Part shown: one piece after another, positions 1 through 64,000 of the stretch
Position numbering within the stretch: the first letter of the stretch is position 1
Layout of the letters: every line of letters begins with the position of its first letter
Origin: Patescibacteria group bacterium
GTDB lineage: Bacteria > Patescibacteriota > JABMPQ01
Direction: 5' to 3'
Assembly: GCA_018818965.1 (NCBI GenBank)
Contig: JAHJQX010000014.1
Coordinates: 6,178 to 70,177, forward strand
Length of the DNA stretch: 64,000 nucleotides
The notes under the pieces: model-generated
Told to the model about the DNA's origin: nothing
Databases searched by the model: none
Seen by the model: the letters and a program-made list of their open reading frames with translations, nothing else
Position numbers and translations under genes: made by a program

Positions 1-71
1 GGGCCTATAGGTAAATGGTATACCATACCCTTCGCATGGGTGAATTCCGAGTTCGATTCTCGGTAGGTCCA
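1..71 (+). tRNA. tRNA-Ala (anticodon CGC)
   Basis: Cloverleaf read by hand: acceptor GGGCCTA/TAGGTCC with G3:U70 (Ala identity pair), D-stem GGTA/TACC, anticodon stem-loop with 7-nt loop TTCGCAT (anticodon CGC), T-arm CCGAG-TTCGATT-CTCGG, discriminator A; no encoded CCA. Confidence 0.8.
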
Positions 72-110
72 GAGAAGCACATATTACAACACATAATAAT
101 CTTGATTGCA

Positions 111-129
111 ATGTTCCACGTAGAACAAT
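111..129. repeat. Imperfect copy of palindromic repeat ATGTTCCACGTGGAACAT (atgttccacgtagaacaat)
   Basis: Seen in sequence upstream of the 170..1699 ORF; two perfect copies lie inside the ORF. Confidence 0.6.
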
Positions 130-169
130 CAGCACTATTCCCCTAGTTTAAAGCATATTTTATTTTAAA

Positions 170-1699
170 ATGTCAAAAATTACCGTAATTTTGAAGAATA
201 ATCTAGATCTAATCTTCTTTTATCTCTTTATTCTTTCTATCCCCCTGGAAAAACGTCATGTTTTTAATTTGAAGGCAGCTACTTGGAATGGTCATTTATT
301 TGAGTGGGGAGCCTTTTCTTTATATCTTTCAGATATATTATTCGCCCTCATCATAATATTTTGGCTGATAAAAGCCTTTATCTCTAAATTACAGGCGACG
401 GAAAGCCAACACCCAGTCCCCCACCAGAAGATCCGAATTAAGGGTTTATTAGCTTTATTATTTGCTTTTGTGGTAGTTGCCTTCTTATCAACGATCCGCA
501 GTGATATTTTATCTATCAGTTTCTATCATTTATTAAAGATATTAGAAGGCTGTTTATTGTTTATCTATATAGTAAAAAATATTTCTACTATTCCTAGTTT
601 TGTTAAATCTGCGGTATGTATAATGGCCGCCGCTTTTTTCCAGGCTGTTTTGGGTATCACACAGTATCTTTTGCAACGTTCCGTTGGTCTTAAAATAATT
701 GGGGAAGTAGATTTAGCACCTAGTATCCAGAATGTAGCTAAAGTCGATGTGTTTGGCACGAAACTAATCAGAGCTTATGGCACTATGCCCCATGCTAATT
801 TGTTGGGAGGTTTTTTGTTTGTTGGACTAGTGTTCACTGTACTTTTTATTTTAATCTTGGCTTTAAATAAAGGAATTAAGGGAAATGTTCCACGTGGAAC
901 ATTTCATAAAGAGATTGATATATTGAAAATGTTCCACGTGGAACATTTTGGTGGTAAAAATTACCTAAACCGAAAAAAGATATTAAAAATATTGATAGTC
1001 GTTTGTTGTCTGCTTTATTTAGGCTTTATTTTATCCTTTTCTCGTTCTGCCTATTTGGCTTTATTGCTGTCCCCATTAATTTTTGTCCCAATTATGTTTT
1101 TATTAGAAAAAAAGTTTTTTAAGCAAATATGGCAAACAACAAAATTGCTTTGGGGCAAATACCGTAAAATATGTGGCGCTCTAATTTTATTTATAATAGT
1201 AGTGACTTTAGCTTTTGCCCCCCATATTTTTTCTAAAACGGGGATAGAGCAAGCAGGGGATTATTCGATAACAAGTAGAATGTGGTATGCTAAATTAGCT
1301 TTGGCGATGATGCGTGATAACCCTGATTTTGGCTCTGGCCCAGGGATGTACACCTTCCAGATTGATAGATATATAAGCTTGGAAGAAGCGATTGAATGGT
1401 GGCAATATCAACCAGTCCATAATGTCCCCTTGTTGATTGGGTCTGAGTTAGGTATAACTTGCCTGTTATTGTTTTTGGTATTTGTTGGTTGGCTTGTCAT
1501 CTTGGCTTTTCTTTCTAGCAAAAGAAAAAAGGACCAAATGAGCAAATTATTATTGTTTGCAAGCCTGGTTAGCTTATTGGGTCTGGTTATAATCATGCAA
1601 TTTGATCATTACTTATGGACTTTACAGCAAGGAAGTTTGTTGTTTTGGCTTATTGCAGGAATGACAGCCACGGCTGCTACTAGACTAAGAAATCTTTAA
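170..1699 (+). CDS. O-antigen ligase / Wzy_C family polytopic membrane protein
   Basis: Multiple TM helices; SRSAYLALLL motif and downstream periplasmic loop (R..W..A..NP.FG.G.G) typical of WaaL/Wzy_C. Contains an in-frame hydrophilic insert carrying two copies of an 18-bp palindrome (see findings). Confidence 0.6.
   Translation: MSKITVILKNNLDLIFFYLFILSIPLEKRHVFNLKAATWNGHLFEWGAFSLYLSDILFALIIIFWLIKAFISKLQATESQHPVPHQKIRIKGLLALLFAFVVVAFLSTIRSDILSISFYHLLKILEGCLLFIYIVKNISTIPSFVKSAVCIMAAAFFQAVLGITQYLLQRSVGLKIIGEVDLAPSIQNVAKVDVFGTKLIRAYGTMPHANLLGGFLFVGLVFTVLFILILALNKGIKGNVPRGTFHKEIDILKMFHVEHFGGKNYLNRKKILKILIVVCCLLYLGFILSFSRSAYLALLLSPLIFVPIMFLLEKKFFKQIWQTTKLLWGKYRKICGALILFIIVVTLAFAPHIFSKTGIEQAGDYSITSRMWYAKLALAMMRDNPDFGSGPGMYTFQIDRYISLEEAIEWWQYQPVHNVPLLIGSELGITCLLLFLVFVGWLVILAFLSSKRKKDQMSKLLLFASLVSLLGLVIIMQFDHYLWTLQQGSLLFWLIAGMTATAATRLRNL
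885..902. repeat. Perfect 18-bp palindrome ATGTTCCACGTGGAACAT (copy 1, inside ORF)
   Basis: Exact self-complementary 18-mer read directly. Confidence 0.8.
929..946. repeat. Perfect 18-bp palindrome ATGTTCCACGTGGAACAT (copy 2, inside ORF, 44 bp after copy 1)
   Basis: Exact repeat of the 18-mer read directly. Confidence 0.8.
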
Positions 1700-1751
1700 A
1701 ATTAGCGCTAAAATCTATACTTTGGCTGAAAAACAGCTTAATTCACTACTT

Positions 1752-1779
1752 TTATCCACAATTACACAACTTATCCACA
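1752..1779 (+). promoter_or_regulatory. Two consensus DnaA boxes TTATCCACA (1752-1760 and 1771-1779) in direct orientation
   Basis: Perfect 9-mer DnaA-box consensus twice, 19 bp apart, in the intergenic region between convergent genes. Confidence 0.45.
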
Positions 1780-1784
1780 AAAAA

Positions 1785-1811
1785 ATACCCCGAATAAGTG
1801 GGGTATTTTTA
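1785..1811. terminator. Bidirectional intrinsic terminator (ATACCCC-gaataagt-GGGGTAT + T5)
   Basis: 7-bp GC-rich stem, 8-nt loop, flanked by A-run and T-run; lies between convergent ORFs. Confidence 0.7.
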
Positions 1812-1831
1812 CTGTTGAAACGCCCAAAATA

Positions 1832-2164
1832 CTAGGTTCTCATTAAAAAGTTGATTATTTCCCTAGATAATGGGGTTAAATAATGATATTGGCTTTCGGT
1901 GACAACTAACACTGACAACAACAAGACGAATAAAACCATAAGAACAGTAATCTTTTTTAAGTCTGCTTTAGCACTATAATCTATAGTGGCCGCTTGATCA
2001 CTGCTGGGTTTATTCATTGAAATAGAGGGGAGAGTATAACTTCTCTCCTGAGTGTCCTCTAAGAAGATTTTCCGGTTATCTTCTGGCTGTATCTGTTGCA
2101 ACTCATGTGCTCTTCTTTGTCGGGCTTTCTCCTTTTGTTTACGAGTTCTCTTCTTTTTTGGCAT
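1832..2164 (-). CDS. Hypothetical small protein, basic N-terminus (KKKRTRKQKEKARQRR) and one TM segment
   Basis: ORF with Lys/Arg-rich N-terminus followed by a hydrophobic helix; no recognisable family. Confidence 0.4.
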   Translation of the reverse strand: MPKKKRTRKQKEKARQRRAHELQQIQPEDNRKIFLEDTQERSYTLPSISMNKPSSDQAATIDYSAKADLKKITVLMVLFVLLLSVLVVTESQYHYLTPLSREIINFLMRT

Positions 2165-2190
2165 AAATTTGGCTTAATTTGGCTAAAAAG

Positions 2191-3327
2191 TTATATTTTG
2201 TTTTCTAGGATAAGTACAATTTTATCCGCTAGTTTATCACCTATTCCCTTGATTTTCTTAATTCCGTCTTTGCCTTCCTGCTGGTAAATTTCGACGATAT
2301 TGGTGGACATTTCGTCTAGAGCCCAGGCTCCCTTGCGGTAAGCCCATTCTCGATATCCGCCTTGACCGCTCAACTGTATTTCCCTGGCTTCTAGATAAAG
2401 ATGAGCAGCCACTTCTTTGTTTTTCCTCAGCTTGGCTGGGTAAAAAGAGACGGGGCGGGGGATATAGGGAATGACTTTATACTTCCGACAATATTTTAAA
2501 ACTAGCTCATGAACTTGCTTAGTGTATTCGTGAAAGCATCTATTGTCATTATAAAGCTCTTTGTATTTTGACACCAGGCCGGAATCATATTTTGCCAGTG
2601 CTTTATAAAAATAAGTACCACAGTAGCCCCATAAGGTTAACCCACCATCTAAGACATATTGACCGCCGGCTTCTTTGGTACTACGAACTACATTTTCGAT
2701 ATCCTCTGCATTATCGTAGATAAAGGGCAATATAGGCATGAAGACAGTGCCAGTGATGATGCCAGTCTGGCTGAGTTTTTTCATGGCGGCGAAGCGAGTA
2801 GCAACTGGCGGGGCTTTCGGTTCAAATATGGAGCGTGTTTTATCATCGCGAGCAGTAATAATCGACCAGCCAATATTGAGATGAGACTTCCGCTTTATTT
2901 TTTTTAGTAAACCTAAGTCTTCCAGGAGTAGGGGAGACTTACAGTTTATAAAAACAGGAAAGCCAAGATCATAGCAAACTTTCAAAAGCTTTTCACCCAT
3001 TCGGTATTTACTGTCTACTGGTTGGTAGCAATCAAGATAGATAAGATCCTTCGACTTCTTGGCTAAGGCCTTGCGTAGTAGTTCAGGAGCGTTAGTTTTG
3101 ATTTTAATGTATTGTGAAAAGGGATCGTCTAGTTGAGCTGCTTTCTCCGCTGGCAGTTTCTTATGTGGGTTGTATTTTTCGTCGCGACAATAGCAGTAAA
3201 CACAGCCCCACTGGCAGCCAATATAAGGGGAGGCAGAATATTTACCCCAAAACCAGCCGCCATCCCCGTGTTTTTGGGTGTTGAGGATAGTTTTAGGCTG
3301 GTAGGGCTGGTAGTTAACCTTCGCCAT
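2191..3327 (-). CDS. Radical SAM protein, spore-photoproduct-lyase-like / DNA repair photolyase family (COG1533-like) with C-terminal helix-hairpin-helix
   Basis: CQWGCVYC = Cx3Cx2C radical-SAM cluster motif near the N-terminus; overall SplB-like length; C-terminal IKGIGDKLADKIV HhH motif. Confidence 0.65.
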   Translation of the reverse strand: MAKVNYQPYQPKTILNTQKHGDGGWFWGKYSASPYIGCQWGCVYCYCRDEKYNPHKKLPAEKAAQLDDPFSQYIKIKTNAPELLRKALAKKSKDLIYLDCYQPVDSKYRMGEKLLKVCYDLGFPVFINCKSPLLLEDLGLLKKIKRKSHLNIGWSIITARDDKTRSIFEPKAPPVATRFAAMKKLSQTGIITGTVFMPILPFIYDNAEDIENVVRSTKEAGGQYVLDGGLTLWGYCGTYFYKALAKYDSGLVSKYKELYNDNRCFHEYTKQVHELVLKYCRKYKVIPYIPRPVSFYPAKLRKNKEVAAHLYLEAREIQLSGQGGYREWAYRKGAWALDEMSTNIVEIYQQEGKDGIKKIKGIGDKLADKIVLILENKI

Positions 3328-3997
3328 ATTTTTTTAGCAGCTTATTAGCCTTGTTTTTGATCCCTGCCTGGGAGTGGTTGGAATATTCCTGCGCAATTTT
3401 CACAATTTGCTTTCTAATTTTTGTATCCGCGTTCTCTGCTATTTTCAGAAAACTATCTAAGACAGTATTAGTTTGGTTTGGTATTTTTTTGAGAGTATCT
3501 GCCAAGATCGGGAAAACTTTTTTGGCGTGAACATCTGTTAGAGTGCCTATACAACCTAAATAAAAAATAGTGCGATTAAATAAACAAGCTCCACTGTCAG
3601 CCGCCAAGAACTTTTTTGCTTTAGCTAAGGCTTTTGAGGTAGTAGCGGGATCTAGTTCAGCACAGAGGCCAAGAGTTCTAATAATCATCCAGCGGGTTTG
3701 AGGCTCTGGAGCATCAAGAGCTGGCAGTAGTGACTGTAAATTATTTTTTAGCAGCTGTGAGTCTTGCTCGGCTACCATTTCGATTATTTTGGCCGCTCCG
3801 GCACGCACATTCTTATTATTAGAGACGACTAATTTAATTGCCTCATCTAGTATTTGATTATTCCCGACCAAGACTTTCCTGGCCAAAGACTTACCGAGTA
3901 CAGAGGATAATGTGCCTTTATTTTTTTCAAGTTGTGATAATAGACTTTTTGCCATAGCAGTTTTGTTAAAATATAAAATTGCAGGGACGTCATTCAA
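3314..3997 (-). CDS. Hypothetical alpha-helical (HEAT/ARM-like) protein; true start probably internal ATG (MAKSLL...)
   Basis: ORF-track start is a non-ATG codon overlapping a perfect 10-bp hairpin; repeated helical LxxL/AxxA pattern. Confidence 0.45.
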   Translation of the reverse strand: MNDVPAILYFNKTAMAKSLLSQLEKNKGTLSSVLGKSLARKVLVGNNQILDEAIKLVVSNNKNVRAGAAKIIEMVAEQDSQLLKNNLQSLLPALDAPEPQTRWMIIRTLGLCAELDPATTSKALAKAKKFLAADSGACLFNRTIFYLGCIGTLTDVHAKKVFPILADTLKKIPNQTNTVLDSFLKIAENADTKIRKQIVKIAQEYSNHSQAGIKNKANKLLKKYGEG

Positions 3998-4005
3998 CGT
4001 CCCTG
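3980..4005 (-). terminator. Perfect 10-bp hairpin GCAGGGACGT-cattca-ACGTCCCTGC, T-rich on minus strand after it
   Basis: Directly downstream (minus sense) of the 49-aa ORF stop; overlaps the annotated start of 3314..3997. Confidence 0.55.
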
Positions 4006-4023
4006 CATGATCAATAGCTACTG

Positions 4024-4173
4024 TTACTTGCTGTCTTCCTCTTTCGGCTCAAAGCTCTTTGTCGGACACTGGTCGGTATCCAGTTCAGCATCTACTTCGT
4101 GGCCAAAGCAATCACCTTTAGCCGCATCTTCTTCTTTGGTTTTGAAGAATTTGCAGTCTTTGCATTTTGGCAT
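4024..4173 (-). CDS. Small Cys-containing protein (49 aa, MPKCKDCKFFKTKEEDAAKGDCFGHEVDAELDTDQCPTKSFEPKEEDSK), possible zinc-ribbon-like
   Basis: Hand-translated ORF below the 60-aa track cutoff; CxxC...C...C arrangement; followed by a strong hairpin. Confidence 0.3.
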   Translation of the reverse strand: MPKCKDCKFFKTKEEDAAKGDCFGHEVDAELDTDQCPTKSFEPKEEDSK

Positions 4174-4196
4174 GGTTGTGGGTTAATTATTTTAAA

Positions 4197-4421
4197 TTAG
4201 TCTCTTAATTTATTAAGATGTTTACTAATTACCTCTGGTTTCACCAAAGAAATCCCATCAGAATTTTTGCGCCGCAAAACTAACAGCTTATTCCCAGTTT
4301 TTATTTTTAATTCTTTACGCACATTGGCTGGAATAGCAATCTGTCCTTTGTCGCTAACAGTTACCCAACCATAAAAACCAGATTTATGAGTACAAATTCC
4401 CTTTTTTCTTTTTGCTGGCAT
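4197..4421 (-). CDS. AbrB/MazE/SpoVT-family DNA-binding protein (swapped-hairpin beta barrel)
   Basis: GWVTVSDKGQIAIPANVRKELKIKTGNKL matches the SpoVT/AbrB domain. Confidence 0.6.
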   Translation of the reverse strand: MPAKRKKGICTHKSGFYGWVTVSDKGQIAIPANVRKELKIKTGNKLLVLRRKNSDGISLVKPEVISKHLNKLRD

Positions 4422-4463
4422 GGGTAAAGTAAGAAATACTAGAATAATCTTACCTGAGCTAAA

Positions 4464-5204
4464 TTATTTGTCAAGAGAACTCAGTAAATCTTTAATTATT
4501 TTCTTTTCTTGAGGTGCTAGGTAAGTAATTGCTTTTCTCATTACCGTAGCGGAGATTTTCTGGCCTAGCTTAATCCGCCGCACGAGAAACTTTACTAGCA
4601 GCTTGGGATGATACTTGCCGATCGTCTTCAGCCCCCAGCCGATTCCTTTGGCGACATCAATTTGTTTGTCCTCGAGATGGGGCTCTATTAAGCCCAGAAG
4701 TCTAGTAGTCTTTTCCGATTGATCAATCACTCGTTTGCTAAAGAAATGGATAGCTACTCCAACACTTCTTTTTACCCAATTATTATCGTCTGACAACAAC
4801 TTTTGCAAATAGGGGAGAGTTTGATCGAAGTGATCCACTAGAGCTTGTCCTAAGCTACGTTCGCCGATGATATCACAGACGTACCAAGTGTCACCTTGAA
4901 TAATATATTCCCGACTTTTTGTCATCACCCTTTTCATATCTTGATCCAAGTGGGGAATTAATGCTCGGCTGACAACGACAAATCCGCCCATGGCATTGTA
5001 TTTGATGATGGCGTCAAAAAATGGAAAGTATTTTTGCTTGTTGTCCAAACTGGCTTGGCCGATCAAGCTACCGAGCTTATCTAGTTTAGCAAAAGGGATT
5101 TTATTATCGAGAATTGGTTTGATAACCTGGGAAGCTAAGTTAGGTCTCCCCGTTTCCACTAAATTAATTATTTTTTTCGCAGTTTTGGTGAGGTCAGTGT
5201 TCAT
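4464..5204 (-). CDS. DNA alkylation repair enzyme-like HEAT-repeat protein (AlkC/AlkD family)
   Basis: C-terminal DNNWVKRSVGVAIHFFSKR resembles the AlkD-family conserved W-V-R-R...A/G-W-ALR region; helical repeat length. Confidence 0.45.
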   Translation of the reverse strand: MNTDLTKTAKKIINLVETGRPNLASQVIKPILDNKIPFAKLDKLGSLIGQASLDNKQKYFPFFDAIIKYNAMGGFVVVSRALIPHLDQDMKRVMTKSREYIIQGDTWYVCDIIGERSLGQALVDHFDQTLPYLQKLLSDDNNWVKRSVGVAIHFFSKRVIDQSEKTTRLLGLIEPHLEDKQIDVAKGIGWGLKTIGKYHPKLLVKFLVRRIKLGQKISATVMRKAITYLAPQEKKIIKDLLSSLDK

Positions 5205-5342
5205 TTTATAGTTGAGTGTTTATTACGGGATTAATCATAGCGAAGAATACTATTTTTTCCAATATCCTTATTACTTTATTGACGGAGCGGGGAATTTATA
5301 ATAGAGTTAGCAGTATTAGATTAGTAATTAGAGAACAAGCAA

Positions 5343-6374
5343 ATGAATAATTCGTGGGGTAAGTGGAGTTTGTTGTTGGCTATCACACTAGTGGTTACCT
5401 TGGGAACGACTGGCTGTGTGAGTAAAATAAAAGAGGCAGCTAAAAGTGTGAGTGAATCAGTGAGCTCGAAGATGAGCACAATAGACTATCTTAACAAGAT
5501 TGTTGAAGCATCCAAAGCACCTAGTAGCCAGGTAAATGACTGGGCTTACGCGAGCTTTAATAGTCATCTGACTCTCATTGAAAGCACACCTAAAGAATGC
5601 AGCTATACCATGGAGCTTAATGAAATGGCTGACCAGAGTAATTTGCTAGGTGATAAAATATCAGTTGAGGACGAGTCGGTTAAAAACAAAGTCGAACCAA
5701 AATTCAAGGCTTATATAGATTCCTATGAGACTTTGCGGGAAGCGAATAACAAACTGGCCGATTATTGCAACCGGGAAACATACAAAGATGATGATGGCGC
5801 CCAGGTTTCTCCTTTGACCGAGGATGTTAAAAGCAAGATGTCTGATTTCATCACCGAAGATAATGATCTGAACAGCACCATTAAGGAAATCCAGCGGGAC
5901 ACTGATTTGGGGATTGATGAAAATAGTACTGATCCCTATGACGTTATCACTCTAGCCTCTGATGCTCTTACTAACGATATTGAAGATGCCCACGCCGCCT
6001 ATTCTAGTTGGGTTACAGCCAAGGCCGATGGTGGAAATCCAGACGCTTCGACGGTAAAGAGCGCTGAAGATAAGCTTAAGGCCGATATGAAGAAATATAA
6101 AGAAAAAGCTGACAGCGTTAAAGCTGAAGAAGCTGAATCAGTCGGATCGTATTATACATCATACATCAGTGAAGTAGATGACTTCGATGTCGAATATGAG
6201 AAGTTTGTTCGGGACGTGGAAAGCGGGGAGCTAACGACAGCCAAGGCCAACGAATTAATTGAAGAAGATCAGACGGGAATAACTGGCAGTGCGGTCTATG
6301 GTGCCTATAGTGATGTAATCGAAGCCCACAATAATATCGTGGATGCTGTTGAACGTTATAATCTGTATAGCTAA
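5343..6374 (+). CDS. Secreted lipoprotein, acidic, hypothetical
   Basis: Signal peptide with lipobox LGTTGC; Asp/Glu-rich mature region. Confidence 0.5.
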   Translation: MNNSWGKWSLLLAITLVVTLGTTGCVSKIKEAAKSVSESVSSKMSTIDYLNKIVEASKAPSSQVNDWAYASFNSHLTLIESTPKECSYTMELNEMADQSNLLGDKISVEDESVKNKVEPKFKAYIDSYETLREANNKLADYCNRETYKDDDGAQVSPLTEDVKSKMSDFITEDNDLNSTIKEIQRDTDLGIDENSTDPYDVITLASDALTNDIEDAHAAYSSWVTAKADGGNPDASTVKSAEDKLKADMKKYKEKADSVKAEEAESVGSYYTSYISEVDDFDVEYEKFVRDVESGELTTAKANELIEEDQTGITGSAVYGAYSDVIEAHNNIVDAVERYNLYS

Positions 6375-6484
6375 CTTTTTTTCAATCTTGGCGATCAACG
6401 CAGGGTGAACATTTATTCACCCTGTTTGTATATATGTACTATTTTGTGATATAGTTTAAGTGATAAATAAGTAAATCATAAATC

Positions 6485-7294
6485 ATGGAAGGCATTGTCT
6501 CGTTCTTAGTGTTTGTTTTCTTTGTCTGGGGTGGAATTACTTTTTTCTCGCTAATTTTCATGATCAAGCAGATTGATCAGTACGAGAGGGGAGTGAAGTT
6601 TCAGTTTGGTAAGTACCGCAAGATAATGGAACCAGGTTGGCGGATAATAATTCCAATTATCCAATCATACCGCAAAGTAGATATGCGCGTAAAAGCAGTC
6701 GATGTACCTGATCAGGAGGCGATGACCAAAGATAATATCTCAGTCACAATCAACGCCGTTATTTATTACCGGGTGGCTGCTGCCGAGAAAGTTATTCTAG
6801 AGGTGGAGAACTACGAGTATGCTATGAGTCAGTTAGCGCAGACAACAATGCGCAATGCAGTTGGTGAAGTCGAATTAGATTTATTGTTAAGCCAGCGAGA
6901 AGAAGTCTCTAGTCGTATTAAAGGAATAGTGGATGCTGCCACTGACCCCTGGGGTATTAGTGTGCAAGGAGTTGAACTTAAGGATGTGATATTGCCAGGG
7001 GAGATGAAGCGGACGATTGCCAAACAAGCGGAAGCAGAGCGAGAAAAACGTTCGGTGATAATTAAAGCTGAGGGTGAAGTTTTATCAGCCGAAAATATGG
7101 CTAAAGCAGCCAAGATCTTGTCTGGAACAACTGGCGCCCTTCATTTGCGAACGTTACAGACTATAAACGATCTATCCTCTGACCAATCGAATACTATCAT
7201 TTTCGCTGTGCCAGTAGAGATATTGCGAGCTTTCGAAAGAGCGGGAATTGGTTTACAACGAAAAAAGCCGGGTTCACCCGAGCAATCCGCTTAA
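6485..7294 (+). CDS. SPFH/Band 7 (stomatin/prohibitin-like) membrane protein
   Basis: N-terminal TM segment followed by an SPFH domain (YERGVKFQFGKY...ISVTINAVIYYRV) and a coiled-coil KQAEAEREKR. Confidence 0.75.
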   Translation: MEGIVSFLVFVFFVWGGITFFSLIFMIKQIDQYERGVKFQFGKYRKIMEPGWRIIIPIIQSYRKVDMRVKAVDVPDQEAMTKDNISVTINAVIYYRVAAAEKVILEVENYEYAMSQLAQTTMRNAVGEVELDLLLSQREEVSSRIKGIVDAATDPWGISVQGVELKDVILPGEMKRTIAKQAEAEREKRSVIIKAEGEVLSAENMAKAAKILSGTTGALHLRTLQTINDLSSDQSNTIIFAVPVEILRAFERAGIGLQRKKPGSPEQSA

Positions 7295-7320
7295 CCAGTT
7301 AGCAAACTAAAAAAAGCTGG

Positions 7321-8151
7321 TTAAAAATTCCTTTCCTTTCCCACAATAACTTTTAAAAGCTGTTTACCTACTCCTACCTTAATCGGAGGTTGAAGCTTTT
7401 TAGTATAGTCAGCTAGAATGGTGATTTTATCTGGAGAAGTTATCTCTAATTTTTGGGCGGAAATGAAACTAGTATCTTCTTTGGCAGGTTCGCCGGTATC
7501 ATTGTGAGTAATTAAATCCACGAAACCATCTTGCGGACTGACTTTGCCGGCACTAACCCCCGATTTTTTTAATATTTCTTCCCAACCAGCCGGGGAGTTG
7601 CAAATAGCTATTCTCTGAGCAGAAGTTTTGACAGTAAAATCCCGCACTTTAATGGTTACAGTCGGTCTTTTTTTCTGACGGCTGAAAATATTTCTCAGCT
7701 TCCCTACACTGCTGCCTAAGCGTTTGCAAGTGATATTGAGAGAATTAATAAAACAAGTACCCTCGTTAGCATAGCCAATGTCGATCTTTTCTAGTTTACG
7801 GCGGGAAATAGCCAGACAAGCTTTTTCAATATCGTGAGACATGCCTAAAGTACCAGCGATATAGGAGGGGTCAAAAGGGATCAGGCCAAAGACAGTTTTT
7901 TTGCTGCTGGCATTACTTTTGAGGATAGCATTGATAGTGTAGTGGGCAGTGGCATCGTCACCGACAGCAATAATATTATAATGTCGCCCGCTGCTCAAGG
8001 CACCATCGACCGCATTTTCGATTGTGGTAGTAGTACTAATTTCTGCCTTATCATTGAGAATACCAAGCTCATTTAGTTTAGTCTGCATTTGACCAAATTT
8101 CTTGGTGTTCTTTTTGCTGCCTACCAACTTATCGTAGACGTAAAAAAACAT
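7321..8151 (-). CDS. Lipid kinase, diacylglycerol-kinase catalytic-domain family (YegS/BmrU-like)
   Basis: IIAVGDDAT variant of the GGDGT DAGK_cat motif; overall ~280 aa. Confidence 0.55.
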   Translation of the reverse strand: MFFYVYDKLVGSKKNTKKFGQMQTKLNELGILNDKAEISTTTTIENAVDGALSSGRHYNIIAVGDDATAHYTINAILKSNASSKKTVFGLIPFDPSYIAGTLGMSHDIEKACLAISRRKLEKIDIGYANEGTCFINSLNITCKRLGSSVGKLRNIFSRQKKRPTVTIKVRDFTVKTSAQRIAICNSPAGWEEILKKSGVSAGKVSPQDGFVDLITHNDTGEPAKEDTSFISAQKLEITSPDKITILADYTKKLQPPIKVGVGKQLLKVIVGKERNF

Positions 8152-8169
8152 GATGGTTGGCTAAGCGCT

Positions 8170-8616
8170 CTATCCTTGTTTAGGAGGAGTGGTTGATTCA
8201 GGAGTTGGCTTTTCTTTTGGTTTGCTGGTAGTGGTTGGGCTTTGTGGTTGATCACCATTGATCATATTGCACTGCCCAGAAAAACTAGCGCCGGTGGCGA
8301 TAGATAAGATTTTAGCGGCGATGTCGCCAGATATTTTTCCACTTTTTTCGACCTTTAATCTTTCAATGGCTTTAACACTTCCCTCAACGGTGCCCGAGAT
8401 AGTAACATTAGTTGCTTCCACATCAGCTTCGATATTAGCACTTTCCTCGATGAAGATATCACCTTTAGTTTGTACTTTACCCGCCACTTGACCGAAAATT
8501 TTCATATTATTTTGTCCGATCAAATCACCCTCTACTCTGACTGAAGCACCGATAATAGTTTCAATGTCTCCCTCTGTTTTTATTGTTTCCATGTCTTCCT
8601 CGTTGTTTTTAAACAT
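8170..8616 (-). CDS. Bactofilin (DUF583) with Pro/Thr-rich C-terminal tail
   Basis: Repetitive beta-helical G-x-V/I pattern (VRVEGDLIGQ..IFGQVAGKV..IEADVEATNVTISGTVEGSV) typical of bactofilins. Confidence 0.7.
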   Translation of the reverse strand: MFKNNEEDMETIKTEGDIETIIGASVRVEGDLIGQNNMKIFGQVAGKVQTKGDIFIEESANIEADVEATNVTISGTVEGSVKAIERLKVEKSGKISGDIAAKILSIATGASFSGQCNMINGDQPQSPTTTSKPKEKPTPESTTPPKQG

Positions 8617-8634
8617 TTAATTCAATTAGCTTAT

Positions 8635-8880
8635 TTAATTTGAGCTTTTATTATCCTTTTTATCTTTTTTCTTCTCTGAGCGACGAGTTGATTTATCATT
8701 TTTATCTTTAATCTCTAATACTGGTTTGCCCCGATAAGCGCCGCAACTAGCACAAACATGATGAGGCAATGTTGGCTCCTGACATTGTGGGCAAGTATTG
8801 ATAGCTTTTGGCGATAAAGCATGATGACTGCGTCGTTGGTTGCGGGCTGATCTAGTTGTTTTTTTCTTGGGAACGGCCAT
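8635..8880 (-). CDS. rpmF: 50S ribosomal protein L32 with Lys-rich C-terminal extension
   Basis: [17 protein letters not shown]...CPQC...C..C zinc-ribbon L32 signature. Confidence 0.85.
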
Positions 8881-8893
8881 TATTATAAATTAA

Positions 8894-11323
8894 TTATATT
8901 ATTGCCAACGATGCTACTTCATCCTCATTTTGCAATTTCATTACTCGTACACCTTGCGTCGCCCGCCCCTGTTGAGAAATTTGCTTTAAAGTAATCCTGA
9001 TCACTTGTCCTCTTCGTGAAATAATAATAATCTCTTTTTCGTTTTCGTCAACTATTTCTCCTAGGATTACATCTCCATTTCGGGCAGATACTTTAGCGGT
9101 CGTGATCCCAGTGCCACCTCGTCTTTGTAGCCGGTATTTATCAAGAGCCGTTCTTTTTCCGTAGCCTTTTTTAGTAACAATCAGCAGTTCATTGCCTTTA
9201 GCAGCCTTAGTGATTACATCCATTCCAACTGCCAGGTCGTCTGTCTTTTTAAACCTAATACCAGTAACTCCAGCCGCTGCCCTACCCATTGGCCTGATGT
9301 CTTTTTCCGAAAAACGGATAGCCAAGCCTTGAGCAGTAACAATAATAACCTCATCCTGTCCCGAAGTTGGCTTAACCCACTTAAGTTCATCCTCCTTTTT
9401 CAAACGTAAAGCTATCAGGCCTGATTTTCTTACTTTAGCAAAATCTTCAATGTGAGATTTTTTAACTACTCCACCTTTTGTTACCATCATGAGGAATTTA
9501 GCCTCTTTGAATTTATCAGAAGAGACCAGGGCAGTCACTTTTTCATCTGCCGCCAGCTGCAGGAAGTTAGCAATCGATTGACCCTTGGTAGTACGAGTAG
9601 TCTTAGGGATTTCGTAGGCTTTTAACTGAAATACTCTTCCTTGGTTGGTAAAAAATAACAGATCACTGAGGGTATTCGTAACAAAGAAATGTTTCACAAT
9701 ATCTTCTTCTTTGGTCACCATGCCAATAACACCTTTACCGCCCCGTGACTGGGTCTTGTAGGTGGTTTCGGGTAAACTTTTGATATAACCACCTTCAGTA
9801 AGGGTAATAATAACCTTTTCTTTGGGCACCAAATCTTCTGGGGCAAAATTATCTACGGCTGAGGCCATAACCCGAGTTTTTCTTTCGTCAGCAAATTTTT
9901 CTTTAATCGCCTGCAGTTCATTTTTAATAACAGTTAGAATTTTCTGTGAACTTTTTAGTAGAGTTTCTAATTCTTTAATCAATGCCTTTTTCTCTTTTAG
10001 TTCATCTTCAATCTTTTTTCTTTCTAAAGCAGCCAATTGAGATAGTTTCATTTCTAGAATGGCGCTAGTTTGTTCCGGAGAAAATTTAAACTTTTTAATT
10101 AAATTCTTATAAGCTTCTTCTTTATTTTTTGAAGCTCTAATGGTCTTAATAATTTCGTTAATATGGTCAAGCGCTTTTTTCAACCCCTCTAAAATATGTG
10201 CTCTTTCTTTGGCTCGAGTCAAATCAAATTGTGTTCGACGTTTAATGACTTCTTGGCGATGTTTAATGTAGTGCTCTAAGGCAGCTTTCAGGGTTAATAC
10301 TTTGGGTTGGATACCATCAACCAAAGCCAGCATGTTAACGTGAAACTTGTCTTGTAGCTGAGTCAGTTTGAAGAGACGGTTGAGAATCTTTTTTGGAAAA
10401 GCTTCTTTTTTAAGATCAATAACGATACGGACACCGTCTCTGTCTGACTCATCGCGAAGATCTCTAATACCGTCAACTTTTTTGTTTTTAACTAAATCAG
10501 CTATTTTTTCGATTAGAGTAGCTTTGTTTACTTGAAACGGGATTTCATTTACTATAATTTGGAATTGTCCCTTCTTGTTTTCGGTAATATTTGTCTTAGC
10601 CCGCATCACGATACCACCTTTACCGGTAGCGTAAACTTGAGTAATTTCTTTCTGGTTGAATATAATGCCGCCGGTGGGAAAATCTGGTCCCTTAACGTGC
10701 TGCATCAGGTCTTCAACGGTGCTCTCGGGATGGTCAATCAGTTCGCTAATGCCATTGATAATCTCACCAAGGTTATGAGGAGGAATATTGGTAGCCATCC
10801 CTACAGCAATACCAACGGTACCATTTAACAAAGTATTAGGGAGCTTGGCTGGTAATACTTGGGGCTCTTTTAGACTGCGGTCATAATTATCAATAAAATT
10901 GACTGTTTCTTTTTCAATATCAAATAACATCTCCTCCGCGATTTTGGTGAGACGAGCTTCAGTGTATCGTTGGGCGGCGGCGCTATCGCCATCCATCGAG
11001 CCAAAATTGCCTTGGCCATCGACCAACGGATAACGCATAGAAAAATCTTGCGCCATTCGGACCATGGATTCATAAACTGCTATATCTCCATGGGGATGAT
11101 ATTTACCTAGCACTTCACCAACTACTGTCGCTGATTTGCGGTACCTTGAGCCGCCTTTCAGCCCAATATCCCACATAGCATAAAGTATACGACGGTGAAC
11201 TGGCTTAAGTCCGTCTCTGACATCGGGGAGGGCACGTTGGACGATAACACTCATCGCATAATCGAGATATGACTCTTGCATCTCCTCCACAATTTTTCTT
11301 GGCTTGATGTATCCTATTTCCAT
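8894..11323 (-). CDS. gyrA: DNA gyrase subunit A
   Basis: [22 protein letters not shown]...HPHGD...active-site region, C-terminal beta-pinwheel repeats; 809 aa. Confidence 0.9.
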
Positions 11324-11345
11324 GTTGATCGTTTGATCTCTAATT

Positions 11346-11711
11346 TTAGTCTTCTAAAGGTAAGCGATTTATTGGCACTGTATCACCTTCTTTTTTTTCT
11401 GACGTCTGCTCTCGTAATTTTTGGTCAGTTTCAACTATTTCTTCTAGCTGGGGGATTTCACCGTCAATAGTTTTAATTTTATCAACGCCACCTTGCATTT
11501 GATTATATTCCTCTCCCGACAAGCTTTCTTGAATTTGGCCCTTCAAACTGCTAAACTGCGATTCCCCCGCATTTTCTCTTGCCAAATAATCCTTAGGTAT
11601 TACTATCAGCCAAACCAAAAGCATTAAGGCCGAGGTTATTCCAGCTACTAACCAGAGGAATTTTTTTCTCTCCGGCACTGACTTATTTTTTAGATCCTGA
11701 AAGTATTTCAT
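11346..11711 (-). CDS. Hypothetical membrane-anchored protein
   Basis: Single N-terminal TM helix, acidic C-terminus; no family recognised. Confidence 0.4.
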
Positions 11712-12349
11712 TAGCGTGAATAGTCAAGTACTTGGATGGTGGTTTCCTCAGTTGGTAAGTTCCCCTTTTTTATAACTAATTTTGGTATAACTTTTTCTTT
11801 TTTAGCTCCCATCTCAGAGAGAAATTTTTCCACGGCAGCCAGTTTATCTTTCACCTGTGGTATTTTATAATGCATCGGAATTATCAGGCGTGGTTCAATT
11901 TCGCCAATAATGTCAGTTATTTTATTAATTGAAAGATTATGTTCTCCCACTGGCGTCAACAAAATATCAACCCCGTTTATCCGTTCAACCTGTTTAGAGG
12001 TTAAGATATGCCCCAAATCTCCTAGGTGGCAAATTCTAATACCTTCGATATTAATGATATAAATTGTATTGGATCCTTTGTCTTGTCCTTCTTTGTTATC
12101 TTGATAGGAAGTAATTCCTTTAATCGCTACACCCATTCTTTCGTATTCTCCTGGGCCGTCAATTACAAAGGGATTTTCTTTGAGAGACTCAACGTTATTA
12201 TTCTCCTTATTACTATTACTAACCAAAACAATGTCAGCTCGAGTACGCAGGGGAGCTAGGCCACTTTCTCTTCCGTAAGGATTAGTAACAATAGTTGTAT
12301 CTTTGGCTTGGAACTTAAAACATGATTGCCCGCACCACTGAATATACAT
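11711..12349 (-). CDS. Metallo-beta-lactamase-fold metal-dependent hydrolase (COG2220-like)
   Basis: HLGDLGH metal-binding motif and overall MBL-fold pattern. Confidence 0.5.
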   Translation of the reverse strand: MYIQWCGQSCFKFQAKDTTIVTNPYGRESGLAPLRTRADIVLVSNSNKENNNVESLKENPFVIDGPGEYERMGVAIKGITSYQDNKEGQDKGSNTIYIINIEGIRICHLGDLGHILTSKQVERINGVDILLTPVGEHNLSINKITDIIGEIEPRLIIPMHYKIPQVKDKLAAVEKFLSEMGAKKEKVIPKLVIKKGNLPTEETTIQVLDYSR

Positions 12350-12503
12350 ATTTTTGGTTTCTCTTAAAGCTAAAAAACAAACACTTGGGAGTGCTATTAT
12401 TGCTTAATGTAGCATATAAATAAGGGAGAAACAATAGTAATGTTTGCCAGTTCAGCTCTTTTTTTTCTGGTTGTTTCTGCTATGATGAAGAGGTATTTAA
12501 TTA

Positions 12504-13600
12504 TGAATATGAATCGTAATTTAGTCCAAAAAGTCATTGTCGCAAAAATAGGAACTAACGTTATCACGCGGGAGAACGGTCTATTAGACGAGAAGATAAT
12601 TGGTAGTTTGGTTAATCAGGTAGTCAAATTGAAAAAGCAGGGTTTAGCAGTTGTTATAGTTTCTTCCGGTTCAGTGGCGGCAGGACAGTCAATAGTGAAA
12701 GTGGCTAGTGGAGCTGATAGTGTCACTCGCCGGCAGGTGCTGGCAGCTTCCGGCCAGGTAGAATTGGTTAATACCTACACTAAGTATTTTGCCAAACATC
12801 ATCTTAAGTGTGCCCAGATATTAGTTACCAAGGAAGACTTTCGCGATCGTCGTCATTATTTGAATATTAAAAATTGTTTAGAGGCTTTATTACGACACGA
12901 TATTACACCCATCGTTAATGAGAATGATGCGGTAGCGATAAATGAATTGATGTTTACAGATAACGATGAACTAGCAGTTTTAGTGACAGCAATGGTAGAT
13001 TCTGATCGACTGGTTATTTTAACTAATGTTGATGGAGTATATAAGGGTTGTCCGGTGGGTGATAAGGGAGAGGTAATCAAGGAGATAAAGCCAGATGAGG
13101 AAAATTTACCCTTGTGTAGTAAACCCAGTCATAAATCGAAAATGGGTCGGGGGGGAATTCTCACCAAAGTTGCCATGGCCCAGCGAGCGGCTGGTTTGGG
13201 GATCACTGCCTATGTTGCCAATGGTCGGAAAAGAAATATTTTGCTTGACGTATTAGCAAATAAAGCGATTTGCACTACCTTTTTACCAAAGAGGAAAACC
13301 TCTAGTGTTAAGAAATGGATGGCGCATACTAAAGGTCAGGAGAAGGGTGTTGTTTATATTAACCAGGGGGCAGAGGAAGCGCTCACCTCGAAAAAGAAAA
13401 TTGCTAGTCTATTGCCGGTAGGAGTTACTAGAATCGAGGGAAATTTTGTTAAGGGAGACATTATTAGAATTAAGGGCGAAAAAAATAATGACATTGGGGT
13501 GGGAGCGGCACGATATGATTCGCAAGAGGCTAGACAGTTAATAGGTCGTAAAGGAGCCAAGTCGCTTGTTAGATACGACTATTTATTTTTAGAACCATGA
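12504..13600 (+). CDS. proB: Glutamate 5-kinase with C-terminal PUA domain (start uncertain; ORF track begins 12440)
   Basis: KVIVAKIGTNVIT...VIVSSGSVAAG amino-acid kinase motifs; PUA-like C-terminus; first gene of proBCA cluster; SD AAGGGAG lies upstream of 12440. Confidence 0.8.
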
Positions 13601-14379
13601 AGCAAAAAATAGGGATAATTGGTTTAGGAAATATGGGGAGCGCTTTTTATCAGAGGCTGGAGACGATATTGCCAGCTGAGCAGCTGTTTGGGTATGATAA
13701 GAGTGGAGGCAGTAAATTAGAGATGAAAAATAAAGTAGAAAGTGTCCAGGAGTTAATTGATAAAGTTGAGGTGGTGATCCTGGCCGTCAAACCGCAATCT
13801 CTAAGTGATTTGGCAGTTGAGCTAGAAGGTAGCTGCCAGAATAGACTTGTAATTTCAATGTTGGCTGGTGTGTCGGTTGCTAAATTACAGGATGCTTTGA
13901 TCGCTGAACGAGTAATTCGCTGCATGCCTAACTTGCCGATCAAAGTTGGTAAAGGAGTGACGGGCTGGATAGCTTCGGTAGAAGCTACCAACGAAGACAA
14001 AAAGCTAGCGCAGAAAATATTTTCCTCTTTTGGTTATCAGGTAAAAGTGTCAAACGAAAACATGCTGGATGTTGTTACTGCCCTAAGTGGTTCCGGGCCG
14101 GCTTATTATTTTTATTTATGTCAGATTCTAACTGCGTGGGCACGAGAAATGGGTTTCAATGAGGAAGAAGCGCGGGCAATCGCGGAAAATACTTTTCGGG
14201 GAGCGGCCAAGTTGATGGAGCCGGGAGATATGAGTTCAGAGGATTGGGTACAAGCCGTGGCTTCAAAGGGAGGGACGACTGAGGCAGCTTTGAAGAGTTT
14301 CGCGCAGGATAAATTAGATGAAATTGTGACGCGAGGTCTGGAGGAGGCGAAAAAGAAATCAAAAGAATTGAGTGGGTAA
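13597..14379 (+). CDS. proC: Pyrroline-5-carboxylate reductase
   Basis: IGIIGLGNMGSA Rossmann motif, P5CR length; 4-nt overlap with proB. Confidence 0.8.
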   Translation: MKQKIGIIGLGNMGSAFYQRLETILPAEQLFGYDKSGGSKLEMKNKVESVQELIDKVEVVILAVKPQSLSDLAVELEGSCQNRLVISMLAGVSVAKLQDALIAERVIRCMPNLPIKVGKGVTGWIASVEATNEDKKLAQKIFSSFGYQVKVSNENMLDVVTALSGSGPAYYFYLCQILTAWAREMGFNEEEARAIAENTFRGAAKLMEPGDMSSEDWVQAVASKGGTTEAALKSFAQDKLDEIVTRGLEEAKKKSKELSG

Positions 14380-14449
14380 GTTATAGTTGATTGCCCTGAT
14401 GTGTTTTTGAGGCACAGCGGAGTAGTCAACCAACAATATTGAATTATCT

Positions 14450-15700
14450 ATGTCATCTACTACCGAAAAATTCATCACTACCAAAAAGGCCAGCCAAGCT
14501 CTGGTTGATCTTTCAGAACAAGAAATAAACAAAGTCCTTGGAGGCTTTGCTGAGCTTTTGTTAGCCAAGAAGAGCAATATCTTAGCTGCTAACAAGAAAG
14601 ATCTAGCTCAGATGGAAAAAGATGATTCTCGTTATGATCGGTTGCAATTAACAGACGAGAGAATAGAAGGAATTGCCAGCGATGTTAGGAATGTGGCCAG
14701 CTTGCCCTACCCGGTTGGGAAGATATTAGAAGAAAAAAAGCTACCAAACGGATTAGAACTTTCTAAAGTGAGCGTGCCGCTAGGGGTGATCGGCATGATT
14801 TACGAAGCGCGTCCCAATGTTACCTGCGATGTTTTTTCGCTTTGTTTTAAGTCTGGCAATGCTTGTGTGCTCAAGGGTGGCAAGGAAGCTCAGCATTCTA
14901 ATGAAATCTTTGTCGAAATTATCAAAGAAGTACTGCGACAGCATTCCATCGATGAGAACATTATTTGTCTTCTCTCTAACGATCGGCAAGAAACGGTGGC
15001 TATGCTTGAAGCTCACGGCCAGGTAGATGTTATTATTCCCCGTGGTGGTCAGAATTTGATAAATTTTGTCCGCGAGAGCTCAAAAATTCCCGTGATTGAA
15101 ACAGGAGCGGGGATTGTGCATACCTATTTCGATGTGAGCGGTGATTTAGCCAAAGGTCAGCGAATAATCCACAATGCCAAAACACGGCGGCCAAGTGTCT
15201 GCAATGCTCTCGACACACTGATAGTGCATCGGAACCGGCTAGGTGATTTACCACAACTAGTTAAGCAGCTGGCGGAGAAAAAAGTGGAAATCTTTGCTGA
15301 TGAGGAAGCTTATGAAGCACTAAGTAGCCAATATAATAATGACTTATTAAAAAAAGCAGATGCCAAGAGCTTCGGCACCGAGTTTTTGGCGTTTAAAATG
15401 TCGATTAAGACAGTAGTCAATGCCAAAGAGGCAGTTGAGCATATTGGCAAGTATAGTTCTCAGCATAGTGAGGCGATTATTGCTGAGAACAAAGCGGCAA
15501 TTGACTATTTTATTCAGCATGTGGACGCGGCGGCTGTCTACGCTAATACTTCCACTGCTTTTACTGACGGGGCACAATTTGGGCTGGGAGCCGAGATTGG
15601 TATTAGTACACAGAAGCTACACACGCGTGGCCCGATGGGGCTGAAAGAGCTGACTAGTTATAAGTGGGTGATAAGAGGGGAGGGGCAGGTGCGGGGGTAA
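14450..15700 (+). CDS. proA: Gamma-glutamyl phosphate reductase (glutamate-5-semialdehyde dehydrogenase)
   Basis: Aldehyde-dehydrogenase-family fold with ProA-specific [13 protein letters not shown] and catalytic Cys (SVCNALDTL). Confidence 0.85.
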
Positions 15701-15723
15701 ATATTATTAATGCTTTTTAGTCA

Positions 15724-15750
15724 AAACAGGCGATTATTTGCCTGTTTTTG
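15724..15750 (+). terminator. Intrinsic terminator after proA (AAACAGGC-gattattt-GCCTGTTT + T-run)
   Basis: 8-bp stem, T5 tail, 24 nt after the proA stop. Confidence 0.7.
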
Positions 15751-15820
15751 TATATTATTGCCTTTATTTAAGCCAAATAATTATTTTATTGAAGGAAATT
15801 AGGCAAATTTATCAAAAAAT

Positions 15821-15850
15821 ATTGACAAGATTTGACAAGTATGATAAGAT
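15821..15850 (+). promoter_or_regulatory. Near-consensus sigma70-type promoter TTGACA-N17-TAAGAT with tandem TTGACAAG boxes, facing the GC-rich islet
   Basis: TTGACA at 15822-15827 (and again 15832-15837), 17-nt spacer to TAAGAT at 15845-15850; AT-rich context. Confidence 0.45.
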
Positions 15851-15949
15851 GTGGCGTCACAACGAAAATAGTTATTGATCACACGTCAAAATTTGAAAAT
15901 TCTATAGCTCGAACTTCTAAGGTCTTAGAGGGATATTAGGAGAACGACT

Positions 15950-15963
15950 GGGAGAGAGTCAAC
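15950..15963. repeat. Direct repeat GGGAGAGAGTCAAC (left copy) flanking GC-rich islet 1
   Basis: Exact 14-mer also present at 19574-19587. Confidence 0.7.
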
Positions 15964-16354
15964 TAGCAGCAATGCTAGGAGTATAAATTATACTATCAAG
16001 CTCTCTTGTGGTCGCGAGAGAGTTTTTTTGTCTTCTCTGGAAAGGGGCGTTAGCGCTCTTCTCCAGGTAAGATAAAGCCCTGAACATTATAACTAAGCGG
16101 GTTCTTCCCTCATTGCGCTTTTTGCGGAGAGTGCAGCGGGAGAAGAATCCCGAGGCGAGGAGTGCCTCGAAAAAAACTTCGTAATACTCCGGGGAAGCAC
16201 CGGGGCGCGCTGAGGCAGCGCGTAAAATTGCCTAGCAAAATCACGAGCCAGTAAAGGCCCAGCCCTGCACGATGCGGGGTGGTTGGGAGCGACACTGACT
16301 GGCTGAGAATCTAGAGCCCCACGTGAATACGGGGCAATCAAGAGGAGCGAGAGA

Positions 16355-16816
16355 ATGTTTTCCGCGCTGATCAACGAGTTGAACGGTATCTGGGGTGGTG
16401 GTCTCGAGGCAGTGCTGGGGTTCGTCGGGCTGCTGTTGGCGGCGCCGGCGCTGTGGTGGTGGCTGCTGCCGCGCTATACGGCGGTGTGCTGCCACGACGG
16501 GAACCGGTGGTTGTCGGACTGCCCGGGGACGTGGAGCAAGGCCCGGGGCGTTGCCGGCAACGACCTGGCCCTCTGGGTCAAGGCGTACGCCGCGCAGGTG
16601 ACGACTGGGAAGTTTCTCCAGCCGCACCAGGCCCGTATCCCCGAGAACCCCGTCCCACGGCGGCTGAAGGTGGTCCTGTTCGGCGAGCAGCGCGGCGTGT
16701 ACTATATCGTCGGGATCAAGATCCTCGACGAGAAAATACTCTCCGAGAAGTCCGACCGAAGCAACACCCCGGTCGTCAACTTTGAGGACGAGGACGAGTA
16801 CCTTCCGCTCCGCTAA
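16355..16816 (+). CDS. Hypothetical protein with N-terminal TM helix (GC-rich islet 1)
   Basis: GAGGAG SD 8 nt upstream; hydrophobic segment LGFVGLLLAAPALWWWLL; high-GC codon usage. Confidence 0.45.
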   Translation: MFSALINELNGIWGGGLEAVLGFVGLLLAAPALWWWLLPRYTAVCCHDGNRWLSDCPGTWSKARGVAGNDLALWVKAYAAQVTTGKFLQPHQARIPENPVPRRLKVVLFGEQRGVYYIVGIKILDEKILSEKSDRSNTPVVNFEDEDEYLPLR

Positions 16817-17261
16817 CGAACCGCCTGCTCCCCCCCAGAGACGTTCGCCAGGCTGACACCCTGGTCGCAGTCAACTGTCCCCGGCGCACGCAGCTGCGTT
16901 GGGTCTACCTCCCCGCTCACCTGTGAGGTGTGAGCGACTACGGGAGCCTACCAAATCCTCATTGTTCTTTTGACCCTTCACCCGGAAGCGCACTATCAGA
17001 GTACGCTTCCCCTTCCAGAGGATAGAAATAAGCTTCTATTCTCTGGAATAGTCATGAGTTACGATTCGTGACTACAAAAAATAGAAAAGTAATCCCTGGG
17101 CTGATCTAGGGATTATTGGTGTACCAACTTCACTCTCTGATTTGCTCTCTAGAAAGCGCAAACCAGCCGTGAACTTGGCACAAGCCAAGTCGAACATTTT
17201 AATCTGAGAATCGAAACCGACAAACAAAGCGCCTATTAAAAGACGCGAACAGGAGAAACTG

Positions 17262-19544
17262 GTGGCTAGCATTACGAGACAGGGTCCGCAGTACCACGGC
17301 CAGAGTGTGGAAGACCTCCGCACTTGGGCAGTCATCGAACGGCTGCCCTGGCTGGTGGAGGCCCTCGGCTTGACGGCCGGGGCGATCTGTGGATCCTTGG
17401 AGGAGGCGCTGCGGCGCCAGGTATACGGCTTGGGTAGCGCCGACGAGCTGCCCGCTCCCATTGACTGGGAGCGTAACGGTATCATCATCTCCCCGCCGGG
17501 GACGGGCAAGGGCATGGCCTGCTTCGTGGAGGCACTTCTGCACTACGAGCGGGTCTACGTGCTCGTGCCCTCGGTGATCCAGGCGCACAAGCTTGAGGAG
17601 AGCTTGGACGTCTTGTTTCATCGGGATCTGGGTGGCTGTGCAACGAGTCAGCGCAAGGCGCGGGGTCTGATCCGGGTCATCACGACCGGCATCTTCCACC
17701 AACTGGTGGCGGATGAGGACTCACAGCTGTGGGAGGACGGCACGGTTCTGATCGTGGACGAGGCGCAGCGGATTCTGGAGAACGATCCGGAGACGGAGCT
17801 GATGATCGGCACCTGCGCCTCGCAAGGGGTGCCGGTGATGATCGTCTCGGCGACGATTGCTCCGGGGACGTTGCCTGAAGTCTACGGTCACGGCGCGAGC
17901 GAGCCGGCTCAGGTCTACAGCCTGGTCAAGAACATGCACCCGGTGGAGATCGAGGTCACCACTGGCCGCGAGATCACCCAGGTGCTGTCCGAGACCGAGG
18001 AGCTGCTCGCTGACGGTAAGACGACGCTGGTCTTCTGCGCCTCGCGGCGCGAGGTGGCGAGCGTGGCTGATCTGCTGGCTCAACTGGGTGGAGCGACGGT
18101 GCGTGTTACTGGCGCTCATCAGGTGGAGGAGCAGATCGCCGAGATCGAGTCCGCTCAGGCGACCGGTCTGCCGGTGTTCGTGGTGGCCACGCCGGGCACC
18201 ATGGACAGCTCGGTGACGGTGCCGGGACTCTCCTGCGTCGTCATCCAGGACATGCGTTACAGTGTGGACTGGAATAAGTTTGGCGTGATCGAGCGTCGGC
18301 ACGAGACGCTGCCGGTCAACCACATTGTCCAGATGATCCGCCGGGTGGGTCGCATTGCCCGCACGGATGGTCAGCGGGACAAAGTGATCGTGGTTTCGAG
18401 CTGTCCCCGCCCGGAGCTGATGGTGGAAACGCCCCAGTTCCAGCCGATTTCCGGCTGCTCGCCGCACACTCAGATCGAGAACCTCCTGCTGCGCGCCGTG
18501 CAGTTTGACATCCCCTTCGCGGATGTCCACGACTACATGGTTAGCAACTTCGCAGAGGAGCGGATCGAGAAGACGGTGGCGGCGTTGCTGGAGCACGGCA
18601 TGATTGAGCGGGTGGACGACCCTTCCGATCCCGACGGCTTCGAGCTGACGGACAAGGGAGAGTTAGTCATCTCGCTGCCCTTCGAGTATCGCTGGTCGCG
18701 GTTGATCGTGGAGGCGCCGGAGGAGCTGCAGCTGTGGCTCACGCTGGCGGCCGCCTGCGGTCATGTCCGGGACCTGGAGATGCACGAGGAGCAGTCACTC
18801 GACGTGGCTGGTCACCAGCGCTCCGAAGTGCTGCGCAAGATCGCGCTCATGGTCGAGTACCTCGGCCTGGAGCACGACCGCGAGCAGCGCGACGAGGCCG
18901 ACGAGCGGGGACTGTCGTTCCGACGGATGGAGCAGGCAGAGACGCTGTTCGATCTGGCAATGGAGGCCTTGGAGCTGGACTGGGATGTAGACGAGCTGGC
19001 GGTGCCCGAGGGCGAGGAGATGGAGACGCTGCTCTTAGAGATCGTCACCGGCGGGCTGCGGACGGGTTTGTACAAGCTGTACTTCCCGCATCGTGGCGAC
19101 CGTGGTGGTTGGTCTGAGCCGCGGCCTACTCCTGACCTGGACGGCCAGTTTCGGCGTTTCTTCGTCGATGACAACGGCCTGGCTCTCTCGCGGTACGCCG
19201 AGGGCGGGGTTTGCGCCGTTGTCGCCTCGCCGACCTGGTTCACGTCCAAGAACGGCGGCCCCTGCGCCAACCTGGACGACGTGACCATCGTGCCGAGCGA
19301 TCTGCTGCCGCAGCTGGTAGCGGACTTGGCCAAGCGCGAAGGTTGGTTCCAGGTGACCTTCGAGGAGGGCGAGTTCCGGGGCCAGACCAGGCTCGAGGCC
19401 CGCGGCGCCGACGGGTGGACGATCTACCTGCCCAGCCGGATGGACAACGAGCCGGAGGTGGGTGTGGCCTACTGGTGCTCCCCCGATCGTCAGATCGGCC
19501 GGGGCATTCAGACGGTCTGGATCCACTTCCCGGTCAACGGCTAG
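17262..19544 (+). CDS. SF2 DExH-box helicase, NS3/DEAH-like, with degenerate Walker A (GTG start)
   Basis: Motifs read by eye: I PPGTGKG (no canonical GK[ST]), Ia VLVPSV, II DEAQ, III SAT, IV-like LVFCASRREVASVADLL, V VVATPGTMDSSVTVPG, VI QMIRRVGRIAR. AGGAG 6 nt before GTG. About 350-aa C-terminal extension of unknown fold. Confidence 0.7.
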   Translation: MASITRQGPQYHGQSVEDLRTWAVIERLPWLVEALGLTAGAICGSLEEALRRQVYGLGSADELPAPIDWERNGIIISPPGTGKGMACFVEALLHYERVYVLVPSVIQAHKLEESLDVLFHRDLGGCATSQRKARGLIRVITTGIFHQLVADEDSQLWEDGTVLIVDEAQRILENDPETELMIGTCASQGVPVMIVSATIAPGTLPEVYGHGASEPAQVYSLVKNMHPVEIEVTTGREITQVLSETEELLADGKTTLVFCASRREVASVADLLAQLGGATVRVTGAHQVEEQIAEIESAQATGLPVFVVATPGTMDSSVTVPGLSCVVIQDMRYSVDWNKFGVIERRHETLPVNHIVQMIRRVGRIARTDGQRDKVIVVSSCPRPELMVETPQFQPISGCSPHTQIENLLLRAVQFDIPFADVHDYMVSNFAEERIEKTVAALLEHGMIERVDDPSDPDGFELTDKGELVISLPFEYRWSRLIVEAPEELQLWLTLAAACGHVRDLEMHEEQSLDVAGHQRSEVLRKIALMVEYLGLEHDREQRDEADERGLSFRRMEQAETLFDLAMEALELDWDVDELAVPEGEEMETLLLEIVTGGLRTGLYKLYFPHRGDRGGWSEPRPTPDLDGQFRRFFVDDNGLALSRYAEGGVCAVVASPTWFTSKNGGPCANLDDVTIVPSDLLPQLVADLAKREGWFQVTFEEGEFRGQTRLEARGADGWTIYLPSRMDNEPEVGVAYWCSPDRQIGRGIQTVWIHFPVNG

Positions 19545-19572
19545 CTCTTTGTTTCTACTCTCGGGGAGAGAG

Positions 19573-19605
19573 TCAACGCTCTTTCCCCGTTTTTTCCCAG
19601 CTTGG
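19573..19605 (+). terminator. Intrinsic terminator after helicase (GGGGAGAGAG-tcaacg-CTCTTTCCCC + GTTTTTT); includes the right direct-repeat copy
   Basis: 10-bp stem with one G-U pair, followed by a T6 run. Confidence 0.6.
19574..19587. repeat. Direct repeat GGGAGAGAGTCAAC (right copy) flanking GC-rich islet 1
   Basis: Exact 14-mer match to 15950-15963. Confidence 0.7.
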
Positions 19606-19902
19606 CAATATTAATTGCTGAGCTGAGAAGAACTTTGTAAATAAAGAAAATGTGACGATACTACTTAAGGTGTTGTTGGGATTCTAAAGCTAGGATAGTG
19701 TTCTTGCTCCTGCTTCTAGCGGGAACAAACCTCTTTCCCAGAGGAACACTGTGCTAATTTTGGTAGGGAATTGAACCTCTAACTCAGTTTCCATCATCTC
19801 GACAGCATTTTGGGTGGTATTTTTTATTTCCCCTTGCCTATTTTCTCAAACCACGTTATCATACCCCCAGACAAAAAAACTTTTGAAAGGAGACAATTTA
19901 TT

Positions 19903-21207
19903 ATGGCGCAGAGCACAAGCGCAACGAAGTCTGAGTCGGGAGACTTGGACAGTTTAGTTAACGAAAAAACGGAGGAAATTAAAGAGGAGGAGAAAGCTGC
20001 TTCCGATGAATTTGTCAAAGCGGTGGAAGCACAACCGATCCCCCAAATCGGTGATAAAATTAAAGGCAAGGTTTTAGATTTCAATAAAAATGAAGTCTAC
20101 GTAGATCTTGATAAATTTGGCGTGGGGGTAGTCCGCGGTCGAGAATTATGGGAGGCTCTTGATGTTTACCGTGAATTCAAAATTGGTGAGGAAGTAGAAG
20201 CAGAAATAGTCGAACTGGAAAATGAAAATGGCATGATGGAGCTTTCCTTCAAGAAAACCTCTAAAGAGCAAGCCTGGAAAGAACTTGATGAAAAGAGAGA
20301 GAAAGAAGAACTTATCACTGTCAAAGTTCAGGAAGCTAACAAAGGTGGTCTGCTGGCCAGCTTATGTGGTATCCCAGCCTTTTTACCCGTATCTCAACTG
20401 TCGTCGGAAAATTACCCACGAGTGGAAAATGGCGATTCAAGCAAGATTTTGTCCATGCTAAAAGACTTTATTGGTCGCAAGTTGAACGTTAAAATTATTA
20501 CGGTGGATCAGAAAGAAAACAAGCTGATTATTTCGGAAAAGAAAGTTGTGTTTGATGAGCAGAAGAAAAACATGAAAGGTTTGGAAGTGGGTAAAATAGT
20601 GACAGGAAAAGTTTCTGGCGTAGTTGACTTTGGTGCTTTTGTAAAATTTGATGGACTGGAAGGGTTGGTGCACATTTCAGAACTTTCTTGGCAACGTATT
20701 AATAATCCTGACGAGGTGGTCAAGGTAGACGAAGAAGTAAAAGCTGAAGTAATTGGTATTGATGATTCTAAAATTACTTTGAGCATCAAGAGACTACAAA
20801 AAGACCCCTGGGTCGAAGCAGTGAAACAATATAAGGTTGGACAGGAGATCGAAGGTGAGGTTATTAAGCTGGCGCCCTATGGAGCTTTTATTCAGCTGGA
20901 TAAGGATATTCATGGCCTAGCTCATATTTCTGAGTTATCCCAAGGAAAAGTGGCCAAGGTAGAAGAAATCTTGAATATCGGCGAAAAGAAAGAATTCCGA
21001 ATCTTATCTATTGATCCTGAGGAACATCGTTTAGGATTGAGTTTGAAAGGGGCGCGAGAAGAAACTAGTACCAAAAAAGAGGAAGATAAAAAAAGGCCTA
21101 AAAAAGCTGACGAAAAACCAGCTAAGAAAAAACCCGTCGAGAAAAAAGCCACCAAGAAAGAAAAGCCCAAGAAAAAAAAGAAGACGGAAGACAAAAAAGC
21201 CAAATAG
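19903..21207 (+). CDS. rpsA: 30S ribosomal protein S1 (short form) with Lys-rich C-terminal tail
   Basis: Tandem S1 domains (GKVSGVVDFGAFVKFDGLEGLVHISELS, GEVIKLAPYGAFIQLDKDIHGLAHISEL); AAAGGAG SD; C-terminal KK/EK low-complexity tail. Confidence 0.8.
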   Translation: MAQSTSATKSESGDLDSLVNEKTEEIKEEEKAASDEFVKAVEAQPIPQIGDKIKGKVLDFNKNEVYVDLDKFGVGVVRGRELWEALDVYREFKIGEEVEAEIVELENENGMMELSFKKTSKEQAWKELDEKREKEELITVKVQEANKGGLLASLCGIPAFLPVSQLSSENYPRVENGDSSKILSMLKDFIGRKLNVKIITVDQKENKLIISEKKVVFDEQKKNMKGLEVGKIVTGKVSGVVDFGAFVKFDGLEGLVHISELSWQRINNPDEVVKVDEEVKAEVIGIDDSKITLSIKRLQKDPWVEAVKQYKVGQEIEGEVIKLAPYGAFIQLDKDIHGLAHISELSQGKVAKVEEILNIGEKKEFRILSIDPEEHRLGLSLKGAREETSTKKEEDKKRPKKADEKPAKKKPVEKKATKKEKPKKKKKTEDKKAK

Positions 21208-21239
21208 ATTATTATAAAGTTTCCTTTCTTAATTCTATT

Positions 21240-22424
21240 ATGAAGGGTAATCTCGTAATTGGACAATCCGGCGGCCCGACAATGGTAATCAATGAATCAC
21301 TGGTAGGTGTTATCAAAGAAGCTAGTCGACACCAGCAGTTTCAGAGCATTTATGGTGCTCACCATGGCATTTTGGGTATGTTAGCTGGAGATTTTATTAA
21401 TCTTCGCCAACCATCGGACGAGAAAATAAAGCTGATCGCCAATACTCCCTCCTCTGCTCTGGGCACCTGTCGATATAAACCAGATGAGAAAGATTGTAAA
21501 AAAGTATTTGAGGTGTTTACCAAACACAATATCAAGTACTTTTTTTATATCGGTGGTAATGATACGGCCGAGACATGCCACATTATTAACGAGATTGCTA
21601 AAAAAGAAAACTACGAACTGCGTATCTTCCATATTCCCAAGACAATCGATAATGACTTATTGGTAAATGACTTTTGTCCGGGCTATCCTAGTGCTGCCCG
21701 CTACGTGGTGATGTCTTTTATAGGTAATGACCTGGACAACCAGGCTATTCCGGGGGTAAAGATCGACATTGTGATGGGGCGTCATGCTGGCTGGCTCACC
21801 GCTGCGGCTGCTCTAGCTCGGCGCTCAAAAAATGATGGTCCCCACTTGATTTATTTACCGGAAAGACCAATTACGATTAAAAAGTTTGTTAAAGATATCG
21901 ACGATATGTACGCTCGCCATGGACGATGTTTGGTAGCGGCTTCTGAAGGTATTTCAGGATCAGATGGCAAACCCCTGGTTGAGTCTTTAGCGAGCAAACG
22001 AGATTCCCACGGTAATATTCATCTTTCAGGGTCAGGTGCTCTGGGAGATTTGCTAGTTAGTTACGTGGAGAAACACACTCGACATAAAGATATGCGAGTG
22101 CGTACGGACACCCTTGGCTATGCCCAGCGTAGTTTTCCAGGAGTGGCTAGCGAAATTGACAAGCGAGTGGCTAGGATGGTTGGTAAAGAGGCTGTTGGCT
22201 ACGCTCTCAAGGGTGATATTGATGGTAGTGTAGCTATTAGCCGTCTCAATAAGCAGGGTAAGCCAGTTTTTGAAACCGACTTAGTAGAATTGCGTCGGGT
22301 AGCCCGTGATGCCAAGGAAGTGCCAAGTAAATTTATTAGCAAAAGTGGCAATAATGTTACTAGAAGTTTTGTTGATTATCTCCAGCCGCTAGTAGGGGAT
22401 TTGCCCGAGATAGGAACTTTTTAG
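21240..22424 (+). CDS. pfk: 6-phosphofructokinase (PFK family A, possibly PPi-dependent)
   Basis: GGPTMVINESL, IGGNDT and PKTIDND motifs; MGRHAGW. Confidence 0.75.
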   Translation: MKGNLVIGQSGGPTMVINESLVGVIKEASRHQQFQSIYGAHHGILGMLAGDFINLRQPSDEKIKLIANTPSSALGTCRYKPDEKDCKKVFEVFTKHNIKYFFYIGGNDTAETCHIINEIAKKENYELRIFHIPKTIDNDLLVNDFCPGYPSAARYVVMSFIGNDLDNQAIPGVKIDIVMGRHAGWLTAAAALARRSKNDGPHLIYLPERPITIKKFVKDIDDMYARHGRCLVAASEGISGSDGKPLVESLASKRDSHGNIHLSGSGALGDLLVSYVEKHTRHKDMRVRTDTLGYAQRSFPGVASEIDKRVARMVGKEAVGYALKGDIDGSVAISRLNKQGKPVFETDLVELRRVARDAKEVPSKFISKSGNNVTRSFVDYLQPLVGDLPEIGTF

Positions 22425-22520
22425 GTGATAGGTAATGGGTTTTAGGTGTTAGGATTTCTATAAGTATTTTCTAGATAGTCCCTACGCCTAGTATCTAATA
22501 CCTATAACCTAATTAAACAA

Positions 22521-23543
22521 ATGTCTAAAAAATTAAATGTAGCTGTCAATGGTCTCGGTCGGATTGGTCGAACGTTTCTTCGTCAGATTATTAATGAGCC
22601 AAGTATTAATCTAGTGGCCGCCAATAGTCGTTCACCGATTGAGACTTATGCTCACCTAATCAAGTATGATTCCCTCTATGGTCCAGCCAAGGAAGAGGTT
22701 AAAATCGATGGCGATAATATCGTTTTCAACGGCACCAGTTTTAAAATGTTGCATATCGATGATCCAGCTAAAATGCCTTGGAGGGAAATGGATATTGATT
22801 TAGTGATTGAGTCTACTGGTGTTTTTCGAACTAAGGAAGACAGTGAGAAGCACCTGGCAGCTGGTGCCAAACGGGTATTGATTTCCGCTCCCGCCAAGGG
22901 AGATGACGTGGTGACGCTGATTCCAGGGGTGAATGGAAGCGATTATAAGCCAGCTGAGCATAAAATTATTTCGGCTGCTTCTTGTACGACTACCTGTTTG
23001 GCGCCTATTTGTAAGGTGTTAGAAAAAGAGTATGGCATCAAGCGTGGTTTTATGACCACTATTCATGCCTACACCAATGATCAGAATTTGCACGATGCGC
23101 CACATAAGAGTGAAGATTTGCGTCGGTCACGCGCAGCAGCAGAGTCGATTATCCCTACTACCACTGGCGCCAGTGAAGCAGTGGCTATGGTGTTGCCGAG
23201 TGTGGAGGGAAAGCTAAAAGGTATATCGCTACGAGTTCCTACCCCGACTGTTTCTACCGTGGATTTAGTCTGTGAATTAGAGAAGAGCGTGGGTAGCGCT
23301 GATGATCTTAATAATAAATTCAGAGAAGCAGCCAGTGGCGAAATGAAAGACGTGTTAGCGGTAAGCGATGAACCACTAGTTTCGATTGATTATCGAGGTA
23401 GTTCAGCGGCGTCGTCGATTGATGCTCTATCTACCGATGTAATAGGTGACAATATGGTGAAAATAATTGCTTGGTATGATAATGAGTGGGGCTATGTTAG
23501 TAGCATGGTACGGTTGGTGAAATATATGGCCGAGCAAGAGTAG
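22521..23543 (+). CDS. gap: Glyceraldehyde-3-phosphate dehydrogenase
   Basis: NGLGRIGR NAD-binding motif and ASCTTTCLAP active-site Cys signature. Confidence 0.9.
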   Translation: MSKKLNVAVNGLGRIGRTFLRQIINEPSINLVAANSRSPIETYAHLIKYDSLYGPAKEEVKIDGDNIVFNGTSFKMLHIDDPAKMPWREMDIDLVIESTGVFRTKEDSEKHLAAGAKRVLISAPAKGDDVVTLIPGVNGSDYKPAEHKIISAASCTTTCLAPICKVLEKEYGIKRGFMTTIHAYTNDQNLHDAPHKSEDLRRSRAAAESIIPTTTGASEAVAMVLPSVEGKLKGISLRVPTPTVSTVDLVCELEKSVGSADDLNNKFREAASGEMKDVLAVSDEPLVSIDYRGSSAASSIDALSTDVIGDNMVKIIAWYDNEWGYVSSMVRLVKYMAEQE

Positions 23544-23649
23544 GTTTCTATCGGCAAATATATTGAAAGAGCTGTCGGAGAAGGCAGCTCTTTATTTTTC
23601 TTGAGATAAATAGTAAATAGCGCTATAATCACCCCGCAATAAATCACTT

Positions 23650-24615
23650 ATGCTCACGACTAAAGCCCGAAATACAATTGCAGAGCATGAATTAATCAAT
23701 TCAAGCGACAAAATCATCATCGGCGTCTCCGGCGGACCGGATTCGGTCTGTTTGTTGCACTTTTTGAACGAAATCCAGGCAGAATTTAACCTCAAATTGA
23801 CCGTCGCTCATGTTAATTATGGTTTGCGTGGCGAAGAATCGGATCAAGACGAAATTTTCGTGAAAAAATTAGCAGAAAAATACAATTTGCCCTACAAAAT
23901 TTCACATCCTGAACCCAGCACTGATGAATCTACTAACCTCGAAGCTAATCTCCGCGACATTCGTTATAAATATTTTAACGACCTCTTAAAAAAAGAAAAA
24001 ACGGACAAAATTGCAGTTGCCCATAACCGCGACGACCAAGCGGAAACGATTTTGATGTTTTTCCTCCGTGGTTCTGGCCTAAAAGGCTTGTCTGGTATGG
24101 ATTATCAACAGGGCAAGATCATTCGTCCCCTGCTAGATTGTTCACGCCAGGACATTTTAGCTTATTTAAAGGTAAACAAGCTGGATTACCGGGAGGATAA
24201 GACGAATCAAGATACTAAATATACTCGTAATAAAATCAGGCACGAATTAATTCCATATCTGGAAAAAGAGTTTAACCCGAACCTACGGGAAACTTTAACT
24301 CAAGCTAGCTGTGTTATCAAAAATGAACATTCTCTCGTTTCAAAAATAGTTGAAGAAACTTATCAGTCTTTGGTCAACGAGAATGGCAATGAGACGAACT
24401 TGTCGTTAGAAGACTTTCTCAAGCTAGACAAAGCTTTACAACGAGGTATTTTACGTCATATTTTCACCAAAATGTTAGGTAATACTAGAGATATTAGCGT
24501 TCTTGATATCGAAGAGACACTCCGCGTACTAAAAAAAGCTCGACCCGGTAGCCACCGCTCCGTAAAAGGCTTGCGAATTGCCAAAAAGGATGGCAAGATT
24601 ATTGTAACCAGGTAG
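23650..24615 (+). CDS. tilS: tRNA(Ile)-lysidine synthetase
   Basis: PP-loop SGGPDS in IIIGVSGGPDSVCLL; TilS length and C-terminal domain. Confidence 0.8.
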   Translation: MLTTKARNTIAEHELINSSDKIIIGVSGGPDSVCLLHFLNEIQAEFNLKLTVAHVNYGLRGEESDQDEIFVKKLAEKYNLPYKISHPEPSTDESTNLEANLRDIRYKYFNDLLKKEKTDKIAVAHNRDDQAETILMFFLRGSGLKGLSGMDYQQGKIIRPLLDCSRQDILAYLKVNKLDYREDKTNQDTKYTRNKIRHELIPYLEKEFNPNLRETLTQASCVIKNEHSLVSKIVEETYQSLVNENGNETNLSLEDFLKLDKALQRGILRHIFTKMLGNTRDISVLDIEETLRVLKKARPGSHRSVKGLRIAKKDGKIIVTR

Positions 24616-24722
24616 TAGGTTTATGGTTGGTAGGACTGTTATAAATTATTTTTAAATAGTTTATACAACCTGCCCGCCAGCAAACAAGCCTACTCGCTAC
24701 TACTCATAACCTAATTCATCCC

Positions 24723-26537
24723 ATGAATTCATTTATAAAAAATATCCTAATCGCTTTCGTTGTCTTCCTGACTATCGCCAGTATTTTTGCGATGTATAAA
24801 ACTCCTCTAACTGAACCAGAGGAGATGTCTTTAGATAAACTGGTGGCACAGATCAACGGGGAAGAGGTAGAGAAAATAGAGATACAAGGCGAGGAAGTGA
24901 AAGTGAAAATCAAAGACGACAACAAAGAAAAGAAAGTTAAAAAAGAGAAAGAAAGTCCGCTGGGTGAAACTTTACAAAATTACGGTGTAGAATCGGATAA
25001 ATTGGCCAAGGTAGAAGTAAAAATAGTAGACGAATCTGGGTTTTCCTACTGGGTAGGGGCGTTGTTACCATTCCTTTTACCCTTCGGTTTGATCGCAATA
25101 TTTATTTATTTTATGGCTCGTTCGGTTCAAAAGGGGAACAATCGAGCAATGATGTTTGGCCAAAGCCAGGCTAAGAAGTTTGAAGGTAAAGATGAAAGCA
25201 AAACTTCTTTCAAGGATGTGGCTGGTGTCAAAGAAGCCAAGGAAGAGTTATTTGAGGTAGTAGAATTCCTAAAAACCCCTAAAAAGTTTACCGATCTGGG
25301 CGCCGAAATTCCTAAGGGAGTGTTGCTTGTTGGACCTCCTGGTACAGGTAAAACTTTGATGGCGCGAGCGGTGGCTGGTGAAGCCAAAGTGCCATTTTTT
25401 CATATTTCTGGCTCCGAGTTTGTCGAGATGTTTGTTGGTGTAGGAGCTTCGCGCGTCCGAGATCTCTTTAATAAAGCCAAAAAATCCGCTCCCGCTATTT
25501 TGTTTATTGATGAGATAGACGCTGTCGGACGTCAGAGAGGCGCCGGTCTGGGTGGCAGTCACGATGAACGGGAACAAACTCTCAATCAAATTCTCACCGA
25601 GATGGATGGTTTTGAACAAGGCACAAATGTGATCGTGATAGCGGCTACCAACCGGCCCGACGTGCTTGACCCGGCTCTGCTGCGTCCGGGACGGTTTGAT
25701 CGACGAGTAACTTTGGACTTACCTGATATAAAAGATCGCGAAGAACTACTTAAAATTTACGCGCGGGGCAAAAAGCTAGTTCAGAATGTTAATCTGAAAA
25801 AAGTGGCGCAGAGAACCCCTGGTTTTTCGGGCGCTGATATTAAAAACTTAATGAACGAAGCAGCTATCCTGGCTGCTCGCCGCGACAAAAAAACTGTAGG
25901 GGAAAAAGAAGTGCTCGAAGCAATCGAAAAAGTAATGTTAGGACCAGAACGCAAGAGTTTTGTTTTATCAGAGCAGGAGAAGGGAATTGCTGCTTACCAT
26001 GAAGCTGGACACGCTTTAGTGTCTCACTTGTTACCGCACACCGATCCAGTCCATAAAATTTCGATCATCTCTCGTGGTCAAGCAGCCGGCTATACTTTGA
26101 AATTGCCGGAGAAAGAAAAACACTTCCACGCTAAACAAGAATTTATTGAAGATCTGTCAGTATTACTGGGTGGTTACGTGGCCGAGAAGATTGTCTTCGG
26201 CGATGTTACCACGGGGGCTACCTCTGATCTACGGGAAGTCACAAAACTATCGCGTAAACTAGTAACGGAATATGGTATGTCTGATAAATTAGGTCCGATG
26301 ACTTTTGGCCAAAAGGACGAGATGGTTTTTCTGGGACGGGATATCGCTGAGCAACGAGATTATAGCGAAGAAGTGGCCTCCGAAATAGATAAAGAAATCC
26401 GTAGTTTCGTTGATTCGGCTCACGATCGTGCCCGCCAGATTTTAGATGGTAATCGGGAGAAATTAGAACTAGTGGCCAAAGAGCTGATAGATAAAGAGAC
26501 TTTGGAGCGGGAAGATTTTGAAAAGTTAGTGGGATAA
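24723..26537 (+). CDS. ftsH: ATP-dependent zinc metalloprotease FtsH
   Basis: Two N-terminal TM helices, AAA module GPPGTGKT...DEID, SRH region, HEAGHAL zinc-binding motif. Confidence 0.9.
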
Positions 26538-26630
26538 ATTGTAGGTGATGGGTCTTGGGTATTAGGGCTATCTAAGGAATGTTTTAAGTTGTCCCTAACA
26601 CCTGTAACTTATAACCTAACATCTAAAAAT

Positions 26631-27527
26631 ATGGATTACTTTGGTATTATCAAAAGAGCGGCAAAAATTACTTGGCAAGCTAAGTATCTTTGGATATTTG
26701 GTTTGTTGGCAGGTTTTGGTGGGAGCAGTTTTAATTATAATCCTTCTTCTAGCTGGCAGGACAATGGTTCAAATAGTTCAAGTGGTGAACAGGCGATGAA
26801 TGAAATCAAGAACTTTTTAACTGATAATTGGATTTGGATTGTGATAGTGGTGTTAGCTTTGTTGGTGATCGGTCTAATTTTCTTTGTCCTAAGTGTGATT
26901 GCGCGTGGAGCTCTAGTCCACTGCGTTGATCGAATTGACGGTGGTAAGCCGACCAGCTTTAAGGATGGATTCCGAATCGGAGCCAAAAAGTTTTTACCGA
27001 TGTTGGCTTCTAATTTAGCCATGATATTCATTTTGTTGGGTACCCTAGTTGTCTTAGGAGTTCCAGTTGGCCTGTTGTTTTATTACCAAATGACACTGCG
27101 CGCTATTCTGTTACTTTTGTTCGCCTTAGTTATTTATATTCCCCTGGGCTTTGTTGTTTCTTTTATTGCCATCTGGAGTTGGCAATACATCGTAATCAAG
27201 AACATGAAGGTGGTAGAATCTTGGCGCGCTGGTTTACTTTTGTTTAAAAACAATCTAGGTGCCAGCTTGATTATGTGGCTTTTACTGTTTGTGGTTGGTT
27301 TGGTAACCGGCATCGCTTTCTTGATCATAGTGCTAGTTGTTGCTATTCCTTTTGTACTGCTAGGTGTTCTCGCTTATGCAGTTGTTCAATGGATGGGAGT
27401 AGCGGTAGTAGCGGCTGCTGGCGTGATGTTTTTATTCTTGTTGTCATTGCTATATGGCGCTGTCTTGTCCACCTTCCAGTCAGCCGTCTGGACATTAATG
27501 TTTCGGGAAATTGAGCAAAAAAAGTAA
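26631..27527 (+). CDS. Polytopic membrane protein, hypothetical (start taken at MDYFGII...)
   Basis: 6-7 predicted TM helices; no catalytic motif recognised. Confidence 0.45.
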   Translation: MDYFGIIKRAAKITWQAKYLWIFGLLAGFGGSSFNYNPSSSWQDNGSNSSSGEQAMNEIKNFLTDNWIWIVIVVLALLVIGLIFFVLSVIARGALVHCVDRIDGGKPTSFKDGFRIGAKKFLPMLASNLAMIFILLGTLVVLGVPVGLLFYYQMTLRAILLLLFALVIYIPLGFVVSFIAIWSWQYIVIKNMKVVESWRAGLLLFKNNLGASLIMWLLLFVVGLVTGIAFLIIVLVVAIPFVLLGVLAYAVVQWMGVAVVAAAGVMFLFLLSLLYGAVLSTFQSAVWTLMFREIEQKK

Positions 27528-28319
27528 ATGAAAATTCTTTTCTTCGGTGATATCGTCGGTAAAGCTGGACGTGAAGCGGTAAAGAAGGTTTTACCTGCTT
27601 GGCGAGAAAAGCATGAACCTGATTTTGTGTTGGCTAACGGGGAGAATTTAGCGCATGGGGCGGGGATAACTGAGAAAACGATCCAAGAAATGACGGAGGT
27701 CGGCATTGATGCTTTCACTTCCGGCAATCACATCTTTCAAAACAAGCAGGGGATTGATGTTTTGAATAATAAAAAAGCCGATATTGTCCGACCAGCTAAT
27801 TATCCACCGGGAGCACCAGGGGTAGGATGGAAAATTTTTCCGGTACGGACGAAGAAGTTATTACTGGTTAATCTAATCGGGCGGGTATTTTTCAAAGACG
27901 ATTACGATTGCCCTTTTCGAGTAATGGATGATGTTTTAGAAAAAACAAAATTAGAAAAACCAGACGTTATTTTTGTTGATATGCACATGGAGGCTACTAG
28001 CGAGGCTAAAGCTCTCGGTTTTTATCTTGACGGACGAGTAAGTGCTGTTGTGGGGACTCATACACATGTTCCGACGGCTGATGAGCGAGTTCTGCCGGGC
28101 GGAACAGCCTATATTACTGATGTGGGGATGGCCGGACCACAGGATTCAGTCATTGGAGCGAAAAAAGAAGCAGTGCTGGAGCAATTTTTGACTCAGTTGC
28201 CGTTTAAATATGACGTTGAGGAGGAGGGACTATGTGAAGTTAACGGGGTGGTAGTGGAAATTGGTTCGGACGGGAAGGCGGAGAAAATTGAGCGGGTTTA
28301 TGAAGAAGTGGAGATGTAA
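27528..28319 (+). CDS. YmdB-family metallophosphoesterase (2',3'-cyclic-nucleotide phosphodiesterase-like, TIGR00282)
   Basis: MKILFFGDIVGKAGRE...LANGENLAHGAGIT...GNH metallophosphatase motifs in YmdB arrangement. Confidence 0.65.
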   Translation: MKILFFGDIVGKAGREAVKKVLPAWREKHEPDFVLANGENLAHGAGITEKTIQEMTEVGIDAFTSGNHIFQNKQGIDVLNNKKADIVRPANYPPGAPGVGWKIFPVRTKKLLLVNLIGRVFFKDDYDCPFRVMDDVLEKTKLEKPDVIFVDMHMEATSEAKALGFYLDGRVSAVVGTHTHVPTADERVLPGGTAYITDVGMAGPQDSVIGAKKEAVLEQFLTQLPFKYDVEEEGLCEVNGVVVEIGSDGKAEKIERVYEEVEM

Positions 28320-28379
28320 ATAGTCAGTAAGTTGTAGGTGGCCAACCTTCTCACTGCTACCTAATACCTAGTTAGAACT

Positions 28380-29483
28380 ATGAAAAGCCAACCAAAAGAA
28401 GTTTCCGAGTTACGCAAAAATCCTGTTTCTGATTCCTGGGTGGTGATTGCCACTGGTCGGGCTAAGCGACCGCAGGCCTACAAAGTAAAACGGGCTCAAT
28501 TTCAGCAGCCTCGCCGTCAGTGCCCTTTTTGTAATTTGGAGAAGAGCGGTATCAAGGATCCAGCCAAAATATATCCGCTCAACGTTAAAACCAAATATGC
28601 CCGACAGCTGAAACGAGTAGGCGACCACCAAAGATGGGGCGATCAGATTTGGAGTTTGATTGTAGTGCCGAACAAATTTCCTTCCTTTGTGCCGGGCGGA
28701 GCACCGCGTCAAAAGAAAATTGGCCACCATACTGTGATGCCAGGTCGGGGTTACCATGAAGTGTTAATCACGGCTTCTCACGATAAGCATTTTGGACGTT
28801 TACCAGTGGAGAAGTTAGAAGAAGTGATGAAAGCTTATCAAGAACGCTATCTAGCTTTGCGCGACCGGAAATATGTTACTTACATTTCAATTATTCATAA
28901 TCATGGACCAGAAGCGGGAGCGTCGTTAACCCACCCCCACTCGCAGATTTTTGCTATCTCGGTTTTGCCACGTGATATTAAAAGTTCTCTGCGTGGTTCA
29001 GCTCGATATTTAAAAAAATACGGCACTTGTGTTCATTGTGAGATGGTTAATTGGGAGAGAAAACAAAAAACACGGGTAGTTTACGAAAATGATGACTATG
29101 TTGCGCTATGTCCCTTCGGCTCCAGCGTAGCCTTTGAAATCCGGATTTATCCCAAAAAACATCTATCATACTTTGAAGAAATTACACCCAGACAAAGGGA
29201 AAATCTCGCCCAAAGTTTTAAACAAGTTCTATCACGTTTAGATAAAGCTTTAAATAATTCACCATATAATTTTTTCTTGCATACGGCTCCTTGTGATGTT
29301 TGTAGTTCGAAGGGTAAGTCTCGTGGTCAGAAATCGGCTAAAAAATATAGCCACTACCACTGGCATTTTGAAATTATGCCTAAAATCTCTACTTGGGCTG
29401 GCTTTGAACTCTCCACTGGTTTGGAAATCAGTACGGTTGATCCCGATCAAGCGGCGGAGATGTTGAAGAAAGTGAAAATATAA
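28380..29483 (+). CDS. Galactose-1-phosphate uridylyltransferase-family (HIT-like, GalT class I) nucleotidyltransferase
   Basis: CPFC zinc motif near N-terminus and HPHSQ (H-x-H-x-Q) active-site motif. Confidence 0.55.
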   Translation: MKSQPKEVSELRKNPVSDSWVVIATGRAKRPQAYKVKRAQFQQPRRQCPFCNLEKSGIKDPAKIYPLNVKTKYARQLKRVGDHQRWGDQIWSLIVVPNKFPSFVPGGAPRQKKIGHHTVMPGRGYHEVLITASHDKHFGRLPVEKLEEVMKAYQERYLALRDRKYVTYISIIHNHGPEAGASLTHPHSQIFAISVLPRDIKSSLRGSARYLKKYGTCVHCEMVNWERKQKTRVVYENDDYVALCPFGSSVAFEIRIYPKKHLSYFEEITPRQRENLAQSFKQVLSRLDKALNNSPYNFFLHTAPCDVCSSKGKSRGQKSAKKYSHYHWHFEIMPKISTWAGFELSTGLEISTVDPDQAAEMLKKVKI

Positions 29484-29502
29484 GGATCCCCCGGTGAAAA
29501 TA

Positions 29503-29528
29503 AAAACCCCGCATGAAGCGGGGTTTTA
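29503..29528. terminator. Bidirectional intrinsic terminator (CCCCGC-atgaa-GCGGGG + T4, A-run upstream)
   Basis: Perfect 6-bp GC stem between convergent genes. Confidence 0.75.
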
Positions 29529-29546
29529 TGATAGTTTTAAATATTT

Positions 29547-30002
29547 CTAGGCTGCTCGCACTTCAATTTTTGTCGTTCGCGATTTCTTTGCCTTTGGTAG
29601 CTTAACTGTCAGAATTCCATTTTTCAGTTCGGCTTCGATCTTATCTGCTTCGATATCAACTGGCAAAATAACTGAACGGGAAAACGATCCCCAATAACAT
29701 TCTTGATAATAATAATTGTCTTTTTTTACTTCTTGCGTACTTTTTCTCTCTCCCTTGATCGTTACCATATCGTTGTCGACGGTGACACTAATATCCTCTG
29801 GTAAAACGCCAGCGATAGTTGATTTAATGACAATATTATCAGGAGTTTGATAGACATCAATTGCTAACTGCCCCTCGTATCCTGAAGACCAATCTTCTGA
29901 TTGTTGATCGTCAGCTTCTGTTGGTCTGCTTTCCGGGGCAGCCGTTTCAGTTTTTATTGGTTGCTCTTTTTTATCTGATTTTTTCAATAAATTTTTAAAC
30001 AT
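29547..30002 (-). CDS. Hsp20/alpha-crystallin-family small heat-shock protein
   Basis: ACD-domain pattern (ISVTVDNDMVTIKGER...GILTVKLPK). Confidence 0.8.
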   Translation of the reverse strand: MFKNLLKKSDKKEQPIKTETAAPESRPTEADDQQSEDWSSGYEGQLAIDVYQTPDNIVIKSTIAGVLPEDISVTVDNDMVTIKGERKSTQEVKKDNYYYQECYWGSFSRSVILPVDIEADKIEAELKNGILTVKLPKAKKSRTTKIEVRAA

Positions 30003-30137
30003 GTTTATTTTAGGTTATTCCTTAGGCGCCTTCATCTATTATATAACAATTTTAATATATGACAACCCCCGGCTGTAATTGCGTTTAATCTTCGGGGAGC
30101 TCTTATTTATGCGCTTTGTAGGGCCCACGTCTAATTT

Positions 30138-30839
30138 TTAGTTCTTAATCTTCTTCAACTCCTTAATGCTTCGAGCTAACATAAAATACATCACAATAAT
30201 TATCATGGCGATCAGAGAGATGGTGAGAGCAGTTCTGGTGCTAGCAATAATGTTATAGACCCCATGTAAAATGATAGCGATGGCTAAACCTTGGATCATG
30301 AAATTTCTTTTTTGTCGCGCTGAAAAGTTTTTTTGCTTGGGACCGAATTTTAATAACCCGAGATAATAACCGGCGATACCAGAGGTAATGGCATGCATCA
30401 AAGTAGCAGTCGCAAAGCGGAGAACAATGGCATCAGGCCCTTCCGAGAAGATAACCAAGATATTTTCTAAGGAAGCAAATCCCAAGGCAGCCACCACGGC
30501 GTAAATCACTCCGTCCAGAGGCTCGTCGAAAGCTGGGTTTTCGTAAATTTTTTCCTTAACAACAAAAAACTTGAGAATTTCTTCGATTGGAGCTACAACC
30601 AAAAGAGCACTAACGGCAATGACAAAGAAATTAGTAGATTGAGAATAAGGAAAAAAATAGTCGACGGCTAACTCCAGACCAATTGCTGGCAGAGTAATAA
30701 TCATTCCCCAGAGAAAGACTTTTACGATTAGTTTGAGGGGCTCAGGATGTTTCCGGTCTTTACGCCTATAAAAATAGAGCCAAAAAAGCCCTGGGACAAG
30801 GGCGATTAAGATATAGCCGAGGATAATGAATAGAGACAT
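30138..30839 (-). CDS. PrsW-family intramembrane metalloprotease
   Basis: Polytopic; conserved EEILK (EExxK) and FASLEN motifs characteristic of PrsW/CAAX-like proteases. Confidence 0.55.
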   Translation of the reverse strand: MSLFIILGYILIALVPGLFWLYFYRRKDRKHPEPLKLIVKVFLWGMIITLPAIGLELAVDYFFPYSQSTNFFVIAVSALLVVAPIEEILKFFVVKEKIYENPAFDEPLDGVIYAVVAALGFASLENILVIFSEGPDAIVLRFATATLMHAITSGIAGYYLGLLKFGPKQKNFSARQKRNFMIQGLAIAIILHGVYNIIASTRTALTISLIAMIIIVMYFMLARSIKELKKIKN

Positions 30840-30849
30840 ACTAACTGGA

Positions 30850-31212
30850 TTATTTAGAATCTAAGATCGCTTTGGTCAACGAATGATAATAAACTAACTC
30901 AATTTTATTCTTCTGGCAATAATCAATCGCTGCTTGCGATTCGCTGCCGGGCTCCAGCCAGATTTTTTGGACGCCACTGGTCTTGATCTTTTCCCAGGCT
31001 GCTTCTGGTGAGGCGATAATACACAGAACATTAATTGAGCTGGGTATTTCTTGGCTTACTTTTTTGACTTGGTAACCTTTTTCTTGCAAGGTTTTGACAA
31101 TGTTTTCGCTGACGCTATCGGTTTCTTCCTCGTACACTCCAAAAACATTTTCTGGAGATAGAAATTTAGGAATCAAACTATTAAATTCAGGGACAAGAGT
31201 GTAGCGGTCCAC
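30850..31212 (-). CDS. CoA-binding-domain protein (YccU-like)
   Basis: Length (~120 aa) and pattern (GYQVKKV...VQKIWLEPG...ELVYYH) resemble pfam13380. Confidence 0.4.
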   Translation of the reverse strand: MDRYTLVPEFNSLIPKFLSPENVFGVYEEETDSVSENIVKTLQEKGYQVKKVSQEIPSSINVLCIIASPEAAWEKIKTSGVQKIWLEPGSESQAAIDYCQKNKIELVYYHSLTKAILDSK

Positions 31213-31213
31213 T

Positions 31214-31540
31214 TTATTTTAATAACTTATCTTCGATAGCTTTTTTAATAGTTTCTTTGGACACTGAACCAGCGAGCTGCTCCACTTTTTTACCGTCTCT
31301 GAAAAAAATGAGATTAGGAATACTCATAACTTCATGTACAGTTGCTAGTTCTTTGGCTTCATCAATATTAACCTTGCGGATTTTTACCTTGCCTTTGTAT
31401 TCTTCGGCTAATTCTTCAATCACCGGCGCAATTTGTTGGCAAGGCATACACCACTCGGCCCAGAAATCGATCAGGACGGGCAAATCAGATATGAGGACTT
31501 CTTCGGTAAAGTCTTTTTCGTCGAGGTTTAAATCGGACAT
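31214..31540 (-). CDS. trxA: Thioredoxin
   Basis: WAEWCMPCQQ = WCxPC active site; 108 aa. Confidence 0.9.
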   Translation of the reverse strand: MSDLNLDEKDFTEEVLISDLPVLIDFWAEWCMPCQQIAPVIEELAEEYKGKVKIRKVNIDEAKELATVHEVMSIPNLIFFRDGKKVEQLAGSVSKETIKKAIEDKLLK

Positions 31541-31631
31541 TTAGGTTAGAAATTAAATGTTTAGTGTTGCTAGTATAACATGGAAAAAGAGTAAATTGAA
31601 TATTTGATCCAACCAATAACGATCTTGGTAA

Positions 31632-31664
31632 TAAAAAAATCCTCGGAGGAAAATCCTGAGGATC
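31632..31664 (-). terminator. Intrinsic terminator for the GC-rich permease gene (ATCCTCAGG-attttcct-CCGAGGAT + T7 on minus strand)
   Basis: Hairpin plus A7 on plus strand (T7 on minus) immediately 3' of the minus-strand stop at 31682. Confidence 0.6.
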
Positions 31665-31681
31665 AAAGGTACGAAGGTGAG

Positions 31682-33130
31682 CTACAGTATGACGAAGCGC
31701 ACCGTCAGCCAGGCGAGGTAGGCGATGCAGGTCCAGTAGAGCCGCCACGAAGTGCGAATCCAGGGACCAGGCCCCACTCCCAGCGCACGGCTGATGTAGA
31801 AGTTGGGCAGATTTGCTGGCACCGTCAGGAGCCCACCAAATAGTGCGCCTTGGACCACAGCTGTTGCTAGCAGAGTTGCTGGACCAAGACCCAGCGATTT
31901 GATCAGGCTCATCGGGATTATGATGTAGACCCGGGAAGCCAGGGCGTTGTCGGCGAAGTGGCTGGTTACGGCGCTGAGGAAGAACATCATTAGCGCCAGA
32001 ACGTAGAGCGCGATCGCCTTTGGCATCATCACGGAGAGGACTAGAACTTTCTGCCCGATCCAGATGATCAGCGGTTCAGCTACCACTCCGATCAGCTCGA
32101 GCGCAGCCAGGAGGACGGCCAGGATCAGCGGTTGCCACCTGGCAGTGAAGGCTTCCTCTAGGGCGTGTTGATCGTCCTGGTCAACGTCGGCGTACTTGGC
32201 ATGGGCTAGCAGGTAGCTGTAGACGGCGGCGGCCGAGTCAGCTGCCCACAGAAGCCCTATCCAAACCTGACTTGGCTTGAAGATCGCGGCCAAGATGTGA
32301 GCGATGACGATGCTCACCAGGATGGCGAGCGGCTTGATGCTCTCGCGGCTCAGGCGAGGCTGGTTGTTGCTGAACTCCACATTCTTGCCGACATGCTGAT
32401 AGAAGCGGAAGGTGGTGAGCGTCACGTGCAGCACGCACCCGACTCCCACCCAGGCGATCAGGTCAGTGATCCCCCAGCCGAAGCTTGCTTCCAACTTGCT
32501 CCAGACGATCAGGATGGGGGGAGCGGCGAAAAAAGTGAGCCCACCACCGGAGCCGATGGTAGCGGCCAAACCAACGGCCACGCGTTTCTTGTCTTCCTCG
32601 CTGTCGATCCTCGTTTTAACGTAGTCGCAAAGGAAGACCGCTGCTGCTGGTTCACCGGTGAGTGAGGAGAGGAGGGAACCGCCAGCGATCACCAGGCGCA
32701 TATCCCCGATCCGCTCCAGGAAACCCATGATGGGGATCATGTGTCGAACAGCGATGTTGGCCGCTGACATGATGCCCAATAGAGTGAAGCACTCTCCCCA
32801 GGGGATGTGGAGGCTCTGCCCCCACCAGAGGATGGTGCCCCCAGCGGCGATCCCAACAGCGATTCCGGCCAGTTCTCCTTCGTTGGTGATGCGGTGGAAG
32901 AAGCCGAAGATGGGAAACTTGTACCACCATCGTGGCCCCCCACCGGCCAGAAACATATCAGTCCGGGCCAGACCGTTCATGGCCAGAATGGCGGCCAGGA
33001 GAATTGCTCCTCCCGCTACCAACTGACTGCCGTTTGAGGCCACTGTGGTCAAGAACCCCCCAAAAGCCATGGTGGCCAACCATGACTGCACGAATGCAGC
33101 CCGATACAAATTCTTTCTGCTCATCTTCAC
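31682..33130 (-). CDS. Polytopic ion/anion permease, ArsB/NhaD-like or related transporter (GC-rich islet 2)
   Basis: 482 aa with ~12 TM helices and Gly-rich motifs; codon usage high-GC, unlike neighbours. Confidence 0.45.
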   Translation of the reverse strand: MKMSRKNLYRAAFVQSWLATMAFGGFLTTVASNGSQLVAGGAILLAAILAMNGLARTDMFLAGGGPRWWYKFPIFGFFHRITNEGELAGIAVGIAAGGTILWWGQSLHIPWGECFTLLGIMSAANIAVRHMIPIMGFLERIGDMRLVIAGGSLLSSLTGEPAAAVFLCDYVKTRIDSEEDKKRVAVGLAATIGSGGGLTFFAAPPILIVWSKLEASFGWGITDLIAWVGVGCVLHVTLTTFRFYQHVGKNVEFSNNQPRLSRESIKPLAILVSIVIAHILAAIFKPSQVWIGLLWAADSAAAVYSYLLAHAKYADVDQDDQHALEEAFTARWQPLILAVLLAALELIGVVAEPLIIWIGQKVLVLSVMMPKAIALYVLALMMFFLSAVTSHFADNALASRVYIIIPMSLIKSLGLGPATLLATAVVQGALFGGLLTVPANLPNFYISRALGVGPGPWIRTSWRLYWTCIAYLAWLTVRFVIL

Positions 33131-33294
33131 ATTCTCCTGGAATGATGCCCTGAGTATGTGGGCGTATGGGTGGCGGAAACACCTTCTATATTGTTCCGCC
33201 CGAATTTAAAAAGATCAGGCCATTACAGTAAATTTGATCAGCCTAACCTATTTTGGGATAATAGTCAATGAATTATTTCGAGATTTTTAAGGTC

Positions 33295-33732
33295 TCAAGG
33301 AGTTGAAAAAGTAATTTTTCGCACATCTTTCCCCATCCACCTGAATCTTATCTGTAAATTATTTTCCGACGGGATAATTCTTTTAGCTTTGTTGGCCCAC
33401 TCGATCACAGTCACATTTTGGGGGTCAGCCACAATTTCGGTAAAGCCCAGATCAGCTAATTCCTGTGGGTCACTTAGTCGGTAAAGGTCTAAATGGTATA
33501 AATTTTTGATAGTATCATGCCTTGTCGAATATTTCTTCATAATAGTGAAAGTAGGGCTGGTGATGACCTCTTTGACACCGAGCCCCGCGGCCAAGCCTTG
33601 GGTAAAGGTAGTTTTGCCGCCACCCAGATCCCCCAAGAGGCTGATCACTTCACCACCACGCAACTCAGTCGCTAGCAGCTTGCCAACTTCTTGTGTTTTC
33701 TCTGCACTTTTAGTTATTATCTTCTCCTTCAT
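33295..33732 (-). CDS. tsaE: tRNA threonylcarbamoyladenosine biosynthesis protein TsaE (YjeE ATPase)
   Basis: GDLGGGKTTFTQGLA P-loop, ~145 aa, adjacent to uppP. Confidence 0.8.
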   Translation of the reverse strand: MKEKIITKSAEKTQEVGKLLATELRGGEVISLLGDLGGGKTTFTQGLAAGLGVKEVITSPTFTIMKKYSTRHDTIKNLYHLDLYRLSDPQELADLGFTEIVADPQNVTVIEWANKAKRIIPSENNLQIRFRWMGKDVRKITFSTP

Positions 33733-33735
33733 GAC

Positions 33736-34536
33736 TTAATATATCCACTGCACGGCAAAGATAATCACTCCCAGGCAAATCAGGTAGGCGGCGAATATAT
33801 ACAACTTATGCTGAGAGAGAAATTTCATTAAATATTTAATACTCAGATAGCCAACTATGGCAGCGATAATGGAACCAATCACTATTTCTGGCCAGAAACC
33901 ACTCAAATAACCTTCATCTTGCATGGCTGCAAAAGATCCGAAAATACTAGCGCCTAAAATAGCGATAGAAGCCATTAGAAAGGAAAAACGGGTGGCTTCA
34001 GTGCGCTTAAGAGAGCGAAACATTCCAGCGGCGATAGTGATACCAGAACGGGAGACACCAGGCAGTAGTGCTAAGGCCTGGACTAGTCCTATCAGCAGAG
34101 CATCTTTCCAACTGACTTTATCCAGATCTTTTTTGATTATCTTGTGACTGGCGAATTTCTCGGCACTGATAAAAATAAGCCCAACGATGATTAAGAATGT
34201 TGATACCCAGAGAGCGTGGCGAAAAATTGAGTTGATATAGTCATTGAACAAAAAACCCAGAATAAAAGCTGGTAAGGTAGCCACTACCAAGTTAATAGCT
34301 GTTCGCTTGTCTCCTGATCTACCGAAGAGATCCTTGATAATTTTTAGCCAGTCTCGGCGAAAGTATATCAAGACGGCTGCTAAAGTACCCAAATGCAGAA
34401 AGATATCAAAAACTACCCCGGGATCTTCCCAACCAAAAACTTCTCGAGCCAATACGAGATGGCCAGAGCTGGAGATGGGGATAAATTCAGTTGCTCCTTG
34501 GACAAGGCCAAGGACGACGGCTTGAAGGATGTTCAT
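33736..34536 (-). CDS. uppP: Undecaprenyl-diphosphate phosphatase
   Basis: LGLVQGATEFIPISSSGHL and SRSGITI motifs of BacA/UppP. Confidence 0.85.
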   Translation of the reverse strand: MNILQAVVLGLVQGATEFIPISSSGHLVLAREVFGWEDPGVVFDIFLHLGTLAAVLIYFRRDWLKIIKDLFGRSGDKRTAINLVVATLPAFILGFLFNDYINSIFRHALWVSTFLIIVGLIFISAEKFASHKIIKKDLDKVSWKDALLIGLVQALALLPGVSRSGITIAAGMFRSLKRTEATRFSFLMASIAILGASIFGSFAAMQDEGYLSGFWPEIVIGSIIAAIVGYLSIKYLMKFLSQHKLYIFAAYLICLGVIIFAVQWIY

Positions 34537-34638
34537 TGTTTCTAGGATTGTGATCTTTATAGCAGTGTAACAAAGATTATTAGTAATTTCCAGGTGAGGT
34601 TGGTTTAATTAATTTTCAGAACTTGCTACAATAAACCT

Positions 34639-35967
34639 ATGATAATAAAAAATTACGACCAACTAGCCGCCACCCCCCAGCGCGAGCAGGCTCTGCAAAT
34701 AATTTCGGCTGGCATCGAGCGGGTTTTACCGCAAAATATTATTAAGCAAGCCATTGCCTACGATCCTGATCAAAAGTCACTTGCCGTTAATGGTGACCAG
34801 TACGAGTTTTCTGCGGGACGTCTTTTTGTAATTGGCGGCGGTAAAGCAGCTGGCCTAATGGCACAAGCGCTAGAGTCAATAATATCACCTGATGATATTA
34901 CAGCTGGCGCGGTAACCTGTCACAATGGTGGAGCCGAGACGAAAAAGATAGAAATCGTCAAAGCTCGACACCCTTTGCCTGACGAAGAGGGTGTAAAAGG
35001 AATGCAGCAGATGTTAGCTCTTAAAGATAAATATAAAATTACTGAAAAAGATTTAGTCCTCTGCCTTATTTCTGGCGGTGGGTCAGCTCTCATGCCCTAT
35101 CCAGTTGAGGGGGTAAGCTTAGAGGAAAAGCAAGTAATCACTAAAGATTTACTACGTTCAGGAGCGTCGATTGATGAAGTTAATATTGTTAGAAAACATC
35201 TGTCGCGGGTTAAAGGAGGACAATTGGGACAATATTTCTCTCCAACACAAGTTGTCTCACTTATCTTATCAGACGTGATAGGCAGTGATCTCAGCACTAT
35301 TGCCTCCGGTCCAACTACTCCTGACCCCACTACTTTTGCTGATGCTATTCAGGTGCTAGAGAAATATAATTTACTCGAACGAGCGCCGGTCAGCGTAGTA
35401 GAACACTTAAAAAAAGGTGAGCCGGAAACTCCAACTGAGCTGCCCAATTGCCATAATTATATTATCGGTGACAACAAACTAGCCTTGGAGGCAATGAAGT
35501 TTAAAGCTGAGGAACTAGGACTAAAGCCGATCATTGTCACTACTGAAGAAAAAGGTGAGCCGGACAAAATAATTACCACGCGTATTAAAGAAATCGAGTC
35601 TGGCAAATACAAAGATGCAAATATCTTACTAATGGGTGGAGAGCCGACTCCCACTTTACCCGACAATCCTGGCGAAGGCGGACGGAATCAATATTATGCC
35701 GCCGCCGCGCTACTAGCTTTACAAAAAAACAACCAAGATTGGCTGGTAGCCAGTGTGGCCACTGATGGCTCAGATTTTATGCCGGAAATAGCTGGTGGCG
35801 TAGTTGATAGTAATTCATTAGTTGGTCAGAAAATTACGGTTCAAGATATTCAAAGTTATTTAGTCAAGTTTGATAGCTACAATTTACTCAAGCGACTCAA
35901 CAATTCCCTAGTGGTTACTGGCAAAACAGGCACCAACGTTGGTGATATTATGATCTGGATGTTTTGA
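34639..35967 (+). CDS. Glycerate kinase, MOFRL family (glycerate 2-kinase-like)
   Basis: LVLCLISGGGSALM motif and MOFRL C-terminal domain pattern. Confidence 0.7.
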   Translation: MIIKNYDQLAATPQREQALQIISAGIERVLPQNIIKQAIAYDPDQKSLAVNGDQYEFSAGRLFVIGGGKAAGLMAQALESIISPDDITAGAVTCHNGGAETKKIEIVKARHPLPDEEGVKGMQQMLALKDKYKITEKDLVLCLISGGGSALMPYPVEGVSLEEKQVITKDLLRSGASIDEVNIVRKHLSRVKGGQLGQYFSPTQVVSLILSDVIGSDLSTIASGPTTPDPTTFADAIQVLEKYNLLERAPVSVVEHLKKGEPETPTELPNCHNYIIGDNKLALEAMKFKAEELGLKPIIVTTEEKGEPDKIITTRIKEIESGKYKDANILLMGGEPTPTLPDNPGEGGRNQYYAAAALLALQKNNQDWLVASVATDGSDFMPEIAGGVVDSNSLVGQKITVQDIQSYLVKFDSYNLLKRLNNSLVVTGKTGTNVGDIMIWMF

Positions 35968-36060
35968 GGTCTTTGTCTCATGTTGGCACACAATAAGAAG
36001 TGTTGACGACTCAAAGATACTTGTTTAAGATGGATCGAACTGTACAAAATATAATTCGTC

Positions 36061-37257
36061 ATGGAATTGTCGTCGCAGCAGCAAATTTTAGAAGTCGTTG
36101 AGAAAAGCAAAAAAGTATTGCTACTCACTAGACAGCATCCTACGGAGGATGCTGTTTGCAGCCTAGTTGCCCTTGGTTTGTATTTGGAAAAATCTGGCAA
36201 AGAGGTTGATATGGTTACCCAAGGCCCTATCCCACCGGTTCTCGGTTTTATTCCCGAGACGAAGAGGGTTAAAAACGATGTTCAGCAGAACAAAAGTTTT
36301 GTCGTTTCATTGGATACTTCCAATACCAAAGTGGCTCAATTCAGTTACGATTTTGACAAAGACGGCAAGAAGCTAAATATTTTCATTACTCCTGAAGGTG
36401 GTAGTTTTACCCCTGATCATTTATCCACCAAAGTGTTGGGCTTTGGCTATGATTCTGTTTTCATTATTCATAGTGTTGATTTTGAATCACTTGGACCAGC
36501 TTATACCAATAACGCTGACTTATTTTACGAAACTCCTGTGATTAATATCGATCGCAGTAGCTCTAATGAGCAATTTGGCGAAGTAAATTTAGTTGATACT
36601 ACGGCCTCCTCAATTGCCGAAATACTATACGAACTATTTACTACTTTGGGTGAAAAGGTAATCGATGAACGGATTGCTACTTGTTTGTTGACAGGCATTA
36701 TTGCTTCCACGCGCAGTTTCCAGAATAATAGCGCCACTCCCAAGTCTTTTAACATCGCGGCTAAATTGATTGCCACCGGGGCTGATCAACAGCAAGTGAT
36801 TAATAGTTTGTACAAGAATCGTTCACTCTCAATGTTAAAATTGTGGGGGCGAGCTTTGGCAAGGGTCAAGCATGATCCAGATAAAAAGTTGGCCTGGAGC
36901 ATGCTGGGACAAAAGGATTTTGTTAGTTCTGGAGCGCAGGTAAAGGACTTGGAAGGGATTACCGATGAGATTATGACATCAGTGCCTAATACTAATATTG
37001 TAGTTGTTTTGTATGAAGCAATTCAAGGAACAGCTCGCGCGCCTGAGCAGGCGATGACAGAAAGTGAAGAGTTGGACGTAAATACCGGCGGTGTGGAAAT
37101 ATTGATCAAATCTAATGAGGAGAACTATATTAACCAACTGGCTGAGATTTTTGATACCGCTAGCCGCAATGGCGTGATGAGGATCAAAATTAATGGTATT
37201 AGTCTAGCGGAGGCGGAAAAAGATGTCCTGGAAAAAGTGAGGGGGATTATAAAGTGA
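36061..37257 (+). CDS. NrnA-like DHH/DHHA1-family protein with degenerate catalytic motifs
   Basis: Alignable by eye to NrnA (LLTRQHPTEDAVCSLVALG vs HxxPDxDAxGS; DTTASSIAEILYELF vs DTSASSVSEMIYELY) but no intact DHH or GGGH motifs. Confidence 0.45.
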   Translation: MELSSQQQILEVVEKSKKVLLLTRQHPTEDAVCSLVALGLYLEKSGKEVDMVTQGPIPPVLGFIPETKRVKNDVQQNKSFVVSLDTSNTKVAQFSYDFDKDGKKLNIFITPEGGSFTPDHLSTKVLGFGYDSVFIIHSVDFESLGPAYTNNADLFYETPVINIDRSSSNEQFGEVNLVDTTASSIAEILYELFTTLGEKVIDERIATCLLTGIIASTRSFQNNSATPKSFNIAAKLIATGADQQQVINSLYKNRSLSMLKLWGRALARVKHDPDKKLAWSMLGQKDFVSSGAQVKDLEGITDEIMTSVPNTNIVVVLYEAIQGTARAPEQAMTESEELDVNTGGVEILIKSNEENYINQLAEIFDTASRNGVMRIKINGISLAEAEKDVLEKVRGIIK

Positions 37258-37309
37258 TCGAATGTTAGATTGTTTGTTCATTGTTCAACCGTAAACCACT
37301 GGAGGGAAA

Positions 37310-37471
37310 ATGGCCAAAGGGAACAGAACGAAGAAGAAGAAACAGAGCAGCCGGGTGACGTGCGGCAAGTGTAATCCCAATCGAGCGGGAAGGAAGTACA
37401 CCGTTACTCCTCCCCAGGAGTGTCCAAACTGTCAGCATCTGACAGGCACCTTCTACCGGAGAAAGGATTAG
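37310..37471 (+). CDS. Zinc-ribbon mini-protein, 53 aa (GC-rich islet 3)
   Basis: Hand-called: GGAGGG SD 4 nt before ATG; two CxxC pairs (CGKC...CPNC); Lys-rich N-terminus. Confidence 0.45.
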   Translation: MAKGNRTKKKKQSSRVTCGKCNPNRAGRKYTVTPPQECPNCQHLTGTFYRRKD

Positions 37472-37481
37472 AGAGGATAGA

Positions 37482-37880
37482 ATGGGAGACACGAGACGAC
37501 GTTTGCGACTAGTATTGAAGCATCTGGGAGCTGTAATCTTGTCGGTGGCTGCCTTGTTGATCCTGTTATGTCTGACGGTTGACTCCATGGAGCCCTGGAT
37601 TCCGCTGTCGGCTGCAATCGCAGGGATCGTCTTTTTCTTGGTACGGTCGCGGATCCCACCATACATTCCGGGGGAGAGGGTGGTAGTTTGCGTCGACAAG
37701 CTCGGCCGGTATTCGGTAGAGGATGCCTGGTTAGCGATGACCGGTTCGATCAAGGGCCGCCTGATTATCGTCACCAACGTATACGGCGTTGATTTTGCTG
37801 TACCGGTTGAATTCGTGATCCTCGCTGATCAAGTGGCGGGAGACCTAGTACCTTCTTCGGCCGATGATGGCTCTGGGTAG
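37482..37880 (+). CDS. 2-TM membrane protein with C-terminal bacterial PH-like domain (bPH_2/DUF304-like) (GC-rich islet 3)
   Basis: GAGAGG SD; two N-terminal TM helices then a ~70-aa beta-rich domain; architecture matches bPH_2 family. Confidence 0.35.
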   Translation: MGDTRRRLRLVLKHLGAVILSVAALLILLCLTVDSMEPWIPLSAAIAGIVFFLVRSRIPPYIPGERVVVCVDKLGRYSVEDAWLAMTGSIKGRLIIVTNVYGVDFAVPVEFVILADQVAGDLVPSSADDGSG

Positions 37881-38046
37881 CCAGAACATCTGCTAATAGT
37901 GGATGTTTTTTTAATATAGAGACCGCAATATTTAATTATCAATATAAAATTAGTTTAGCAGCAACCTGAGTAATATTTCTCGATTGACAACAAAATCTTC
38001 CGGTATTACTCTTAAAGCCAATGTACGTAATTAATTAACAAAACAG

Positions 38047-39357
38047 ATGGCACAAAATCCACATCAAAATGCTCTCAAGCAGCTAGAGGATGTTGCTAAA
38101 AAAATAAAGCTAGATAAAGAAATCTTTGAAATTCTATCGAAACCTCAGCGTATTATCATGATGCAGATTCCGGTGAAGATGGATTCTGGTAAAATGCAAA
38201 TGTTCGAAGCCTATCGAGTAGAGCATAACAATGCGCGCGGTCCTTATAAAGGTGGCATTCGTTATTTCCCCCAAGTAGATCTCAATGAGGTCAAGGCGCT
38301 TGCTCACTGGATGTCTCTGAAATGTGCTGTTACTGGTATTCCGATGGGAGGTGGTAAGGGTGGTATTATCGTTGATCCTCATCAATTGTCAGCTGGTGAG
38401 TTGGAAAGATTATCCCGTGGTTATGCTCGGGCGGCGGCTGATTTCCTCGGACCGAAAAAAGATGTTCCGGCCCCTGACGTTTACACCAATGCTCAGATCA
38501 TGGACTGGATGGTGAGCGAGTTCAAGAAAACCAAGGAAAAAGAGCTGGGACGAAAATTAAAAGCTAGCGAATATTTACCAACTCTCACAGGTAAATCGTT
38601 GCGTGGTGGTGGTTCTAAGGGCCGCGATATTGCTACCGCTCAGGGTAGTGTTTTTGTGCTGGAAGAGGCACTCAAGACTTTGAAAATAAAAAAGAGCACA
38701 GTGGCTATTCAAGGATTTGGCAACGCCGGTTATGTAGCGGCTAAGATACTACACGATAAAGGATTTAAAATTGTTGCCGTTAGTGATTCCCGCAAAGCTT
38801 TTTACTGTGAGGACGGATTAGATCCTGACAAGGTAATGAAATACAAAGAGAAGTGTGGTACGGTCGGTCTCTGTGATTGTAAAGCGGGTGGTAGCAAGAC
38901 TTGTAAATGTAGTGGTGGTTGTAATTGCCAGGGGTGTAAGTATATTCCGCAGAGTCAGATTCTCACCCTTGATGTTGATATTCTAATTCCGGCCGCTCTG
39001 GAAAACCAAATCACTGGAGCCAATGCTGGAAAAGTAAAAGCTGACATTATCCTTGAACTGGCCAATGGAGCCACTACGCCGGAAGCTGATGCAATTCTGC
39101 GACGAAAGAAGATTATAGCTATTCCTGATATCTTGGCCAACGCTGGTGGGGTGACAGTTAGTTACTTCGAGTGGTATCAGAACATGAAAAATGAAAAATG
39201 GTCAGAGGATAAAGTAGCCCGTAAATTATCTCCATTGATGAAACGGTCTTTCCGGGAAGTTTATAAGTTAGCCCGACAGTATAAAACCGATCTGCGTACT
39301 GGCGCTGGCATATTGGCAGTAAAACGGTTGGAAGAGGCGATTAAGAAAAGTAGATAA
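38047..39357 (+). CDS. gdh: NAD(P)-specific glutamate dehydrogenase with unusual Cys-rich insertion
   Basis: PYKGGIRYFP...GGGKGG catalytic Lys region, GFGNAGY Rossmann motif; inserted CDCKAGGSKTCKCSGGCNCQGC at 38854-38937. Confidence 0.85.
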   Translation: MAQNPHQNALKQLEDVAKKIKLDKEIFEILSKPQRIIMMQIPVKMDSGKMQMFEAYRVEHNNARGPYKGGIRYFPQVDLNEVKALAHWMSLKCAVTGIPMGGGKGGIIVDPHQLSAGELERLSRGYARAAADFLGPKKDVPAPDVYTNAQIMDWMVSEFKKTKEKELGRKLKASEYLPTLTGKSLRGGGSKGRDIATAQGSVFVLEEALKTLKIKKSTVAIQGFGNAGYVAAKILHDKGFKIVAVSDSRKAFYCEDGLDPDKVMKYKEKCGTVGLCDCKAGGSKTCKCSGGCNCQGCKYIPQSQILTLDVDILIPAALENQITGANAGKVKADIILELANGATTPEADAILRRKKIIAIPDILANAGGVTVSYFEWYQNMKNEKWSEDKVARKLSPLMKRSFREVYKLARQYKTDLRTGAGILAVKRLEEAIKKSR

Positions 39358-39388
39358 GATATTGGTCTTAAGGTTACGGATATAAAAA

Positions 39389-39414
39389 CCTGTGCTCAGC
39401 GCGCAGGTTTTTTA
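39389..39414 (+). terminator. Intrinsic terminator after gdh (CCTGTGC-tcagc-GCGCAGG + T6)
   Basis: 7-bp stem with one G-U pair, T-run; the ORF-track GTG start of the next ORF falls inside this hairpin. Confidence 0.7.
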
Positions 39415-39481
39415 TTCAGTAAATTATGGTATACTAGCAAGCAAGTTAGAAACCTTACTGGAGTTTGTTTTAATTATTATT

Positions 39482-41140
39482 ATGACTGATGATCTATCCA
39501 CTCAATCATTTGAGGATGAAAAATCAGAACAGTTAAGCGAGAGGCTTGATAAGATTAAACTGGCTCGCTTAGAGAAAGAAGCTCTTGGCAAAGCGATGGT
39601 ACGTGGCATGCCTTATATTAATTTAAAGGAAACCCCAATTGCCAAGGATATCCTAGCTTTGATTTCTGAAAAAGAGGCTCGAAAATCGGGAGCTTTATCA
39701 TTTTATAAGGTTCAGAACTTATTACGAGTGGCAGTGTTGAATCCAGATAATGAGAAGACCATCGAAACTGTTGAGAAATTGGAACAAGAAACTGGCTTTA
39801 ATACTTCCATGTTTCTTACTTCAGAGCCGAGTTTTAATTATGCCCTGGAAATATATAAACAAGTAGTTGCCCCCAGAAAGAAAGAAGAAATTGGCATCGA
39901 GGCAGAATCTTTGCAGTCAGCCCGGGAACAAATCAAAAATTTAGCTGATTTAAAAAAGAGAATTAACGACGTATCAGTAACGGAAGTAATTAGTATTGTT
40001 TTAGCGGGAGCGATTGTCGGCAAAGCCTCAGATATCCATATTGAACCGGAGGAGAAGAGTATTAAGTTGCGTTATCGTATCGACGGCATTTTACACGACA
40101 TCGCGAAGCTTGATAAGGAGGTTTACAATAAACTATTATCTCGCATTAAATTAGTGGCCGGACTTAAAATAAATGTCAATGATGTACCTCAAGATGGTCG
40201 AATTACGGTTAAGTTAGAAGGGGGTGATATCGATTTACGAATTTCTATTCTTCCTGCCGGCTATGGTGAAGCAGCGGTGATAAGACTATTAGGCATAGGG
40301 GCAACCGATCTTGATATCACCAAGCTTGGTTTTCGTCCCCGGGAGCAAGAGCTTCTACTTAAGCTTATTCACAAACCGACCGGGCTGATTTTAACCACTG
40401 GCCCGACCGGTTCTGGTAAAACCACCACTTTGTATGCCTGTCTGAACCAGGTTAATTCTCCCGAGGTAAAAATAATTACCTTAGAGAATCCGATCGAATA
40501 CCGTCTAGAAGGAATCCAACAGACACCAATCAATCCTGAAAAAGGCATGACTTTTGCCGGTGGCTTGCGATCTATCCTACGACAGGATCCTGATATCGTA
40601 ATGGTAGGGGAAATTAGAGATGAAGAGACAGCTGATATTGCTTCCCAGGCAGCCTTAACGGGTCACTTGGTGTTTTCTACTTTACATACTAATGATGCTG
40701 CTGGGGCTATTCCCCGTCTTCTTAATATGGGGCTGCGGCCGCACTCGGTGGCACCGTCTCTGACAGGAGTAATTGGGCAACGCTTGGTTAGGCGTCTTTG
40801 TCAGAAATGTCGGCAGTCATATCAGCCATCAGCTGACGAGGCTAAAAAGATCCAAGAAGAATTAGGGAAAGACTCTCCTCCGAAGGGCGTCAAAAAACTA
40901 TACAAAGCAAAAACTAAGGGTTGTTCAACTTGTGACGGTATTGGTTATCAGGGTCGAGTTGGTCTCTACGAATTGATTGAAATAACCAAGGAAATGAAGG
41001 AGTTAATTAACCAACGAGCATCATCTTTGGAAATAGAAAAGCTGGCGCAAAAGCAGGGGATGATCACGATGCGGCAGGATGGATTATTGAAAGTTGTTGA
41101 AGGATTAACTAGCCTGGAGGAAATAAATAGGGTTGCGTAA
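39482..41140 (+). CDS. pilB: Type IV pilus assembly / type II secretion ATPase (PilB/GspE family); start reassigned to ATG at 39482
   Basis: N-terminal GSPII_E_N-like domain, Walker A TGPTGSGKTTT, Asp box, Walker B, His box and tetracysteine CQKC...CSTC. Confidence 0.85.
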   Translation: MTDDLSTQSFEDEKSEQLSERLDKIKLARLEKEALGKAMVRGMPYINLKETPIAKDILALISEKEARKSGALSFYKVQNLLRVAVLNPDNEKTIETVEKLEQETGFNTSMFLTSEPSFNYALEIYKQVVAPRKKEEIGIEAESLQSAREQIKNLADLKKRINDVSVTEVISIVLAGAIVGKASDIHIEPEEKSIKLRYRIDGILHDIAKLDKEVYNKLLSRIKLVAGLKINVNDVPQDGRITVKLEGGDIDLRISILPAGYGEAAVIRLLGIGATDLDITKLGFRPREQELLLKLIHKPTGLILTTGPTGSGKTTTLYACLNQVNSPEVKIITLENPIEYRLEGIQQTPINPEKGMTFAGGLRSILRQDPDIVMVGEIRDEETADIASQAALTGHLVFSTLHTNDAAGAIPRLLNMGLRPHSVAPSLTGVIGQRLVRRLCQKCRQSYQPSADEAKKIQEELGKDSPPKGVKKLYKAKTKGCSTCDGIGYQGRVGLYELIEITKEMKELINQRASSLEIEKLAQKQGMITMRQDGLLKVVEGLTSLEEINRVA

Positions 41141-41164
41141 GTAAAAAGAGAACTTGATTTAGAA

Positions 41165-41187
41165 ACAGCGGACAGCCGCTGTTTTTT
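41165..41187 (+). terminator. Intrinsic terminator after pilB (ACAGCGG-acag-CCGCTGT + T5)
   Basis: Perfect 7-bp stem, 4-nt loop, T-run. Confidence 0.7.
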
Positions 41188-41253
41188 GGTATAAAAAAAC
41201 GCAGTGATGAGTTATTCCAAGCGACTAGGAAGTCGGTAGAGACTCTTAACTGC

Positions 41254-41262
41254 GTGGTTGTG
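41254..41262. repeat. Direct repeat GTGGTTGTG (left copy) flanking GC-rich islet 4
   Basis: Exact 9-mer also at 42634-42642, at the opposite islet boundary. Confidence 0.5.
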
Positions 41263-41377
41263 CAAAAGGTTGTGGCAGGACGGCCGCCAGTCTCCGTCCA
41301 TTAGGAGGGTCTGGGTGGCAGACGTGGTACAGGGCTGGAGCTGCCCGGCCACAAGCTGGTTGAGCTGGGTTAGGGAG

Positions 41378-42622
41378 CTAGGCCCGGTACTGGGCGAGAC
41401 AGACGGTGGAAGCGATCGGTCCGCCGATGTTTAGGGAGATGCCGTTTTCACAGTTCGACACCTTCAGCTCTACCGGCACCTGACCGAGGATCTGCTGATG
41501 AACCCAGCCAGCTAGGGCGAGGCCGGTTGCGCTGATGGGATGTCCCTTGGCCATCAGCCCGCCACTGGTGTTGGTGGGCAAGTCGCTGTCGATCCCCATC
41601 ATGTGATCCACGAAGTAGGGCAGACCTTGCCCCGGCTCAGCCAGCCCAGCGATCTCCGCCGTCAGTGGCAGCATGATCGAGAAGCAGTCGTGGGTCTCTA
41701 GGACGCCGATGCACTCGGGCGGGATTTTCGACATCCGAAGGGCTTCCACGAAAGCCTTCTTAGCGCCCACCGGCTGCAGCACGTTGTCGCCGCGGGAGGC
41801 GATGGACAGGCCGTCTACGGCGTGTCCCCAGCCAGCCAGCACGGTAACGTCGTCCTTGGTGAGACCCAGCATGCTCAGCCCCTCTTCGTCGCAGACAACG
41901 AAGCGGCTGTAGCCGTCGGAGATCTGGGAACATTCCTCCAGCTTCAATGGCAGGTCTTCCCCCTCACCCGTTTCCCCGTCCTTCTGGAACAAGCGGTAGC
42001 TGGACAGTACTGACTCGACGGTGATGGGGTTTCTCGGCGTACGCATGTGGGCCAGCGGGTTGTAGGCGGCGTTGGCGTAGAGGTAGGGCGGCAGGATGGC
42101 CAGCTGCTCCTCGCTGATCCCGTACCTCTCCATGTACATGTTCATGATCCGCGCGAAGAGGTGAGGGAAGCTGAAAGGCGGGAAGCGATCATCCGGGTGA
42201 GCAGCCGTTCCCAGCATCTGGCCGATCTTGATCGAGTCGGTCTTGGGAGGCTTGCCGTCCTTTCCCGGCTTCTTGATGTTCATCTTCTCGACGCCAATGG
42301 CCAGGGCGACGTGGGTGTCGCCGCAGCGCACCGTTTTGGCAGCATCCAGCAGGGCGAGCCCGCCGCTGTCGCAGGCGTTCCCCACCCCCACGATGGGCAG
42401 ACTGGTGTAGGCTGGATCCATGGCGACTGCTGCCGCCAGCAGGTGCTGGTCGTTGAGCTGGGGTGCCAGCATGCCAGCCACACTGATGTAGCCGATAGCC
42501 GCTCGCTGCTCATCGTTGAGCCCCTCCCGGCCAGCATCGACCAACATCTCAAGTAGCTCGTAACCCTTCAGGTCGCCGAACATACTCTGCCCATATAGGG
42601 CCAAATACATTTTTCCGTCCAA
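41378..42622 (-). CDS. Thiolase-family protein (SCP-x/archaeal-type acetyl-CoA acetyltransferase-like), TTG start (GC-rich islet 4)
   Basis: VGNACDSGG (active-site Cys motif) and C-terminal NTSGGLMAKGHPISATG; AGGAGG SD 5 nt before TTG; high-GC codon usage. Confidence 0.7.
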   Translation of the reverse strand: MDGKMYLALYGQSMFGDLKGYELLEMLVDAGREGLNDEQRAAIGYISVAGMLAPQLNDQHLLAAAVAMDPAYTSLPIVGVGNACDSGGLALLDAAKTVRCGDTHVALAIGVEKMNIKKPGKDGKPPKTDSIKIGQMLGTAAHPDDRFPPFSFPHLFARIMNMYMERYGISEEQLAILPPYLYANAAYNPLAHMRTPRNPITVESVLSSYRLFQKDGETGEGEDLPLKLEECSQISDGYSRFVVCDEEGLSMLGLTKDDVTVLAGWGHAVDGLSIASRGDNVLQPVGAKKAFVEALRMSKIPPECIGVLETHDCFSIMLPLTAEIAGLAEPGQGLPYFVDHMMGIDSDLPTNTSGGLMAKGHPISATGLALAGWVHQQILGQVPVELKVSNCENGISLNIGGPIASTVCLAQYRA

Positions 42623-42633
42623 GGTTTCCTCCT

Positions 42634-42642
42634 GTGGTTGTG
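42634..42642. repeat. Direct repeat GTGGTTGTG (right copy) flanking GC-rich islet 4
   Basis: Exact 9-mer match to 41254-41262. Confidence 0.5.
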
Positions 42643-42699
42643 ATGGTACAGCAAAAACAGTCGTGTCCCCATTCTATGTTATCCATACTGCCGGTCAAT

Positions 42700-42730
42700 A
42701 CAAAAAGCCCGGCTTTAAAACCGGGCTTAA
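42700..42730 (-). terminator. Intrinsic terminator for the lipoprotein gene (AAGCCCGG-ctttaaaa-CCGGGCTT)
   Basis: Perfect 8-bp stem; A-run on plus equals T-run on minus after the hairpin. Confidence 0.65.
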
Positions 42731-42755
42731 AACTAATATCTAGCTTGTTTACCCT

Positions 42756-43343
42756 CTATTCACACAAATCAGCTTCGAATGATCCTTCCAGAGCAGTCTT
42801 TTCGTCGCTGAAGTCAAATTTAGCCCAGCCACTTACTTTATTAGCATCTTTGTCAACTTCTTTCACTACAATGGTAGCACCCCAGTCAACGTTAACACTC
42901 ATTGGTGTGCCATCTTCCTGCTCGTAGTGGTAATAAGAATGATAGTCAGAAAATTCAATCTCATCTTCCATCTTTTTCGTGAAAGTCCCAGCTCGCAAAG
43001 TCTTAGAGCTAAAGTTAACAGCATTATCGTCAACGACTACCCCACAAGTTGATTCCGGAGCTAGCGTAGAAAATGACCAGCTGTATTCTCCGTCCCAGTC
43101 TTTAATCGAGACGTTCTTGATAGTAACTTCTTCACCGTTGATTGTGCCGCTAATAGCTTCGTCAGCAATATCACCTTTAGCGGTAGCGGTTGTCCAATTT
43201 CCGTCAACTTCTTCCACTGTCTGCTCGCTAGTAGTATCAGTAGTAGTCTCCTCCGTTTTTTTAGCGCATCCTCCCGCGGTCAAAGCAACAGCCACAACTA
43301 TTGCCAGCGCCATTGGGATAACTACCCGTAGTTTTTGGTTCAT
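42756..43343 (-). CDS. Secreted lipoprotein, hypothetical (start at MNQKLRV...)
   Basis: Signal peptide with lipobox LTAGGC; Thr/Glu-rich linker; beta-rich mature domain. Confidence 0.5.
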   Translation of the reverse strand: MNQKLRVVIPMALAIVVAVALTAGGCAKKTEETTTDTTSEQTVEEVDGNWTTATAKGDIADEAISGTINGEEVTIKNVSIKDWDGEYSWSFSTLAPESTCGVVVDDNAVNFSSKTLRAGTFTKKMEDEIEFSDYHSYYHYEQEDGTPMSVNVDWGATIVVKEVDKDANKVSGWAKFDFSDEKTALEGSFEADLCE

Positions 43344-43593
43344 GTTTTCCTGGTTATTTATTTTAAACATTTCCTGTATTATAACATTTTTTGCCAAATT
43401 TCCCAGCTCCATGTTGATAAAGACCTAGAGACTTGCCCCGGAGACTCGATATGATATACTCGAGACATGGCGGTTTTTACCACCATAGTTGTTTTAGTTA
43501 TAAAGAGCTTCGCTCTTTGTTTGCTCGCTCGTTCGAAAGAACAAAAACAAGTTTTTATTCTTTCCTCACTCACTTCGCAAATAAAATAAAATT

Positions 43594-45948
43594 ATGGGCA
43601 CAGTTGATAAATCAAAAACTGGTTTTCTATCCGGATTACGACGAGGCAAACAAGATTTGGCCTTGATTGCCATTCGGGATATGGTTATTTATCCAGGAGT
43701 AGTAACACCAATTGCTATCCAGCGGCCAAAATCAATCAGAGCGCTTGATCATGCGGAAAAAAACAACCGCCTGGCTCTTTTTGTGGCGCAGCGAAAGTTT
43801 GAGACGGAGGATCCTCAACCTAAGGATCTATACGAAGTTGGCACAGTCGCCAAAATTAAAGAAGTAGTTCGGCAACCTGATGGCTCAGTCCGAATTTTAG
43901 TGGAAGGAACGGGGAAAGCAAAAATTTCCGATTATCTCCAGCTCGACCCTTTCATTAAAGTTAAGGCTGACAATATTGTTCTCCCCGATCCACAAAAAAC
44001 AGAAAAGACGGAAGCTTTAATATATAGTGCAGTCAATCAATTTAAAGAATGTGTAAATTTAGGCGCTACCGTTCCTTTGGATGTTCTGCTGGTAGTGGTC
44101 AATGTTACTGATCCGGTGCAACTAGCTAACATCATCGCACTTAACATTGAATTCAAGATAAAGGAGAAACAGGAGATTCTGGAGGCTAACACCGCCGAAG
44201 AAAAACTGGATAAGGTTAATCAAGCTTTGTCGCGGCAATTGAAAGTGCTACGGATGGCCAAGAAGTTGCAGTCGAAAACGGGCGAGGAACTGAATAAGAT
44301 GCAGAAGGAAGTATTCTTGCGTGAGCAGCTCAAGGCGATCGAAAAAGAACTAGGTGTTGTTGGCGGTAAGACAGAAACAGAAGAAATGCAGGGCAAAATC
44401 AAAAAAGCAGGGATGCCCAAGGAAGTGCAGGAAAGAGCTTTGAAAGAACTGCGTCGTTTAGAAGGGATGCCTTCTTTTAGTCCCGAGATATCATATTTAA
44501 AAGCTTATTTAGACTGGCTGATCGAATTGCCCTGGTCTAAGAAAAGCAAGAGTAAAATAAATATTAAGCAGGCCAAGAAGATATTAGACGAGGATCATTA
44601 TGGGCTAAAGAAAGCGAAAGAACGAGTGTTAGAGTATTTGGCAGTGCAGAAACTGGTAGGTAAAATTAAGGGTCCGATTCTCTGTTTAGTGGGACCGCCA
44701 GGAACAGGTAAAACGTCAATTGGTAAATCAGTCGCGCGAGCGTTAGGACGGAAGTTCCATCGAGTTAGCTTAGGGGGGCTGCGAGACGAAGCCGAGATCC
44801 GTGGCCATCGTCGAACCTATGTCGGAGCCTTGCCCGGGCGCATTATTCAAGGGATCAAAACGGCTGGCACCAAAAATCCAGTGTTCATGCTTGATGAAAT
44901 TGACAAAGTGGGCGCTGATTTTCGGGGCGATCCCTCCGCTGCTTTACTGGAGGCCTTAGATCCAGAACAAAATAGTGAATTTTCTGATCATTATTTGGAA
45001 GTGCCGTTTGATTTATCTGATGTGATGTTTATCACCACAGCCAATATGCTAGATACGATTCCACCAGCTTTGCGAGATCGGATGGAAGTGATTCGTTTCC
45101 CCGGCTACACTGAGGAAGAGAAGTTCCAGATTGCCAAAAAGTACCTAACTCCACGGCAGATGGAAAATAACGGCGTTAATAGCAAACTGATTGCTATTTC
45201 TGACTCAGTTTTGCGGGCGATCACTCGGGAATATACTAGTGAAGCCGGAGTACGTAATTTAGAGCGAGAGATTGCGGCCGTTTGTCGTAAAGTAGCCAAG
45301 AAAATTACCGAAAATGGTAAGAAAAAGATTAGCGTGACAGCTAGTGACTTAGCTAAATACTTAGGTCCGCCACGTTACCAAATTACTAGGCTAGAAAAGA
45401 AGGATGAAGTGGGGGTAGCGGCTGGTTTGGCTTGGACAGCTGCGGGTGGAGAAATTCTCCATATTGAAGCGACTAAGATGCCCGGTAAAGGCGACTTAGT
45501 TTTAACTGGCCATTTAGGCAAGGTAATGAAAGAATCAGCTCAAGCCGCTTTTTCTTTTGCGCGAGCCAAAGTAAAAGAACTAGGCGTCAAGGACAAGTTT
45601 TATAAGGATGTTGATATTCATATCCATGTGCCTTCGGGGGCTATTCCTAAGGATGGACCGTCGGCCGGAACGGCGATTGCCACAGCCTTGATATCGGTGA
45701 TGACTGACAAAAAAGTGAAGCGAGATGTTTGTATGACAGGGGAGATCACTCTGCGGGGGAAGGTGATGGAGATTGGCGGTGTTAAAGAAAAAGTCCTGGC
45801 GGCTCATCGCGGCGGAATGAAAAAAGTTATCTTACCCAAGAATAATGAGAAAGATATGGTTGATATCCCCGCGGAAGTAAAAAAAGAATTGAAGTTTGTC
45901 TTTGTAGAGAAGGTGGAAGAGGTGTTGAGACAGGCGATTGTGGATTAG
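43594..45948 (+). CDS. lon: ATP-dependent Lon protease
   Basis: LON N-domain, AAA module GPPGTGKTS, catalytic Ser in PKDGPSAG and Lys dyad. Confidence 0.9.
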   Translation: MGTVDKSKTGFLSGLRRGKQDLALIAIRDMVIYPGVVTPIAIQRPKSIRALDHAEKNNRLALFVAQRKFETEDPQPKDLYEVGTVAKIKEVVRQPDGSVRILVEGTGKAKISDYLQLDPFIKVKADNIVLPDPQKTEKTEALIYSAVNQFKECVNLGATVPLDVLLVVVNVTDPVQLANIIALNIEFKIKEKQEILEANTAEEKLDKVNQALSRQLKVLRMAKKLQSKTGEELNKMQKEVFLREQLKAIEKELGVVGGKTETEEMQGKIKKAGMPKEVQERALKELRRLEGMPSFSPEISYLKAYLDWLIELPWSKKSKSKINIKQAKKILDEDHYGLKKAKERVLEYLAVQKLVGKIKGPILCLVGPPGTGKTSIGKSVARALGRKFHRVSLGGLRDEAEIRGHRRTYVGALPGRIIQGIKTAGTKNPVFMLDEIDKVGADFRGDPSAALLEALDPEQNSEFSDHYLEVPFDLSDVMFITTANMLDTIPPALRDRMEVIRFPGYTEEEKFQIAKKYLTPRQMENNGVNSKLIAISDSVLRAITREYTSEAGVRNLEREIAAVCRKVAKKITENGKKKISVTASDLAKYLGPPRYQITRLEKKDEVGVAAGLAWTAAGGEILHIEATKMPGKGDLVLTGHLGKVMKESAQAAFSFARAKVKELGVKDKFYKDVDIHIHVPSGAIPKDGPSAGTAIATALISVMTDKKVKRDVCMTGEITLRGKVMEIGGVKEKVLAAHRGGMKKVILPKNNEKDMVDIPAEVKKELKFVFVEKVEEVLRQAIVD

Positions 45949-46040
45949 GGGCGGATTTTGATCTTACCAGCCCGTGGGCGATTAGATTCATATATATAAA
46001 AAGACACCTTGCTGTGGGGCAGGGTGTTTGTTAATAACAC

Positions 46041-46583
46041 ATGAAAAAATCTCTTCTCTTACACATCTGTTGCGCTCCCTGCTCGACCCACGTTATTGAA
46101 AAACTACAAACTGATTTTAAAGTGACCGGTTATTTTTACAATCCTAATCTCTATCCGGAGGCAGAACATGACAAACGTCGACAAGAGGCAGTGCGGTTTG
46201 GTCAGGAAATTGGGATCGAGGTGCTAGCCCCGGAAAAATATGAGAAGGAAAAGTGGTTGGAGCTGGTAGAGGGCTTTGCAGATGAGTCCGAGGGAGGTCA
46301 GCGCTGTGGGATTTGCTATAAAATGAGACTAGAGAAAACTGCTCAACTAGCTGCCAGCAGGAAATTTGATCATTTTGCTACTACCCTTACTATTTCCCCT
46401 TATAAAAAAGCGACAGTGATTAATCCGATAGGTCAAAAGATAAGCCAAGAATACAATGTAAAGTTTCTGGCTGATGATTTTAAGAAAAAGGGCGGTTTTC
46501 AAGAGAGCCTCGATCTATCGACCAAGCATGGACTTTACCGGCAAAATTATTGTGGCTGCGAATTTAGCATGAGAGGTCGATAA
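46041..46583 (+). CDS. queH: Epoxyqueuosine reductase QueH (DUF208)
   Basis: LLHICCAPCS N-terminal cysteine motif plus CGICY and C-terminal CGCEFS; ~180 aa. Confidence 0.75.
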   Translation: MKKSLLLHICCAPCSTHVIEKLQTDFKVTGYFYNPNLYPEAEHDKRRQEAVRFGQEIGIEVLAPEKYEKEKWLELVEGFADESEGGQRCGICYKMRLEKTAQLAASRKFDHFATTLTISPYKKATVINPIGQKISQEYNVKFLADDFKKKGGFQESLDLSTKHGLYRQNYCGCEFSMRGR

Positions 46584-46639
46584 ATCCTTGCTCCTAATTT
46601 TATGCTTGCTACACTGGAATCAAGATTAATAAAAATATT

Positions 46640-46993
46640 ATGGCAAAATTTATCACGAGAACAATAATTGTAGCTTTAACAGTTTTTGGTGTTAGCTATG
46701 TAGTGCCGGGGATCACCGTTAATAATTTTCTGGCCGCTGTTGTGTTTTCCCTAGTTTTAGGCTTGATCAATGTCCTAGGACGGCCGTTGATAAGACTGCT
46801 TACTTTCCCTTTGCGTTGGTTGACGTTTGGCCTTTTCACGCTAGTGATAAATACTTTGCTATTCTGGTTGGCAGCTAGATTTGCAGCGGGAGTGGTAGTG
46901 GCTTCTTTCTGGGCGGCATTTGTGGGAGCACTATTAGTTGGTATAGTTAGTTTGATTGTGAACCAAGTTTTTAAAAAGAGTAAAAAAAGCTAG
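46640..46993 (+). CDS. YvlD/DUF360 4-TM membrane protein (phage-holin-4_2 superfamily)
   Basis: Four TM helices and conserved pattern resembling Bacillus YvlD. Confidence 0.6.
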   Translation: MAKFITRTIIVALTVFGVSYVVPGITVNNFLAAVVFSLVLGLINVLGRPLIRLLTFPLRWLTFGLFTLVINTLLFWLAARFAAGVVVASFWAAFVGALLVGIVSLIVNQVFKKSKKS

Positions 46994-46998
46994 TTATT

Positions 46999-47622
46999 AT
47001 GGTTCTATTTCCCGCTCTAATATATCTCACCATTGTTCTGTCCTTACTGCATTTTGAAGTTTTCGATTTTTCCTTAACTGATAATGGTTTACCAGCTTGG
47101 GTGATCGTAGCCGGCATTCTTCTGATGTTACTTGGCAGCCTGATAGATGTTCCCTTGATCCTGCGTGGGCCGGGACGCAAGCAAGACCGGAGACATTGGC
47201 ATTCACTCTTTCTGGTGACCAACGGTAAGAAAGCTAGAAAAGGTCTTTATCTCAATTTAGGAGGAGCGATTGTCCCAATACTGCTAGCTATATATCTATT
47301 TTCTCACGCTCCACTAGTGCCGACGCTAATAGCTTTGGCAGTGGTTACTATTATCACCAGGTTTATGACTAGGATTTCTTCTTTAAAAGGGAATTGGTTG
47401 CATTTATCAGCGCTTGTCCCTTTACTAGCCGCTTTATGTACGTCTTTACTACTAACCCCTGCTAATCCAGCCATTGTATTCTATCTTGCTGGCACTTTAG
47501 GAACTTTAGTGGGTGCTGGCCTGCTCAATATTAACAAGATAAACGAGGCACCCCTGTTTATCGGTGGGCGAGGGATGTTTCACGGGATATTTTTAGTAAA
47601 TGTCGTTTTCTTACTCCTGTAA
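46999..47622 (+). CDS. Hypothetical polytopic membrane protein
   Basis: 5-6 TM helices, no motif recognised. Confidence 0.4.
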   Translation: MVLFPALIYLTIVLSLLHFEVFDFSLTDNGLPAWVIVAGILLMLLGSLIDVPLILRGPGRKQDRRHWHSLFLVTNGKKARKGLYLNLGGAIVPILLAIYLFSHAPLVPTLIALAVVTIITRFMTRISSLKGNWLHLSALVPLLAALCTSLLLTPANPAIVFYLAGTLGTLVGAGLLNINKINEAPLFIGGRGMFHGIFLVNVVFLLL

Positions 47623-47631
47623 TTAGCAGCA

Positions 47632-48810
47632 ATGGGTGGGAATATTATAATTCACTACGGCGAAATAGGTCTTAAGGGCAAGAATAGGCCTTTTTTTGAG
47701 CGTAAGTTGGTAGAGAATATCAAGCGATCTTTGTCAGATCAGAAATTCACTAAGGTTAAAAAAGGCTACGGACGAATTTTGGTGGAGTTAAATGATAGGT
47801 CTAGCCCAAAGCAGATAGTCCAGCGACTGCAGCAAGTTTTTGGTATCACTAATTTAGCGGTAGCCACCAAGGCAAAGAACGATATGGACGCGATAAAGTC
47901 AGTTGCCCAAGAAGTTTTACCCAAAAGGTTAAAAACATTTCGGGTAACAGCTCGACGATCGAATAAAAACTTTCCCCTAGATTCCCAGGAAGTCAACGAG
48001 GAGCTAGGTGGTTATATACTAGAAAAAAGGCCAGGAGCTAAAGTTAATCTCAGTCATCCCGAGACTAATATTTATGTGGAAATTGCTGGCGAAGGCGTGT
48101 TTGTGTACTCAGAGAAACTACCTGGTCTCGGTGGTTTACCGGTTGGTGTCAGTGGACGAGTAGTTTCGCTCTTGTCTTCCGGTTTTGACTCGCCAATCGC
48201 TAGCTATAGGTTGATGAAACGTGGGGCGAGAGTAGTCTTTGCTCATTTTCACTCCTATCCGCAAACTGATAAACGTTCGCTAGAGAATGTACAAAAAATT
48301 GTTGGCCTCCTTGATCAATACCAGAGTAAATCTAAGCTTTTCCTGGTTCCTTTCCTTGATATTCAAAAGGAAATTTATGCTAAAGCAGCTGCTCCGGATC
48401 GGGTTGTTCTTTATCGACGGATGATGATACGGATTAGCGAAATAATTGCCCGGCAAGAAAGAGCCGAGGCATTGGTGACCGGTGATAGCCTGGGGCAAGT
48501 GGCTTCACAAACACTTACTAATATGAGTACGATTGGTGAGGTAGCCACCATGCCGTTACTGCGGCCCTTGGTTGGGCTAGATAAAGAAGAAATTATGCAG
48601 AAAGCTCGTCAAATTGGCACCTACGATATCTCTGCTCAGCCTGATGAGGATTGCTGTTCACTTTTTGTACCGAAAAATCCTAATACTAAGACCAATATAG
48701 CCGATATCAAAAAACAAGAAGAAAAACTGGCAATTAACGACCTGGTTGAAAAAGCGGTTGAATCTGTTAAGATAGAAGTAGTTACCTCTTTAAATAACAA
48801 GAAAAGATGA
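47632..48810 (+). CDS. thiI: tRNA 4-thiouridine(8) synthase ThiI
   Basis: THUMP-like N-terminal domain and PP-loop SSGFDS (SGGxDS). Confidence 0.8.
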   Translation: MGGNIIIHYGEIGLKGKNRPFFERKLVENIKRSLSDQKFTKVKKGYGRILVELNDRSSPKQIVQRLQQVFGITNLAVATKAKNDMDAIKSVAQEVLPKRLKTFRVTARRSNKNFPLDSQEVNEELGGYILEKRPGAKVNLSHPETNIYVEIAGEGVFVYSEKLPGLGGLPVGVSGRVVSLLSSGFDSPIASYRLMKRGARVVFAHFHSYPQTDKRSLENVQKIVGLLDQYQSKSKLFLVPFLDIQKEIYAKAAAPDRVVLYRRMMIRISEIIARQERAEALVTGDSLGQVASQTLTNMSTIGEVATMPLLRPLVGLDKEEIMQKARQIGTYDISAQPDEDCCSLFVPKNPNTKTNIADIKKQEEKLAINDLVEKAVESVKIEVVTSLNNKKR

Positions 48811-50546
48811 AGTTTTACTTATTGCCAATCATAATTATAGCCGGCATTTTTTTGTGTCTGGCTCCGAGTGCACAAGCCGAAACCAATGCTCCGGGCACGG
48901 CTGGCTATGAACTCTATACGGAAAAGATTCAAAATTTTGATGTACATATCGCCGTTAATGAAGATTCTTCTATTAATGTTACGGAAAAAATTGTCTATGA
49001 TTTTGCTGAACTACAGCGGCATGGTATTTATCGCGATATTCCTTATAAATATAAAGCGCGTGGGGGACGGTTTTCGGTTAAATTAAGTGATTTTAAGGTG
49101 GTAGACGAAAAAGATGATGGTTATGCCTACACTGTTTCCAAGCAAGACGATAAAAAACGAATAAAAATTGGCGATGCCGATCGCTATGTGTCAGGGGTGC
49201 ATGCCTATCTTATTTCCTACAAAGTTCAACGAGCGCTTAATTATTTTGGCGAACATGATGAGCTCTATTGGAACGCAACTGGCTTGGAATGGCAAGTGCC
49301 GATTAATTGGTCAGGAGCAACGATAAAGTTACCCCAGGAGATTACCCCAGATAAATTACAGACAGCTTGTTATACTGGAGTTTATGGTAGTACAACCAGT
49401 GCGTGTCAGATAGAAGTAAAAGAGAATGGCGAAGTTACTTTTATTACTGATGGACAATTACGTGCCTATGAGGGTCTGACGATCGTAGTTGGTTGGCCTA
49501 AGGGGGTTGTTAGCCAGCCGGCGCTACTGCAGCGAACGATCTGGTTTCTACAAGATAATTATTATTTCTTTTTGCCGTTTATTGTCTTTGCCTTTTCTTT
49601 TGCTTACTGGTGGATACGCGGACGTGATCCCAAGATGCAGGGAGCAGTCGTGGCCGAATATGAAGCGCCAGATGGCTTATCGCCAGCGGAAATCGGTACA
49701 ATTGTTGATGGCAAAGTGGACAATAAAGATATTACAGCCGAGCTAATTGACTTAGCTATCAAAGGATATCTGAAGATCAAACAAACTGGCCTGGGTAAAA
49801 AAGATTATCGGTTGATTAAATTAAAAGAGCCTGACAGTTTGTCGAGTGACTATGATAAGAAATTAATGGAAGGCTTGTTTGGTAGTGGAAATGAAATAGA
49901 GATGAAGACGCTGGTAAACAGTTTTTACAAGGATATGAAGATAATTAGCAATCAGATTTATACGGCTGTTACTAGCCAGGGATATTATGCCAAAAATCCT
50001 GTCCGAGCTAAGTTTGGTTGTTTATTTATTGTGGGTATCATTGCCCTTTTTGGTTCGTTCTGGTTGGGTGGCATCATGACTAATTTCTTTTTTGGGGCTT
50101 CAGTCTTTATCTCTGGTCTGATTATGATGATTTTTTCAATGTTTATGCCCAAGCGTACTTCTAAGGGGACAGAAACGCTACGTCGGATTCTGGGATTTAA
50201 GGAATTTTTGAATGTAACTGAAAAAGAGCGACTGAAATTCCACAATCCGCCCAAGATGGTGCCCAAGATGTTTGAAAAATTATTACCCTACGCGATGGCC
50301 TTGGGCGTAGAAGGAAAATGGGCGAAGAACTTCGAGAATATTTATAAACAACAACCGGATTGGTACGAAGGTTATCAGGGAGGAAGTTTCAATTCAATTT
50401 ATTTGACCAGCGCGCTGTCGACTTTTTCCACTAACTCAGCCAGCGTCATGGTTTCTCAGCCTTCGAGTAGTGCGTCTGGTGGTTCCGGATTTTCCGGTGG
50501 CGGCTCGGGCGGAGGAGGCGGTGGCGGAGGAGGCGGGAGCTGGTAG
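48807..50546 (+). CDS. DUF2207-family membrane protein with Gly-rich C-terminal tail
   Basis: Signal peptide, large extracytoplasmic domain, TM pair, terminal GGSGFSGGGSGGGGGGGGGGSW tail typical of DUF2207. Confidence 0.55.
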   Translation: MKFYLLPIIIIAGIFLCLAPSAQAETNAPGTAGYELYTEKIQNFDVHIAVNEDSSINVTEKIVYDFAELQRHGIYRDIPYKYKARGGRFSVKLSDFKVVDEKDDGYAYTVSKQDDKKRIKIGDADRYVSGVHAYLISYKVQRALNYFGEHDELYWNATGLEWQVPINWSGATIKLPQEITPDKLQTACYTGVYGSTTSACQIEVKENGEVTFITDGQLRAYEGLTIVVGWPKGVVSQPALLQRTIWFLQDNYYFFLPFIVFAFSFAYWWIRGRDPKMQGAVVAEYEAPDGLSPAEIGTIVDGKVDNKDITAELIDLAIKGYLKIKQTGLGKKDYRLIKLKEPDSLSSDYDKKLMEGLFGSGNEIEMKTLVNSFYKDMKIISNQIYTAVTSQGYYAKNPVRAKFGCLFIVGIIALFGSFWLGGIMTNFFFGASVFISGLIMMIFSMFMPKRTSKGTETLRRILGFKEFLNVTEKERLKFHNPPKMVPKMFEKLLPYAMALGVEGKWAKNFENIYKQQPDWYEGYQGGSFNSIYLTSALSTFSTNSASVMVSQPSSSASGGSGFSGGGSGGGGGGGGGGSW

Positions 50547-50697
50547 AGATTGCTCTGATTAAAAACAGCAGAACGAAACTCTACTATTTTTAATAAACAA
50601 TTATAACTTTACCTTATGCCTGGGCCTTCACTCCCCTTATCATCGAATAATCTATGTTCTATATCATAACTGACAAGAAGTAATAATATTATTTCGA

Positions 50698-52557
50698 ATG
50701 TCTATGTTGAGTACCAGCCGATATTTATTGCGTAGATTGCTTGTGGTAGCAATATTTTTCTCAGGCTGTTTTTTGATAAGCAACCAAGTCCAGGCCGTCT
50801 CCCTCATCACTGGCGCTGGTTCGGGTGGTGGTCCCCACGTGCGTAGTTTTACTACTAGCGGGACAGTGGAGACCAACCCTAACAAACTAATGGCCTACGG
50901 CACTGATTATCGTGGAGGCGTTAGAGTAGCTACTGGTGACATCGATAATGATAATATCGATGAGATAATCACCGGTACTGGTGAAAATGGTGGTCCTCAC
51001 CTGCGAGTATTCGAAAAAGACGGTACCCAGCGAGGGATAGACTTCTTCCCCTTTGATTCTAGCTTTAGAGGCGGTATGGATGTCGCCTCCGGTGACTTTG
51101 ACGGCGATGGCAAAGAAGACATCGCTGTCTCTCAGTTCTCCAACGGTCAAGCCTGGGTTAAGGTTTATCGCTACAATACAACCAAAGACGTCCTCTTTGA
51201 ACAGAACGTCTTCGGTACCCCTGAATGTGGCGCTACCGTAGCGATGGGTCAACTAGACTCTGATGCTAACAAGGAGCTGATTGTCGGAGCAGGCAATGGC
51301 TGTTCGTCTCAGATAGTAGCCTATGACTATCAAGCCAATGACACTGCTGGTACTAAAAAATCTATCTCCTTCTATGCTTATGACACCGCTATCAAAGCAG
51401 GCGTTGATGTTTCCGCTGGTGATGTTGATGGTGACGGCAAGGATGAGATAGCCGCCTCCCGCCTCAAAGATTCTCTTCCCTATATCTACGTTTTTCGTTA
51501 CAACACTGATCATACCCAACTAGCCAGCTTCAAAGCTTACGGTGACTTCCAAATAGGCGCCAATGTCGAGATGGCCGATATTGACTCTGATGGACTAGCG
51601 GAAGTTGTCACTGGGGCTGGACCAGGAGGAGGACCGCAACTGCGAGCCTTTGAATACGATGGTACGGCCATTAGCGCTCTCAACAAAGCTTTTGCTTACG
51701 ATTCAGGCTTTAGAGGTGGAGTGGATGTGGCTGCTTACAATCCTAACGGCAGTCGACGAGATTTGAGCGACCTAGCTACCTATGCTAATGCCTACAAGGA
51801 ATATACCAATGAAGACTTAGAAAATCTTAAACGTTTTGATATCGTGGCCATCGATCCTTACGATGTACCTGATGCTAGTTTCGTCACAGAACTGAAAGCA
51901 GCCGGCGTGATTGTTTTGGCATATATTGATATTGGTGAAGCGGAGATTTATCGCAGTTATTGGGATAGTCTCGATCAGTCATTAGTTTTGCAGGCTAATC
52001 CCGATTGGGAAGGCTGTTATTACGCTGATGTTAACAATCCCGCCTGGCATAATGTTTTGCTCAATACCGAAATTCCCTATTTATTTGAGTGGGGTGACTA
52101 CGATGGTCTAATGATGGATATGTTAGACACAGTTGATGTTCTGCCAGAACTCAAGCCGGGGATGATCGAGCTCGTACGGAAAATTCATGAGAGATATCCG
52201 GATTTGTTGCTGGTTCCTAACCGAGGCTTTTCTGTTTTACCGGAAATTTCTTCGCACATTGACGCGGTCAAATATGAAGGAATGTGCGCAACTTATGATT
52301 TTGACACCCAATCTTACTATTACGAAGATGATGATAATGAGATGGCGATTTTAACATCAGTTTTAGAGGATCACAATGTGCCAGTGTTGGCCTTAGATCA
52401 TGTAGATACTTCTACGGCAGCAGGCGAGGTAATGGCACGGGCATGCTACGATAAAGCTCGACAGAGGGAGCAAGAAACTGGTTTTAACTTTATCTGGTAT
52501 GCTAATGCCGTTACCCAAGATTTGCCAGTATGGGATTGGTTACCGTTTAGTGAATAG
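50698..52557 (+). CDS. Secreted FG-GAP/VCBS-repeat protein fused to a putative GH114-like (endo-alpha-1,4-polygalactosaminidase/PelA-like) TIM-barrel domain
   Basis: Signal peptide; five D-x-D-x-D-G repeats (TGDIDNDNIDEI, SGDFDGDGKEDI, AGDVDGDGKDEI, MADIDSDGLAEV); C-terminal FDIVAIDPYDV...AYIDIGEAE...YADVNNPAW resembles GH114. Confidence 0.5.
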   Translation: MSMLSTSRYLLRRLLVVAIFFSGCFLISNQVQAVSLITGAGSGGGPHVRSFTTSGTVETNPNKLMAYGTDYRGGVRVATGDIDNDNIDEIITGTGENGGPHLRVFEKDGTQRGIDFFPFDSSFRGGMDVASGDFDGDGKEDIAVSQFSNGQAWVKVYRYNTTKDVLFEQNVFGTPECGATVAMGQLDSDANKELIVGAGNGCSSQIVAYDYQANDTAGTKKSISFYAYDTAIKAGVDVSAGDVDGDGKDEIAASRLKDSLPYIYVFRYNTDHTQLASFKAYGDFQIGANVEMADIDSDGLAEVVTGAGPGGGPQLRAFEYDGTAISALNKAFAYDSGFRGGVDVAAYNPNGSRRDLSDLATYANAYKEYTNEDLENLKRFDIVAIDPYDVPDASFVTELKAAGVIVLAYIDIGEAEIYRSYWDSLDQSLVLQANPDWEGCYYADVNNPAWHNVLLNTEIPYLFEWGDYDGLMMDMLDTVDVLPELKPGMIELVRKIHERYPDLLLVPNRGFSVLPEISSHIDAVKYEGMCATYDFDTQSYYYEDDDNEMAILTSVLEDHNVPVLALDHVDTSTAAGEVMARACYDKARQREQETGFNFIWYANAVTQDLPVWDWLPFSE

Positions 52558-52596
52558 ATATGGTGTTTTTTATAAGTAGGGCAGTTTTCTCGACGA

Positions 52597-53706
52597 TTAA
52601 TCTCGCAGATTCTGCTCAAAAAATGGCACCACTTTGCCCAAAACATGCTCGCCAAATTCAAATCCGTCGCCATGGCCAGCCCCCGGTATTTTCGTAAATT
52701 CCGCCTTCACTCCGGCTGTATTAAGAGCTTGGTATAAAATATCACTTTGGCTAATTGGTACTATGCTATCCTGGTCGCCGTGCATTATTAAGAAAGGAGG
52801 ATCATTGTTGTCGACATATTTAATAGGATTCGCTTTTTGCATTAAATCAGCAGCATCTGTTTCACCGACTAGCGCTTCCACAGAGTTCGCATAGTTTTCA
52901 TACTGGGAGTAGTCTACCTGGGAAAAATCGGTTGGCCCGTACCAGTCGCAAACAGCTTGCACCTGGCTGGAATAATTAAGATTATCACCTTGTTCAAACT
53001 CCGCCACTCCGCCGGAAGTGCCCAAGAGAGCGGCCAAATGTCCTCCCGCCGAATCTCCCCAAGCCCCAAAATTATTTTTATCCAAGCCATACTTATCGGC
53101 ATAAACCCTCAACCAACGCACAGCTGCCTTAACATCTTGAATCTGAGCGGGAAATGTTGCTTCATCGCTCAATCGGTAATTAATAGAGGCCACCGCGAAT
53201 CCATAAGAGGCTATTTCTTTACCCTGCCCATTTGCCTTATCACCCGCTTGCCAGCCACCACCGTGAATCCAGATAACTAGAGGTAGTTTCTGAGAAATAT
53301 CAACTGGTCGGTATAGATCCAAATATATTTTTTTACCATTCACGGTAGTGTAATACAGATCTAAATTCTTTCTTACCTCACCCTCCAGAATTCCTTGATC
53401 AAGATTGGAAGTATCCACAGCGGTAGTATCTTGCGTGGAAGTGTTGTTGGTATTTGAAGAGTTTGTATCGGAATAACTCGTAGTGTTAGTGGAGGTATCA
53501 GTGGCAATATTAGAATCGCTGGTGTTTAATATAGCAGACTGATCAGCCTGCTTGTTGTTTTGCTCCGCCGGTTGGTCGGTAGTTGTCGCCTGCGTAGATT
53601 TTTGATCTTGATTATTGTTTTGCCAAAAGAAATAGACACCAGCCCCAGCTCCCAGCAGTGCTACTGGGATAATAATTAATATAGTGGCGATATATTTTTT
53701 AGTCAT
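52597..53706 (-). CDS. Alpha/beta-hydrolase-fold esterase/lipase (fold-3, Aes/BD-FAE-like) with N-terminal TM anchor and Ser/Thr/Asn-rich linker
   Basis: HGGGW oxyanion motif and GDSAGG nucleophile elbow; catalytic D/H downstream. Confidence 0.75.
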   Translation of the reverse strand: MTKKYIATILIIIPVALLGAGAGVYFFWQNNNQDQKSTQATTTDQPAEQNNKQADQSAILNTSDSNIATDTSTNTTSYSDTNSSNTNNTSTQDTTAVDTSNLDQGILEGEVRKNLDLYYTTVNGKKIYLDLYRPVDISQKLPLVIWIHGGGWQAGDKANGQGKEIASYGFAVASINYRLSDEATFPAQIQDVKAAVRWLRVYADKYGLDKNNFGAWGDSAGGHLAALLGTSGGVAEFEQGDNLNYSSQVQAVCDWYGPTDFSQVDYSQYENYANSVEALVGETDAADLMQKANPIKYVDNNDPPFLIMHGDQDSIVPISQSDILYQALNTAGVKAEFTKIPGAGHGDGFEFGEHVLGKVVPFFEQNLRD

Positions 53707-53708
53707 TT

Positions 53709-54395
53709 CTAGACCTTTAATTTGAAAGGATTAAATTTTGTTTTGTGGTCGTAAAAATCCTCTTCTTCTTTGTGTTTAAGTAGAGCTATAATTTTATAAG
53801 TGAGTGGTGTAAACAATATTTCCATTCCCACCTTGAAGATGTAGTTGGAAATGATAATGGTCAATAGTAAGCTACTGGGCAACACTCCCCAGAAAGCGAT
53901 CAGGACAAAAATGACGGTATCAAGACTTTGACCAACGAGAGTAGAACTGATAGTTCGTACCCAGAGCCGCTTACCCTGCATTTTTACCTTTAGCTTAGCC
54001 AAAATGACGGCGTTAGAAAATTCACCTGCCAAATAGGCAATCAGGCTAGCAATGACTATTCTGACGCTAAGGCCGAGGATATTGTTGTAGGCTTCTTGGA
54101 AAGGCCAATCAGCGGCAGCTGGGAGTTTACCGACAATAATGAAAACGAGTGACATAACTAGGGCGGATATAAAACCCAGCCAGATTACTTTCCGCGAGCG
54201 ACGGAAACCATAGACCTCAGTTAAAATATCACCAAAAATGTAGGCAAGCGGAAAGAGCAAAGTACCAGCGTCAAAAGTGAAGAGCTTGAGATCAACAATT
54301 TTAGTGGAAGCGATATTGGAAATTAACAAAACCGCGACAAAAAAAGCGGTGATGGTATCGAGGTGGTGGTAAGATTTTTGGGTGTTTTCTCTCAT
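53709..54395 (-). CDS. Queuosine-precursor transporter, YhhQ/DUF165 (VUT) family
   Basis: 6-TM protein with conserved N-terminal pattern ...ISNIASTKIV...FPLAYIFGDILTEVYGF. Confidence 0.7.
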   Translation of the reverse strand: MRENTQKSYHHLDTITAFFVAVLLISNIASTKIVDLKLFTFDAGTLLFPLAYIFGDILTEVYGFRRSRKVIWLGFISALVMSLVFIIVGKLPAAADWPFQEAYNNILGLSVRIVIASLIAYLAGEFSNAVILAKLKVKMQGKRLWVRTISSTLVGQSLDTVIFVLIAFWGVLPSSLLLTIIISNYIFKVGMEILFTPLTYKIIALLKHKEEEDFYDHKTKFNPFKLKV

Positions 54396-54559
54396 AGCTA
54401 ATGTTGTTACGGGATAATGATATTTTATCTAACTTTTTAAAACAAGGGGATACAAGAAAAAATTATAAATCCGAGTGGGGCAGTGAGGACAGTTGAGGTT
54501 GACTTTGTGTCTATTTTTGGTACCTTAGGGAATATGTTTTCGACAACCTGCACTTTAAC

Positions 54560-54570
54560 CATTTAGCCAA
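54560..54570. repeat. Direct repeat CATTTAGCCAA (left copy) flanking GC-rich islet 5
   Basis: Exact 11-mer also at 55589-55599. Confidence 0.55.
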
Positions 54571-54655
54571 CCCGAGGGGGTTGAAAGGAGGAAAATTTAC
54601 CGAAGAGTGTTGTAAAGGGACAGATCGACAATGAGGAAGAGACAAGGAGACGAGG

Positions 54656-55453
54656 ATGAAGAGGGACGAGCGATTCAAGGCCCGGACAGATGCCGGAGTC
54701 ATCACGTTCTACGAAGACTTGAGGATGCTGGGAGCACTGCTCATCTATGGCGGACTCGACCGCGGGTTCGTGCTCAAGGTGGTTATGTTCCTGCTCACCG
54801 AGTTTCGCATCACCTTCGGCGAGCTGGCAGAGGTGTCAGAGGAGTTCCGGATCGGCGAGGACGAGGAACCGGAGTCTGCCAGGGAGACCGCCGAGGTCAG
54901 GACGGTGCACATGGGTGACACCGCGCCCTACCCGCCCGCCGGCGTCGAAGCTGCTGCTGAGGGTGATGCGGACGGTGGGCCGATCGCGAAGGTTCCCACC
55001 CAGCCGCTTCCCGACGAGCTGGACGGCGCCGGTGAGCAGGACACGCCCCCGGCCGGCATGAAACAGTGCGTGCACTGCCACGAGTACAAGATCCCGGCCG
55101 ACAAGTCGACCGTCGTCTGCTCGGGCTGCGAGGAGAAGCTGAAGGCGGAGTTCGACGGTGACGACGACGAGGACGAGGACAACGAGCCTGAAGTCGGAGA
55201 CGCCCCCCCGGAGGCCATCGTGACGTCCCCGCCCCCCGCCGAGGCCGCGACCGAGCTGGGCGCCGAGGATGATGACGACGACGAGGAGGGCTCTCCCGTC
55301 GCTACCCCGCCCGCCGAGCTCGAGCCCGCCGTGACCGACGAGGACGCCGGCCTGGAGCCCCCCGAGGAGATCGTGGTCGCGGACGCCGACGAGCCCGAGG
55401 GCACCTACGACCCGGTTGCCCAGAAGGGTCCCGGTGGCGGAACCGGCTGCTAG
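54656..55453 (+). CDS. Highly acidic protein with N-terminal ~70-aa domain and central CxxC...CxxC zinc-ribbon (GC-rich islet 5)
   Basis: AGGAG SD 6 nt upstream; CVHC...CSGC; long D/E/P/A low-complexity tracts; own terminator at 55515-55549. Confidence 0.5.
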   Translation: MKRDERFKARTDAGVITFYEDLRMLGALLIYGGLDRGFVLKVVMFLLTEFRITFGELAEVSEEFRIGEDEEPESARETAEVRTVHMGDTAPYPPAGVEAAAEGDADGGPIAKVPTQPLPDELDGAGEQDTPPAGMKQCVHCHEYKIPADKSTVVCSGCEEKLKAEFDGDDDEDEDNEPEVGDAPPEAIVTSPPPAEAATELGAEDDDDDEEGSPVATPPAELEPAVTDEDAGLEPPEEIVVADADEPEGTYDPVAQKGPGGGTGC

Positions 55454-55514
55454 CAGTCGCAACCTACCCCCCGAGCCATTTCTGGCTCACCGAACATCCC
55501 CAGGAGTGAACCAT

Positions 55515-55549
55515 CCCTGAATCCCACCGATTCTCAGGGATTTTTTTTT
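55515..55549 (+). terminator. Intrinsic terminator (CCCTGA-13nt-TCAGGG + T9)
   Basis: 6-bp stem followed by nine T residues, about 60 nt after the stop of 54656..55453. Confidence 0.65.
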
Positions 55550-55588
55550 GCTGCGCTTTCTTTCTCCATTACTAGCGAGCAGATGAAA

Positions 55589-55599
55589 CATTTAGCCAA
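55589..55599. repeat. Direct repeat CATTTAGCCAA (right copy) flanking GC-rich islet 5
   Basis: Exact 11-mer match to 54560-54570. Confidence 0.55.
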
Positions 55600-55692
55600 T
55601 AAAGAAATCCAGTTGCCACTAATAATTGGATCTTGAATGATGAACCAGAAACTGCTATTTTTAAGGTATTCACTAGGCTATAGGAGATAACG

Positions 55693-55911
55693 ATGACTGG
55701 TCCGAACGGACCTGGGCCTCTACCCTCCAACTCTGGTAGGGAGCCGTCTGAGGGCAGAGAGACGATTGTGGAGTACACTCCTCTGACCCCAACCGGTCTC
55801 CCCCCCAGATGTGAAGGGGTGGACTGCGAGGCGTTCAGCATTCCCTGCCGTACCTCCCCTCCTCGAGAACCGACTTCTCCTCCCACGACCAAAAAAATCG
55901 ACCCAAAGTAG
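55693..55911 (+). CDS. Pro-rich small protein, 72 aa (GC-rich, just outside right repeat of islet 5)
   Basis: TAGGAGA SD 5 nt before ATG; competing antisense ORF 55572..55961 lacks an SD; coding status uncertain. Confidence 0.3.
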   Translation: MTGPNGPGPLPSNSGREPSEGRETIVEYTPLTPTGLPPRCEGVDCEAFSIPCRTSPPREPTSPPTTKKIDPK

Positions 55912-55989
55912 GTCGAAAATGAGAATCCCTGCCCCTTTTTGCCCTTCGCCATGGCCAGCAACTACTGCTCGGCCACTTTTTTACCATCT

Positions 55990-57261
55990 TTACCAGCGAT
56001 AATTTCTAAGCCCCCAATTAAGCAGTGATTCGACTTCAAATTTAGTGTCGGCATAAGAGGGATTACCCATTGTTACCGCGATTACCTCGTTGCCGTAGCG
56101 ATCTTTGGCTTTGGTCATTAAATTATAGTGGATTCCACCCCAGGAAGGTGGTAGATAACCAGTTTTCCCGCCGGTAACGGTGAGTTGGCTATTAACCAAA
56201 CCATTAGTATTACGAAAACTGAGAAATTTACTGCTGTTAGTAGTCCAGAAAGAGTAACTTTTACTAGTGGAGGCTTGTAGCACCTCCATTTTGTGCAGAG
56301 CGTATTGACTGAGTTTGGCATAATCAGTTGCGGAAGCACGATTGCGGTGATCAAGGCCAGTCGGTTCAACAAACGAAGCGTTACTCATTCCTAATTCGAC
56401 TGCTTTTTGGTTCATGCGGTTGACGAAATCAGTGTCGGAAAGACCAGTGGAATGAGCGAGAGCTTTGGTGGCGTTGTTTTTCGAGCCAACTAGGGAGGAA
56501 TAAAATAAGTCACGTACTTTTGTTCTATCTCCTGGTACGACGTTAAGGTGGCAACCGTCAGCGGAGTCAGCTGCACTGATTGTTACTTCGCGATTAAAAT
56601 CAGGATTGGTTTCCAGAAAGATCACGGCGGTCATTAATTTAGTCAGGCTAGCTAGAGGGAGTTGCTCGTTGGAATTTTTCTCGAACAGCACTTGCCCGCT
56701 TTCATCGTCAATCACAATCGCCGCGCGTGCGTCGGTGGCGATGCCCCAGCTATCAGTAGCTTTGGTTGGACCCGGAGCTTGCTTTTCCTCTAAAACCGCT
56801 AGATAAGAATGGGGAAAGTGAATAGCGGCACGCGCGTACTTATTAGTCCCGTCTAAACTAGTCGGGATTGGTTTCCAACCACCAGTGGTGTGATCATAAA
56901 AATTAATCTGCTTGTGATTGAGCGAGCTCGATTCGTATTTGAGAGCAACCCAGATCGGTTTTTCCAGCACCCGCGGCTGCGACATCTCGATGTTGTACGA
57001 ATAGATCTCACTGATTATGTTTTTATCAGTTGGCAGAGTAGGGTAGTCAGTCAGATCTTCAAGCTTGATAGTCGAAGCTTCGGAAAAAACATTAGGGCCG
57101 ATACCGATCCGGAAGTTTTGGTCAGTTAGTTCGATCGTGTAACCTCTCACAATGGTAGCAGCATCGAGATGGGTGCGTTCAACTTGGGCAAAAACTACGC
57201 CAGGTAGAAAAAGAGATATCCCGGCGGCGGTTAGCAATATTTTCTTCAGTGTTTTCATCAT
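55990..57261 (-). CDS. D-alanyl-D-alanine carboxypeptidase (peptidase S11, PBP5/6-like) with extra N-terminal domain
   Basis: Signal peptide; SxxK (ASLTK), SxN (SKN) and KTG (GGKTGY) motifs. Confidence 0.75.
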   Translation of the reverse strand: MMKTLKKILLTAAGISLFLPGVVFAQVERTHLDAATIVRGYTIELTDQNFRIGIGPNVFSEASTIKLEDLTDYPTLPTDKNIISEIYSYNIEMSQPRVLEKPIWVALKYESSSLNHKQINFYDHTTGGWKPIPTSLDGTNKYARAAIHFPHSYLAVLEEKQAPGPTKATDSWGIATDARAAIVIDDESGQVLFEKNSNEQLPLASLTKLMTAVIFLETNPDFNREVTISAADSADGCHLNVVPGDRTKVRDLFYSSLVGSKNNATKALAHSTGLSDTDFVNRMNQKAVELGMSNASFVEPTGLDHRNRASATDYAKLSQYALHKMEVLQASTSKSYSFWTTNSSKFLSFRNTNGLVNSQLTVTGGKTGYLPPSWGGIHYNLMTKAKDRYGNEVIAVTMGNPSYADTKFEVESLLNWGLRNYRW

Positions 57262-57956
57262 TTAAGATTATAGGTGGCTAATATTTTGGTTTTATCCGGA
57301 TGGCAAACAGCGTTGGTAGTGATTAGGTTAATTTTTCTAACTTCTAATTCTCCCCAGTCAGCCGTTTTTAATTCAGCAATGTTGGTCTTAAAATTGTCGT
57401 TAGGTTCGGTAGTGTAGCGACAGACAGTTAAATTACCAAAGACAATATCAGGTGAAATATACTGTTTATTATCCGGGACGCCTGCCTCGGCCAACCTTTT
57501 CCTGAGTTCTAGCGCCAAATTTCCCAATATTTTATCGGAATAGGCGCGGATAGCTATACTAGTAGGCATCTCCAAGAGACCTCTTAGCTCAAAAGTGAAA
57601 GGACGGAATTCAACTACTACCTGCTGAAAAACCTTTTTAACTTTTACAATGTCTCCGGCGGTAAATCGGGGCGGAAAGTTAGCTGGGACTGTCCTAATAC
57701 TCTGGATGGTGATATGCAATGAAGCCGGCGGGTAATAATATTGTCGGCTATCAGCTTGTTTTAGTGGAGCGATAATTTTGTCAGTAACAATTTTTTGCAA
57801 TTCTGGCGGGAGGAAAACTACGCTGGTGAGACAAAGCCGTTGGTCAGTAGCATAATTGTCCATCGTTTCGACTAGAGTAACGGTAGTTTTACCAGCTCGC
57901 ACTTCTTTTTCCAGTTGCTCAAAGACTTGATGCTGTTGTTTTTGGTAGTTGTTCAT
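57258..57956 (-). CDS. Hypothetical protein
   Basis: No confident family; single HITI (H-x-T) motif only, so 2H-phosphoesterase assignment not supported. Confidence 0.35.
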   Translation of the reverse strand: MNNYQKQQHQVFEQLEKEVRAGKTTVTLVETMDNYATDQRLCLTSVVFLPPELQKIVTDKIIAPLKQADSRQYYYPPASLHITIQSIRTVPANFPPRFTAGDIVKVKKVFQQVVVEFRPFTFELRGLLEMPTSIAIRAYSDKILGNLALELRKRLAEAGVPDNKQYISPDIVFGNLTVCRYTTEPNDNFKTNIAELKTADWGELEVRKINLITTNAVCHPDKTKILATYNLK

Positions 57957-57994
57957 AATAAAGCCATCTTAGCATAAAATCAGGCTTCTAATAA

Positions 57995-58025
57995 TAAAAA
58001 AAGATCGTCTGGGATGCAACGATCT
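57995..58025 (-). terminator. Intrinsic terminator for the EamA-like gene (AGATCGT-10nt-ACGATCT, T7 on minus strand)
   Basis: Perfect 7-bp stem; A7 on plus strand precedes it (T7 following on minus). Confidence 0.6.
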
Positions 58026-58033
58026 TGAAGTTA

Positions 58034-58447
58034 CTACTTGAGGAGAAAAACGGCGATGGCCATGAGGATAAATCCAATGACCTTTTTGTCCGTGAAGAGC
58101 TCTCCAAGAAGGAGCCAGGAAAAAACGGCAGTGAGGGCGAAGGTTGCGCCGAATATCACGGGAGTAATCCGGGATATGTCCATTTTTCCGCCCACCAGGA
58201 CGCCGTAAACGATGATACCCATCCCGTTGATGATTCCCGCTCCCAATCCGATCAGCAATGATCTTATGGGTGGAAGACTGGTCATCCCCCCCGTTGTCAC
58301 TCCCCATAAAACAGTTGTGGGCAGAGTGCCGGTGGCCAGCATGATTGATATCCAGGCTGGCGGTAATTTCGAATACCGCGAGATGATTGGGTGGAATGTG
58401 TAGAAAAGAGCTCCCAGCAAACAATAGCAAAGTCCAGCTGTGTCCAT
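58034..58447 (-). CDS. 4-TM EamA/DMT-like small transporter (GC-rich islet 6); start likely ATG at 58447, not the TTG at 58465
   Basis: Four TM helices, Gly-rich; high-GC codon usage; own terminator. Confidence 0.45.
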   Translation of the reverse strand: MDTAGLCYCLLGALFYTFHPIISRYSKLPPAWISIMLATGTLPTTVLWGVTTGGMTSLPPIRSLLIGLGAGIINGMGIIVYGVLVGGKMDISRITPVIFGATFALTAVFSWLLLGELFTDKKVIGFILMAIAVFLLK

Positions 58448-58653
58448 TGTTTTCCCTTTCGCCAAGTGTTGGTTCCCGAAGTGGAAATCTAACCAGCCTA
58501 ACTCTTTTTGGTAAGTAAGTCCAGCAAAAATATTTACAGCTAGACAACTCCATTGATTTCAAGGGGATGGTTTTCTATAATATTAAAGTAATATACAAAA
58601 ATGTAGCTAATTAATTTTCAAGTTAAATTATTTACATATTAACGATAAAATTT

Positions 58654-59934
58654 ATGAAGAAGACCATTATAATGTTCGCGGCGATGTTCTCGTTAGTGGG
58701 CGGTTGCAGTCTTAATTCGCAGAGTGATATTGATGATCGGTCTCAGTTAGATAATTCGGCACCAAATATAGACACTTCTCAGCGTCCCCAAATTGATAAG
58801 TGGAGTCTTTGGTCTGACGGTGCTAAATTGCGTGGTGCCAACATATTTCAACGGCGTGTTTATGACGATGTTGATAGTGGCAGTCTAGGATCCGGGGCAG
58901 TAGGTTCGCCCTACACTCAAGTTGATCTCAATGCTTTGTCTAATCTCGGCGCCAATTGGATCCAAATTTCACATCCGGGGTTATATTCTGAAAAAGCTCC
59001 TTATCAACTTGACGAAGATGTGCAAAAAAACTTGGATGATATTTTGGTCATGGCTCAAAATGCCAATATGTTTGTCACCATTGCCTTCCGCACTGGTCCC
59101 GGCCGGTCAGAATTTACTTTTTACGATAAGGAAGACAGCGACTGGTTCCCAGACAGCTACCGGGATGATAAGGTGTGGGAGGATGAGGATGCCCAACAGG
59201 CCTGGGCAGAAATGTGGAAACATGTTGCCGACCGCTATAAAGACAATCCGATTGTGGCTGGCTATAACTTGATGGTGGAGCCAAACGCTGAATCCAGAGC
59301 TTTCTCGAATTCATTAGATAGTCCCGATGACTTCTACCCTCAATATGCTGACAGTCCGGCCGATTGGAACCAATTTTATCCCCAAATAGTTAATTCTATC
59401 CGTTCCGTGGATCAAAATACCCCCGTTATTGTTGGAGGTATGGGATATAGTGCTGTTGCCTGGCTGTCTTATCTGCAACCAAGCAATGATCAGCGTTTGG
59501 TCTATTCAGTTCACCAGTATGATCCTTTCTCTTATACGCATGATGAGGTTCGCAAGAGCCAATATCCAGGAGAGTATAGTTATAGTGGAGAAAAAATTAA
59601 TCTCAGCGAGGACTACTTATCTAATCTATTTAGTAACGTAGCCGATTATGGTCAGGAGAATAGCCGGCCGGTGACCGTAGATGAATTTGGTATTTATCGT
59701 TGGAAAAATGGAGCCGATAAATATATTGATGCCAGCATGGAGCTGATGGAAAATAATAAGATAAACTATGCACTCTGGAGTTGGGATTCTACTCATCACC
59801 TAAAAAACTTTCCTACAGATGACCAGTTTGATTTTACCCATGGGTCGGATAAAAAGAATCATAGGTATGTAGACAATCATTTACTTAATGTAATTAAGAA
59901 ACACTGGGCTAGGAATAGTACGAGGCCCTATTGA
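58654..59934 (+). CDS. Lipoprotein glycoside hydrolase, clan GH-A (cellulase/GH5-like TIM barrel)
   Basis: Signal peptide with lipobox VGGCS; GYNLMVEPNAE resembles the catalytic-acid region of GH-A enzymes (NEP-like); aromatic-rich. Confidence 0.45.
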   Translation: MKKTIIMFAAMFSLVGGCSLNSQSDIDDRSQLDNSAPNIDTSQRPQIDKWSLWSDGAKLRGANIFQRRVYDDVDSGSLGSGAVGSPYTQVDLNALSNLGANWIQISHPGLYSEKAPYQLDEDVQKNLDDILVMAQNANMFVTIAFRTGPGRSEFTFYDKEDSDWFPDSYRDDKVWEDEDAQQAWAEMWKHVADRYKDNPIVAGYNLMVEPNAESRAFSNSLDSPDDFYPQYADSPADWNQFYPQIVNSIRSVDQNTPVIVGGMGYSAVAWLSYLQPSNDQRLVYSVHQYDPFSYTHDEVRKSQYPGEYSYSGEKINLSEDYLSNLFSNVADYGQENSRPVTVDEFGIYRWKNGADKYIDASMELMENNKINYALWSWDSTHHLKNFPTDDQFDFTHGSDKKNHRYVDNHLLNVIKKHWARNSTRPY

Positions 59935-60932
59935 GTACCTTCTAGATTCTTTCTCTCCCATGTTTGCCAGCGGTCGTTGGTGGAGATCATTTTGTTAAAT
60001 ACGTCACTTTTGGCCCCCTCTTTGTATAGGAAATAAGATTTATCGGGCTGATTCTGATCAACAATAAGTCTACTAGTAGCTCCAGATATTAAAGGTTGCT
60101 GCGAACCTTCTTCGGCGTCGTCGTTTTTAGCGATCTCTTTAGACGTTGACCAATTATCCCCGCCATCCGACGAGGTAGAGATTTTGAGATACATTTCTCC
60201 ACTACCACCCCCATAACGGGAAATAGTTACCAGGTAAATATTTTTCTCACCGACTAGAGAAAAATCAAGAATGTCATTGTCTGTCTCGTAAATTTGCTGC
60301 CAGGCCTGACCGTTGTTAGTCGACTTTAAAACGCCAATAAAAGACTGAACTGAATCGGACGTGTATCCGGCGACTGGTCGCAGATAAGTAGATAAGGGAC
60401 GGGAGACGGCGTAAATCGTCCCCTTTTCGGCTCGTTCAATCCAAGCAATTTGCTCAGGAGTTACATTATCAGGGTAAACGATCCCTACCTTTTTGCCAGC
60501 CAGCTGATTATAAAGACTACTAGTCTCATTCTGTAGATCCCGATTAATATTTCTCTGCCACCAGCAGAATCCACCGCCCACTACCGCTGCCGTGATAAAT
60601 ATTATAAGGGCGATAATCCAGACTTTGGTTTCCCGTGGACTATTTTGACGCCGACACATTTTCCAACCGATACGCCAGCCGAGCAGGGCAAAAAGAAAAG
60701 CGATGATAGCTGCTACAATCCAAGGAATGACGTAAATCATATAAGGGAAAGGACCGGCGCCGTGCAAGGGTCTGGTAGCAAACAAATAGGCTAGAACGAC
60801 TACGTGCATCAAGTAAACAACAGCAATAAAAATCGGCAGAGCGAAAACAACAGACCAAACAGCTAGGCACTTCTTTGATTTTGCCCACGGTTTTTTAGTC
60901 ACGCATGTTTGTTTTTGTTGTTGAACAGGCAT
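59928..60932 (-). CDS. Membrane-anchored BNR/Asp-box repeat protein
   Basis: N-terminal TM helices; SxDxGxxW-type motifs (STNNGQAW, SSDGGDNW). Confidence 0.45.
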   Translation of the reverse strand: MPVQQQKQTCVTKKPWAKSKKCLAVWSVVFALPIFIAVVYLMHVVVLAYLFATRPLHGAGPFPYMIYVIPWIVAAIIAFLFALLGWRIGWKMCRRQNSPRETKVWIIALIIFITAAVVGGGFCWWQRNINRDLQNETSSLYNQLAGKKVGIVYPDNVTPEQIAWIERAEKGTIYAVSRPLSTYLRPVAGYTSDSVQSFIGVLKSTNNGQAWQQIYETDNDILDFSLVGEKNIYLVTISRYGGGSGEMYLKISTSSDGGDNWSTSKEIAKNDDAEEGSQQPLISGATSRLIVDQNQPDKSYFLYKEGAKSDVFNKMISTNDRWQTWERKNLEGTQ

Positions 60933-60978
60933 AGTTAAATATTTTTTTGTATTATCACTACAACTTACTCACTACTAT

Positions 60979-62763
60979 CTAGCCAATATCTTCCTTCTTG
61001 GTTTCGTTATACCTCCGCCAGGTTTCTTGAAACTCCATCGACTTTTCTAATAATTCCGTGAATGTCCCACGCGCTACTATTTTACCATCTTTGAAGAAAA
61101 TAATCTTGTCGAAGAGGGGTAACAAGTGCAAACGATGGATTGCGGAAAGAATCGTCTTAGCTGGGAAAGCGGTGAAAATGTTCTGGTAAATCTGTAATTC
61201 ATTTTTTGAATCAACGCTGCTGGTAGGCTCATCGAGCAGCACAATTGATTTTTCTTCACAAGCTAGTAGGCCGCGCGCCAAAGCCAGCCGCTGTTTTTCA
61301 CCCGTGCTCAGGTTAACACCTTTTTCCTCCACCGACGAGTTGAATCCTCGCGGCAGCCCTTTCACTACCTCAGTAAAACAAGCTAAATCAGTAAATTTTT
61401 TCACTTCTTCTAAGCTACGTTCGGCTCCCATAGTAATATTGTCTTCAATAGTGGTATTAAAAAGCTCAGGATCTTGGGGGATCAAGGCAATATCAGAACT
61501 AATAGCGCTGAAGCCATCTTCCAGCGGAGTATTGTCTATATGCAAGCTAATATTCTGCGGCTGGTACAAATCACGGATCACTTTTAGCAGTGTTGTCTTC
61601 CCACTACCACTTTCGCCGATCAGAGCAATCCGTTCGTTGCGACCGATTGAGAGTGCCACATCATCCAGGTGCAGATCAGCGCCCTCCCTGGTGTGGTAGG
61701 AGAAATTAAGCGATTTAATATTAATTTCCCGCCAGTGACCTCCTAGATTAATCAGTTGATCAGTATCTTTAGTGACGAACTCCTGAGAAATTGTCTCAGC
61801 ATTCCGTACGGCCGTGGCTTGACGGACAATGTCACTGTACTGATAAGCAAAACGGTAAAATAATCCGTTAATTCTCTCCACGTAGCCGTAGAGAACGTAA
61901 ACAGTTCCGATCATAATGACTGTTCCCGTCCGGTAATGACTATAGAGGTAAGTAACCAAGACGAGAAAGACCATTAACACCGAGGCCATCGAAGTCAAAA
62001 ACCATTTAGTTTCATCAATTTTACGCGTACGTTCAAAAAGTCTCAACGGCTGCATGATCTTTTTCATGATCGCTTTGGCCACTAGCTTTTCAATCCGGAG
62101 AATAATAACGGTGGTGATGTTACTGATAGTGTCAAAGACTTTGGCCGAGATTTTATTTTCCGCTCGATACAGTCGGTGATATCTAGGCACCAACCGGCGG
62201 TCGAATTTAACAATCATGGTCAAAGTGAGAAGCACCATTACTATCACAATATAACCAGCGTGAAGATTGAAATAAGTGAGAGCCAGATACGATCCGACAA
62301 AGCGGATGACGTTATCAATCATCTGAAAAGTCTCCGAAGCGTATTCGCGTAGAGATTTTGCTCCTTTTTCAATCTTATCGATAGTGTCTCCTGAGTGATG
62401 ATCAGTGTGCCATTGGGCTGGCAGGTTCATAGTGCCTTCGAGCAAGTATTTTTTATAGTTAGCTTCCATTAGGAAGGCGTTTTTTTCTTCAATGAATCGC
62501 GCTGGTCCATGGAAAGCCCAGAAACCAACCTCAATCGCAATAAAAAGAACAGCGTAAGATAAAATTAACGGTAGGCTCTCGTCATTTAATCCGTGATCCT
62601 GGACGGTGTTAAGGATTAGAGCGAAGACCAGTGGCTCAAAAAAGCTGATGCTGTTAGAAATTACAAACATGCCAATAAAAAGTATGACATTCTTGCGGTT
62701 GCCTTTAGAAAATCGCCACATCTGACGGGCGAGATAGATTATAGAGTTATTTTTGAAGGGCAT
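60979..62763 (-). CDS. ABC exporter, fused permease/ATPase (MsbA/ABCB-like)
   Basis: Six-TM domain followed by Walker A GESGSGKTT, signature LSTGEKQR, Walker B VLLDEPTS. Confidence 0.85.
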   Translation of the reverse strand: MPFKNNSIIYLARQMWRFSKGNRKNVILFIGMFVISNSISFFEPLVFALILNTVQDHGLNDESLPLILSYAVLFIAIEVGFWAFHGPARFIEEKNAFLMEANYKKYLLEGTMNLPAQWHTDHHSGDTIDKIEKGAKSLREYASETFQMIDNVIRFVGSYLALTYFNLHAGYIVIVMVLLTLTMIVKFDRRLVPRYHRLYRAENKISAKVFDTISNITTVIILRIEKLVAKAIMKKIMQPLRLFERTRKIDETKWFLTSMASVLMVFLVLVTYLYSHYRTGTVIMIGTVYVLYGYVERINGLFYRFAYQYSDIVRQATAVRNAETISQEFVTKDTDQLINLGGHWREINIKSLNFSYHTREGADLHLDDVALSIGRNERIALIGESGSGKTTLLKVIRDLYQPQNISLHIDNTPLEDGFSAISSDIALIPQDPELFNTTIEDNITMGAERSLEEVKKFTDLACFTEVVKGLPRGFNSSVEEKGVNLSTGEKQRLALARGLLACEEKSIVLLDEPTSSVDSKNELQIYQNIFTAFPAKTILSAIHRLHLLPLFDKIIFFKDGKIVARGTFTELLEKSMEFQETWRRYNETKKEDIG

Positions 62764-62765
62764 AG

Positions 62766-63455
62766 TTATTTTTTCTTTCGTAATCTTGTTTGAATCTGCT
62801 CACTCTCTAATTCCCGAATCGCATCCTTGGCAATCCAACGCGCTGTTTTATTATCAAGGCGGACAATTTCTTTGGCAGTCTTGAGAGCAATTTTGTTAAG
62901 TGCGAGATTTCTCTTGCCAATATTGCGCAGCGCCCAATTAACTGCTTTTTTAACCATATTGCGTTCATCAGTCGCTGCTTTTTTGATGAGCGGCAAAGTT
63001 TCAACGAATTTTTTGTCCTCAGCTTCTTTATCATGCCAAGCTAAACAAGCGATCATAGTGTAGCCGGCGCGCTTGGTGAATTCTTGCTCACTTTTAACCC
63101 AATCGTATAATTTTTTCCAGGCCAGTGGGCTTTTATCAAAGTTCATGCACATCTGGTCGTTGATATCCCAAGAGTCGAGGTCTTTGACCCAGCTGTCAAT
63201 TTGCTTGGCAGTAATTTTCTCCGGATCCATAATGATGGCAGCCAGTATCCGTGCTTCGGCGATACCTGTTTTCCACAAATCGAGCGCCAATTGGTGATCG
63301 CGGCCAGTTTCTTTGGCCACTTCGCGAATACTTTTAACTGAGGCGCCCAGCCGTCCCTTGGGATTTATACCAAAGCGAGCCATACCGGCCAGTTGTGAAG
63401 GATCGGCTTTGGCTTTGAGTTTTTTGATTATAGTGGTGGCGGTATATTTTGACAT
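62766..63455 (-). CDS. DNA alkylation repair enzyme (AlkD-family HEAT-like repeat glycosylase)
   Basis: MARFGINPKGRLGASVKSIRE...RAGYTMIACLA...MVKKAVNWALRNIGKRN matches AlkD-family conserved blocks. Confidence 0.65.
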   Translation of the reverse strand: MSKYTATTIIKKLKAKADPSQLAGMARFGINPKGRLGASVKSIREVAKETGRDHQLALDLWKTGIAEARILAAIIMDPEKITAKQIDSWVKDLDSWDINDQMCMNFDKSPLAWKKLYDWVKSEQEFTKRAGYTMIACLAWHDKEAEDKKFVETLPLIKKAATDERNMVKKAVNWALRNIGKRNLALNKIALKTAKEIVRLDNKTARWIAKDAIRELESEQIQTRLRKKK

Positions 63456-63561
63456 TTTTTACTTTAAACTTTATTTTATCACATTCCCTAGTGAATAAAA
63501 GGCTTGACTTCTTTGTAATATTTGGTACACTTAAAGTACACATTATTAAATCACTAGCCAG

Positions 63562-63810
63562 ATGACTACCAAACTTATTGGAGTTAGAGAATTCCGGCAG
63601 AATGTGTCGGCTCTCTACGTCAAAGCCCAAAAAAACAATTGGCGTTTTGTGGTTTTAAATCGCAATCAGCCAATTTTTATGGTTGAGCCTTTGAGTAAAA
63701 AAGACACAGTTGTTGAAAAACTAGCTGCCGATGTCGCTAAAGCTAGAGGAGAAGTCAAAAGGGGCAAAATTTATGATTTCGAAGTAATTTGTAAGAAAGC
63801 GGGCTTATGA
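63562..63810 (+). CDS. Phd/YefM-family type II antitoxin
   Basis: REFRQNVSALY...FVVLNRNQPIFMVEPL matches the Phd/YefM N-terminal consensus (TEFRQNLS...VITRRGKPVAVL). Confidence 0.55.
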   Translation: MTTKLIGVREFRQNVSALYVKAQKNNWRFVVLNRNQPIFMVEPLSKKDTVVEKLAADVAKARGEVKRGKIYDFEVICKKAGL

Positions 63811-63905
63811 AATATAGTCTAAAATTGACAGCCAAAGCTAGGGGGGATTTTTTATTCATACCGCCTACTATATTATCATCACTCAACCACCAATTATCCC
63901 CTTAA
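63807..63905 (+). pseudogene. Possible truncated RelE/ParE-like toxin remnant (32 codons) overlapping antitoxin stop by ATGA
   Basis: MKYSLKLTAKARGDF resembles RelE/ParE N-termini (M-x-Y-x-L-x-F-T-x-x-A); reading frame dies after G6/T6 homopolymer runs. Confidence 0.25.
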
Positions 63906-64000
63906 GCAAGGGTTAAAGCGGTTGACTAGCGTCCATTATAAGTGTATAATGAGTATATAATGTGAACGTCGTAAAACAAATTAAAAAAAATAAATGACCA

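Follow-up and report, generated by a model that had tools for sequence, protein, structure and literature searches.

Short GC-rich gene islets in a Parcubacteria-group chromosome are probably separately acquired foreign DNA, the oldest of which has kept its composition beyond expectation

In this study, we describe short GC-rich islets, each of one or two genes, that are physically part of the chromosome of a Patescibacteria group bacterium of the Parcubacteria group (Patescibacteria/CPR; ~42% GC). Our analysis of a 64,000-nucleotide stretch of this genome (the window) favors, with a probability of roughly 0.7, the reading that the islets are genuine foreign GC-rich DNA, separately acquired and fixed in intergenic spacers. 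This is ordinary horizontal transfer, save for the oldest insert, whose foreign composition has lasted beyond expectation.

The elevated GC held when computed, both by a two-state hidden Markov model (HMM) on GC and in 500-bp windows. The backbone averages 41.9% GC in such windows (sd 3.3, maximum 50.8) and forms HMM segments of 40–44% GC, and about 11% of the window is in the high-GC state. Over the spans of the first-pass annotation, islets 1 to 6 have 61.5, 57.3, 53.8, 61.8, 60.7, and 49.6% GC; its claim of six islets at 60–65% is thus upheld for four (1, 2, 4, and 5; 57–62% GC, gene GC3 0.74–0.88) and not for the weak islets 3 (37300–37890, 54%) and 6 (57995–58470, 50%). Islet 6 lies inside the backbone range in raw GC, but third codon positions still set both weak islets apart (GC3 0.60–0.67 vs. 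0.32–0.48 in the backbone). The features are as follows, blocks being HMM high-GC segments.

15701–19826, forward: variable segment from the proA stop (15700) to the rpsA promoter, holding islet 1 (sister alignments)
15822–15850, forward: low-GC promoter driving islet 1, TTGACA-17-TAAGAT with TG
15858–16035, forward: structured leader of ~170 nt ending in a terminator-like hairpin (15998–16025; fold z = −3.2, terminator scan)
16355–16816, forward: islet 1a, 153-aa protein, SD GAGGAG, GC 65%, GC3 0.88; block 16124–16948 (63.5%)
16949–17261, no strand: low-GC spacer between the islet 1 blocks, 313 bp, 43% GC
17262–19544, forward: islet 1b, 760-aa HrpA/HrpB-like DEAH-type SF2 helicase (Pfam DEAD + Helicase_C), SD AGGAG, GC3 0.84; block 17275–19589 (64.6%)
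19562–19589, forward: intrinsic terminator closing islet 1 (scan)
31682–33130, reverse: islet 2, 482-aa DUF1646/Na_H_antiport_3 putative cation transporter (Pfam), SD AGGAG; block 31697–33103 (59.8%)
37310–37471, forward: islet 3a (weak), 53-aa CxxC...CxxC zinc-ribbon protein, SD GGAGG
37482–37880, forward: islet 3b (weak), 132-aa protein, GC 55%, GC3 0.62, followed by a terminator near 37884–37912
41378–42622, reverse: islet 4, thiolase (Thiolase_N + Thiolase_C_1), SD AGGAGG; block 41274–42578 (62.9%)
42671–42698, reverse: low-GC thiolase promoter, TTGACC-16-TAGAAT, conserved in the window genome (W) and sisters L090 and L091
54656–55453, forward: islet 5a, 265-aa highly acidic CxxC...CxxC protein, SD AAGGAG, GC 68%, GC3 0.85; block 54646–55529 (67.3%)
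55699–55890, no strand: islet 5b, orphan non-coding GC-rich block (63%)
58001–58026, reverse: islet 6 terminator (scan)
58034–58465, reverse: islet 6 (weak), 143-aa half-size EamA/DMT transporter (Pfam EamA 28.4 bits, cut-off 28.2), GC 51%, GC3 0.60

A Shine-Dalgarno (SD) motif (GGAG, GAGG, or AGGA placed 4–16 nt upstream) precedes seven of the eight genes in islets, compared with 3 of 49 in the backbone (Fisher p = 3.4e-6), which bears out the initial observation of AGGAG-type sites unlike those of the backbone; these SDs are probably of donor type, the recipient's own genes being mostly without one. The further claim that every islet has its own intrinsic terminator fared less evenly, since the scan detected terminators for islets 1 and 6, a hairpin and T-run are legible in the sequence of islets 3, 4, and 5 (near 55507–55540 for islet 5a), and islet 2 is less clear. 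Likewise, intergenic placement is confirmed by sister-genome alignment for islets 1, 3, and 4, and for islets 2, 5, and 6 follows from the layout of open reading frames only. Islet proteins have GARP and FYMINK fractions of 0.30 and 0.19, compared with 0.22 and 0.30 in backbone proteins, and the tetranucleotide signature of the islets departs from that of the backbone (r 0.03–0.46 vs. 0.74 for backbone chunks). The elevation of GC is not a matter of codon choice only, because the non-coding parts of the islets are also GC-rich (0.57–0.68). The islets do not share one composition, as had first been supposed: at four-fold sites islet 1 is G-rich, islet 5 is C-rich, and islets 2 and 4 are balanced.

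We demonstrate that islet 4 is older than the split from two sister species. Orthologues of its thiolase occur in L090 and L091 at the identical site with homologous terminator, promoter, and SD junction, and their identities (0.74 for W–L090, 0.70 for W–L091, 0.64 for L090–L091) are congruent with the backbone tree; the sisters have 72–86% DNA identity, with four-fold/synonymous sites near saturation. Purifying selection acts on the thiolase, identity being 0.79 at codon positions 1 and 2 vs. 0.57 at position 3. The GC-rich block takes in a 104-bp 3′ UTR of 66% GC. The nearest non-CPR relatives are ~55% identical and bear the labels Deltaproteobacteria, Binatia, Myxococcales, and Polyangiaceae; the thiolase resembles those found in the GC-rich Deltaproteobacteria, Myxococcota, and Binatia.

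Islet 1 lies in the gap between proA and rpsA, which is a variable hotspot: in sister L010 the site is empty, with the rpsA promoter directly abutting the proA stop, and in sister L011 it holds a different insert of 6.8 kb. The islet 1 promoter region is conserved with L011 (window 15803–15867 aligns to L011 6888–6953), where its counterpart adjoins a divergently transcribed TrmB-like gene; the leader is conserved in part in L011 and matches no Rfam family. Islet 1 consists of two GC-rich blocks, not one as previously annotated. The islet 1a protein, which has no match in a Pfam search and by eye a predicted N-terminal transmembrane helix, shares ~43% identity with a small ORF that precedes the helicase in L108, and the match in L008/L009 is weaker. 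Against PDB profiles the islet 1b helicase matches HrpA and HrpB (E 3e-13); it has the same RecA1/RecA2 core as these DEAH-box RNA helicases (PDB 6zwx, 6heg), and the region after the core aligns over HrpA profile positions 130–566. However, it is very distant from them (profile E about 1e-13), has no NCBIfam or Pfam HA2/OB match, carries a distinct C-terminal region of ~200 aa, and belongs to a family always accompanied by small uncharacterised proteins upstream. The contexts retrieved for this family all come from small genomes with a similar housekeeping gene repertoire, and helicase islands of ~10 kb occur in other CPR genomes.

Among the other islets, the islet 2 protein is deposited in GenBank as MBU1177859.1, and most of the DUF1646 relatives that carry a name belong to Peregrinibacteria, Peribacteraceae, and Kerfeldbacteria. 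Sister L091 lacks islet 3, having ~90 bp in place of the entire 37239–37982, and no target-site duplication was found at this empty site; the islet 3b protein has no Pfam match and, by eye, a predicted hydrophobic N-terminal segment. Islet 5a has no family match in Pfam and further family searches. Islet 5b has moderate structure on either strand, without an Rfam match or translated similarity to other islands.

The islets differ in their time of arrival, islet 4 having come before the sister split and islets 1 and 3 being lineage-specific, and they had more than one source, because the cargo families differ in their affinities. Of the earlier proposal of recent multi-locus transfer from one donor, the multiple loci stand, but the transfers are not uniformly recent (islet 4 is old), and neither the families nor four-fold usage point to one donor. 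The empty sites looked for in sister genomes exist for islets 1 (L010) and 3 (L091), and the islet 4 site is occupied in L090 and L091. Counting against the favored reading, there is among 5.8 billion proteins no close donor or reservoir copy for any islet, the best matches outside the strain and its sisters being 55–62% identical in the helicase, thiolase, and DUF1646 families. Also against it, two of the three families searched, DUF1646 and the helicase (only 28 proteins in that set), are small and CPR-centred; their genes are nonetheless GC-rich in the window. In its favor, horizontal transfer is documented in Patescibacteria, where it has been held to account for as much as 13% of the length of a genome, mostly through exchange within the group (PMC12455944).

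It is possible that the islets entered by DNA uptake followed by illegitimate or short-homology recombination, and that an insertion would be expressed and kept only if it fell in a gap between genes, had a usable promoter ahead of it or alongside, and brought a strong SD. Larger inserts, like the ~10-kb islands mentioned above, may have been pared to useful genes, so that the retained transporters, thiolase, and RNA-helicase module would supplement a reduced genome. The donor-like composition is decaying, but more slowly than the backbone substitution pattern predicts.

Other explanations have to be weighed against this one. The first-pass annotation had raised assembly chimerism, and one ENA assembly does break at about window position 42100, within islet 4. 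However, a fusion of a CPR contig with reads of some GC-rich organism during assembly or binning is refuted for islets 1, 4, 5, and 6 and has a negligible probability: three assemblies, each from a different sample, agree at 99.995–100% identity over islet 1 and its flanks, a further ENA contig (L111) matches islets 5 and 6 at 100%, islet 4 has the same junction in diverged sisters, and backbone-type promoters are fused to the islets. Several sources have also contributed deposits of the thiolase and DUF1646 proteins, which lie on a 95.8-kb contig. That native CPR genes turned GC-rich in place, without transfer, would agree with the essentially CPR-restricted DUF1646 and helicase families, but it is disfavored and very improbable in view of the empty sites of islets 1 and 3, the GC-rich non-CPR relatives of the thiolase and its AT-ward change, the GC-type amino-acid composition, and SDs that contrast with native genes. 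A dedicated cassette-type system (integron-, transposon-, provirus-like, or novel) putting single genes into intergenic sites would account for the recurrent placement, for the different cargo of W and L011 behind a conserved promoter and leader, and for two flanking repeats: an 11-bp repeat around islet 5 (p about 0.02) and a 14-bp exact direct repeat, GGGAGAGAGTCAAC, around islet 1 (left copy at 15950, right copy at 19564 inside the terminator), a length that none of 500 random segment pairs reached. Yet the left 14-bp copy is not a junction, because it lies inside the leader conserved in L011; flank repeats of islets 2, 3, 4, and 6 are at the null level, the islet 3 empty site is without target-site duplication, the islets share no k-mer of at least 11 bases or end motif, searches for viral, plasmid, or defence-system relatives gave none, and the 64-kb window contains no integrase, transposase, or other recombinase. 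Such a system, including the novel delivery mechanism first suggested, is therefore improbable. Integron gene cassettes are likewise single promoterless genes, inserted one at a time so that a fixed promoter is followed by changing cargo; the site of islet 1, compared between W and L011, recalls this arrangement, but the islets lack an IntI integrase as well as attC-like imperfect inverted repeats or any common end motif, are dispersed rather than arrayed, and mostly have their own promoter region and terminator.

The composition of the islets raises a further alternative. Amelioration is under way in the thiolase, where the net flux by parsimony runs from GC to AT (27 vs. 11). However, passive amelioration alone does not fully fit: the thiolase of W and L091 has a GC4 of 0.80, whereas the backbone GTR process gives 0.65 even for entry at the split with GC4 = 1.0 (P = 7e-5; W–L091, 149 sites), and a two-state model returns an impossible ancestral GC4 above 1.2. 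The W–L091 comparison alone is strongly significant, those of W–L090 and L096–L097 being only borderline. In the L096/L097 replicate, three shared islets with GC4 0.79 fit only with GC4 of at least 0.95–1.0 at the split, and G-to-C divergence (0.20 in islets, 0.13 in backbone) is not lower in the islets. These values, together with the GC-rich non-coding parts and the repetition of the pattern in other CPR genomes (L092, L096, L097, L006, L004, L005, and L011), could mean that the islets form a stable second compositional compartment kept GC-rich after acquisition by an active or selective process. Candidates would be gene conversion biased toward GC at accessory loci prone to recombination, selection on mRNAs that are structured or led by an SD, a lower AT-ward pressure where expression is weak, or ongoing exchange with a GC-rich gene pool that lies outside the sampled diversity. 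We consider this unlikely. The thiolase is not at equilibrium, because its net flux is from GC to AT; the strong significance comes from one comparison of 149 sites; amelioration does occur, because helicase members in L008/L009 and DUF1646 members in L093/L094 are at backbone GC; the GC-type amino-acid make-up and islet-specific G3/C3 usage point to inherited donor signatures rather than to one local process; and a close reservoir copy was not found.

Separate acquisition of foreign genes has known parallels. In the amelioration model of Lawrence and Ochman (J Mol Evol 1997, cited in PMC12455944), atypical GC, above all at third positions, likewise marks foreign genes, and the drift from GC to AT that is detectable in the thiolase accords with it; the islets differ in decaying more slowly than the recipient four-fold process predicts, significantly for W–L091 and at the borderline in two comparisons. 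Lawsonia intracellularis (PMC2671203) and a Lagria beetle symbiont (PMC7042692) also have small or reduced genomes with a minority of deviant, presumably transferred genes; unlike islet 4, those genes are not known to be shared by diverged sisters with their composition retained. A close setting is that of horizontal transfer and genomic islands in Patescibacteria (PMC12455944, mSystems 2025), with CPR recipients, single transferred genes as well as islands, and cargo for transport and metabolism by which a reduced genome is supplemented. Old transfers are there taken to vanish from view by amelioration (PMC12455944), whereas a transfer common to species with near-saturated synonymous sites is here still at GC3 ~0.8, and the islets are gene-sized, sharp-edged, and SD-bearing, without mobility genes.

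The evidence supports the view that the GC-rich islets of this CPR genome are horizontally acquired accessory genes of different ages and sources, a reading that draws on composition, synteny and homology. Compositional segmentation of the window, combining a 400-bp GC profile with a two-state HMM, separated a backbone of 40-44% GC from six high-GC segments, as follows.

High-GC segments of the window (two-state HMM)
16124-16948, 63.5% GC, islet 1, first block (153-aa ORF)
17275-19589, 64.6% GC, islet 1, second block (helicase)
31697-33103, 59.8% GC, islet 2 (DUF1646 transporter)
41274-42578, 62.9% GC, islet 4 (thiolase)
54646-55529, 67.3% GC, islet 5 (acidic CxxC protein)
55699-55890, 63% GC, islet 5b (non-coding)

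The two blocks of islet 1 are parted by a 313-bp spacer of 43% GC. Over the islets as first delimited, GC is 61.5, 57.3, 53.8, 61.8, 60.7 and 49.6% for islets 1-6, and 500-bp windows of the backbone average 41.9% (sd 3.3, max 50.8); the first-pass annotation, which had described six segments at about 60-65% GC, was therefore right for four islets, while those at 37300-37890 (islet 3, 53-aa and 132-aa proteins) and 57995-58470 (islet 6, EamA-like half transporter) are much weaker. All islet genes are outliers in the GC content of the third codon position (GC3), with 0.74-0.88 in the strong islets (1, 2, 4 and 5) and 0.60-0.67 in the weak ones vs 0.32-0.48 in all 49 backbone genes. The islets also have a tetranucleotide signature unlike that of the backbone, and their proteins are GARP-rich and FYMINK-poor. 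The HMM flagged in addition a 137-bp patch of 64% GC (50407-50543), at the 3' end of a DUF2207 gene (48807-50546).

The islets were said to differ from most of the backbone in their AGGAG-type SDs, and this was borne out: GGAG, GAGG or AGGA is present 4-16 nt upstream in 7/8 islet genes vs 3/49 backbone genes (Fisher p = 3.4e-6). That each islet has its own terminator holds by scan for islets 1 and 6 and by reading of a hairpin and T-run for islets 3, 4 and 5; islet 2 is less clear. Islet 5b is an orphan block situated between two terminators, those of islet 5 and of the neighboring gene. None of its ORFs shows coding periodicity, Rfam and a translated comparison with other islands gave no match, and both strands fold with moderate stability (z -2.5 and -2.75). 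The block could have remained from a cassette, or it could encode an sRNA.

The abrupt changes in composition had raised the question of assembly chimerism, which comparison of assembled sequences refutes, with the junctions of islets 1, 4, 5 and 6 covered. Exact matches to the helicase and ProA proteins led to the islet 1 region in three assemblies from three samples (Logan SRR6514730, ENA ERZ27247117, and ENA ERZ928008), with junctions 99.995-100% identical to the window. Positions 44656-64000, which include islets 5 and 6, are 100% identical in a second ENA contig. The thiolase (MBU1177868.1) and the DUF1646 protein (MBU1177859.1) are GenBank entries from a 95.8-kb contig labeled 'Patescibacteria group bacterium', and several sources have deposited them. 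The islet 4 junction is present in diverged sister genomes as well. In ENA ERZ27247117, contigs k141_276936 and k141_47631 both stop near window position ~42100, inside the GC-rich thiolase, which could come from a coverage drop at high GC or from strain variation; other assemblies and the sister genomes span this position.

Comparison with sister genomes at syntenic sites, which covers islets 1, 3, and 4, shows that acquisition was multi-locus and that it was not uniformly recent. In the sister contig L091, about 90 bp stand in place of window 37239-37982, so that islet 3 is absent, and this empty site shows no duplication. The thiolase of islet 4 occupies the same position in L091 and in a further sister contig, L090, in the order Lon, 195-aa gene, thiolase, T2SSE, GDH, DHH. 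Its upstream junction is homologous in the three genomes and consists of the neighbor's terminator, a conserved low-GC promoter (TTGACC-N16-TAGAAT), and the SD. Thiolase identities (window-L090 0.74, window-L091 0.70, L090-L091 0.64) match the backbone tree. Because site, junction, and identities agree in this way, islet 4 goes back to one ancestral insertion that was then passed on vertically. Identity of 0.79 at codon positions 1 and 2 vs 0.57 at position 3 indicates purifying selection on the thiolase. The proposal of recent multi-locus transfer is thus supported as to the number of loci and only in part as to recency: islets 1 and 3 are specific to the lineage, and islet 4 is older than the split from its sisters. 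A metagenome scan for sisters spanning islets 5 and 6 returned distant relatives only (<=41% identity); it yielded the independent contig pair L096/L097 that served as a replicate.

The gap between proA and rpsA that holds islet 1 is a hotspot, with cargo varying behind a conserved low-GC promoter and structured leader. The sister contig L010 has the empty site: its proA stop adjoins the rpsA promoter, and window 15701-19826 is therefore absent there. In the sister contig L011 the same gap contains a different insert of 6.8 kb, with a 792-aa acetyltransferase-like gene, a divergent TrmB-like regulator, and three GC-rich ORFs. All that the window and L011 have in common in this gap, from window 15803-15867 onward, is the strong low-GC promoter (TTGACA-17-TAAGAT) and the leader (window 15822-16035 including the promoter; L011 6888-7130); in L011 this region adjoins the divergent TrmB-like gene. 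The leader is about 170 nt long, structured (fold z = -3.2), and closed by a terminator-like hairpin; neither it nor islet 5b has a meaningful match in Rfam. It may be an attenuator, a riboswitch-like leader, or an sRNA that controls the variable cargo.

A divergent TrmB-family regulator beside GC-rich ORFs was also seen in other CPR genomes (L005 6676-7449 and L006 20141-20932, in addition to L011 6005-6814). An acetyltransferase-like gene directly adjoins it in L005 (732 aa) as it does in L011, and in L006 a 912-aa homolog occupies another position of the locus. A regulator combined with variable cargo may be a conserved arrangement, of which the window keeps the promoter and leader only.

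With regard to the origin of the cargo, the islet 1 helicase is a distant HrpA/HrpB-like SF2 protein (Pfam DEAD and Helicase_C; PDB profile E about 3e-13) of a family with 28 members among 5.8 billion proteins, in which the core columns GTGK and DE-Q are invariant. DEAH/RHA helicases combine a DExH SF2 core with a winged-helix, ratchet, and OB module; in the islet 1 protein the core is matched, the HrpA alignment reaches profile position 566, and there is no HA2/OB Pfam match. In every context fetched, the helicase adjoins small ORFs that have no assigned function, on contigs that carry no taxon label from small genomes of similar housekeeping repertoire. The GC content of its locus varies: L004 and L006 have GC-elevated islands of about 10 kb, L005 and L108 show a moderate rise, and in L008/L009 the locus does not depart from the backbone. 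The 153-aa ORF of the window is homologous to one of these small ORFs; therefore a module of small protein plus helicase is conserved, in reduced form in the window. None of the remaining islet proteins of the window turned up in helicase islands elsewhere. Neighbors of the helicase include a conserved protein of about 255 aa with weak Cas_VVA1548 similarity (L004 12501-13271, L006 12454-13242) and, near the L108 helicase, a LigT and RtcB RNA-repair pair (10621-12745); weak Csx3 and SAVED matches occur among neighboring ORFs in these other genomes and not in the window (including L004 8372-9811). These neighbors hint that the module might be RNA-directed.

The DUF1646 family has 70 proteins, and its named members are mostly CPR. 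A homolog in L092 (54% identical) again makes up an islet, of 60% GC against 44-46% in the surrounding backbone, at another location, and the homolog in the Peregrinibacteria contigs L093/L094 is at backbone GC. The thiolase matches PF00108 and PF22691 (thiolase superfamily N- and C-terminal domains) above cut-offs and the NCBIfam subfamily models below theirs, which places it in the superfamily and in no specific activity class; its nearest non-CPR relatives (~55%) are labeled Deltaproteobacteria, Binatia, Myxococcales and Polyangiaceae, all GC-rich lineages. Among the matches to the islet proteins, most carry no taxonomy. The 132-aa protein of islet 3, called PH-like in the first-pass annotation, has no Pfam match. 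At four-fold sites, islet 1 is enriched in G and islet 5 in C, and islets 2 and 4 are balanced. The GARP/FYMINK amino-acid signature is slow to change, which speaks for prolonged residence in GC-rich genomes. As a whole, the cargo evidence (the helicase and DUF1646 families are CPR-centered) points to several sources rather than the one donor composition first supposed.

A dedicated delivery or insertion mechanism, also raised by the first-pass annotation, is unsupported. The 64-kb window yielded no integrase, transposase, or other recombinase; no k-mer of at least 11 bases is common to the islets (a single 10-mer occurs in three blocks), and the inverted repeats reported include neither a common one at islet ends nor terminal ones. 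The islets differ from classical genomic islands, which carry a recombinase and att repeats, adjoin tRNA genes, and exceed about 10 kb, in having none of these and measuring 0.5-3.6 kb, the only tRNA of the window being at 1-71. Unlike integron cassettes, with IntI and a common attC, they show no integrase and no shared motif, and unlike IS elements and transposons they show no transposase and no terminal inverted repeats, and the islet 3 empty site shows no duplication of the kind that such elements leave at fixed length. A prophage or viral origin finds one weak partial IMG/VR match (33% over 112 aa) and none in phage records, and the islet cargo is metabolic or transport; searches gave the helicase no viral, plasmid, or defense-system affiliation, and PADLOC returned sub-threshold helicase-core matches only. 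A tblastx search for remnants of pared-down islands in the GC-rich non-coding parts recovered none; its only matches paired the 153-aa ORF with its L108 homolog or were low-complexity noise from the acidic protein.

The repeats at the islet flanks are few. Islet 1 has an exact 14-bp direct repeat, GGGAGAGAGTCAAC (15950-15963 and 19564-19577), longer than the longest in all 500 random segment pairs (0/500). Its left copy is inside the leader that still aligns with L011, and it is therefore neither a simple junction duplication nor a target-site duplication; as a general border motif it was likewise rejected, since exact copies occur at islet 1 only and copies with <=3 mismatches number 8 vs 4.2 expected. 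Islet 5 has an 11-bp repeat, CATTTAGCCAA (54560-54570 and 55589-55599), with p about 0.02, lost after multiple testing, and the flank direct repeats of islets 2, 3, 4, and 6 are at null level. Recombination between the repeat copies would excise islets 1 and 5, and the repeats could be a trace of short-homology integration. The islets may have entered when DNA was taken up and joined to the chromosome by illegitimate or short-homology recombination, after which selection would have kept insertions that are intergenic and expressible.

It seems that at least one islet loses its donor composition slowly. Backbone four-fold sites of the window and L091 are near saturation (identity 0.37-0.46; S/W class difference 0.429 vs max 0.496) and the divergence of the thiolase is comparable (identity 0.54; class difference 0.302 vs max 0.318), and thiolase GC at four-fold sites (GC4) is 0.80 in both genomes. 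Under a GTR process estimated from 850 backbone four-fold sites, the expectation is 0.65 (bootstrap 0.59-0.70) even from GC4 = 1.0 at the split (P = 7e-5). Three-taxon parsimony gave 27 GC-to-AT and 11 AT-to-GC changes in the thiolase, so that decay is under way, and 75 and 89 in Lon; by a rough comparison, the thiolase decays at about half the backbone-derived rate. The window-L090 pair is borderline and is compatible with a GC4 of 0.95 or more when those two lineages parted. Three islets common to L096/L097 (an MFS/POT transporter, a NUDIX-like gene, and a FabA-like gene) are also borderline, since a fit requires a starting GC4 of 0.95-1.0 or more when the pair split (P = 0.07-0.39), and their G-to-C divergence of 0.20 is not below the 0.13 of the backbone. 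Retarded amelioration in the islets is taken as suggestive, because the strong signal comes from one gene, estimates near saturation are noisy, and codon selection on backbone four-fold sites, spared in accessory genes, may be a mundane cause of the slower relaxation. Active maintenance of islet composition, which the thiolase excess favors and which the ongoing decay and possible backbone codon selection weigh against, is an unlikely, minority explanation. We consider it rather improbable that, in some Parcubacteria-group genomes, accessory genes that are GC-rich, SD-dependent, and inserted at gene size make up a lasting second compartment kept actively off the backbone equilibrium, whether by GC-biased conversion at loci prone to recombination, by selection via a distinct SD-led mode of translation, or by continual exchange with a hidden GC-rich CPR pool; if true, such genomes would be persistently bimodal and not transiently mosaic.

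Similar islets occur in other genomes fetched. Sharply bounded, GC-rich, mostly single-gene islets were detected by the same HMM in L092 (3), L096 (3), L097 (5 in 21 kb), L090, L091, L011, L005, and L006, and none in L008, L010, L015, L016, L055, L088, L093, and L098; the ORFs of the islets detected have high GC3, several with GGAG-type SDs. Horizontal transfer in Patescibacteria accounts for up to 13% of genome length and is mostly CPR-to-CPR (PMC12455944), and we found no description in the literature of persistent gene-scale GC islets in CPR or of an SD dichotomy. What is notable is the gene-sized, SD-bearing nature of the islets, their recurrence in several CPR genomes, and, it seems, the unusually slow composition loss of at least one. 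If this plain reading is right, the window offers a clean, well-dated case of an ultra-small CPR bacterium gaining transporters and enzymes gene by gene, with no recognizable mobile elements, with defined empty sites, and with a cargo-swap hotspot between proA and rpsA. The slow loss also bears on method: composition-based detection of transfer and 'amelioration clocks' presume relaxation at the recipient's rate, and the thiolase has kept the look of a fresh arrival in species whose synonymous sites are nearly saturated. The SD-bearing islets vs the SD-less backbone are also a natural test, one that could show what happens to foreign GC-rich messages on a ribosome for which SDs are the exception.

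The backbone itself is housekeeping (proBCA, gyrA, L32, rpsA, PFK, GAPDH, TilS, FtsH, Lon, T2SSE, GDH, ThiI, BacA, HSP20, and others), and the closest ProA relatives (83-84%) are in the Parcubacteria-group MAGs L010 and L011, followed by other CPR. The proline biosynthesis operon proB-proC-proA is complete (12440-15700); the best ProA relatives beyond the two sisters are 59-66% identical, mostly from Bacteroidota and Chlorobi with a few other CPR among them, and the operon could be an older, fully ameliorated transfer. In several backbone genes the start codon is preceded, at a distance of 0-8 nt, by TAACCTAA (6 copies vs 2.6 expected; for example 22505-22512, 24707-24714, 30010-30017, and 31541-31548). 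It sits inside longer upstream repeats (families D1 and D4); it may serve mRNAs with short leaders as a -10-like element, or it may signal initiation in an alternative way.

Follow-up and report, generated by a model that had tools for sequence, protein, structure and literature searches.

The gap between proA and rpsA in the genome of this tiny-celled Patescibacteria (Parcubacteria-group) bacterium is a lineage-specific insertion hotspot, and in the stretch of 64,000 nt that we analysed (the window) it is occupied by islet 1, a very recently acquired, horizontally transferred cassette of two genes, which encode a 153-aa membrane protein and a 760-aa divergent, cellular-type DEAH/RHA RNA helicase that is not NS3-like. 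From its genomic context we tentatively read the islet as an uncharacterised conflict module made up of an RNA helicase and a membrane protein, a reading which we consider possible but somewhat short of probable. Its features are as follows.

15723-15748, + strand: intrinsic terminator after proA (stem of 11 pairs and a T-run)
15822-15850, + strand: σ70-like promoter, TTGACA-17-TAAGAT with TG, 10/12 matches to consensus, preceded by tandem TTGACAagaTTTGACA
15950-15963, + strand: left copy of the 14-mer GGGAGAGAGTCAAC, within the AT-rich leader
15998-16031, + strand: terminator-like hairpin with a T7 run in the leader
16032-16354, + strand: GC-rich structured 5' untranslated part of the cassette (z = -3.8)
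16355-16816, + strand: 153-aa protein of family F2 with an N-terminal TM helix at ~17-38 (GC3 88%)
16817-17261, + strand: structured 445-nt spacer between the genes (z = -6.7 on the + strand, -5.8 on the - strand)
17262-19544, + strand: 760-aa DEAH/RHA-type helicase, GTG start with an SD-like AGGAG 7 nt upstream (GC3 84%)
19562-19595, + strand: intrinsic terminator of the helicase gene (12 pairs and T6; -25.6 kcal/mol, z = -3.6)
19657-19822, + strand: putative AT-rich, strand-specific structured element of ~165 nt at the right end of the insertion

When compared with the empty site in a related genome, the proA-rpsA gap carries the whole islet at positions 15701-19825 (4.1 kb). At the empty site (L022-L025) the proA stop codon is followed by 77 bp and then rpsA, with proA 84% identical, and homology to the window stops at ~15694-15699 and restarts at 19826; no target-site duplication was seen at the 15701/19825 ends. 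A sister genome (L021) has the same site filled with a different island of 6.9 kb, and hence this position is found empty, with other cargo, or with DNA of foreign composition, as is the case for genomic islands in a hotspot. The GC-rich insert of the original prediction is real and sharply bounded, as a block at ~16030-19590 with 58-72% GC versus ~41% in the host, and the GC3 of the cassette genes is 84-88% versus 37-44% in the flanking host genes, from which a very recent transfer follows. Among the relatives of the helicase, GC3 spans 36% to 88%. The window contains four GC-rich islets within its 64 kb. No recombinase, integrase or transposase was found alongside the islet, nor any integrase or transposase in a related locus, and a self-mobile element is therefore unsupported.

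The islet had been described as bracketed by a 14-bp direct repeat. There are indeed exactly two exact copies of GGGAGAGAGTCAAC in the window, at 15950-15963 and 19564-19577 (the latter had been placed at 19574-19587), but both sit ~250 bp inside the insertion ends, and the pattern is not reproduced in the sister genome L021, where the motif is present once only, an outcome that the original prediction had itself listed as refuting. Allowing up to two mismatches gave only the same two matches in the window and none in the other islets. At least two matches to the 14-mer were obtained in 7 of 100 shuffles, and the window has about eight pairs of exact direct repeats, independent of one another, that are 14 bp or longer and spaced within 4.2 kb; the repeat is compatible with chance, is weak evidence, and is not a marker of the insert ends. 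The left copy aligns with GGAGAGAGTATCAAT in the L021 leader and pairs with 16000-16008 in the MFE fold, a predicted pairing which may possibly act as an antiterminator, and the right copy is simply the 5' strand of the stem in the terminator hairpin behind the helicase gene. A discrete mobile cassette which is bounded by this repeat and recombines between the copies is therefore very improbable and largely refuted: an exact copy does lie at each edge of the GC-rich block, the left one roughly where the L021 leader homology fades, but the position and number of the copies and the role of the right copy as a terminator arm all speak against it, and neither the end repeats nor the recombinase of an integron-like or att-flanked cassette were found. 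It is extremely improbable that the islet is an assembly chimera, in which GC-rich reads of a different organism were wrongly joined to a low-GC contig, since in spite of the extreme compositional jump and the number of such islets in the window, the host genes on either side are intact and the joins sit exactly between them, stretches of AT-rich, host-like regulatory DNA alternate with the GC-rich genes, the independent assembly L021 holds a different island at the same site, and GC-rich helicase islands in lower-GC flanks recur in the independent assemblies L001, L002 and L004.

The 760-aa protein consists of a helical N-terminal region (1-70), RecA1 and RecA2 (~71-400), a winged-helix/helical-bundle region (~400-600) and an OB-like β-region (~605-757). 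It is an SF2 helicase with a degenerate Walker A as predicted, with every motif string quoted at the time present, tandem RecA-like domains, Pfam matches above the cut-offs (DEAD 4.3e-10, Helicase_C 5.3e-7) and motifs I-VI that are invariant in the family alignment. Its AF2 model (pLDDT 89) was matched by Foldseek over the whole length to HrpA (PDB 6zww), HrpB, DHX37 and DHX15/Prp43 with E-values of 1e-22 to 1e-26 and TM scores of ~0.6 over 690-780 columns, while the profile search against the PDB gave HrpA at 2e-12 and HrpB at 8e-10, with the alignment to HrpA extending through the winged-helix motif LTxxGxxxxxLP. Judged from the modelled structure, the ~350-aa C-terminal extension that had been called novel is the canonical DEAH/RHA auxiliary module of winged-helix, helical-bundle (ratchet) and OB domains. 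The protein was not matched by the HA2 and OB_NTP_bind models of Pfam or, at E ≤ 0.01, by any NCBIfam family including those for HrpA and HrpB, and with only 12-17% identity to HrpA/HrpB and its island context it does not qualify as their orthologue. The search of PADLOC-DB 2.0 matched no defence-system model beyond weak and partial similarity to helicase cores (DinG 4e-5, BrxHI 8e-4).

The Walker A motif reads SPPGTGKG, in which PPGTGK is invariant across the family. In every member of the clade the lysine is followed by G, A or N and not by the S or T of GxxxxGK[ST], whereas the next-nearest (outgroup) helicases retain GKS, making GK[G/A/N] clade-specific. Motif II is DEAQ instead of D-E-x-H in the window protein and in most of the clade, with D166, E167 and Q169 invariant among 25 sequences, and differs in the distant members P0158 (DEAH) and P0160 (DECQ). 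Other residues invariant in the 25 sequences are K83, S196-A197-T198, Q357, R361, G363-R364 and R367, and this invariance of the catalytic motifs points to a functional NTPase maintained by purifying selection, although the missing Walker A hydroxyl could mean that its activity is altered or weak. The clade comprises 28 clusters at 90% identity in 5.8 billion proteins, with only 13 matches below 1e-30 among 1.84 billion representatives, and the GK[G/A/N] Walker A and DEAQ appear to be fixed traits of this very small, sharply separated Patescibacteria clade of helicases.

The 153-aa transmembrane protein also proved to be real: F2 has one hydrophobic N-terminal helix in the hydropathy plot, and its homologues (nine clusters, 52-59% identity) share a soluble domain with conserved AVCxHDG, WS and RGxY motifs and an acidic tail, FEExDExLPL. 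F2 had no match in Pfam, NCBIfam, PADLOC or PHROG, and no fold match was found with its AF2 model (pLDDT 69). It adjoins the helicase in the window, L020 and L010, is located near it in L012 and L014, and adjoins a different, HA2-type DEAH helicase in L017. Eleven of the 12 helicase loci having upstream sequence contain F2, F5 (TM-SAVED) or F6, all of them N-terminally hydrophobic, and these are three interchangeable small TM proteins accompanying the helicase. The predicted pairing of a helicase with a small membrane protein therefore stands, with F2 as a conserved partner on horizontally acquired DNA, and it is the adjacency of the genes which suggests that the two may be coupled physically or functionally.

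The promoter is present at 15822-15850 as predicted, but while it was thought to be a host promoter facing the islet, it is situated 5' of the islet in the same orientation, reads into the islet and belongs to the inserted DNA itself. Homology to L021 covers about 170 bp of the promoter and leader, an AT-rich region which there precedes different cargo, and the TTGACAnnnTTTGACA motif, which is unique within the window, is shared with L021 (6908-6923). The hairpin at 15998-16031 could together with 15951-15959 form an attenuator, but its function is uncertain because the hairpin is not conserved in L021. In a structure scan of the entire window, the segment 15991-16170 ranked third out of 2,133 scan windows. 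The 445-bp region earlier described as a hairpin-rich leader is strongly structured, with four near-perfect hairpins in succession at 16984-17116, within a patch of lower GC; as the structure is present on both strands, these are DNA-symmetric palindromes, and no pseudogene remnant was detected in the spacer. The highest rank in the scan was for the putative element at 19657-19822, with a 26-bp outer stem including ~9 G.U pairs and a predicted fold of -71.6 kcal/mol (z = -7.0) on the + strand and -35.3 kcal/mol (z = -0.8) on the - strand; it had no Rfam match, and no similar sequence was present in any locus compared.

The relatives of the helicase are encoded on variable islands which are placed between core genes, beside a host TrmB-type regulator, are compositionally foreign in their hosts, and have a hypervariable gene content that is shuffled among loci. 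These islands include genes for TM-SAVED (SAVED NCBIfam 1.2e-11, PADLOC SAVED_TM 1.8e-17), Csx3 (2.5e-17), Csx15-like (1.7e-11) and Csx16-like proteins (3e-8, with Pfam Cas_VVA1548 above the gathering threshold) and RtcB/LigT, with CARF/SAVED sensor domains in L001, L016, L009, L005 and L012, and LigT and RtcB immediately downstream of the helicase in L014. The window itself has no SAVED or Csx immune-signalling domains, and no CARF/SAVED sensor domain was found in its cassette when F2 was compared with Pfam, NCBIfam and PADLOC. No Cas10 or CD-NTase cyclase was present among the genes called, or in the Pfam lists, up to 10 kb to either side in L001, L002, L004, L012/L026, L014 and L017, so a cyclic-nucleotide pathway would be incomplete at these loci; CRISPR arrays, cas genes and nuclease effectors were not seen within ±10 kb of the loci, phage genes and PHROG signal were absent from the related loci, and replication or conjugation genes were not found in the islands. 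The enrichment of SAVED, Csx3, Csx15 and Csx16 in the islands of the relatives makes "uncharacterised defence-like/conflict module" a reasonable label, and thus the first part of the "defence or mobile module" proposed originally is retained, while the second is not, there being no recombinase.

If the islet is such a conflict module, the helicase would be an RNA-dependent NTPase, which would load on single-stranded RNA, translocate 3'→5' through a closed RNA tunnel, and thereby detect or remodel some specific RNA or RNP that is foreign or damaged, with the membrane-anchored F2 as its putative effector or anchor. Together they would most likely be defensive, of the abortive-infection type, and the module may be exchanged among Patescibacteria by recombination at conserved flanks and not via a site-specific mechanism using the 14-mer.

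Two other readings of these neighbourhoods need to be weighed. We consider it unlikely that the genes are counter-defence and RNA-repair cargo of (or derived from) mobile DNA, where type III CRISPR or CBASS signalling would be countered by ring nucleases, SAVED-type binders and a 2H phosphoesterase, RtcB would repair RNase damage, and the helicase would strip effector complexes or remodel cleaved RNA. Csx3, Csx15 and Csx16 have been described as ring nucleases or cOA-binding modules, enzymes of a kind also present in viruses and plasmids (PMC13148439; bioRxiv 10.1101/2024.09.24.614671), and the position of LigT and RtcB directly 3' of the helicase in L014, the lack of a cyclase and the foreign composition of the islands are all consistent with this; however, genes for integrase, replication, conjugation or phage functions are lacking, the islands lie between core genes beside the host regulator, SAVED and F6 are membrane-anchored and effector-like and not soluble sponges, and the ring-nuclease genes are absent from the window copy. 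Nor is it a likely reading that the helicase is an HrpA/HrpB-like remodeller of, for instance, structured or stalled RNAs, tethered at the membrane by F2 in a niche-adaptive, accessory RNA metabolism free of genetic conflict. HrpA and HrpB, which function in RNA processing and stress tolerance (PMC8325345), are the nearest solved relatives by profile, no RNA segments in the window are more structured than the untranslated regions of the islet, and the RtcB and LigT neighbours are consistent with RNA repair, but the patchy distribution of so few clusters, the shuffled neighbourhoods, the recurrent company of SAVED and Csx domains and the location in a hotspot which a close relative has unoccupied are typical of conflict genes and not of housekeeping genes.

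A further-reaching form of the conflict-module reading is that the helicase and the interchangeable F2, F5 and F6 constitute an undescribed, Patescibacteria-specific immune system, in which an RNA sensor activates a membrane effector directly, with neither CRISPR nor a CD-NTase to generate a signal; this is decidedly doubtful. If true, the RNA sensor would be a DEAH/RHA helicase whose P-loop has been remodelled, with a logic like that of RIG-I-like receptors, and the strongly structured RNAs from the untranslated parts of the cassette, among them the strand-specific 165-nt 3' element, would act in regulation or in self/non-self discrimination.

Of the known systems, HrpA and HrpB of E. coli (PDB 6zww, 6eud) are the best profile matches among solved structures and share with the window helicase the two RecA domains, the RecA2 β-hairpin region, the winged-helix, helical-bundle/ratchet and OB domains and conserved motifs Ia, Ib, III, V and VI. 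They differ in their low sequence identity, in having GK[ST] where the window protein has GKG, and in motif II (DEAQ in the window), while the window helicase has its own conserved 70-aa N-terminal region, lacks the large C-terminal region of HrpA, and is located in variable islands with small TM proteins, whereas HrpA and HrpB are stand-alone core genes. The structural match is equally good for the eukaryotic DEAH-box helicases Prp43/DHX15, DHX37/Dhr1 and Prp2/Prp16/Prp22, with E-values of 1e-21 to 1e-26 and TM scores of ~0.6. These enzymes need small G-patch proteins as cofactors, to which a small partner reserved for the window helicase may be analogous; they differ in that the 153-aa family has no G-patch or Pfam domain and that the window protein is bacterial with a variant P-loop.

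The bacterial DEAH/RHA helicases described (HrpA, HrpB and Z5898) are involved in RNA processing and stress responses and not in defence (PMC8325345), and the Z5898-like proteins, the third recognised bacterial subfamily, are encoded on horizontally acquired islands (PMC8325345, PMC3681947). Compared by description only, Z5898 (E. coli O157, O-island 172) resembles the window protein as a DEAH/RHA helicase on such an island and differs in its reported role, which is motility regulation. We know of no TM or SAVED partners of Z5898. With regard to the cOA modules of type III CRISPR and CBASS (TM-SAVED, Csx3/Crn3, Csx15 and Csx16), the flanking proteins of the relatives match these above curated cut-offs, and the combination of TM and sensor domains is an architecture typical of membrane effectors; the examined loci differ in having no Cas10, CD-NTase, CRISPR array or cas genes, the window cassette is without their domains, and to our knowledge no DEAH/RHA helicase has been described as part of cOA-signalling systems. 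Finally, viral NS3, NPH-II and potyviral CI have the SF2 DExH core in common with the window helicase, but the match is weaker and restricted to this core (E ~1e-13, TM 0.3-0.43), contrary to the NS3-like assignment made originally, and the best viral structural matches are the HrpA-like DEAH/RHA proteins of giant viruses.

Comparison with relatives placed the ends of islet 1, a GC-rich two-gene cassette on the + strand with proB-proC-proA to its left and rpsA-pfk to its right. The source names of identical proteins put the host in the Patescibacteria/Parcubacteria group. In the related loci L022–L025 (ProA 84% identical) the site is empty, with proA followed by 77 bp and then rpsA. The homology of the window to these loci ends at the proA stop codon and restarts at 19826, and the insertion therefore covers 15701–19825, about 4.1 kb, spanning AT-rich regulatory DNA on either side of the GC-rich core. 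The true junctions (15701 and 19825) show no sign of a target duplication. The features of the region are:

15701–19825: insertion between proA and rpsA
15822–15850: promoter-like site
15950–15963, + strand: left copy of the 14-mer GGGAGAGAGTCAAC
16355–16816, + strand: 153-aa transmembrane (TM) protein, family F2
16984–17116: four consecutive near-perfect hairpins, strand-symmetric, in the spacer between the two genes
17262–19544, + strand: 760-aa helicase
19564–19577, + strand: right copy of the 14-mer
19657–19822, + strand: 165-nt AT-rich element, candidate new structured RNA

The original prediction had taken the 14-mer as bracketing the insert. It is indeed present as two exact copies, although the second starts 10 nt from where it had been placed, and both lie about 250 bp inside the true insertion ends. 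The left copy belongs to a lineage-conserved leader, with GGAGAGAGTATCAAT as its counterpart in L021, a related locus with a different island at the same site, and the L021 cargo does not end in another copy. In the intrinsic terminator of the helicase gene (CGGGGAGAGAGTCAACGCTCTTTCCCCG followed by T6), the right copy supplies the 5' arm. At least two matches to the 14-mer were found in 7 of 100 shuffles, the window has about eight independent cases of an exact direct repeat that is 14 bp or longer with a spacing within 4.2 kb, and none of its other islets contains the 14-mer. The check which the prediction itself had proposed thus found the pattern missing in relatives, and hence the idea of a bracketed insert fails; the single copy in L021, the 250-bp offset and the chance-level statistics also rule out an att site or cassette boundary, and we rejected the reading as a 14-mer-bounded mobile cassette. 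The repeat is best explained as a chance coincidence of two purine-rich hairpin arms.

The island of L021 (ProA 83%) is 6.9 kb long. One of its genes encodes an uncharacterised protein of 792 aa and another a divergent regulator of the TrmB type, and three more are GC-rich and have no Pfam match. Approximately 170 bp of promoter and leader in the window (TTGACAagaTTTGACA...TATGAT; TAGAGGgATATT; GGAGAGAGT) are homologous to the DNA preceding the GC-rich cargo of L021, and the predicted promoter-like site was confirmed, with 10/12 matches plus TG. Given the empty site in L022–L025, and the other cargo behind a homologous leader in L021, the proA-rpsA site is an insertion hotspot in which promoter and leader are conserved and the cargo is swappable, showing a route by which reduced genomes take up foreign genes. 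Variable GC-rich islands repeatedly have at their edge a convergent gene pair, for an uncharacterised protein of 700–900 aa and a regulator of the TrmB family (L002 2062–5738 and 17995–20932, L004 4485–7449, L021 3605–6778, L017 16667–17311), and the L002 island is bracketed by two copies. The window has the promoter associated with this pair and lacks the pair itself.

The GC-rich block between the 14-mer copies was as described, with sharp edges and 58–72% GC against a background of about 41%. The helicase gene has a third-codon-position GC (GC3) of 84% and the F2 gene one of 88%, versus 37–44% in flanking host genes, a gap which indicates that the DNA was transferred very recently, and has not ameliorated since, from a donor with approximately 62–65% GC. 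Among relatives of the helicase, GC3 varies between 36% and 88%, and most exceed their own flanks in GC. Other readings were discounted: an rRNA or other known RNA gene as the cause of the block, as the sole Rfam match in the window is a tRNA at 1–71; pseudogene remnants in the three spacers, where tblastn with all locus ORFs gave only noise; and a phage origin, for which there was no relevant PHROG match and the sole IMG/VR match was a fragment with 33% identity across 112 residues. Islet 1 is a two-gene cassette that reached a hotspot by recent horizontal transfer. Three further islets (57–77% GC, GC3 74–85%) contain one gene each, unrelated to those of the cassette:

31650–33150, − strand gene: 482-aa Na+/H+-antiporter-like membrane protein
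41200–42650, − strand gene: 414-aa thiolase-like protein
54600–55550 (and 55700–55950), + strand gene: 265-aa very acidic protein with CxxC...CxxC

Altogether, some 12% of the window seems to have been imported recently from donors rich in GC.

Scanning 2,133 windows with a correction for GC showed that the top structured segments of the 64 kb were all non-coding parts of islet 1. A possible terminator/antiterminator pair in the leader has the left 14-mer as antiterminator arm, a pairing not conserved in L021, and the 445-nt spacer upstream of the helicase is structured as predicted (z = -6.7, folding stability relative to shuffled sequence). The element with which the insertion ends exactly on the right folds on the + strand alone (z = -7.0, versus -0.8 on the − strand), with a 26-bp G.U-rich outer stem and many G.U pairs; it matches no Rfam family, nothing similar to it occurs in the fetched loci, and it is a candidate for a new structured RNA. 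While the region upstream of the helicase is structured in 10/11 loci (z of -5 to -9), random 280-nt windows from the same Patescibacteria loci have a mean z of -2.7 (sd 2.2, minimum -7.5; dinucleotide shuffles). As the background is itself shifted and the enrichment modest, we did not accept a structured leader before the helicase as a conserved feature, and its recurrence is a lead only. Intergenic regions of the helicase loci contain unusually long perfect hairpins of 12–20 bp. Elsewhere in the window, two copies of a perfect palindrome of 22 nt, AAATGTTCCACGTGGAACATTT, lie 44 bp from each other (883–904 and 927–948), with a degenerate third copy at 109–130 near the tRNA-Ala gene (1–71), an arrangement resembling operator sites.

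Both predicted reading frames and all quoted motif strings were present, the helicase having a GTG startcodon with AGGAG 7 nt upstream. With regard to its class, the prediction had seen an NS3-like helicase with a novel C-terminal extension of 350 aa, and neither reading survived the structure search. An AlphaFold2 model based on 25 family members (pLDDT 89.4, pTM 0.86) was aligned by Foldseek against the PDB over 690–780 columns, i.e. the full protein, with DHX37, E. coli HrpA, DHX15/Prp43, HrpB and Prp2/16/22 as matches (E 1e-21 to 1e-26, TM ~0.6), whereas NS3, NPH-II and potyviral CI reached only ~1e-13 with a TM of 0.3–0.43; among viral models, giant-virus HrpA-like proteins came top. The solved relatives matched best by the family profile were HrpA (2e-12) and HrpB (8e-10), with the alignment passing through the winged-helix motif. 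These whole-length fold and profile matches point to a DEAH/RHA-type protein, in which the modelled C-terminal 350 aa form a canonical winged-helix/ratchet/OB module.

The family is tiny, with 28 clusters at 90% identity among 5.8 billion proteins, and searching 1.84 billion representatives with a profile gave 13 matches below 1e-30, with the next following after a gap at 2e-27. An exact-sequence look-up of P0001, the JGI gene call for the window helicase, returned no record. The predicted non-canonical Walker A motif proved to be a property of the whole clade: PPGTGK is invariant in the alignment, and the next residue is G, A or N (GKN in two distant members) and never S or T, whereas GKS is retained by the closest helicases outside the clade. 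Both the loss of the Walker A hydroxyl and the DEAQ form of motif II are therefore derived characters that are fixed in this DEAH/RHA-fold clade. Since the remaining catalytic residues are all kept (invariant D166-E167, Q169-R170, S196-A197-T198, Q357, R361, G363-R364 and R367), the sequences favour an NTPase that is unusual but functional over one in decay, and the replaced Ser/Thr amid intact motifs offers a directly testable natural experiment in P-loop chemistry.

The 153-aa protein has homologues in nine clusters (52–59% identity), with an N-terminal hydrophobic helix, invariant AVCxHDG, WS and RGxY motifs and an acidic tail. It is encoded immediately upstream of the helicase in two relatives (L020 and L010) and nearby in L012 and L014, and is a conserved membrane-anchored partner of the helicase. 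In L017 (7978–9996) F2 adjoins a different, canonical HA2-containing DEAH helicase of 672 aa, and in L019 (2327–6015) two uncharacterised proteins of 610 and 519 aa, the former of which is not a hidden helicase, as the helicase profile gave no match. F2 was recognised by none of the Pfam, NCBIfam, PADLOC and PHROG libraries, and its model (pLDDT 69) had no PDB match at E < 0.1. A G-patch-like cofactor motif, prompted by the string WGGGLEAVLG, was rejected with 0/11 members matching in Pfam even at E ≤ 10, and hhalign found no kinship to families F4, F5, F6, F10, F43 or F44.

Gene order around the helicase is shuffled between loci, and at least one TM protein (F2, F5 or F6) is present in 11 of the 12 loci with upstream sequence. 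The recurrent neighbours include:

F5: N-terminally hydrophobic SAVED protein (Pfam 1.6e-7, NCBIfam 1.2e-11, PADLOC SAVED_TM 1.8e-17)
F6: TM N-terminus in common with F5 (hhalign, 93.7% probability)
F10: Csx15 domain (1.7e-11)
F44: Csx16/Cas_VVA1548 domain
Csx3-domain protein (2.5e-17)
F43: sigma-factor-like protein

Csx3, Csx15 and Csx16 have been described in type III CRISPR signalling, as ring nucleases or as modules that bind cOA (PMC13148439; bioRxiv 10.1101/2024.09.24.614671; PMC13462974). The helicase relatives thus sit amid ring-nuclease domains and sensor domains for cyclic oligoadenylate. However, none of the loci showed a cyclase, a cas gene, a CRISPR array, an integrase or a phage gene. 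In L014 (1586–4296, 10621–12745) a MoxR AAA ATPase and a VWA protein are upstream of the helicase, and a LigT-type 2H phosphoesterase and an RtcB RNA ligase immediately downstream, giving an RNA-repair flavour. L012 (12641–16279, the same as L026 12674–16312) encodes a 1,212-aa class I aminoacyl-tRNA synthetase (Pfam tRNA-synt_1) with a histidine-phosphatase domain (His_Phos_1) inserted at residues 539–698.

Of the predicted uncharacterised defence or mobile module, the context in relatives leaves a candidate conflict module, in which the helicase would act as an RNA-dependent motor or sensor, and the TM protein as its effector or anchor. We consider defence the most likely role, followed by counter-defence or RNA repair, and then by a plain accessory gene of RNA metabolism. 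Patescibacteria (CPR) have tiny genomes; to our knowledge they mostly lack CRISPR, and how they handle phages and host-derived stress is little understood. A horizontally exchanged DEAH/RHA clade with small TM partners, often near cOA-sensor or ring-nuclease domains, would open up the conflict biology of these bacteria, and would add to the few roles so far assigned to bacterial DEAH/RHA helicases. We put it forward as a DEAH/RHA helicase subfamily that is a candidate new system. Without an NCBIfam match and at an identity of only 12–17%, the window helicase is not an orthologue of HrpA or HrpB, although it has its fold in common with both.

Follow-up and report, generated by a model that had tools for sequence, protein, structure and literature searches.

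A cysteine-rich insert in the coenzyme domain of a Patescibacteria glutamate dehydrogenase: a putative metal-thiolate module apparently elaborated from a shorter four-cysteine loop

Glutamate dehydrogenase (GDH) is among the most thoroughly studied enzymes, yet the loop described here and its probable four-cysteine precursor are without a solved structure. The enzymes of T. profundus (1EUZ), P. furiosus (1GTM), and T. maritima (1B26) have their fold in common with the GDH encoded in the window, the stretch of 64,000 nucleotides of DNA analyzed in this study, which comes from an uncultured Patescibacteria member of the Parcubacteria (TM 0.88 to 0.91, 44 to 46% identity), and the catalytic GGGK104GG, the GFGNAG sequence, and all family-invariant residues are present in the window GDH. 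The difference lies in one loop, which in these three enzymes (GSVKDFPGATNI) is 18 residues shorter than in the window GDH and contains no Cys. In plants, a Ca-stimulated isoform, AtGDH2, has an EF-hand-like motif at residues 265-277 (DFNGGDAMNsdEL) in domain II, the domain that lies outside the hexamer core (PMC7326016). Like the window loop, this motif is a lineage-specific putative metal site on GDH, and AtGDH2 activity responds to Ca2+. A structure study of AtGDH2 from 2023 reportedly located the Ca2+ site, and Ca2+ is said to be present in 8OWM.

Cys-based metal sites are also known from unrelated proteins. The structural-zinc lobe of medium-chain alcohol dehydrogenases and the LID of Gram-positive adenylate kinases are Cys4 zinc loops in some lineages. 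In both, four Cys staple a surface loop of a nucleotide-dependent enzyme, and there are lineages in which the Cys are replaced at the same loop length, for which the GDH counterpart would be an archaeal loop, GVYYKGSVCTD. These loops differ from that of the window GDH in fold, position, and CxxC-type spacing and have no nested second Cys set. In the zinc center of Hsp33, CxC-x27-32-CxxC, a CxC and a CxxC chelate one Zn and form an oxidant-triggered switch; C292-N-C294-Q-G-C297 of the window GDH can be likened to this CxC plus CxxC, although the Hsp33 protein and fold are unrelated. The spacing of the Gal4-type Zn2Cys6 cluster (CX2CX6CX5-12CX2CX6-8C) is not that of the window segment, and no PF00172 match was found.

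The host gene is located as follows:
38047..39357, forward strand: glutamate dehydrogenase gene, host of the insert (ORF, 436 aa)
On sequence and modeling grounds, the product is classed as a canonical hexameric-type GDH. Pfam matches cover residues 33-161 (ELFV_dehydrog_N, 185.6 bits against a gathering cutoff of 25.3) and 188-434 (ELFV_dehydrog, 240.4 bits against 23.4), and the top PDB sequence match was 1euz (E = 1.2e-115). The AF2 model of the whole protein has a mean pLDDT of 94.4 and the two-domain GDH fold, with a Foldseek TM of 0.91 and an rmsd of 1.9 Å to T. profundus GDH (8zmu/1euz). The active-site lysine motif, read from the translation as I98-P-M-G-G-G-K104-G-G-I-I-V-D110-P111, satisfies the PROSITE PS00074-type pattern, which we take to be [LIV]-x2-G-G-[SAG]-K-x-[GV]-x3-[DNST]-[PL]. 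K104, G101, G102, G105, and G106 were invariant among 120 homologues, and the Rossmann GxGxxG fingerprint is 223-GFGNAG-228. The score of 462.5 bits with NCBIfam GdhA_Arch (NF040817) is under the equivalog cutoff of 750 bits, and the enzyme is therefore a family-level member only, without a curated equivalog assignment. It is ordinary in other respects and presumably active, with putative glutamate-specific oxidative deamination and a putative hexamer.

The GDH gene has conserved neighbors that encode, on the upstream side, a DHH-family protein and, on the downstream side, a T2SSE/PilB-like ATPase. Genes for metal or redox functions were not seen directly beside it, so that genomic context is uninformative on function. 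A thioredoxin gene was observed four genes away, in two relatives only. Rfam and tRNA scans detected no RNA element in or near the GDH gene; the only match of these scans in the window was a tRNA-Ala at 1-71.

The Cys-rich insert is located after the 223-GFGNAG-228 fingerprint and the 241-IVAVSDS strand and before the 309-DVDILIPAA strand, and the Cys residues concerned are encoded by the following:
38854..38937, forward strand: Cys-rich segment C270 to C297 (codons 270-297), 8 Cys in 28 residues
38806..38808, forward strand: C254 codon (FYC, strand 251-258), the ninth Cys, clade-specific, 16 residues upstream of the segment
A sequence-only reading of this DNA had reported nine Cys in 30 residues within an otherwise canonical GDH, between the strand that follows GFGNAGY and the DVDILIPAA strand. 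The host was as described (both Pfam domains, TM 0.91 to T. profundus GDH), as was the position, and the quoted peptide at 38854-38937 was found exactly in ORF 38047..39357 (+). The count was one too high, since K269 to K298 holds 8 Cys and the ninth, C254, a probable extra ligand, lies upstream. The Cys residues of the segment (270, 276, 278, 286, 288, 292, 294, and 297) are spaced C-x5-C-x-C-x7-C-x-C-x3-C-x-C-x2-C. The composition is 29% Cys, in three CxC and one CxxC with Gly/Lys/Ser spacers, and residues 271-297 contain no F, Y, W, or H. Cys accounts for 0.94% of the residues in window ORFs of at least 150 aa; the probability of at least 8 Cys in 30 residues is ∼3e-10 per position, with ∼5e-6 occurrences expected across 17,966 residues, and no other ORF had more than 4 Cys per 30 residues.

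In the alignment to T. profundus GDH (1euz), the insert corresponded to gaps of 2 and 16 residues, 18 in all, and a PDB comparison found it in no solved GDH; even the 9-residue version of the loop, whether Cys4 or Cys-less, was absent from the solved GDHs. By these comparisons, the Cys cluster is a true insertion. AF2 modeled the insert as coil with a block-mean pLDDT of 56-77, and hmmscan at E <= 10 assigned the excised insert, whether taken as a 39- or a 57-residue segment, to no Pfam family. Independent ENA, JGI, Logan, and NCBI assemblies contained the insert in frame and with nucleotide divergence, and by this comparison it is judged genuine and no assembly artifact. ORFs in other frames across the insert (38855-38986, forward strand; 38955-39140, reverse strand) were dismissed as short and lying within a strongly conserved coding frame. 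An origin by tandem duplication of CxCxxGG units (LCDCKAGG, TCKCSGG, and CNCQG) was also set aside: Tandem Repeats Finder gave an empty result at a minimum score of 30, and the origin is unproven because it is only in their Cys and Gly codons that the units resemble each other.

Among 1.84 billion representative proteins, searched exhaustively, the long form occurred in a single cluster. Ten further distinct sequences, from independent assemblies and with 62-90% identity, retain the long insert. Across the 11 distinct clade genes, C254, C276, C278, C286, C292, and C294 never change, and the invariant Cys are encoded by TGT and TGC interchangeably. Synonymous divergence has reached saturation (pS ∼0.79), and pN is 0.37 at non-Cys insert positions compared with 0.146 in the remaining gene, a 2.5-fold higher rate of change for the spacer residues. 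Purifying selection is thus specific to the Cys and spares the spacers, which makes a ligand or redox role for the Cys likely. The remaining Cys are variable: C270 is found in three sequences and C275 in six, while C270 and C288 are both missing in two (P0003 and P0004). With C254 counted, the clade members have 7-9 Cys (minimum, 7), of which 6-8 are within the loop itself, and six members have a CCxC motif. Column 254 is Cys in every clade member versus 4/187 other GDHs. Among the non-clade GDHs, Cys at columns 254 and 297 co-occur (odds ratio, 6.5; p = 7e-4, with phylogeny ignored), and this pair was seen in GDHs with canonical loops.

In many Patescibacteria GDHs, the loop at the insert site is 9 residues shorter and has the motif CxC-x4-C. 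Exactly four Cys were found in the region in 79 of the 85 nonredundant GDHs with this triad. For the fourth Cys, the helix is the most frequent place (44 sequences), followed by +2 (20) and downstream sites (18), and only two sequences combine them. P0112, in which the first triad Cys is missing, regains a total of four through a Cys at column 254. The number of putative ligands is kept in these short-loop relatives as positions change. A similar shift of the extra Cys, between C270 and C275, is seen within the window clade. The fixed count with a movable fourth Cys points to a candidate four-ligand metal site on a beta-hairpin; a count of exactly four would also suit a pair of disulfides or an Fe-S cluster with four Cys ligands. 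For the short loop of P0078 (Candidatus Uhrbacteria; GCYCVGSVCDC), AF2 predicted a confident hairpin with a CxC on each strand (strands 291-293 and 296-298, block pLDDT 90-92).

The insertion site of the P0078-type loop is shared with the window GDH, and its CxC...CxC aligns to C276/C278 and C292/C294. It differs in being a 10-residue hairpin with four Cys, whereas the window clade has nine more turn residues, 6-8 loop Cys, and C254. The additional residues are encoded as follows:
38884..38910, forward strand: nested insertion A280 to C288 (AGGSKTCKC), which carries C286 and C288; a MAFFT gap at the turn of the ancestral hairpin
Outside the clade, column 286 was gapped in 187/187 sequences and column 288 in 186/187. 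The short Cys4 loop is, on this alignment, the probable evolutionary precursor of the window insert, and the window cluster would be a nested elaboration of it and no de novo acquisition. In archaeal relatives, a loop as long as the short Cys4 one contains no more than 1-2 Cys (GVYYKGSVCTD), which shows that a Cys4 site is not required for the hairpin. Other insertions at this loop included a 48-residue loop in L074, long Pro/Ser-rich stretches in P0172 and P0179, and a different 8-Cys pattern in P0216. A literature search for Cys-rich, zinc-binding, or metallothionein-like GDH insertions in CPR/Patescibacteria found nothing relevant, and a description of the long loop or of the short Cys4 loop was not found in the searchable literature.

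These comparisons also bear on the remaining claims of the sequence-only reading. The search it suggested among related GDHs recovered the ten other distinct sequences that keep the long form. Its statement that classic GDHs have no such cluster held for solved and textbook enzymes but not for Patescibacteria, where a large share of the GDHs carry the Cys4 loop. Regarding its suggestion of a metal site, an Fe-S cluster, or a redox switch, the Cys-specific purifying selection makes a ligand or redox role likely, but the Cys pattern gives Fe-S no support.

The C-terminal end of the cluster is predicted to lead toward the coenzyme:
38923..38961, forward strand: N293 to I305, C-terminal anchor of the cluster (C294, C297) and strand 297-300 (DSSP strand)
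This segment is positionally equivalent to the EF-hand-like motif 265-277 of AtGDH2, the two lying in a common surface loop of domain II. The plant mapping used 8owm chain index 235-302 with an offset of 3 and was cross-checked on A288, A289, L290, and V293 (PMC7326016). Pro274 of AtGDH1, which contacts adenine N1 via water (PMC7326016), aligns with Q302 of the window GDH. The plant motif provides oxygen ligands for Ca2+ without added length, whereas the window insert provides thiolates, and the two segments have zero sequence similarity. An acidic loop of the PS00018 type was not found in N293 to I305 (NCQGCKYIPQSQI), which contains no Asp or Glu. A link of the loop to the GTP site of animal GDH, whose Lys289 and Glu292 are presumably on the helix before the loop, was dropped, as these residues were not given in the literature consulted.

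The sequences themselves show a conserved insertion, its position, and a pattern in the number of potential ligands, whereas we infer metal binding as well as the metal, its stoichiometry, and any effect on activity. The reading that we prefer, with a probability of roughly one half, is that the insert is a putative metal-thiolate module, mainly structural, which is exposed at the surface of the coenzyme-binding (Rossmann) domain and probably holds about two Zn ions. The ancestor would have been a short beta-hairpin of the form C-x-C, turn, C-x-C, or one with its fourth Cys from a neighboring helix or strand. It would most likely have bound a single metal ion, probably Zn(II), in a tetrahedral Cys4 site, Zn being preferred over Fe or Cu from general biochemistry. 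The turn of the hairpin may then have gained nine residues bearing another CxC pair in a single narrow lineage of Parcubacteria, and further Cys at 297, 254, and either 270 or 275 would have led to 7-9 potential ligands, sufficient for about two metal ions in two sites or in a small thiolate-bridged cluster. Bound metal would fold and rigidify the glycine/lysine-rich loop, which would otherwise probably be disordered. The low AF2 confidence of the long insert is as expected, because the fold may need a metal that is absent from the model. The C-terminal anchor of the loop is predicted to continue into the segment lining the adenine end of the coenzyme pocket, and the primary role is proposed to be structural because the metal would rigidify a loop anchored at that segment. 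Thiolate sites are oxidizable, so a secondary sensitivity to oxidants or metal supply is possible. A stronger form of this idea appears unlikely, namely, that the Cys hairpin is a regulatory polynuclear Zn, Cu, or Fe thiolate cluster by the adenine pocket and that its oxidation or loss of metal switches GDH.

It is similarly doubtful that the Cys hold a [2Fe-2S] or [4Fe-4S] cluster or an Fe(Cys)4 center with a sensing (redox or oxygen) or structural function in an anaerobe. The strict four-Cys count of the short-loop relatives suits a four-ligand cluster no less than Zn; in the window clade, the 7-9 Cys are more than one cluster needs. The four Cys on one face of the modeled hairpin may be spaced roughly like Fe-S ligands, and Patescibacteria are mostly anaerobic fermenters; however, the ferredoxin CxxCxxCxxxCP and radical-SAM CxxxCxxC spacings are absent, Pfam found no Fe-S domain, and CxC runs are typical of Zn/Cu thiolate proteins, not of Fe-S proteins. 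Electron transfer through such a cluster is implausible, given that NAD(P)H donates two electrons and that GDH lacks a flavin domain.

A metal-free thiol/disulfide switch, in which the active enzyme would have reduced Cys and oxidative stress would produce CxC or cross-strand disulfides and alter coenzyme binding or domain closure, is improbable to the same degree. The even count of four dominates in the short loops, but the clade totals with C254 are 9, 9, 8, or 7 and thus mostly odd. The joint loss of C270 and C288 in P0003 and P0004 would also look like the loss of a disulfide pair; confined to one lineage and two close sequences, it counts as a single event. The co-occurrence of C254 and C297 in canonical-loop GDHs and the position of the loop anchor beside the adenine pocket are consistent with a switch, whereas the presence of the fourth short-loop Cys at three distant positions would be easier to accommodate for ligands of an ion than for a fixed partner. 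Permanent structural disulfides are less probable, given that GDH is a cytoplasmic enzyme and that related genomes encode thioredoxins.

A true metallothionein-like role, in which GDH would be a metal sink or be regulated by metal load through buffering, storage, or sensing of soft metals (Zn, Cd, or Cu(I)) in a polynuclear thiolate cluster, is very unlikely. The insert resembles metallothioneins in its ∼29% Cys, repeated CxC/CxxC, Gly/Lys/Ser spacers, lack of aromatics, and low predicted order without metal; the CxC density, the CCxC of six clade members, and a number of up to 9 Cys, which fits an M3S9-type cluster, are in line with such a role. Metallothioneins, however, are small free-standing proteins, whereas the insert is embedded in a 436-aa enzyme and with 7-9 Cys could hold only a small site or cluster. 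With counts that range between 7 and 9, the clade members do not all suit one type of cluster. The Pfam metallothionein families were unmatched, metal-homeostasis genes were not adjacent, and the long form is limited to one rare clade. Least probable of all, and largely refuted by the sequence comparisons, is a tolerated low-complexity expansion without ligand or function at an insertion-prone loop, which the other lineage-specific insertions (L074, P0172, P0179, and P0216) and the low AF2 confidence would allow but which does not account for six invariant Cys kept despite synonymous saturation among spacers evolving 2.5 times faster, a pattern unfit for neutrality.

If the metal-thiolate module is a structural staple only, it would be a modest example of lineage-specific zinc stabilization. 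Recombinant work on Cys-loop GDHs would have to be done anaerobically and with added metal. If the loop binds metal, a thiolate site would have been added to GDH at the proposed Ca2+ loop of plants, and this convergence would single out the loop as a hot spot of regulation next to the coenzyme pocket. If the regulatory reading is true, the cluster, evolved at the loop of the proposed Ca2+-binding motif of plant type II GDH, would give a direct redox or metal input to the glutamate catabolism of reduced-genome, host-dependent bacteria. As the metabolic repertoires of Patescibacteria are very small, a metal- or redox-sensitive GDH would be a rare known case of posttranslational control, and such control, if true, would act on their central nitrogen and carbon metabolism.

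The Cys-rich segment lies in the coenzyme (Rossmann) domain of a glutamate dehydrogenase (GDH), whose features are as follows.

Features of the GDH gene
38047..39357, + strand: GDH gene, a 436-aa ORF
GDH residues 33-161: ELFV_dehydrog_N domain (Pfam)
38524-38580 (GDH residues about 160-178): Lys/Glu-rich linker extension, KKTKEKELGRKLKASEYLP
GDH residues 188-434: ELFV_dehydrog domain (Pfam)
38713-38730: GFGNAG, coenzyme fingerprint
38782-38790: SDS, motif following the second strand

By domain, motif and fold, the protein belongs to the ELFV/GDH family. The closest solved structures were the hexameric GDHs of Thermococcus profundus, Pyrococcus and Thermotoga (E = 1e-115 to 1e-108), and an AlphaFold2 (AF2) model built from an alignment of 120 homologues (mean pLDDT 94.4) superposed on T. 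profundus GDH with a TM of 0.91. The catalytic motif I98-PMGGGK104GGIIVDP and the dinucleotide fingerprint 223-GFGNAG-228 were intact and all residues invariant in the family were kept; together with the GDH fold, this indicates an ordinary, presumably active GDH. The identical protein at NCBI is labelled Glu/Leu/Phe/Val dehydrogenase, "Patescibacteria group bacterium," and the NCBIfam equivalog cutoff was missed (462.5 vs 750 bits). Coenzyme-specificity signals were mixed: Phe at P2 of the GxGxxG fingerprint is NAD-type, but SDS after the second strand is the NADP consensus (PMC7326016), and dual NAD/NADP specificity is possible from these motifs. In the interdomain linker, too, the protein is longer than T. 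profundus GDH, by 7 Lys/Glu-rich residues (gaps 4+3).

The sequence-only reading had described 9 Cys in a 30-residue peptide inserted into this domain. The peptide was found letter for letter, with 38854-38937 corresponding to codons C270 to C297, and contains 8 Cys (270, 276, 278, 286, 288, 292, 294 and 297). With Cys at 0.94% of residues in the long ORFs of the window, the chance of 8 in 30 residues is ∼3e-10 per position; none of the remaining window ORFs had more than 4 per 30. Insertion relative to solved GDHs was borne out by gaps of 2+16 = 18 residues against T. profundus GDH, within "GSVK--D---FPGATNI." A search of related GDHs recovered the same insert in ten more distinct proteins (P0002-P0011, with 62-90% identity), drawn from independent assemblies in ENA, JGI, Logan and NCBI, which dispels the concern that it was an assembly artifact. 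GTDB uses two members of this clade, L001 and L002, as species representatives, both under the label "Parcubacteria group bacterium." The absence of such a cluster from classic GDHs held for solved structures, none of which has the long loop, the four-Cys (Cys4) loop or a Cys-less loop of the same length, but not for many Patescibacteria GDHs, which carry a short Cys loop at the site. No description of the loop was found in literature searches; it is a previously undescribed, thiolate-rich GDH loop.

Loop types were surveyed in an alignment of 120 database homologues and 80 GTDB loci, with length measured across the span equivalent to window Y266-P301. Among these sequences, the site was variable in length and frequently contained Cys.

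Loop types at the insert site
Canonical loop: 18 residues, GSVQGFxGxKNIT; some 40% of the 120 nearest GDHs
Short Cys loop: about 27 residues, GCYCVGSVCDC; Uhrbacteria, Kaiserbacteria, Daviesbacteria, Levyibacteriota, Nomurabacteria, Paceibacterota and others
Cys-poor loop, length as the short Cys loop: about 27 residues, GVYYKGSVCTD; metagenome bins (MAGs) labelled archaeal (Aenigmatarchaeota, Archaeoglobus, Methanosarcinales)
Long Cys loop: 36-38 residues, the window clade; one narrow Parcubacteria clade

The core of the short Cys loop is the triad CxC-x4-C, and 79/85 non-redundant triad-bearing sequences had exactly four Cys in the region. The fourth Cys was found one helical turn ahead of the loop (44 sequences), two residues past the third Cys (20) or ∼12 residues downstream, in the column of window C297 (18), with combinations in only two sequences. 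In P0112, the first triad Cys is lost and a Cys is present instead at the C254 column. Such constancy in number at four, with the fourth Cys free to change position, is expected of a four-coordinate site. The short loop of P0078 (annotated Candidatus Uhrbacteria) was modelled by AF2 as a confident hairpin (block pLDDT 90-92), whose two strands carry C290-Y-C292 and C297-D-C299, respectively. Window C276xC278 and C292xC294 align with the two CxC pairs of this type of loop, and the nine residues A280-C288 (AGGSKTCKC) are, on the alignment, a nested insertion within the hairpin turn; no aligned sequence outside the clade had residues at these columns. In a neighbor-joining tree computed without loop columns or bootstrap, the clade adjoined P0012, which has no loop, and P0013/P0034/P0039, whose CCxC loops are of a type also seen in P0006-P0011, a placement that is only suggestive. 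GDHs 47-53% identical to the window GDH, with the Cys-poor loop, occurred in MAGs labelled Methanosarcinales, Aenigmatarchaeota and Archaeoglobus (L003, L026, L027 and L041). Some Cys4-loop GDHs were in bins labelled Gammaproteobacteria, and several loci were labelled "uncultured Gammaproteobacteria" or "Saccharibacteria"; such occurrences may stem from transfer between domains or from bin labels that are not reliable.

A 91-residue profile of the region was built from the 11 clade members and run with HMMER on a library of 1.84 billion proteins, each representing one 50%-identity cluster. The top match, at 160 bits (E = 1e-42), was P0010, the single clade representative, and the runner-up reached 72.7 bits, so that the long form is restricted to one sequence cluster in that library. 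Varied elaborations in the output mark the loop as an insertion hot spot: P0216, a 242-aa fragment, has 8 Cys with spacing unlike that of the window GDH (IYC...SCMINC...MCETDCNQCETC), L074 has a 48-residue loop in which a "CD" unit occurs a second time, and P0172 and P0179 carry long Pro/Ser-rich inserts following the triad. The profile also matched residues 1170-1258 of P0200 (5827 aa; 54 bits, E = 1.9e-9), which suggests a very large multidomain protein with an embedded ELFV-type domain.

Gene order was kept across the clade (window 36061-41140; loci L082-L088): DHH-family protein, small ORFs, GDH and a T2SSE/PilB-like ATPase, with a thiolase-like gene next in the window, L081 and L085.

Other window features
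37310-37471, + strand: small ORF of 53 aa between the DHH gene and the GDH gene
1-71: tRNA-Ala, anticodon CGC, the only Rfam/ARAGORN match in the 64 kb

The 53-aa ORF contains two CxxC pairs (CGKC...CPNC) with a zinc-ribbon look and had no Pfam match. Longer opposite-strand ORFs overlap it, and unannotated small genes occupy the equivalent spot in relatives. Elsewhere, 16241-19621 is unusually stop-poor and yielded no Rfam RNA family; a 760-aa ORF there (17262-19544, + strand) overlaps with six or more others, lying on both strands and each at least 120 aa long.

Selection on the insert was examined in a codon alignment of the coding DNA of all clade members. Over all pairs, pS in the rest of the gene was ∼0.79 (saturated) and pN was 0.146; at non-Cys insert positions pN rose to 0.37, and at the six invariant Cys (254, 276, 278, 286, 292 and 294) it was 0, while their codons alternated freely between TGT and TGC. 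Absolutely constrained Cys among relaxed spacers is a signature that marks these residues as ligand or disulfide positions rather than neutral expansion. C254, in the strand preceding the helix before the loop, was Cys in all clade members vs 4/187 other GDHs. C288 was replaced by Ser in two sequences, C297 was missing from three, and an extra Cys was at 270 in three (window included) or 275 in six, giving totals, C254 included, of 9, 9, 8 or 7.

The most likely reading, with a probability of about one-half, is that the insert is a putative metal-thiolate module with a mainly structural role. In the ancestral state the hairpin would carry one Cys4 site, and because the minimum ligand count is seven, expansion in the clade may have brought this to roughly two ions, in two sites or a small bridged cluster. 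CxC and CxxC motifs are typical of Zn thiolate sites; as the enzyme is also cytoplasmic and the composition metallothionein-like, Zn would be the preferred metal on general grounds. Residues 271-296 were modelled as coil (pLDDT 56 to 77, 10-residue block means), as would be expected if folding needs a metal absent from the model, and equally of a floppy loop.

A metal-free disulfide switch seems unlikely. The even Cys counts of short loops, the loss of C270 together with C288 and the co-occurrence of C254 and C297 (odds ratio 6.5, p = 7e-4, by a statistic that ignores phylogeny) would fit it, but clade totals are mostly odd and the C270/C288 co-loss is one event. An Fe-S cluster is just as doubtful: four ligands would suit one, yet the Cys spacing is atypical, no Pfam domain matched and, without flavin, an electron relay is not meaningful. 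The insert matched no Fe-S, Gal4 or EF-hand pattern. Metal buffering of the metallothionein kind is improbable; the insert resembles metallothioneins in composition but forms part of an enzyme and had no match among metallothionein families. Least probable is expansion without function, largely excluded by invariant Cys among relaxed spacers in the codon alignment.

The position of the putative metal-thiolate module can be compared with sites described in the AtGDH1 structure paper (PMC7326016). There, the hexamer core is made up of domain I, with domain II as the peripheral Rossmann domain; the Pro274 carbonyl is linked via water to adenine N1, and an EF-hand-like motif, 265-DFNGGDAMNsdEL-277, is present in AtGDH2, the isoform stimulated by Ca2+, preceded by the most divergent AtGDH1/AtGDH2 stretch. 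Plant residues were mapped via 8owm chain index 235-302 with an offset of 3, which reproduces A288, A289, L290 and V293 of PMC7326016. On this mapping, window N293-I305 is the counterpart of AtGDH residues 265-277, and Q302 that of Pro274. It follows that the Cys cluster has its end in the segment of proposed plant Ca2+ binding, which borders the adenine pocket.

The insert is real, conserved, structurally unsolved and near the coenzyme site. Cys-stapled surface loops are commonplace in enzymes, which tempers the significance of this putative site. The broader, unreported observation is that a Cys4 hairpin is common to many Patescibacteria GDHs.
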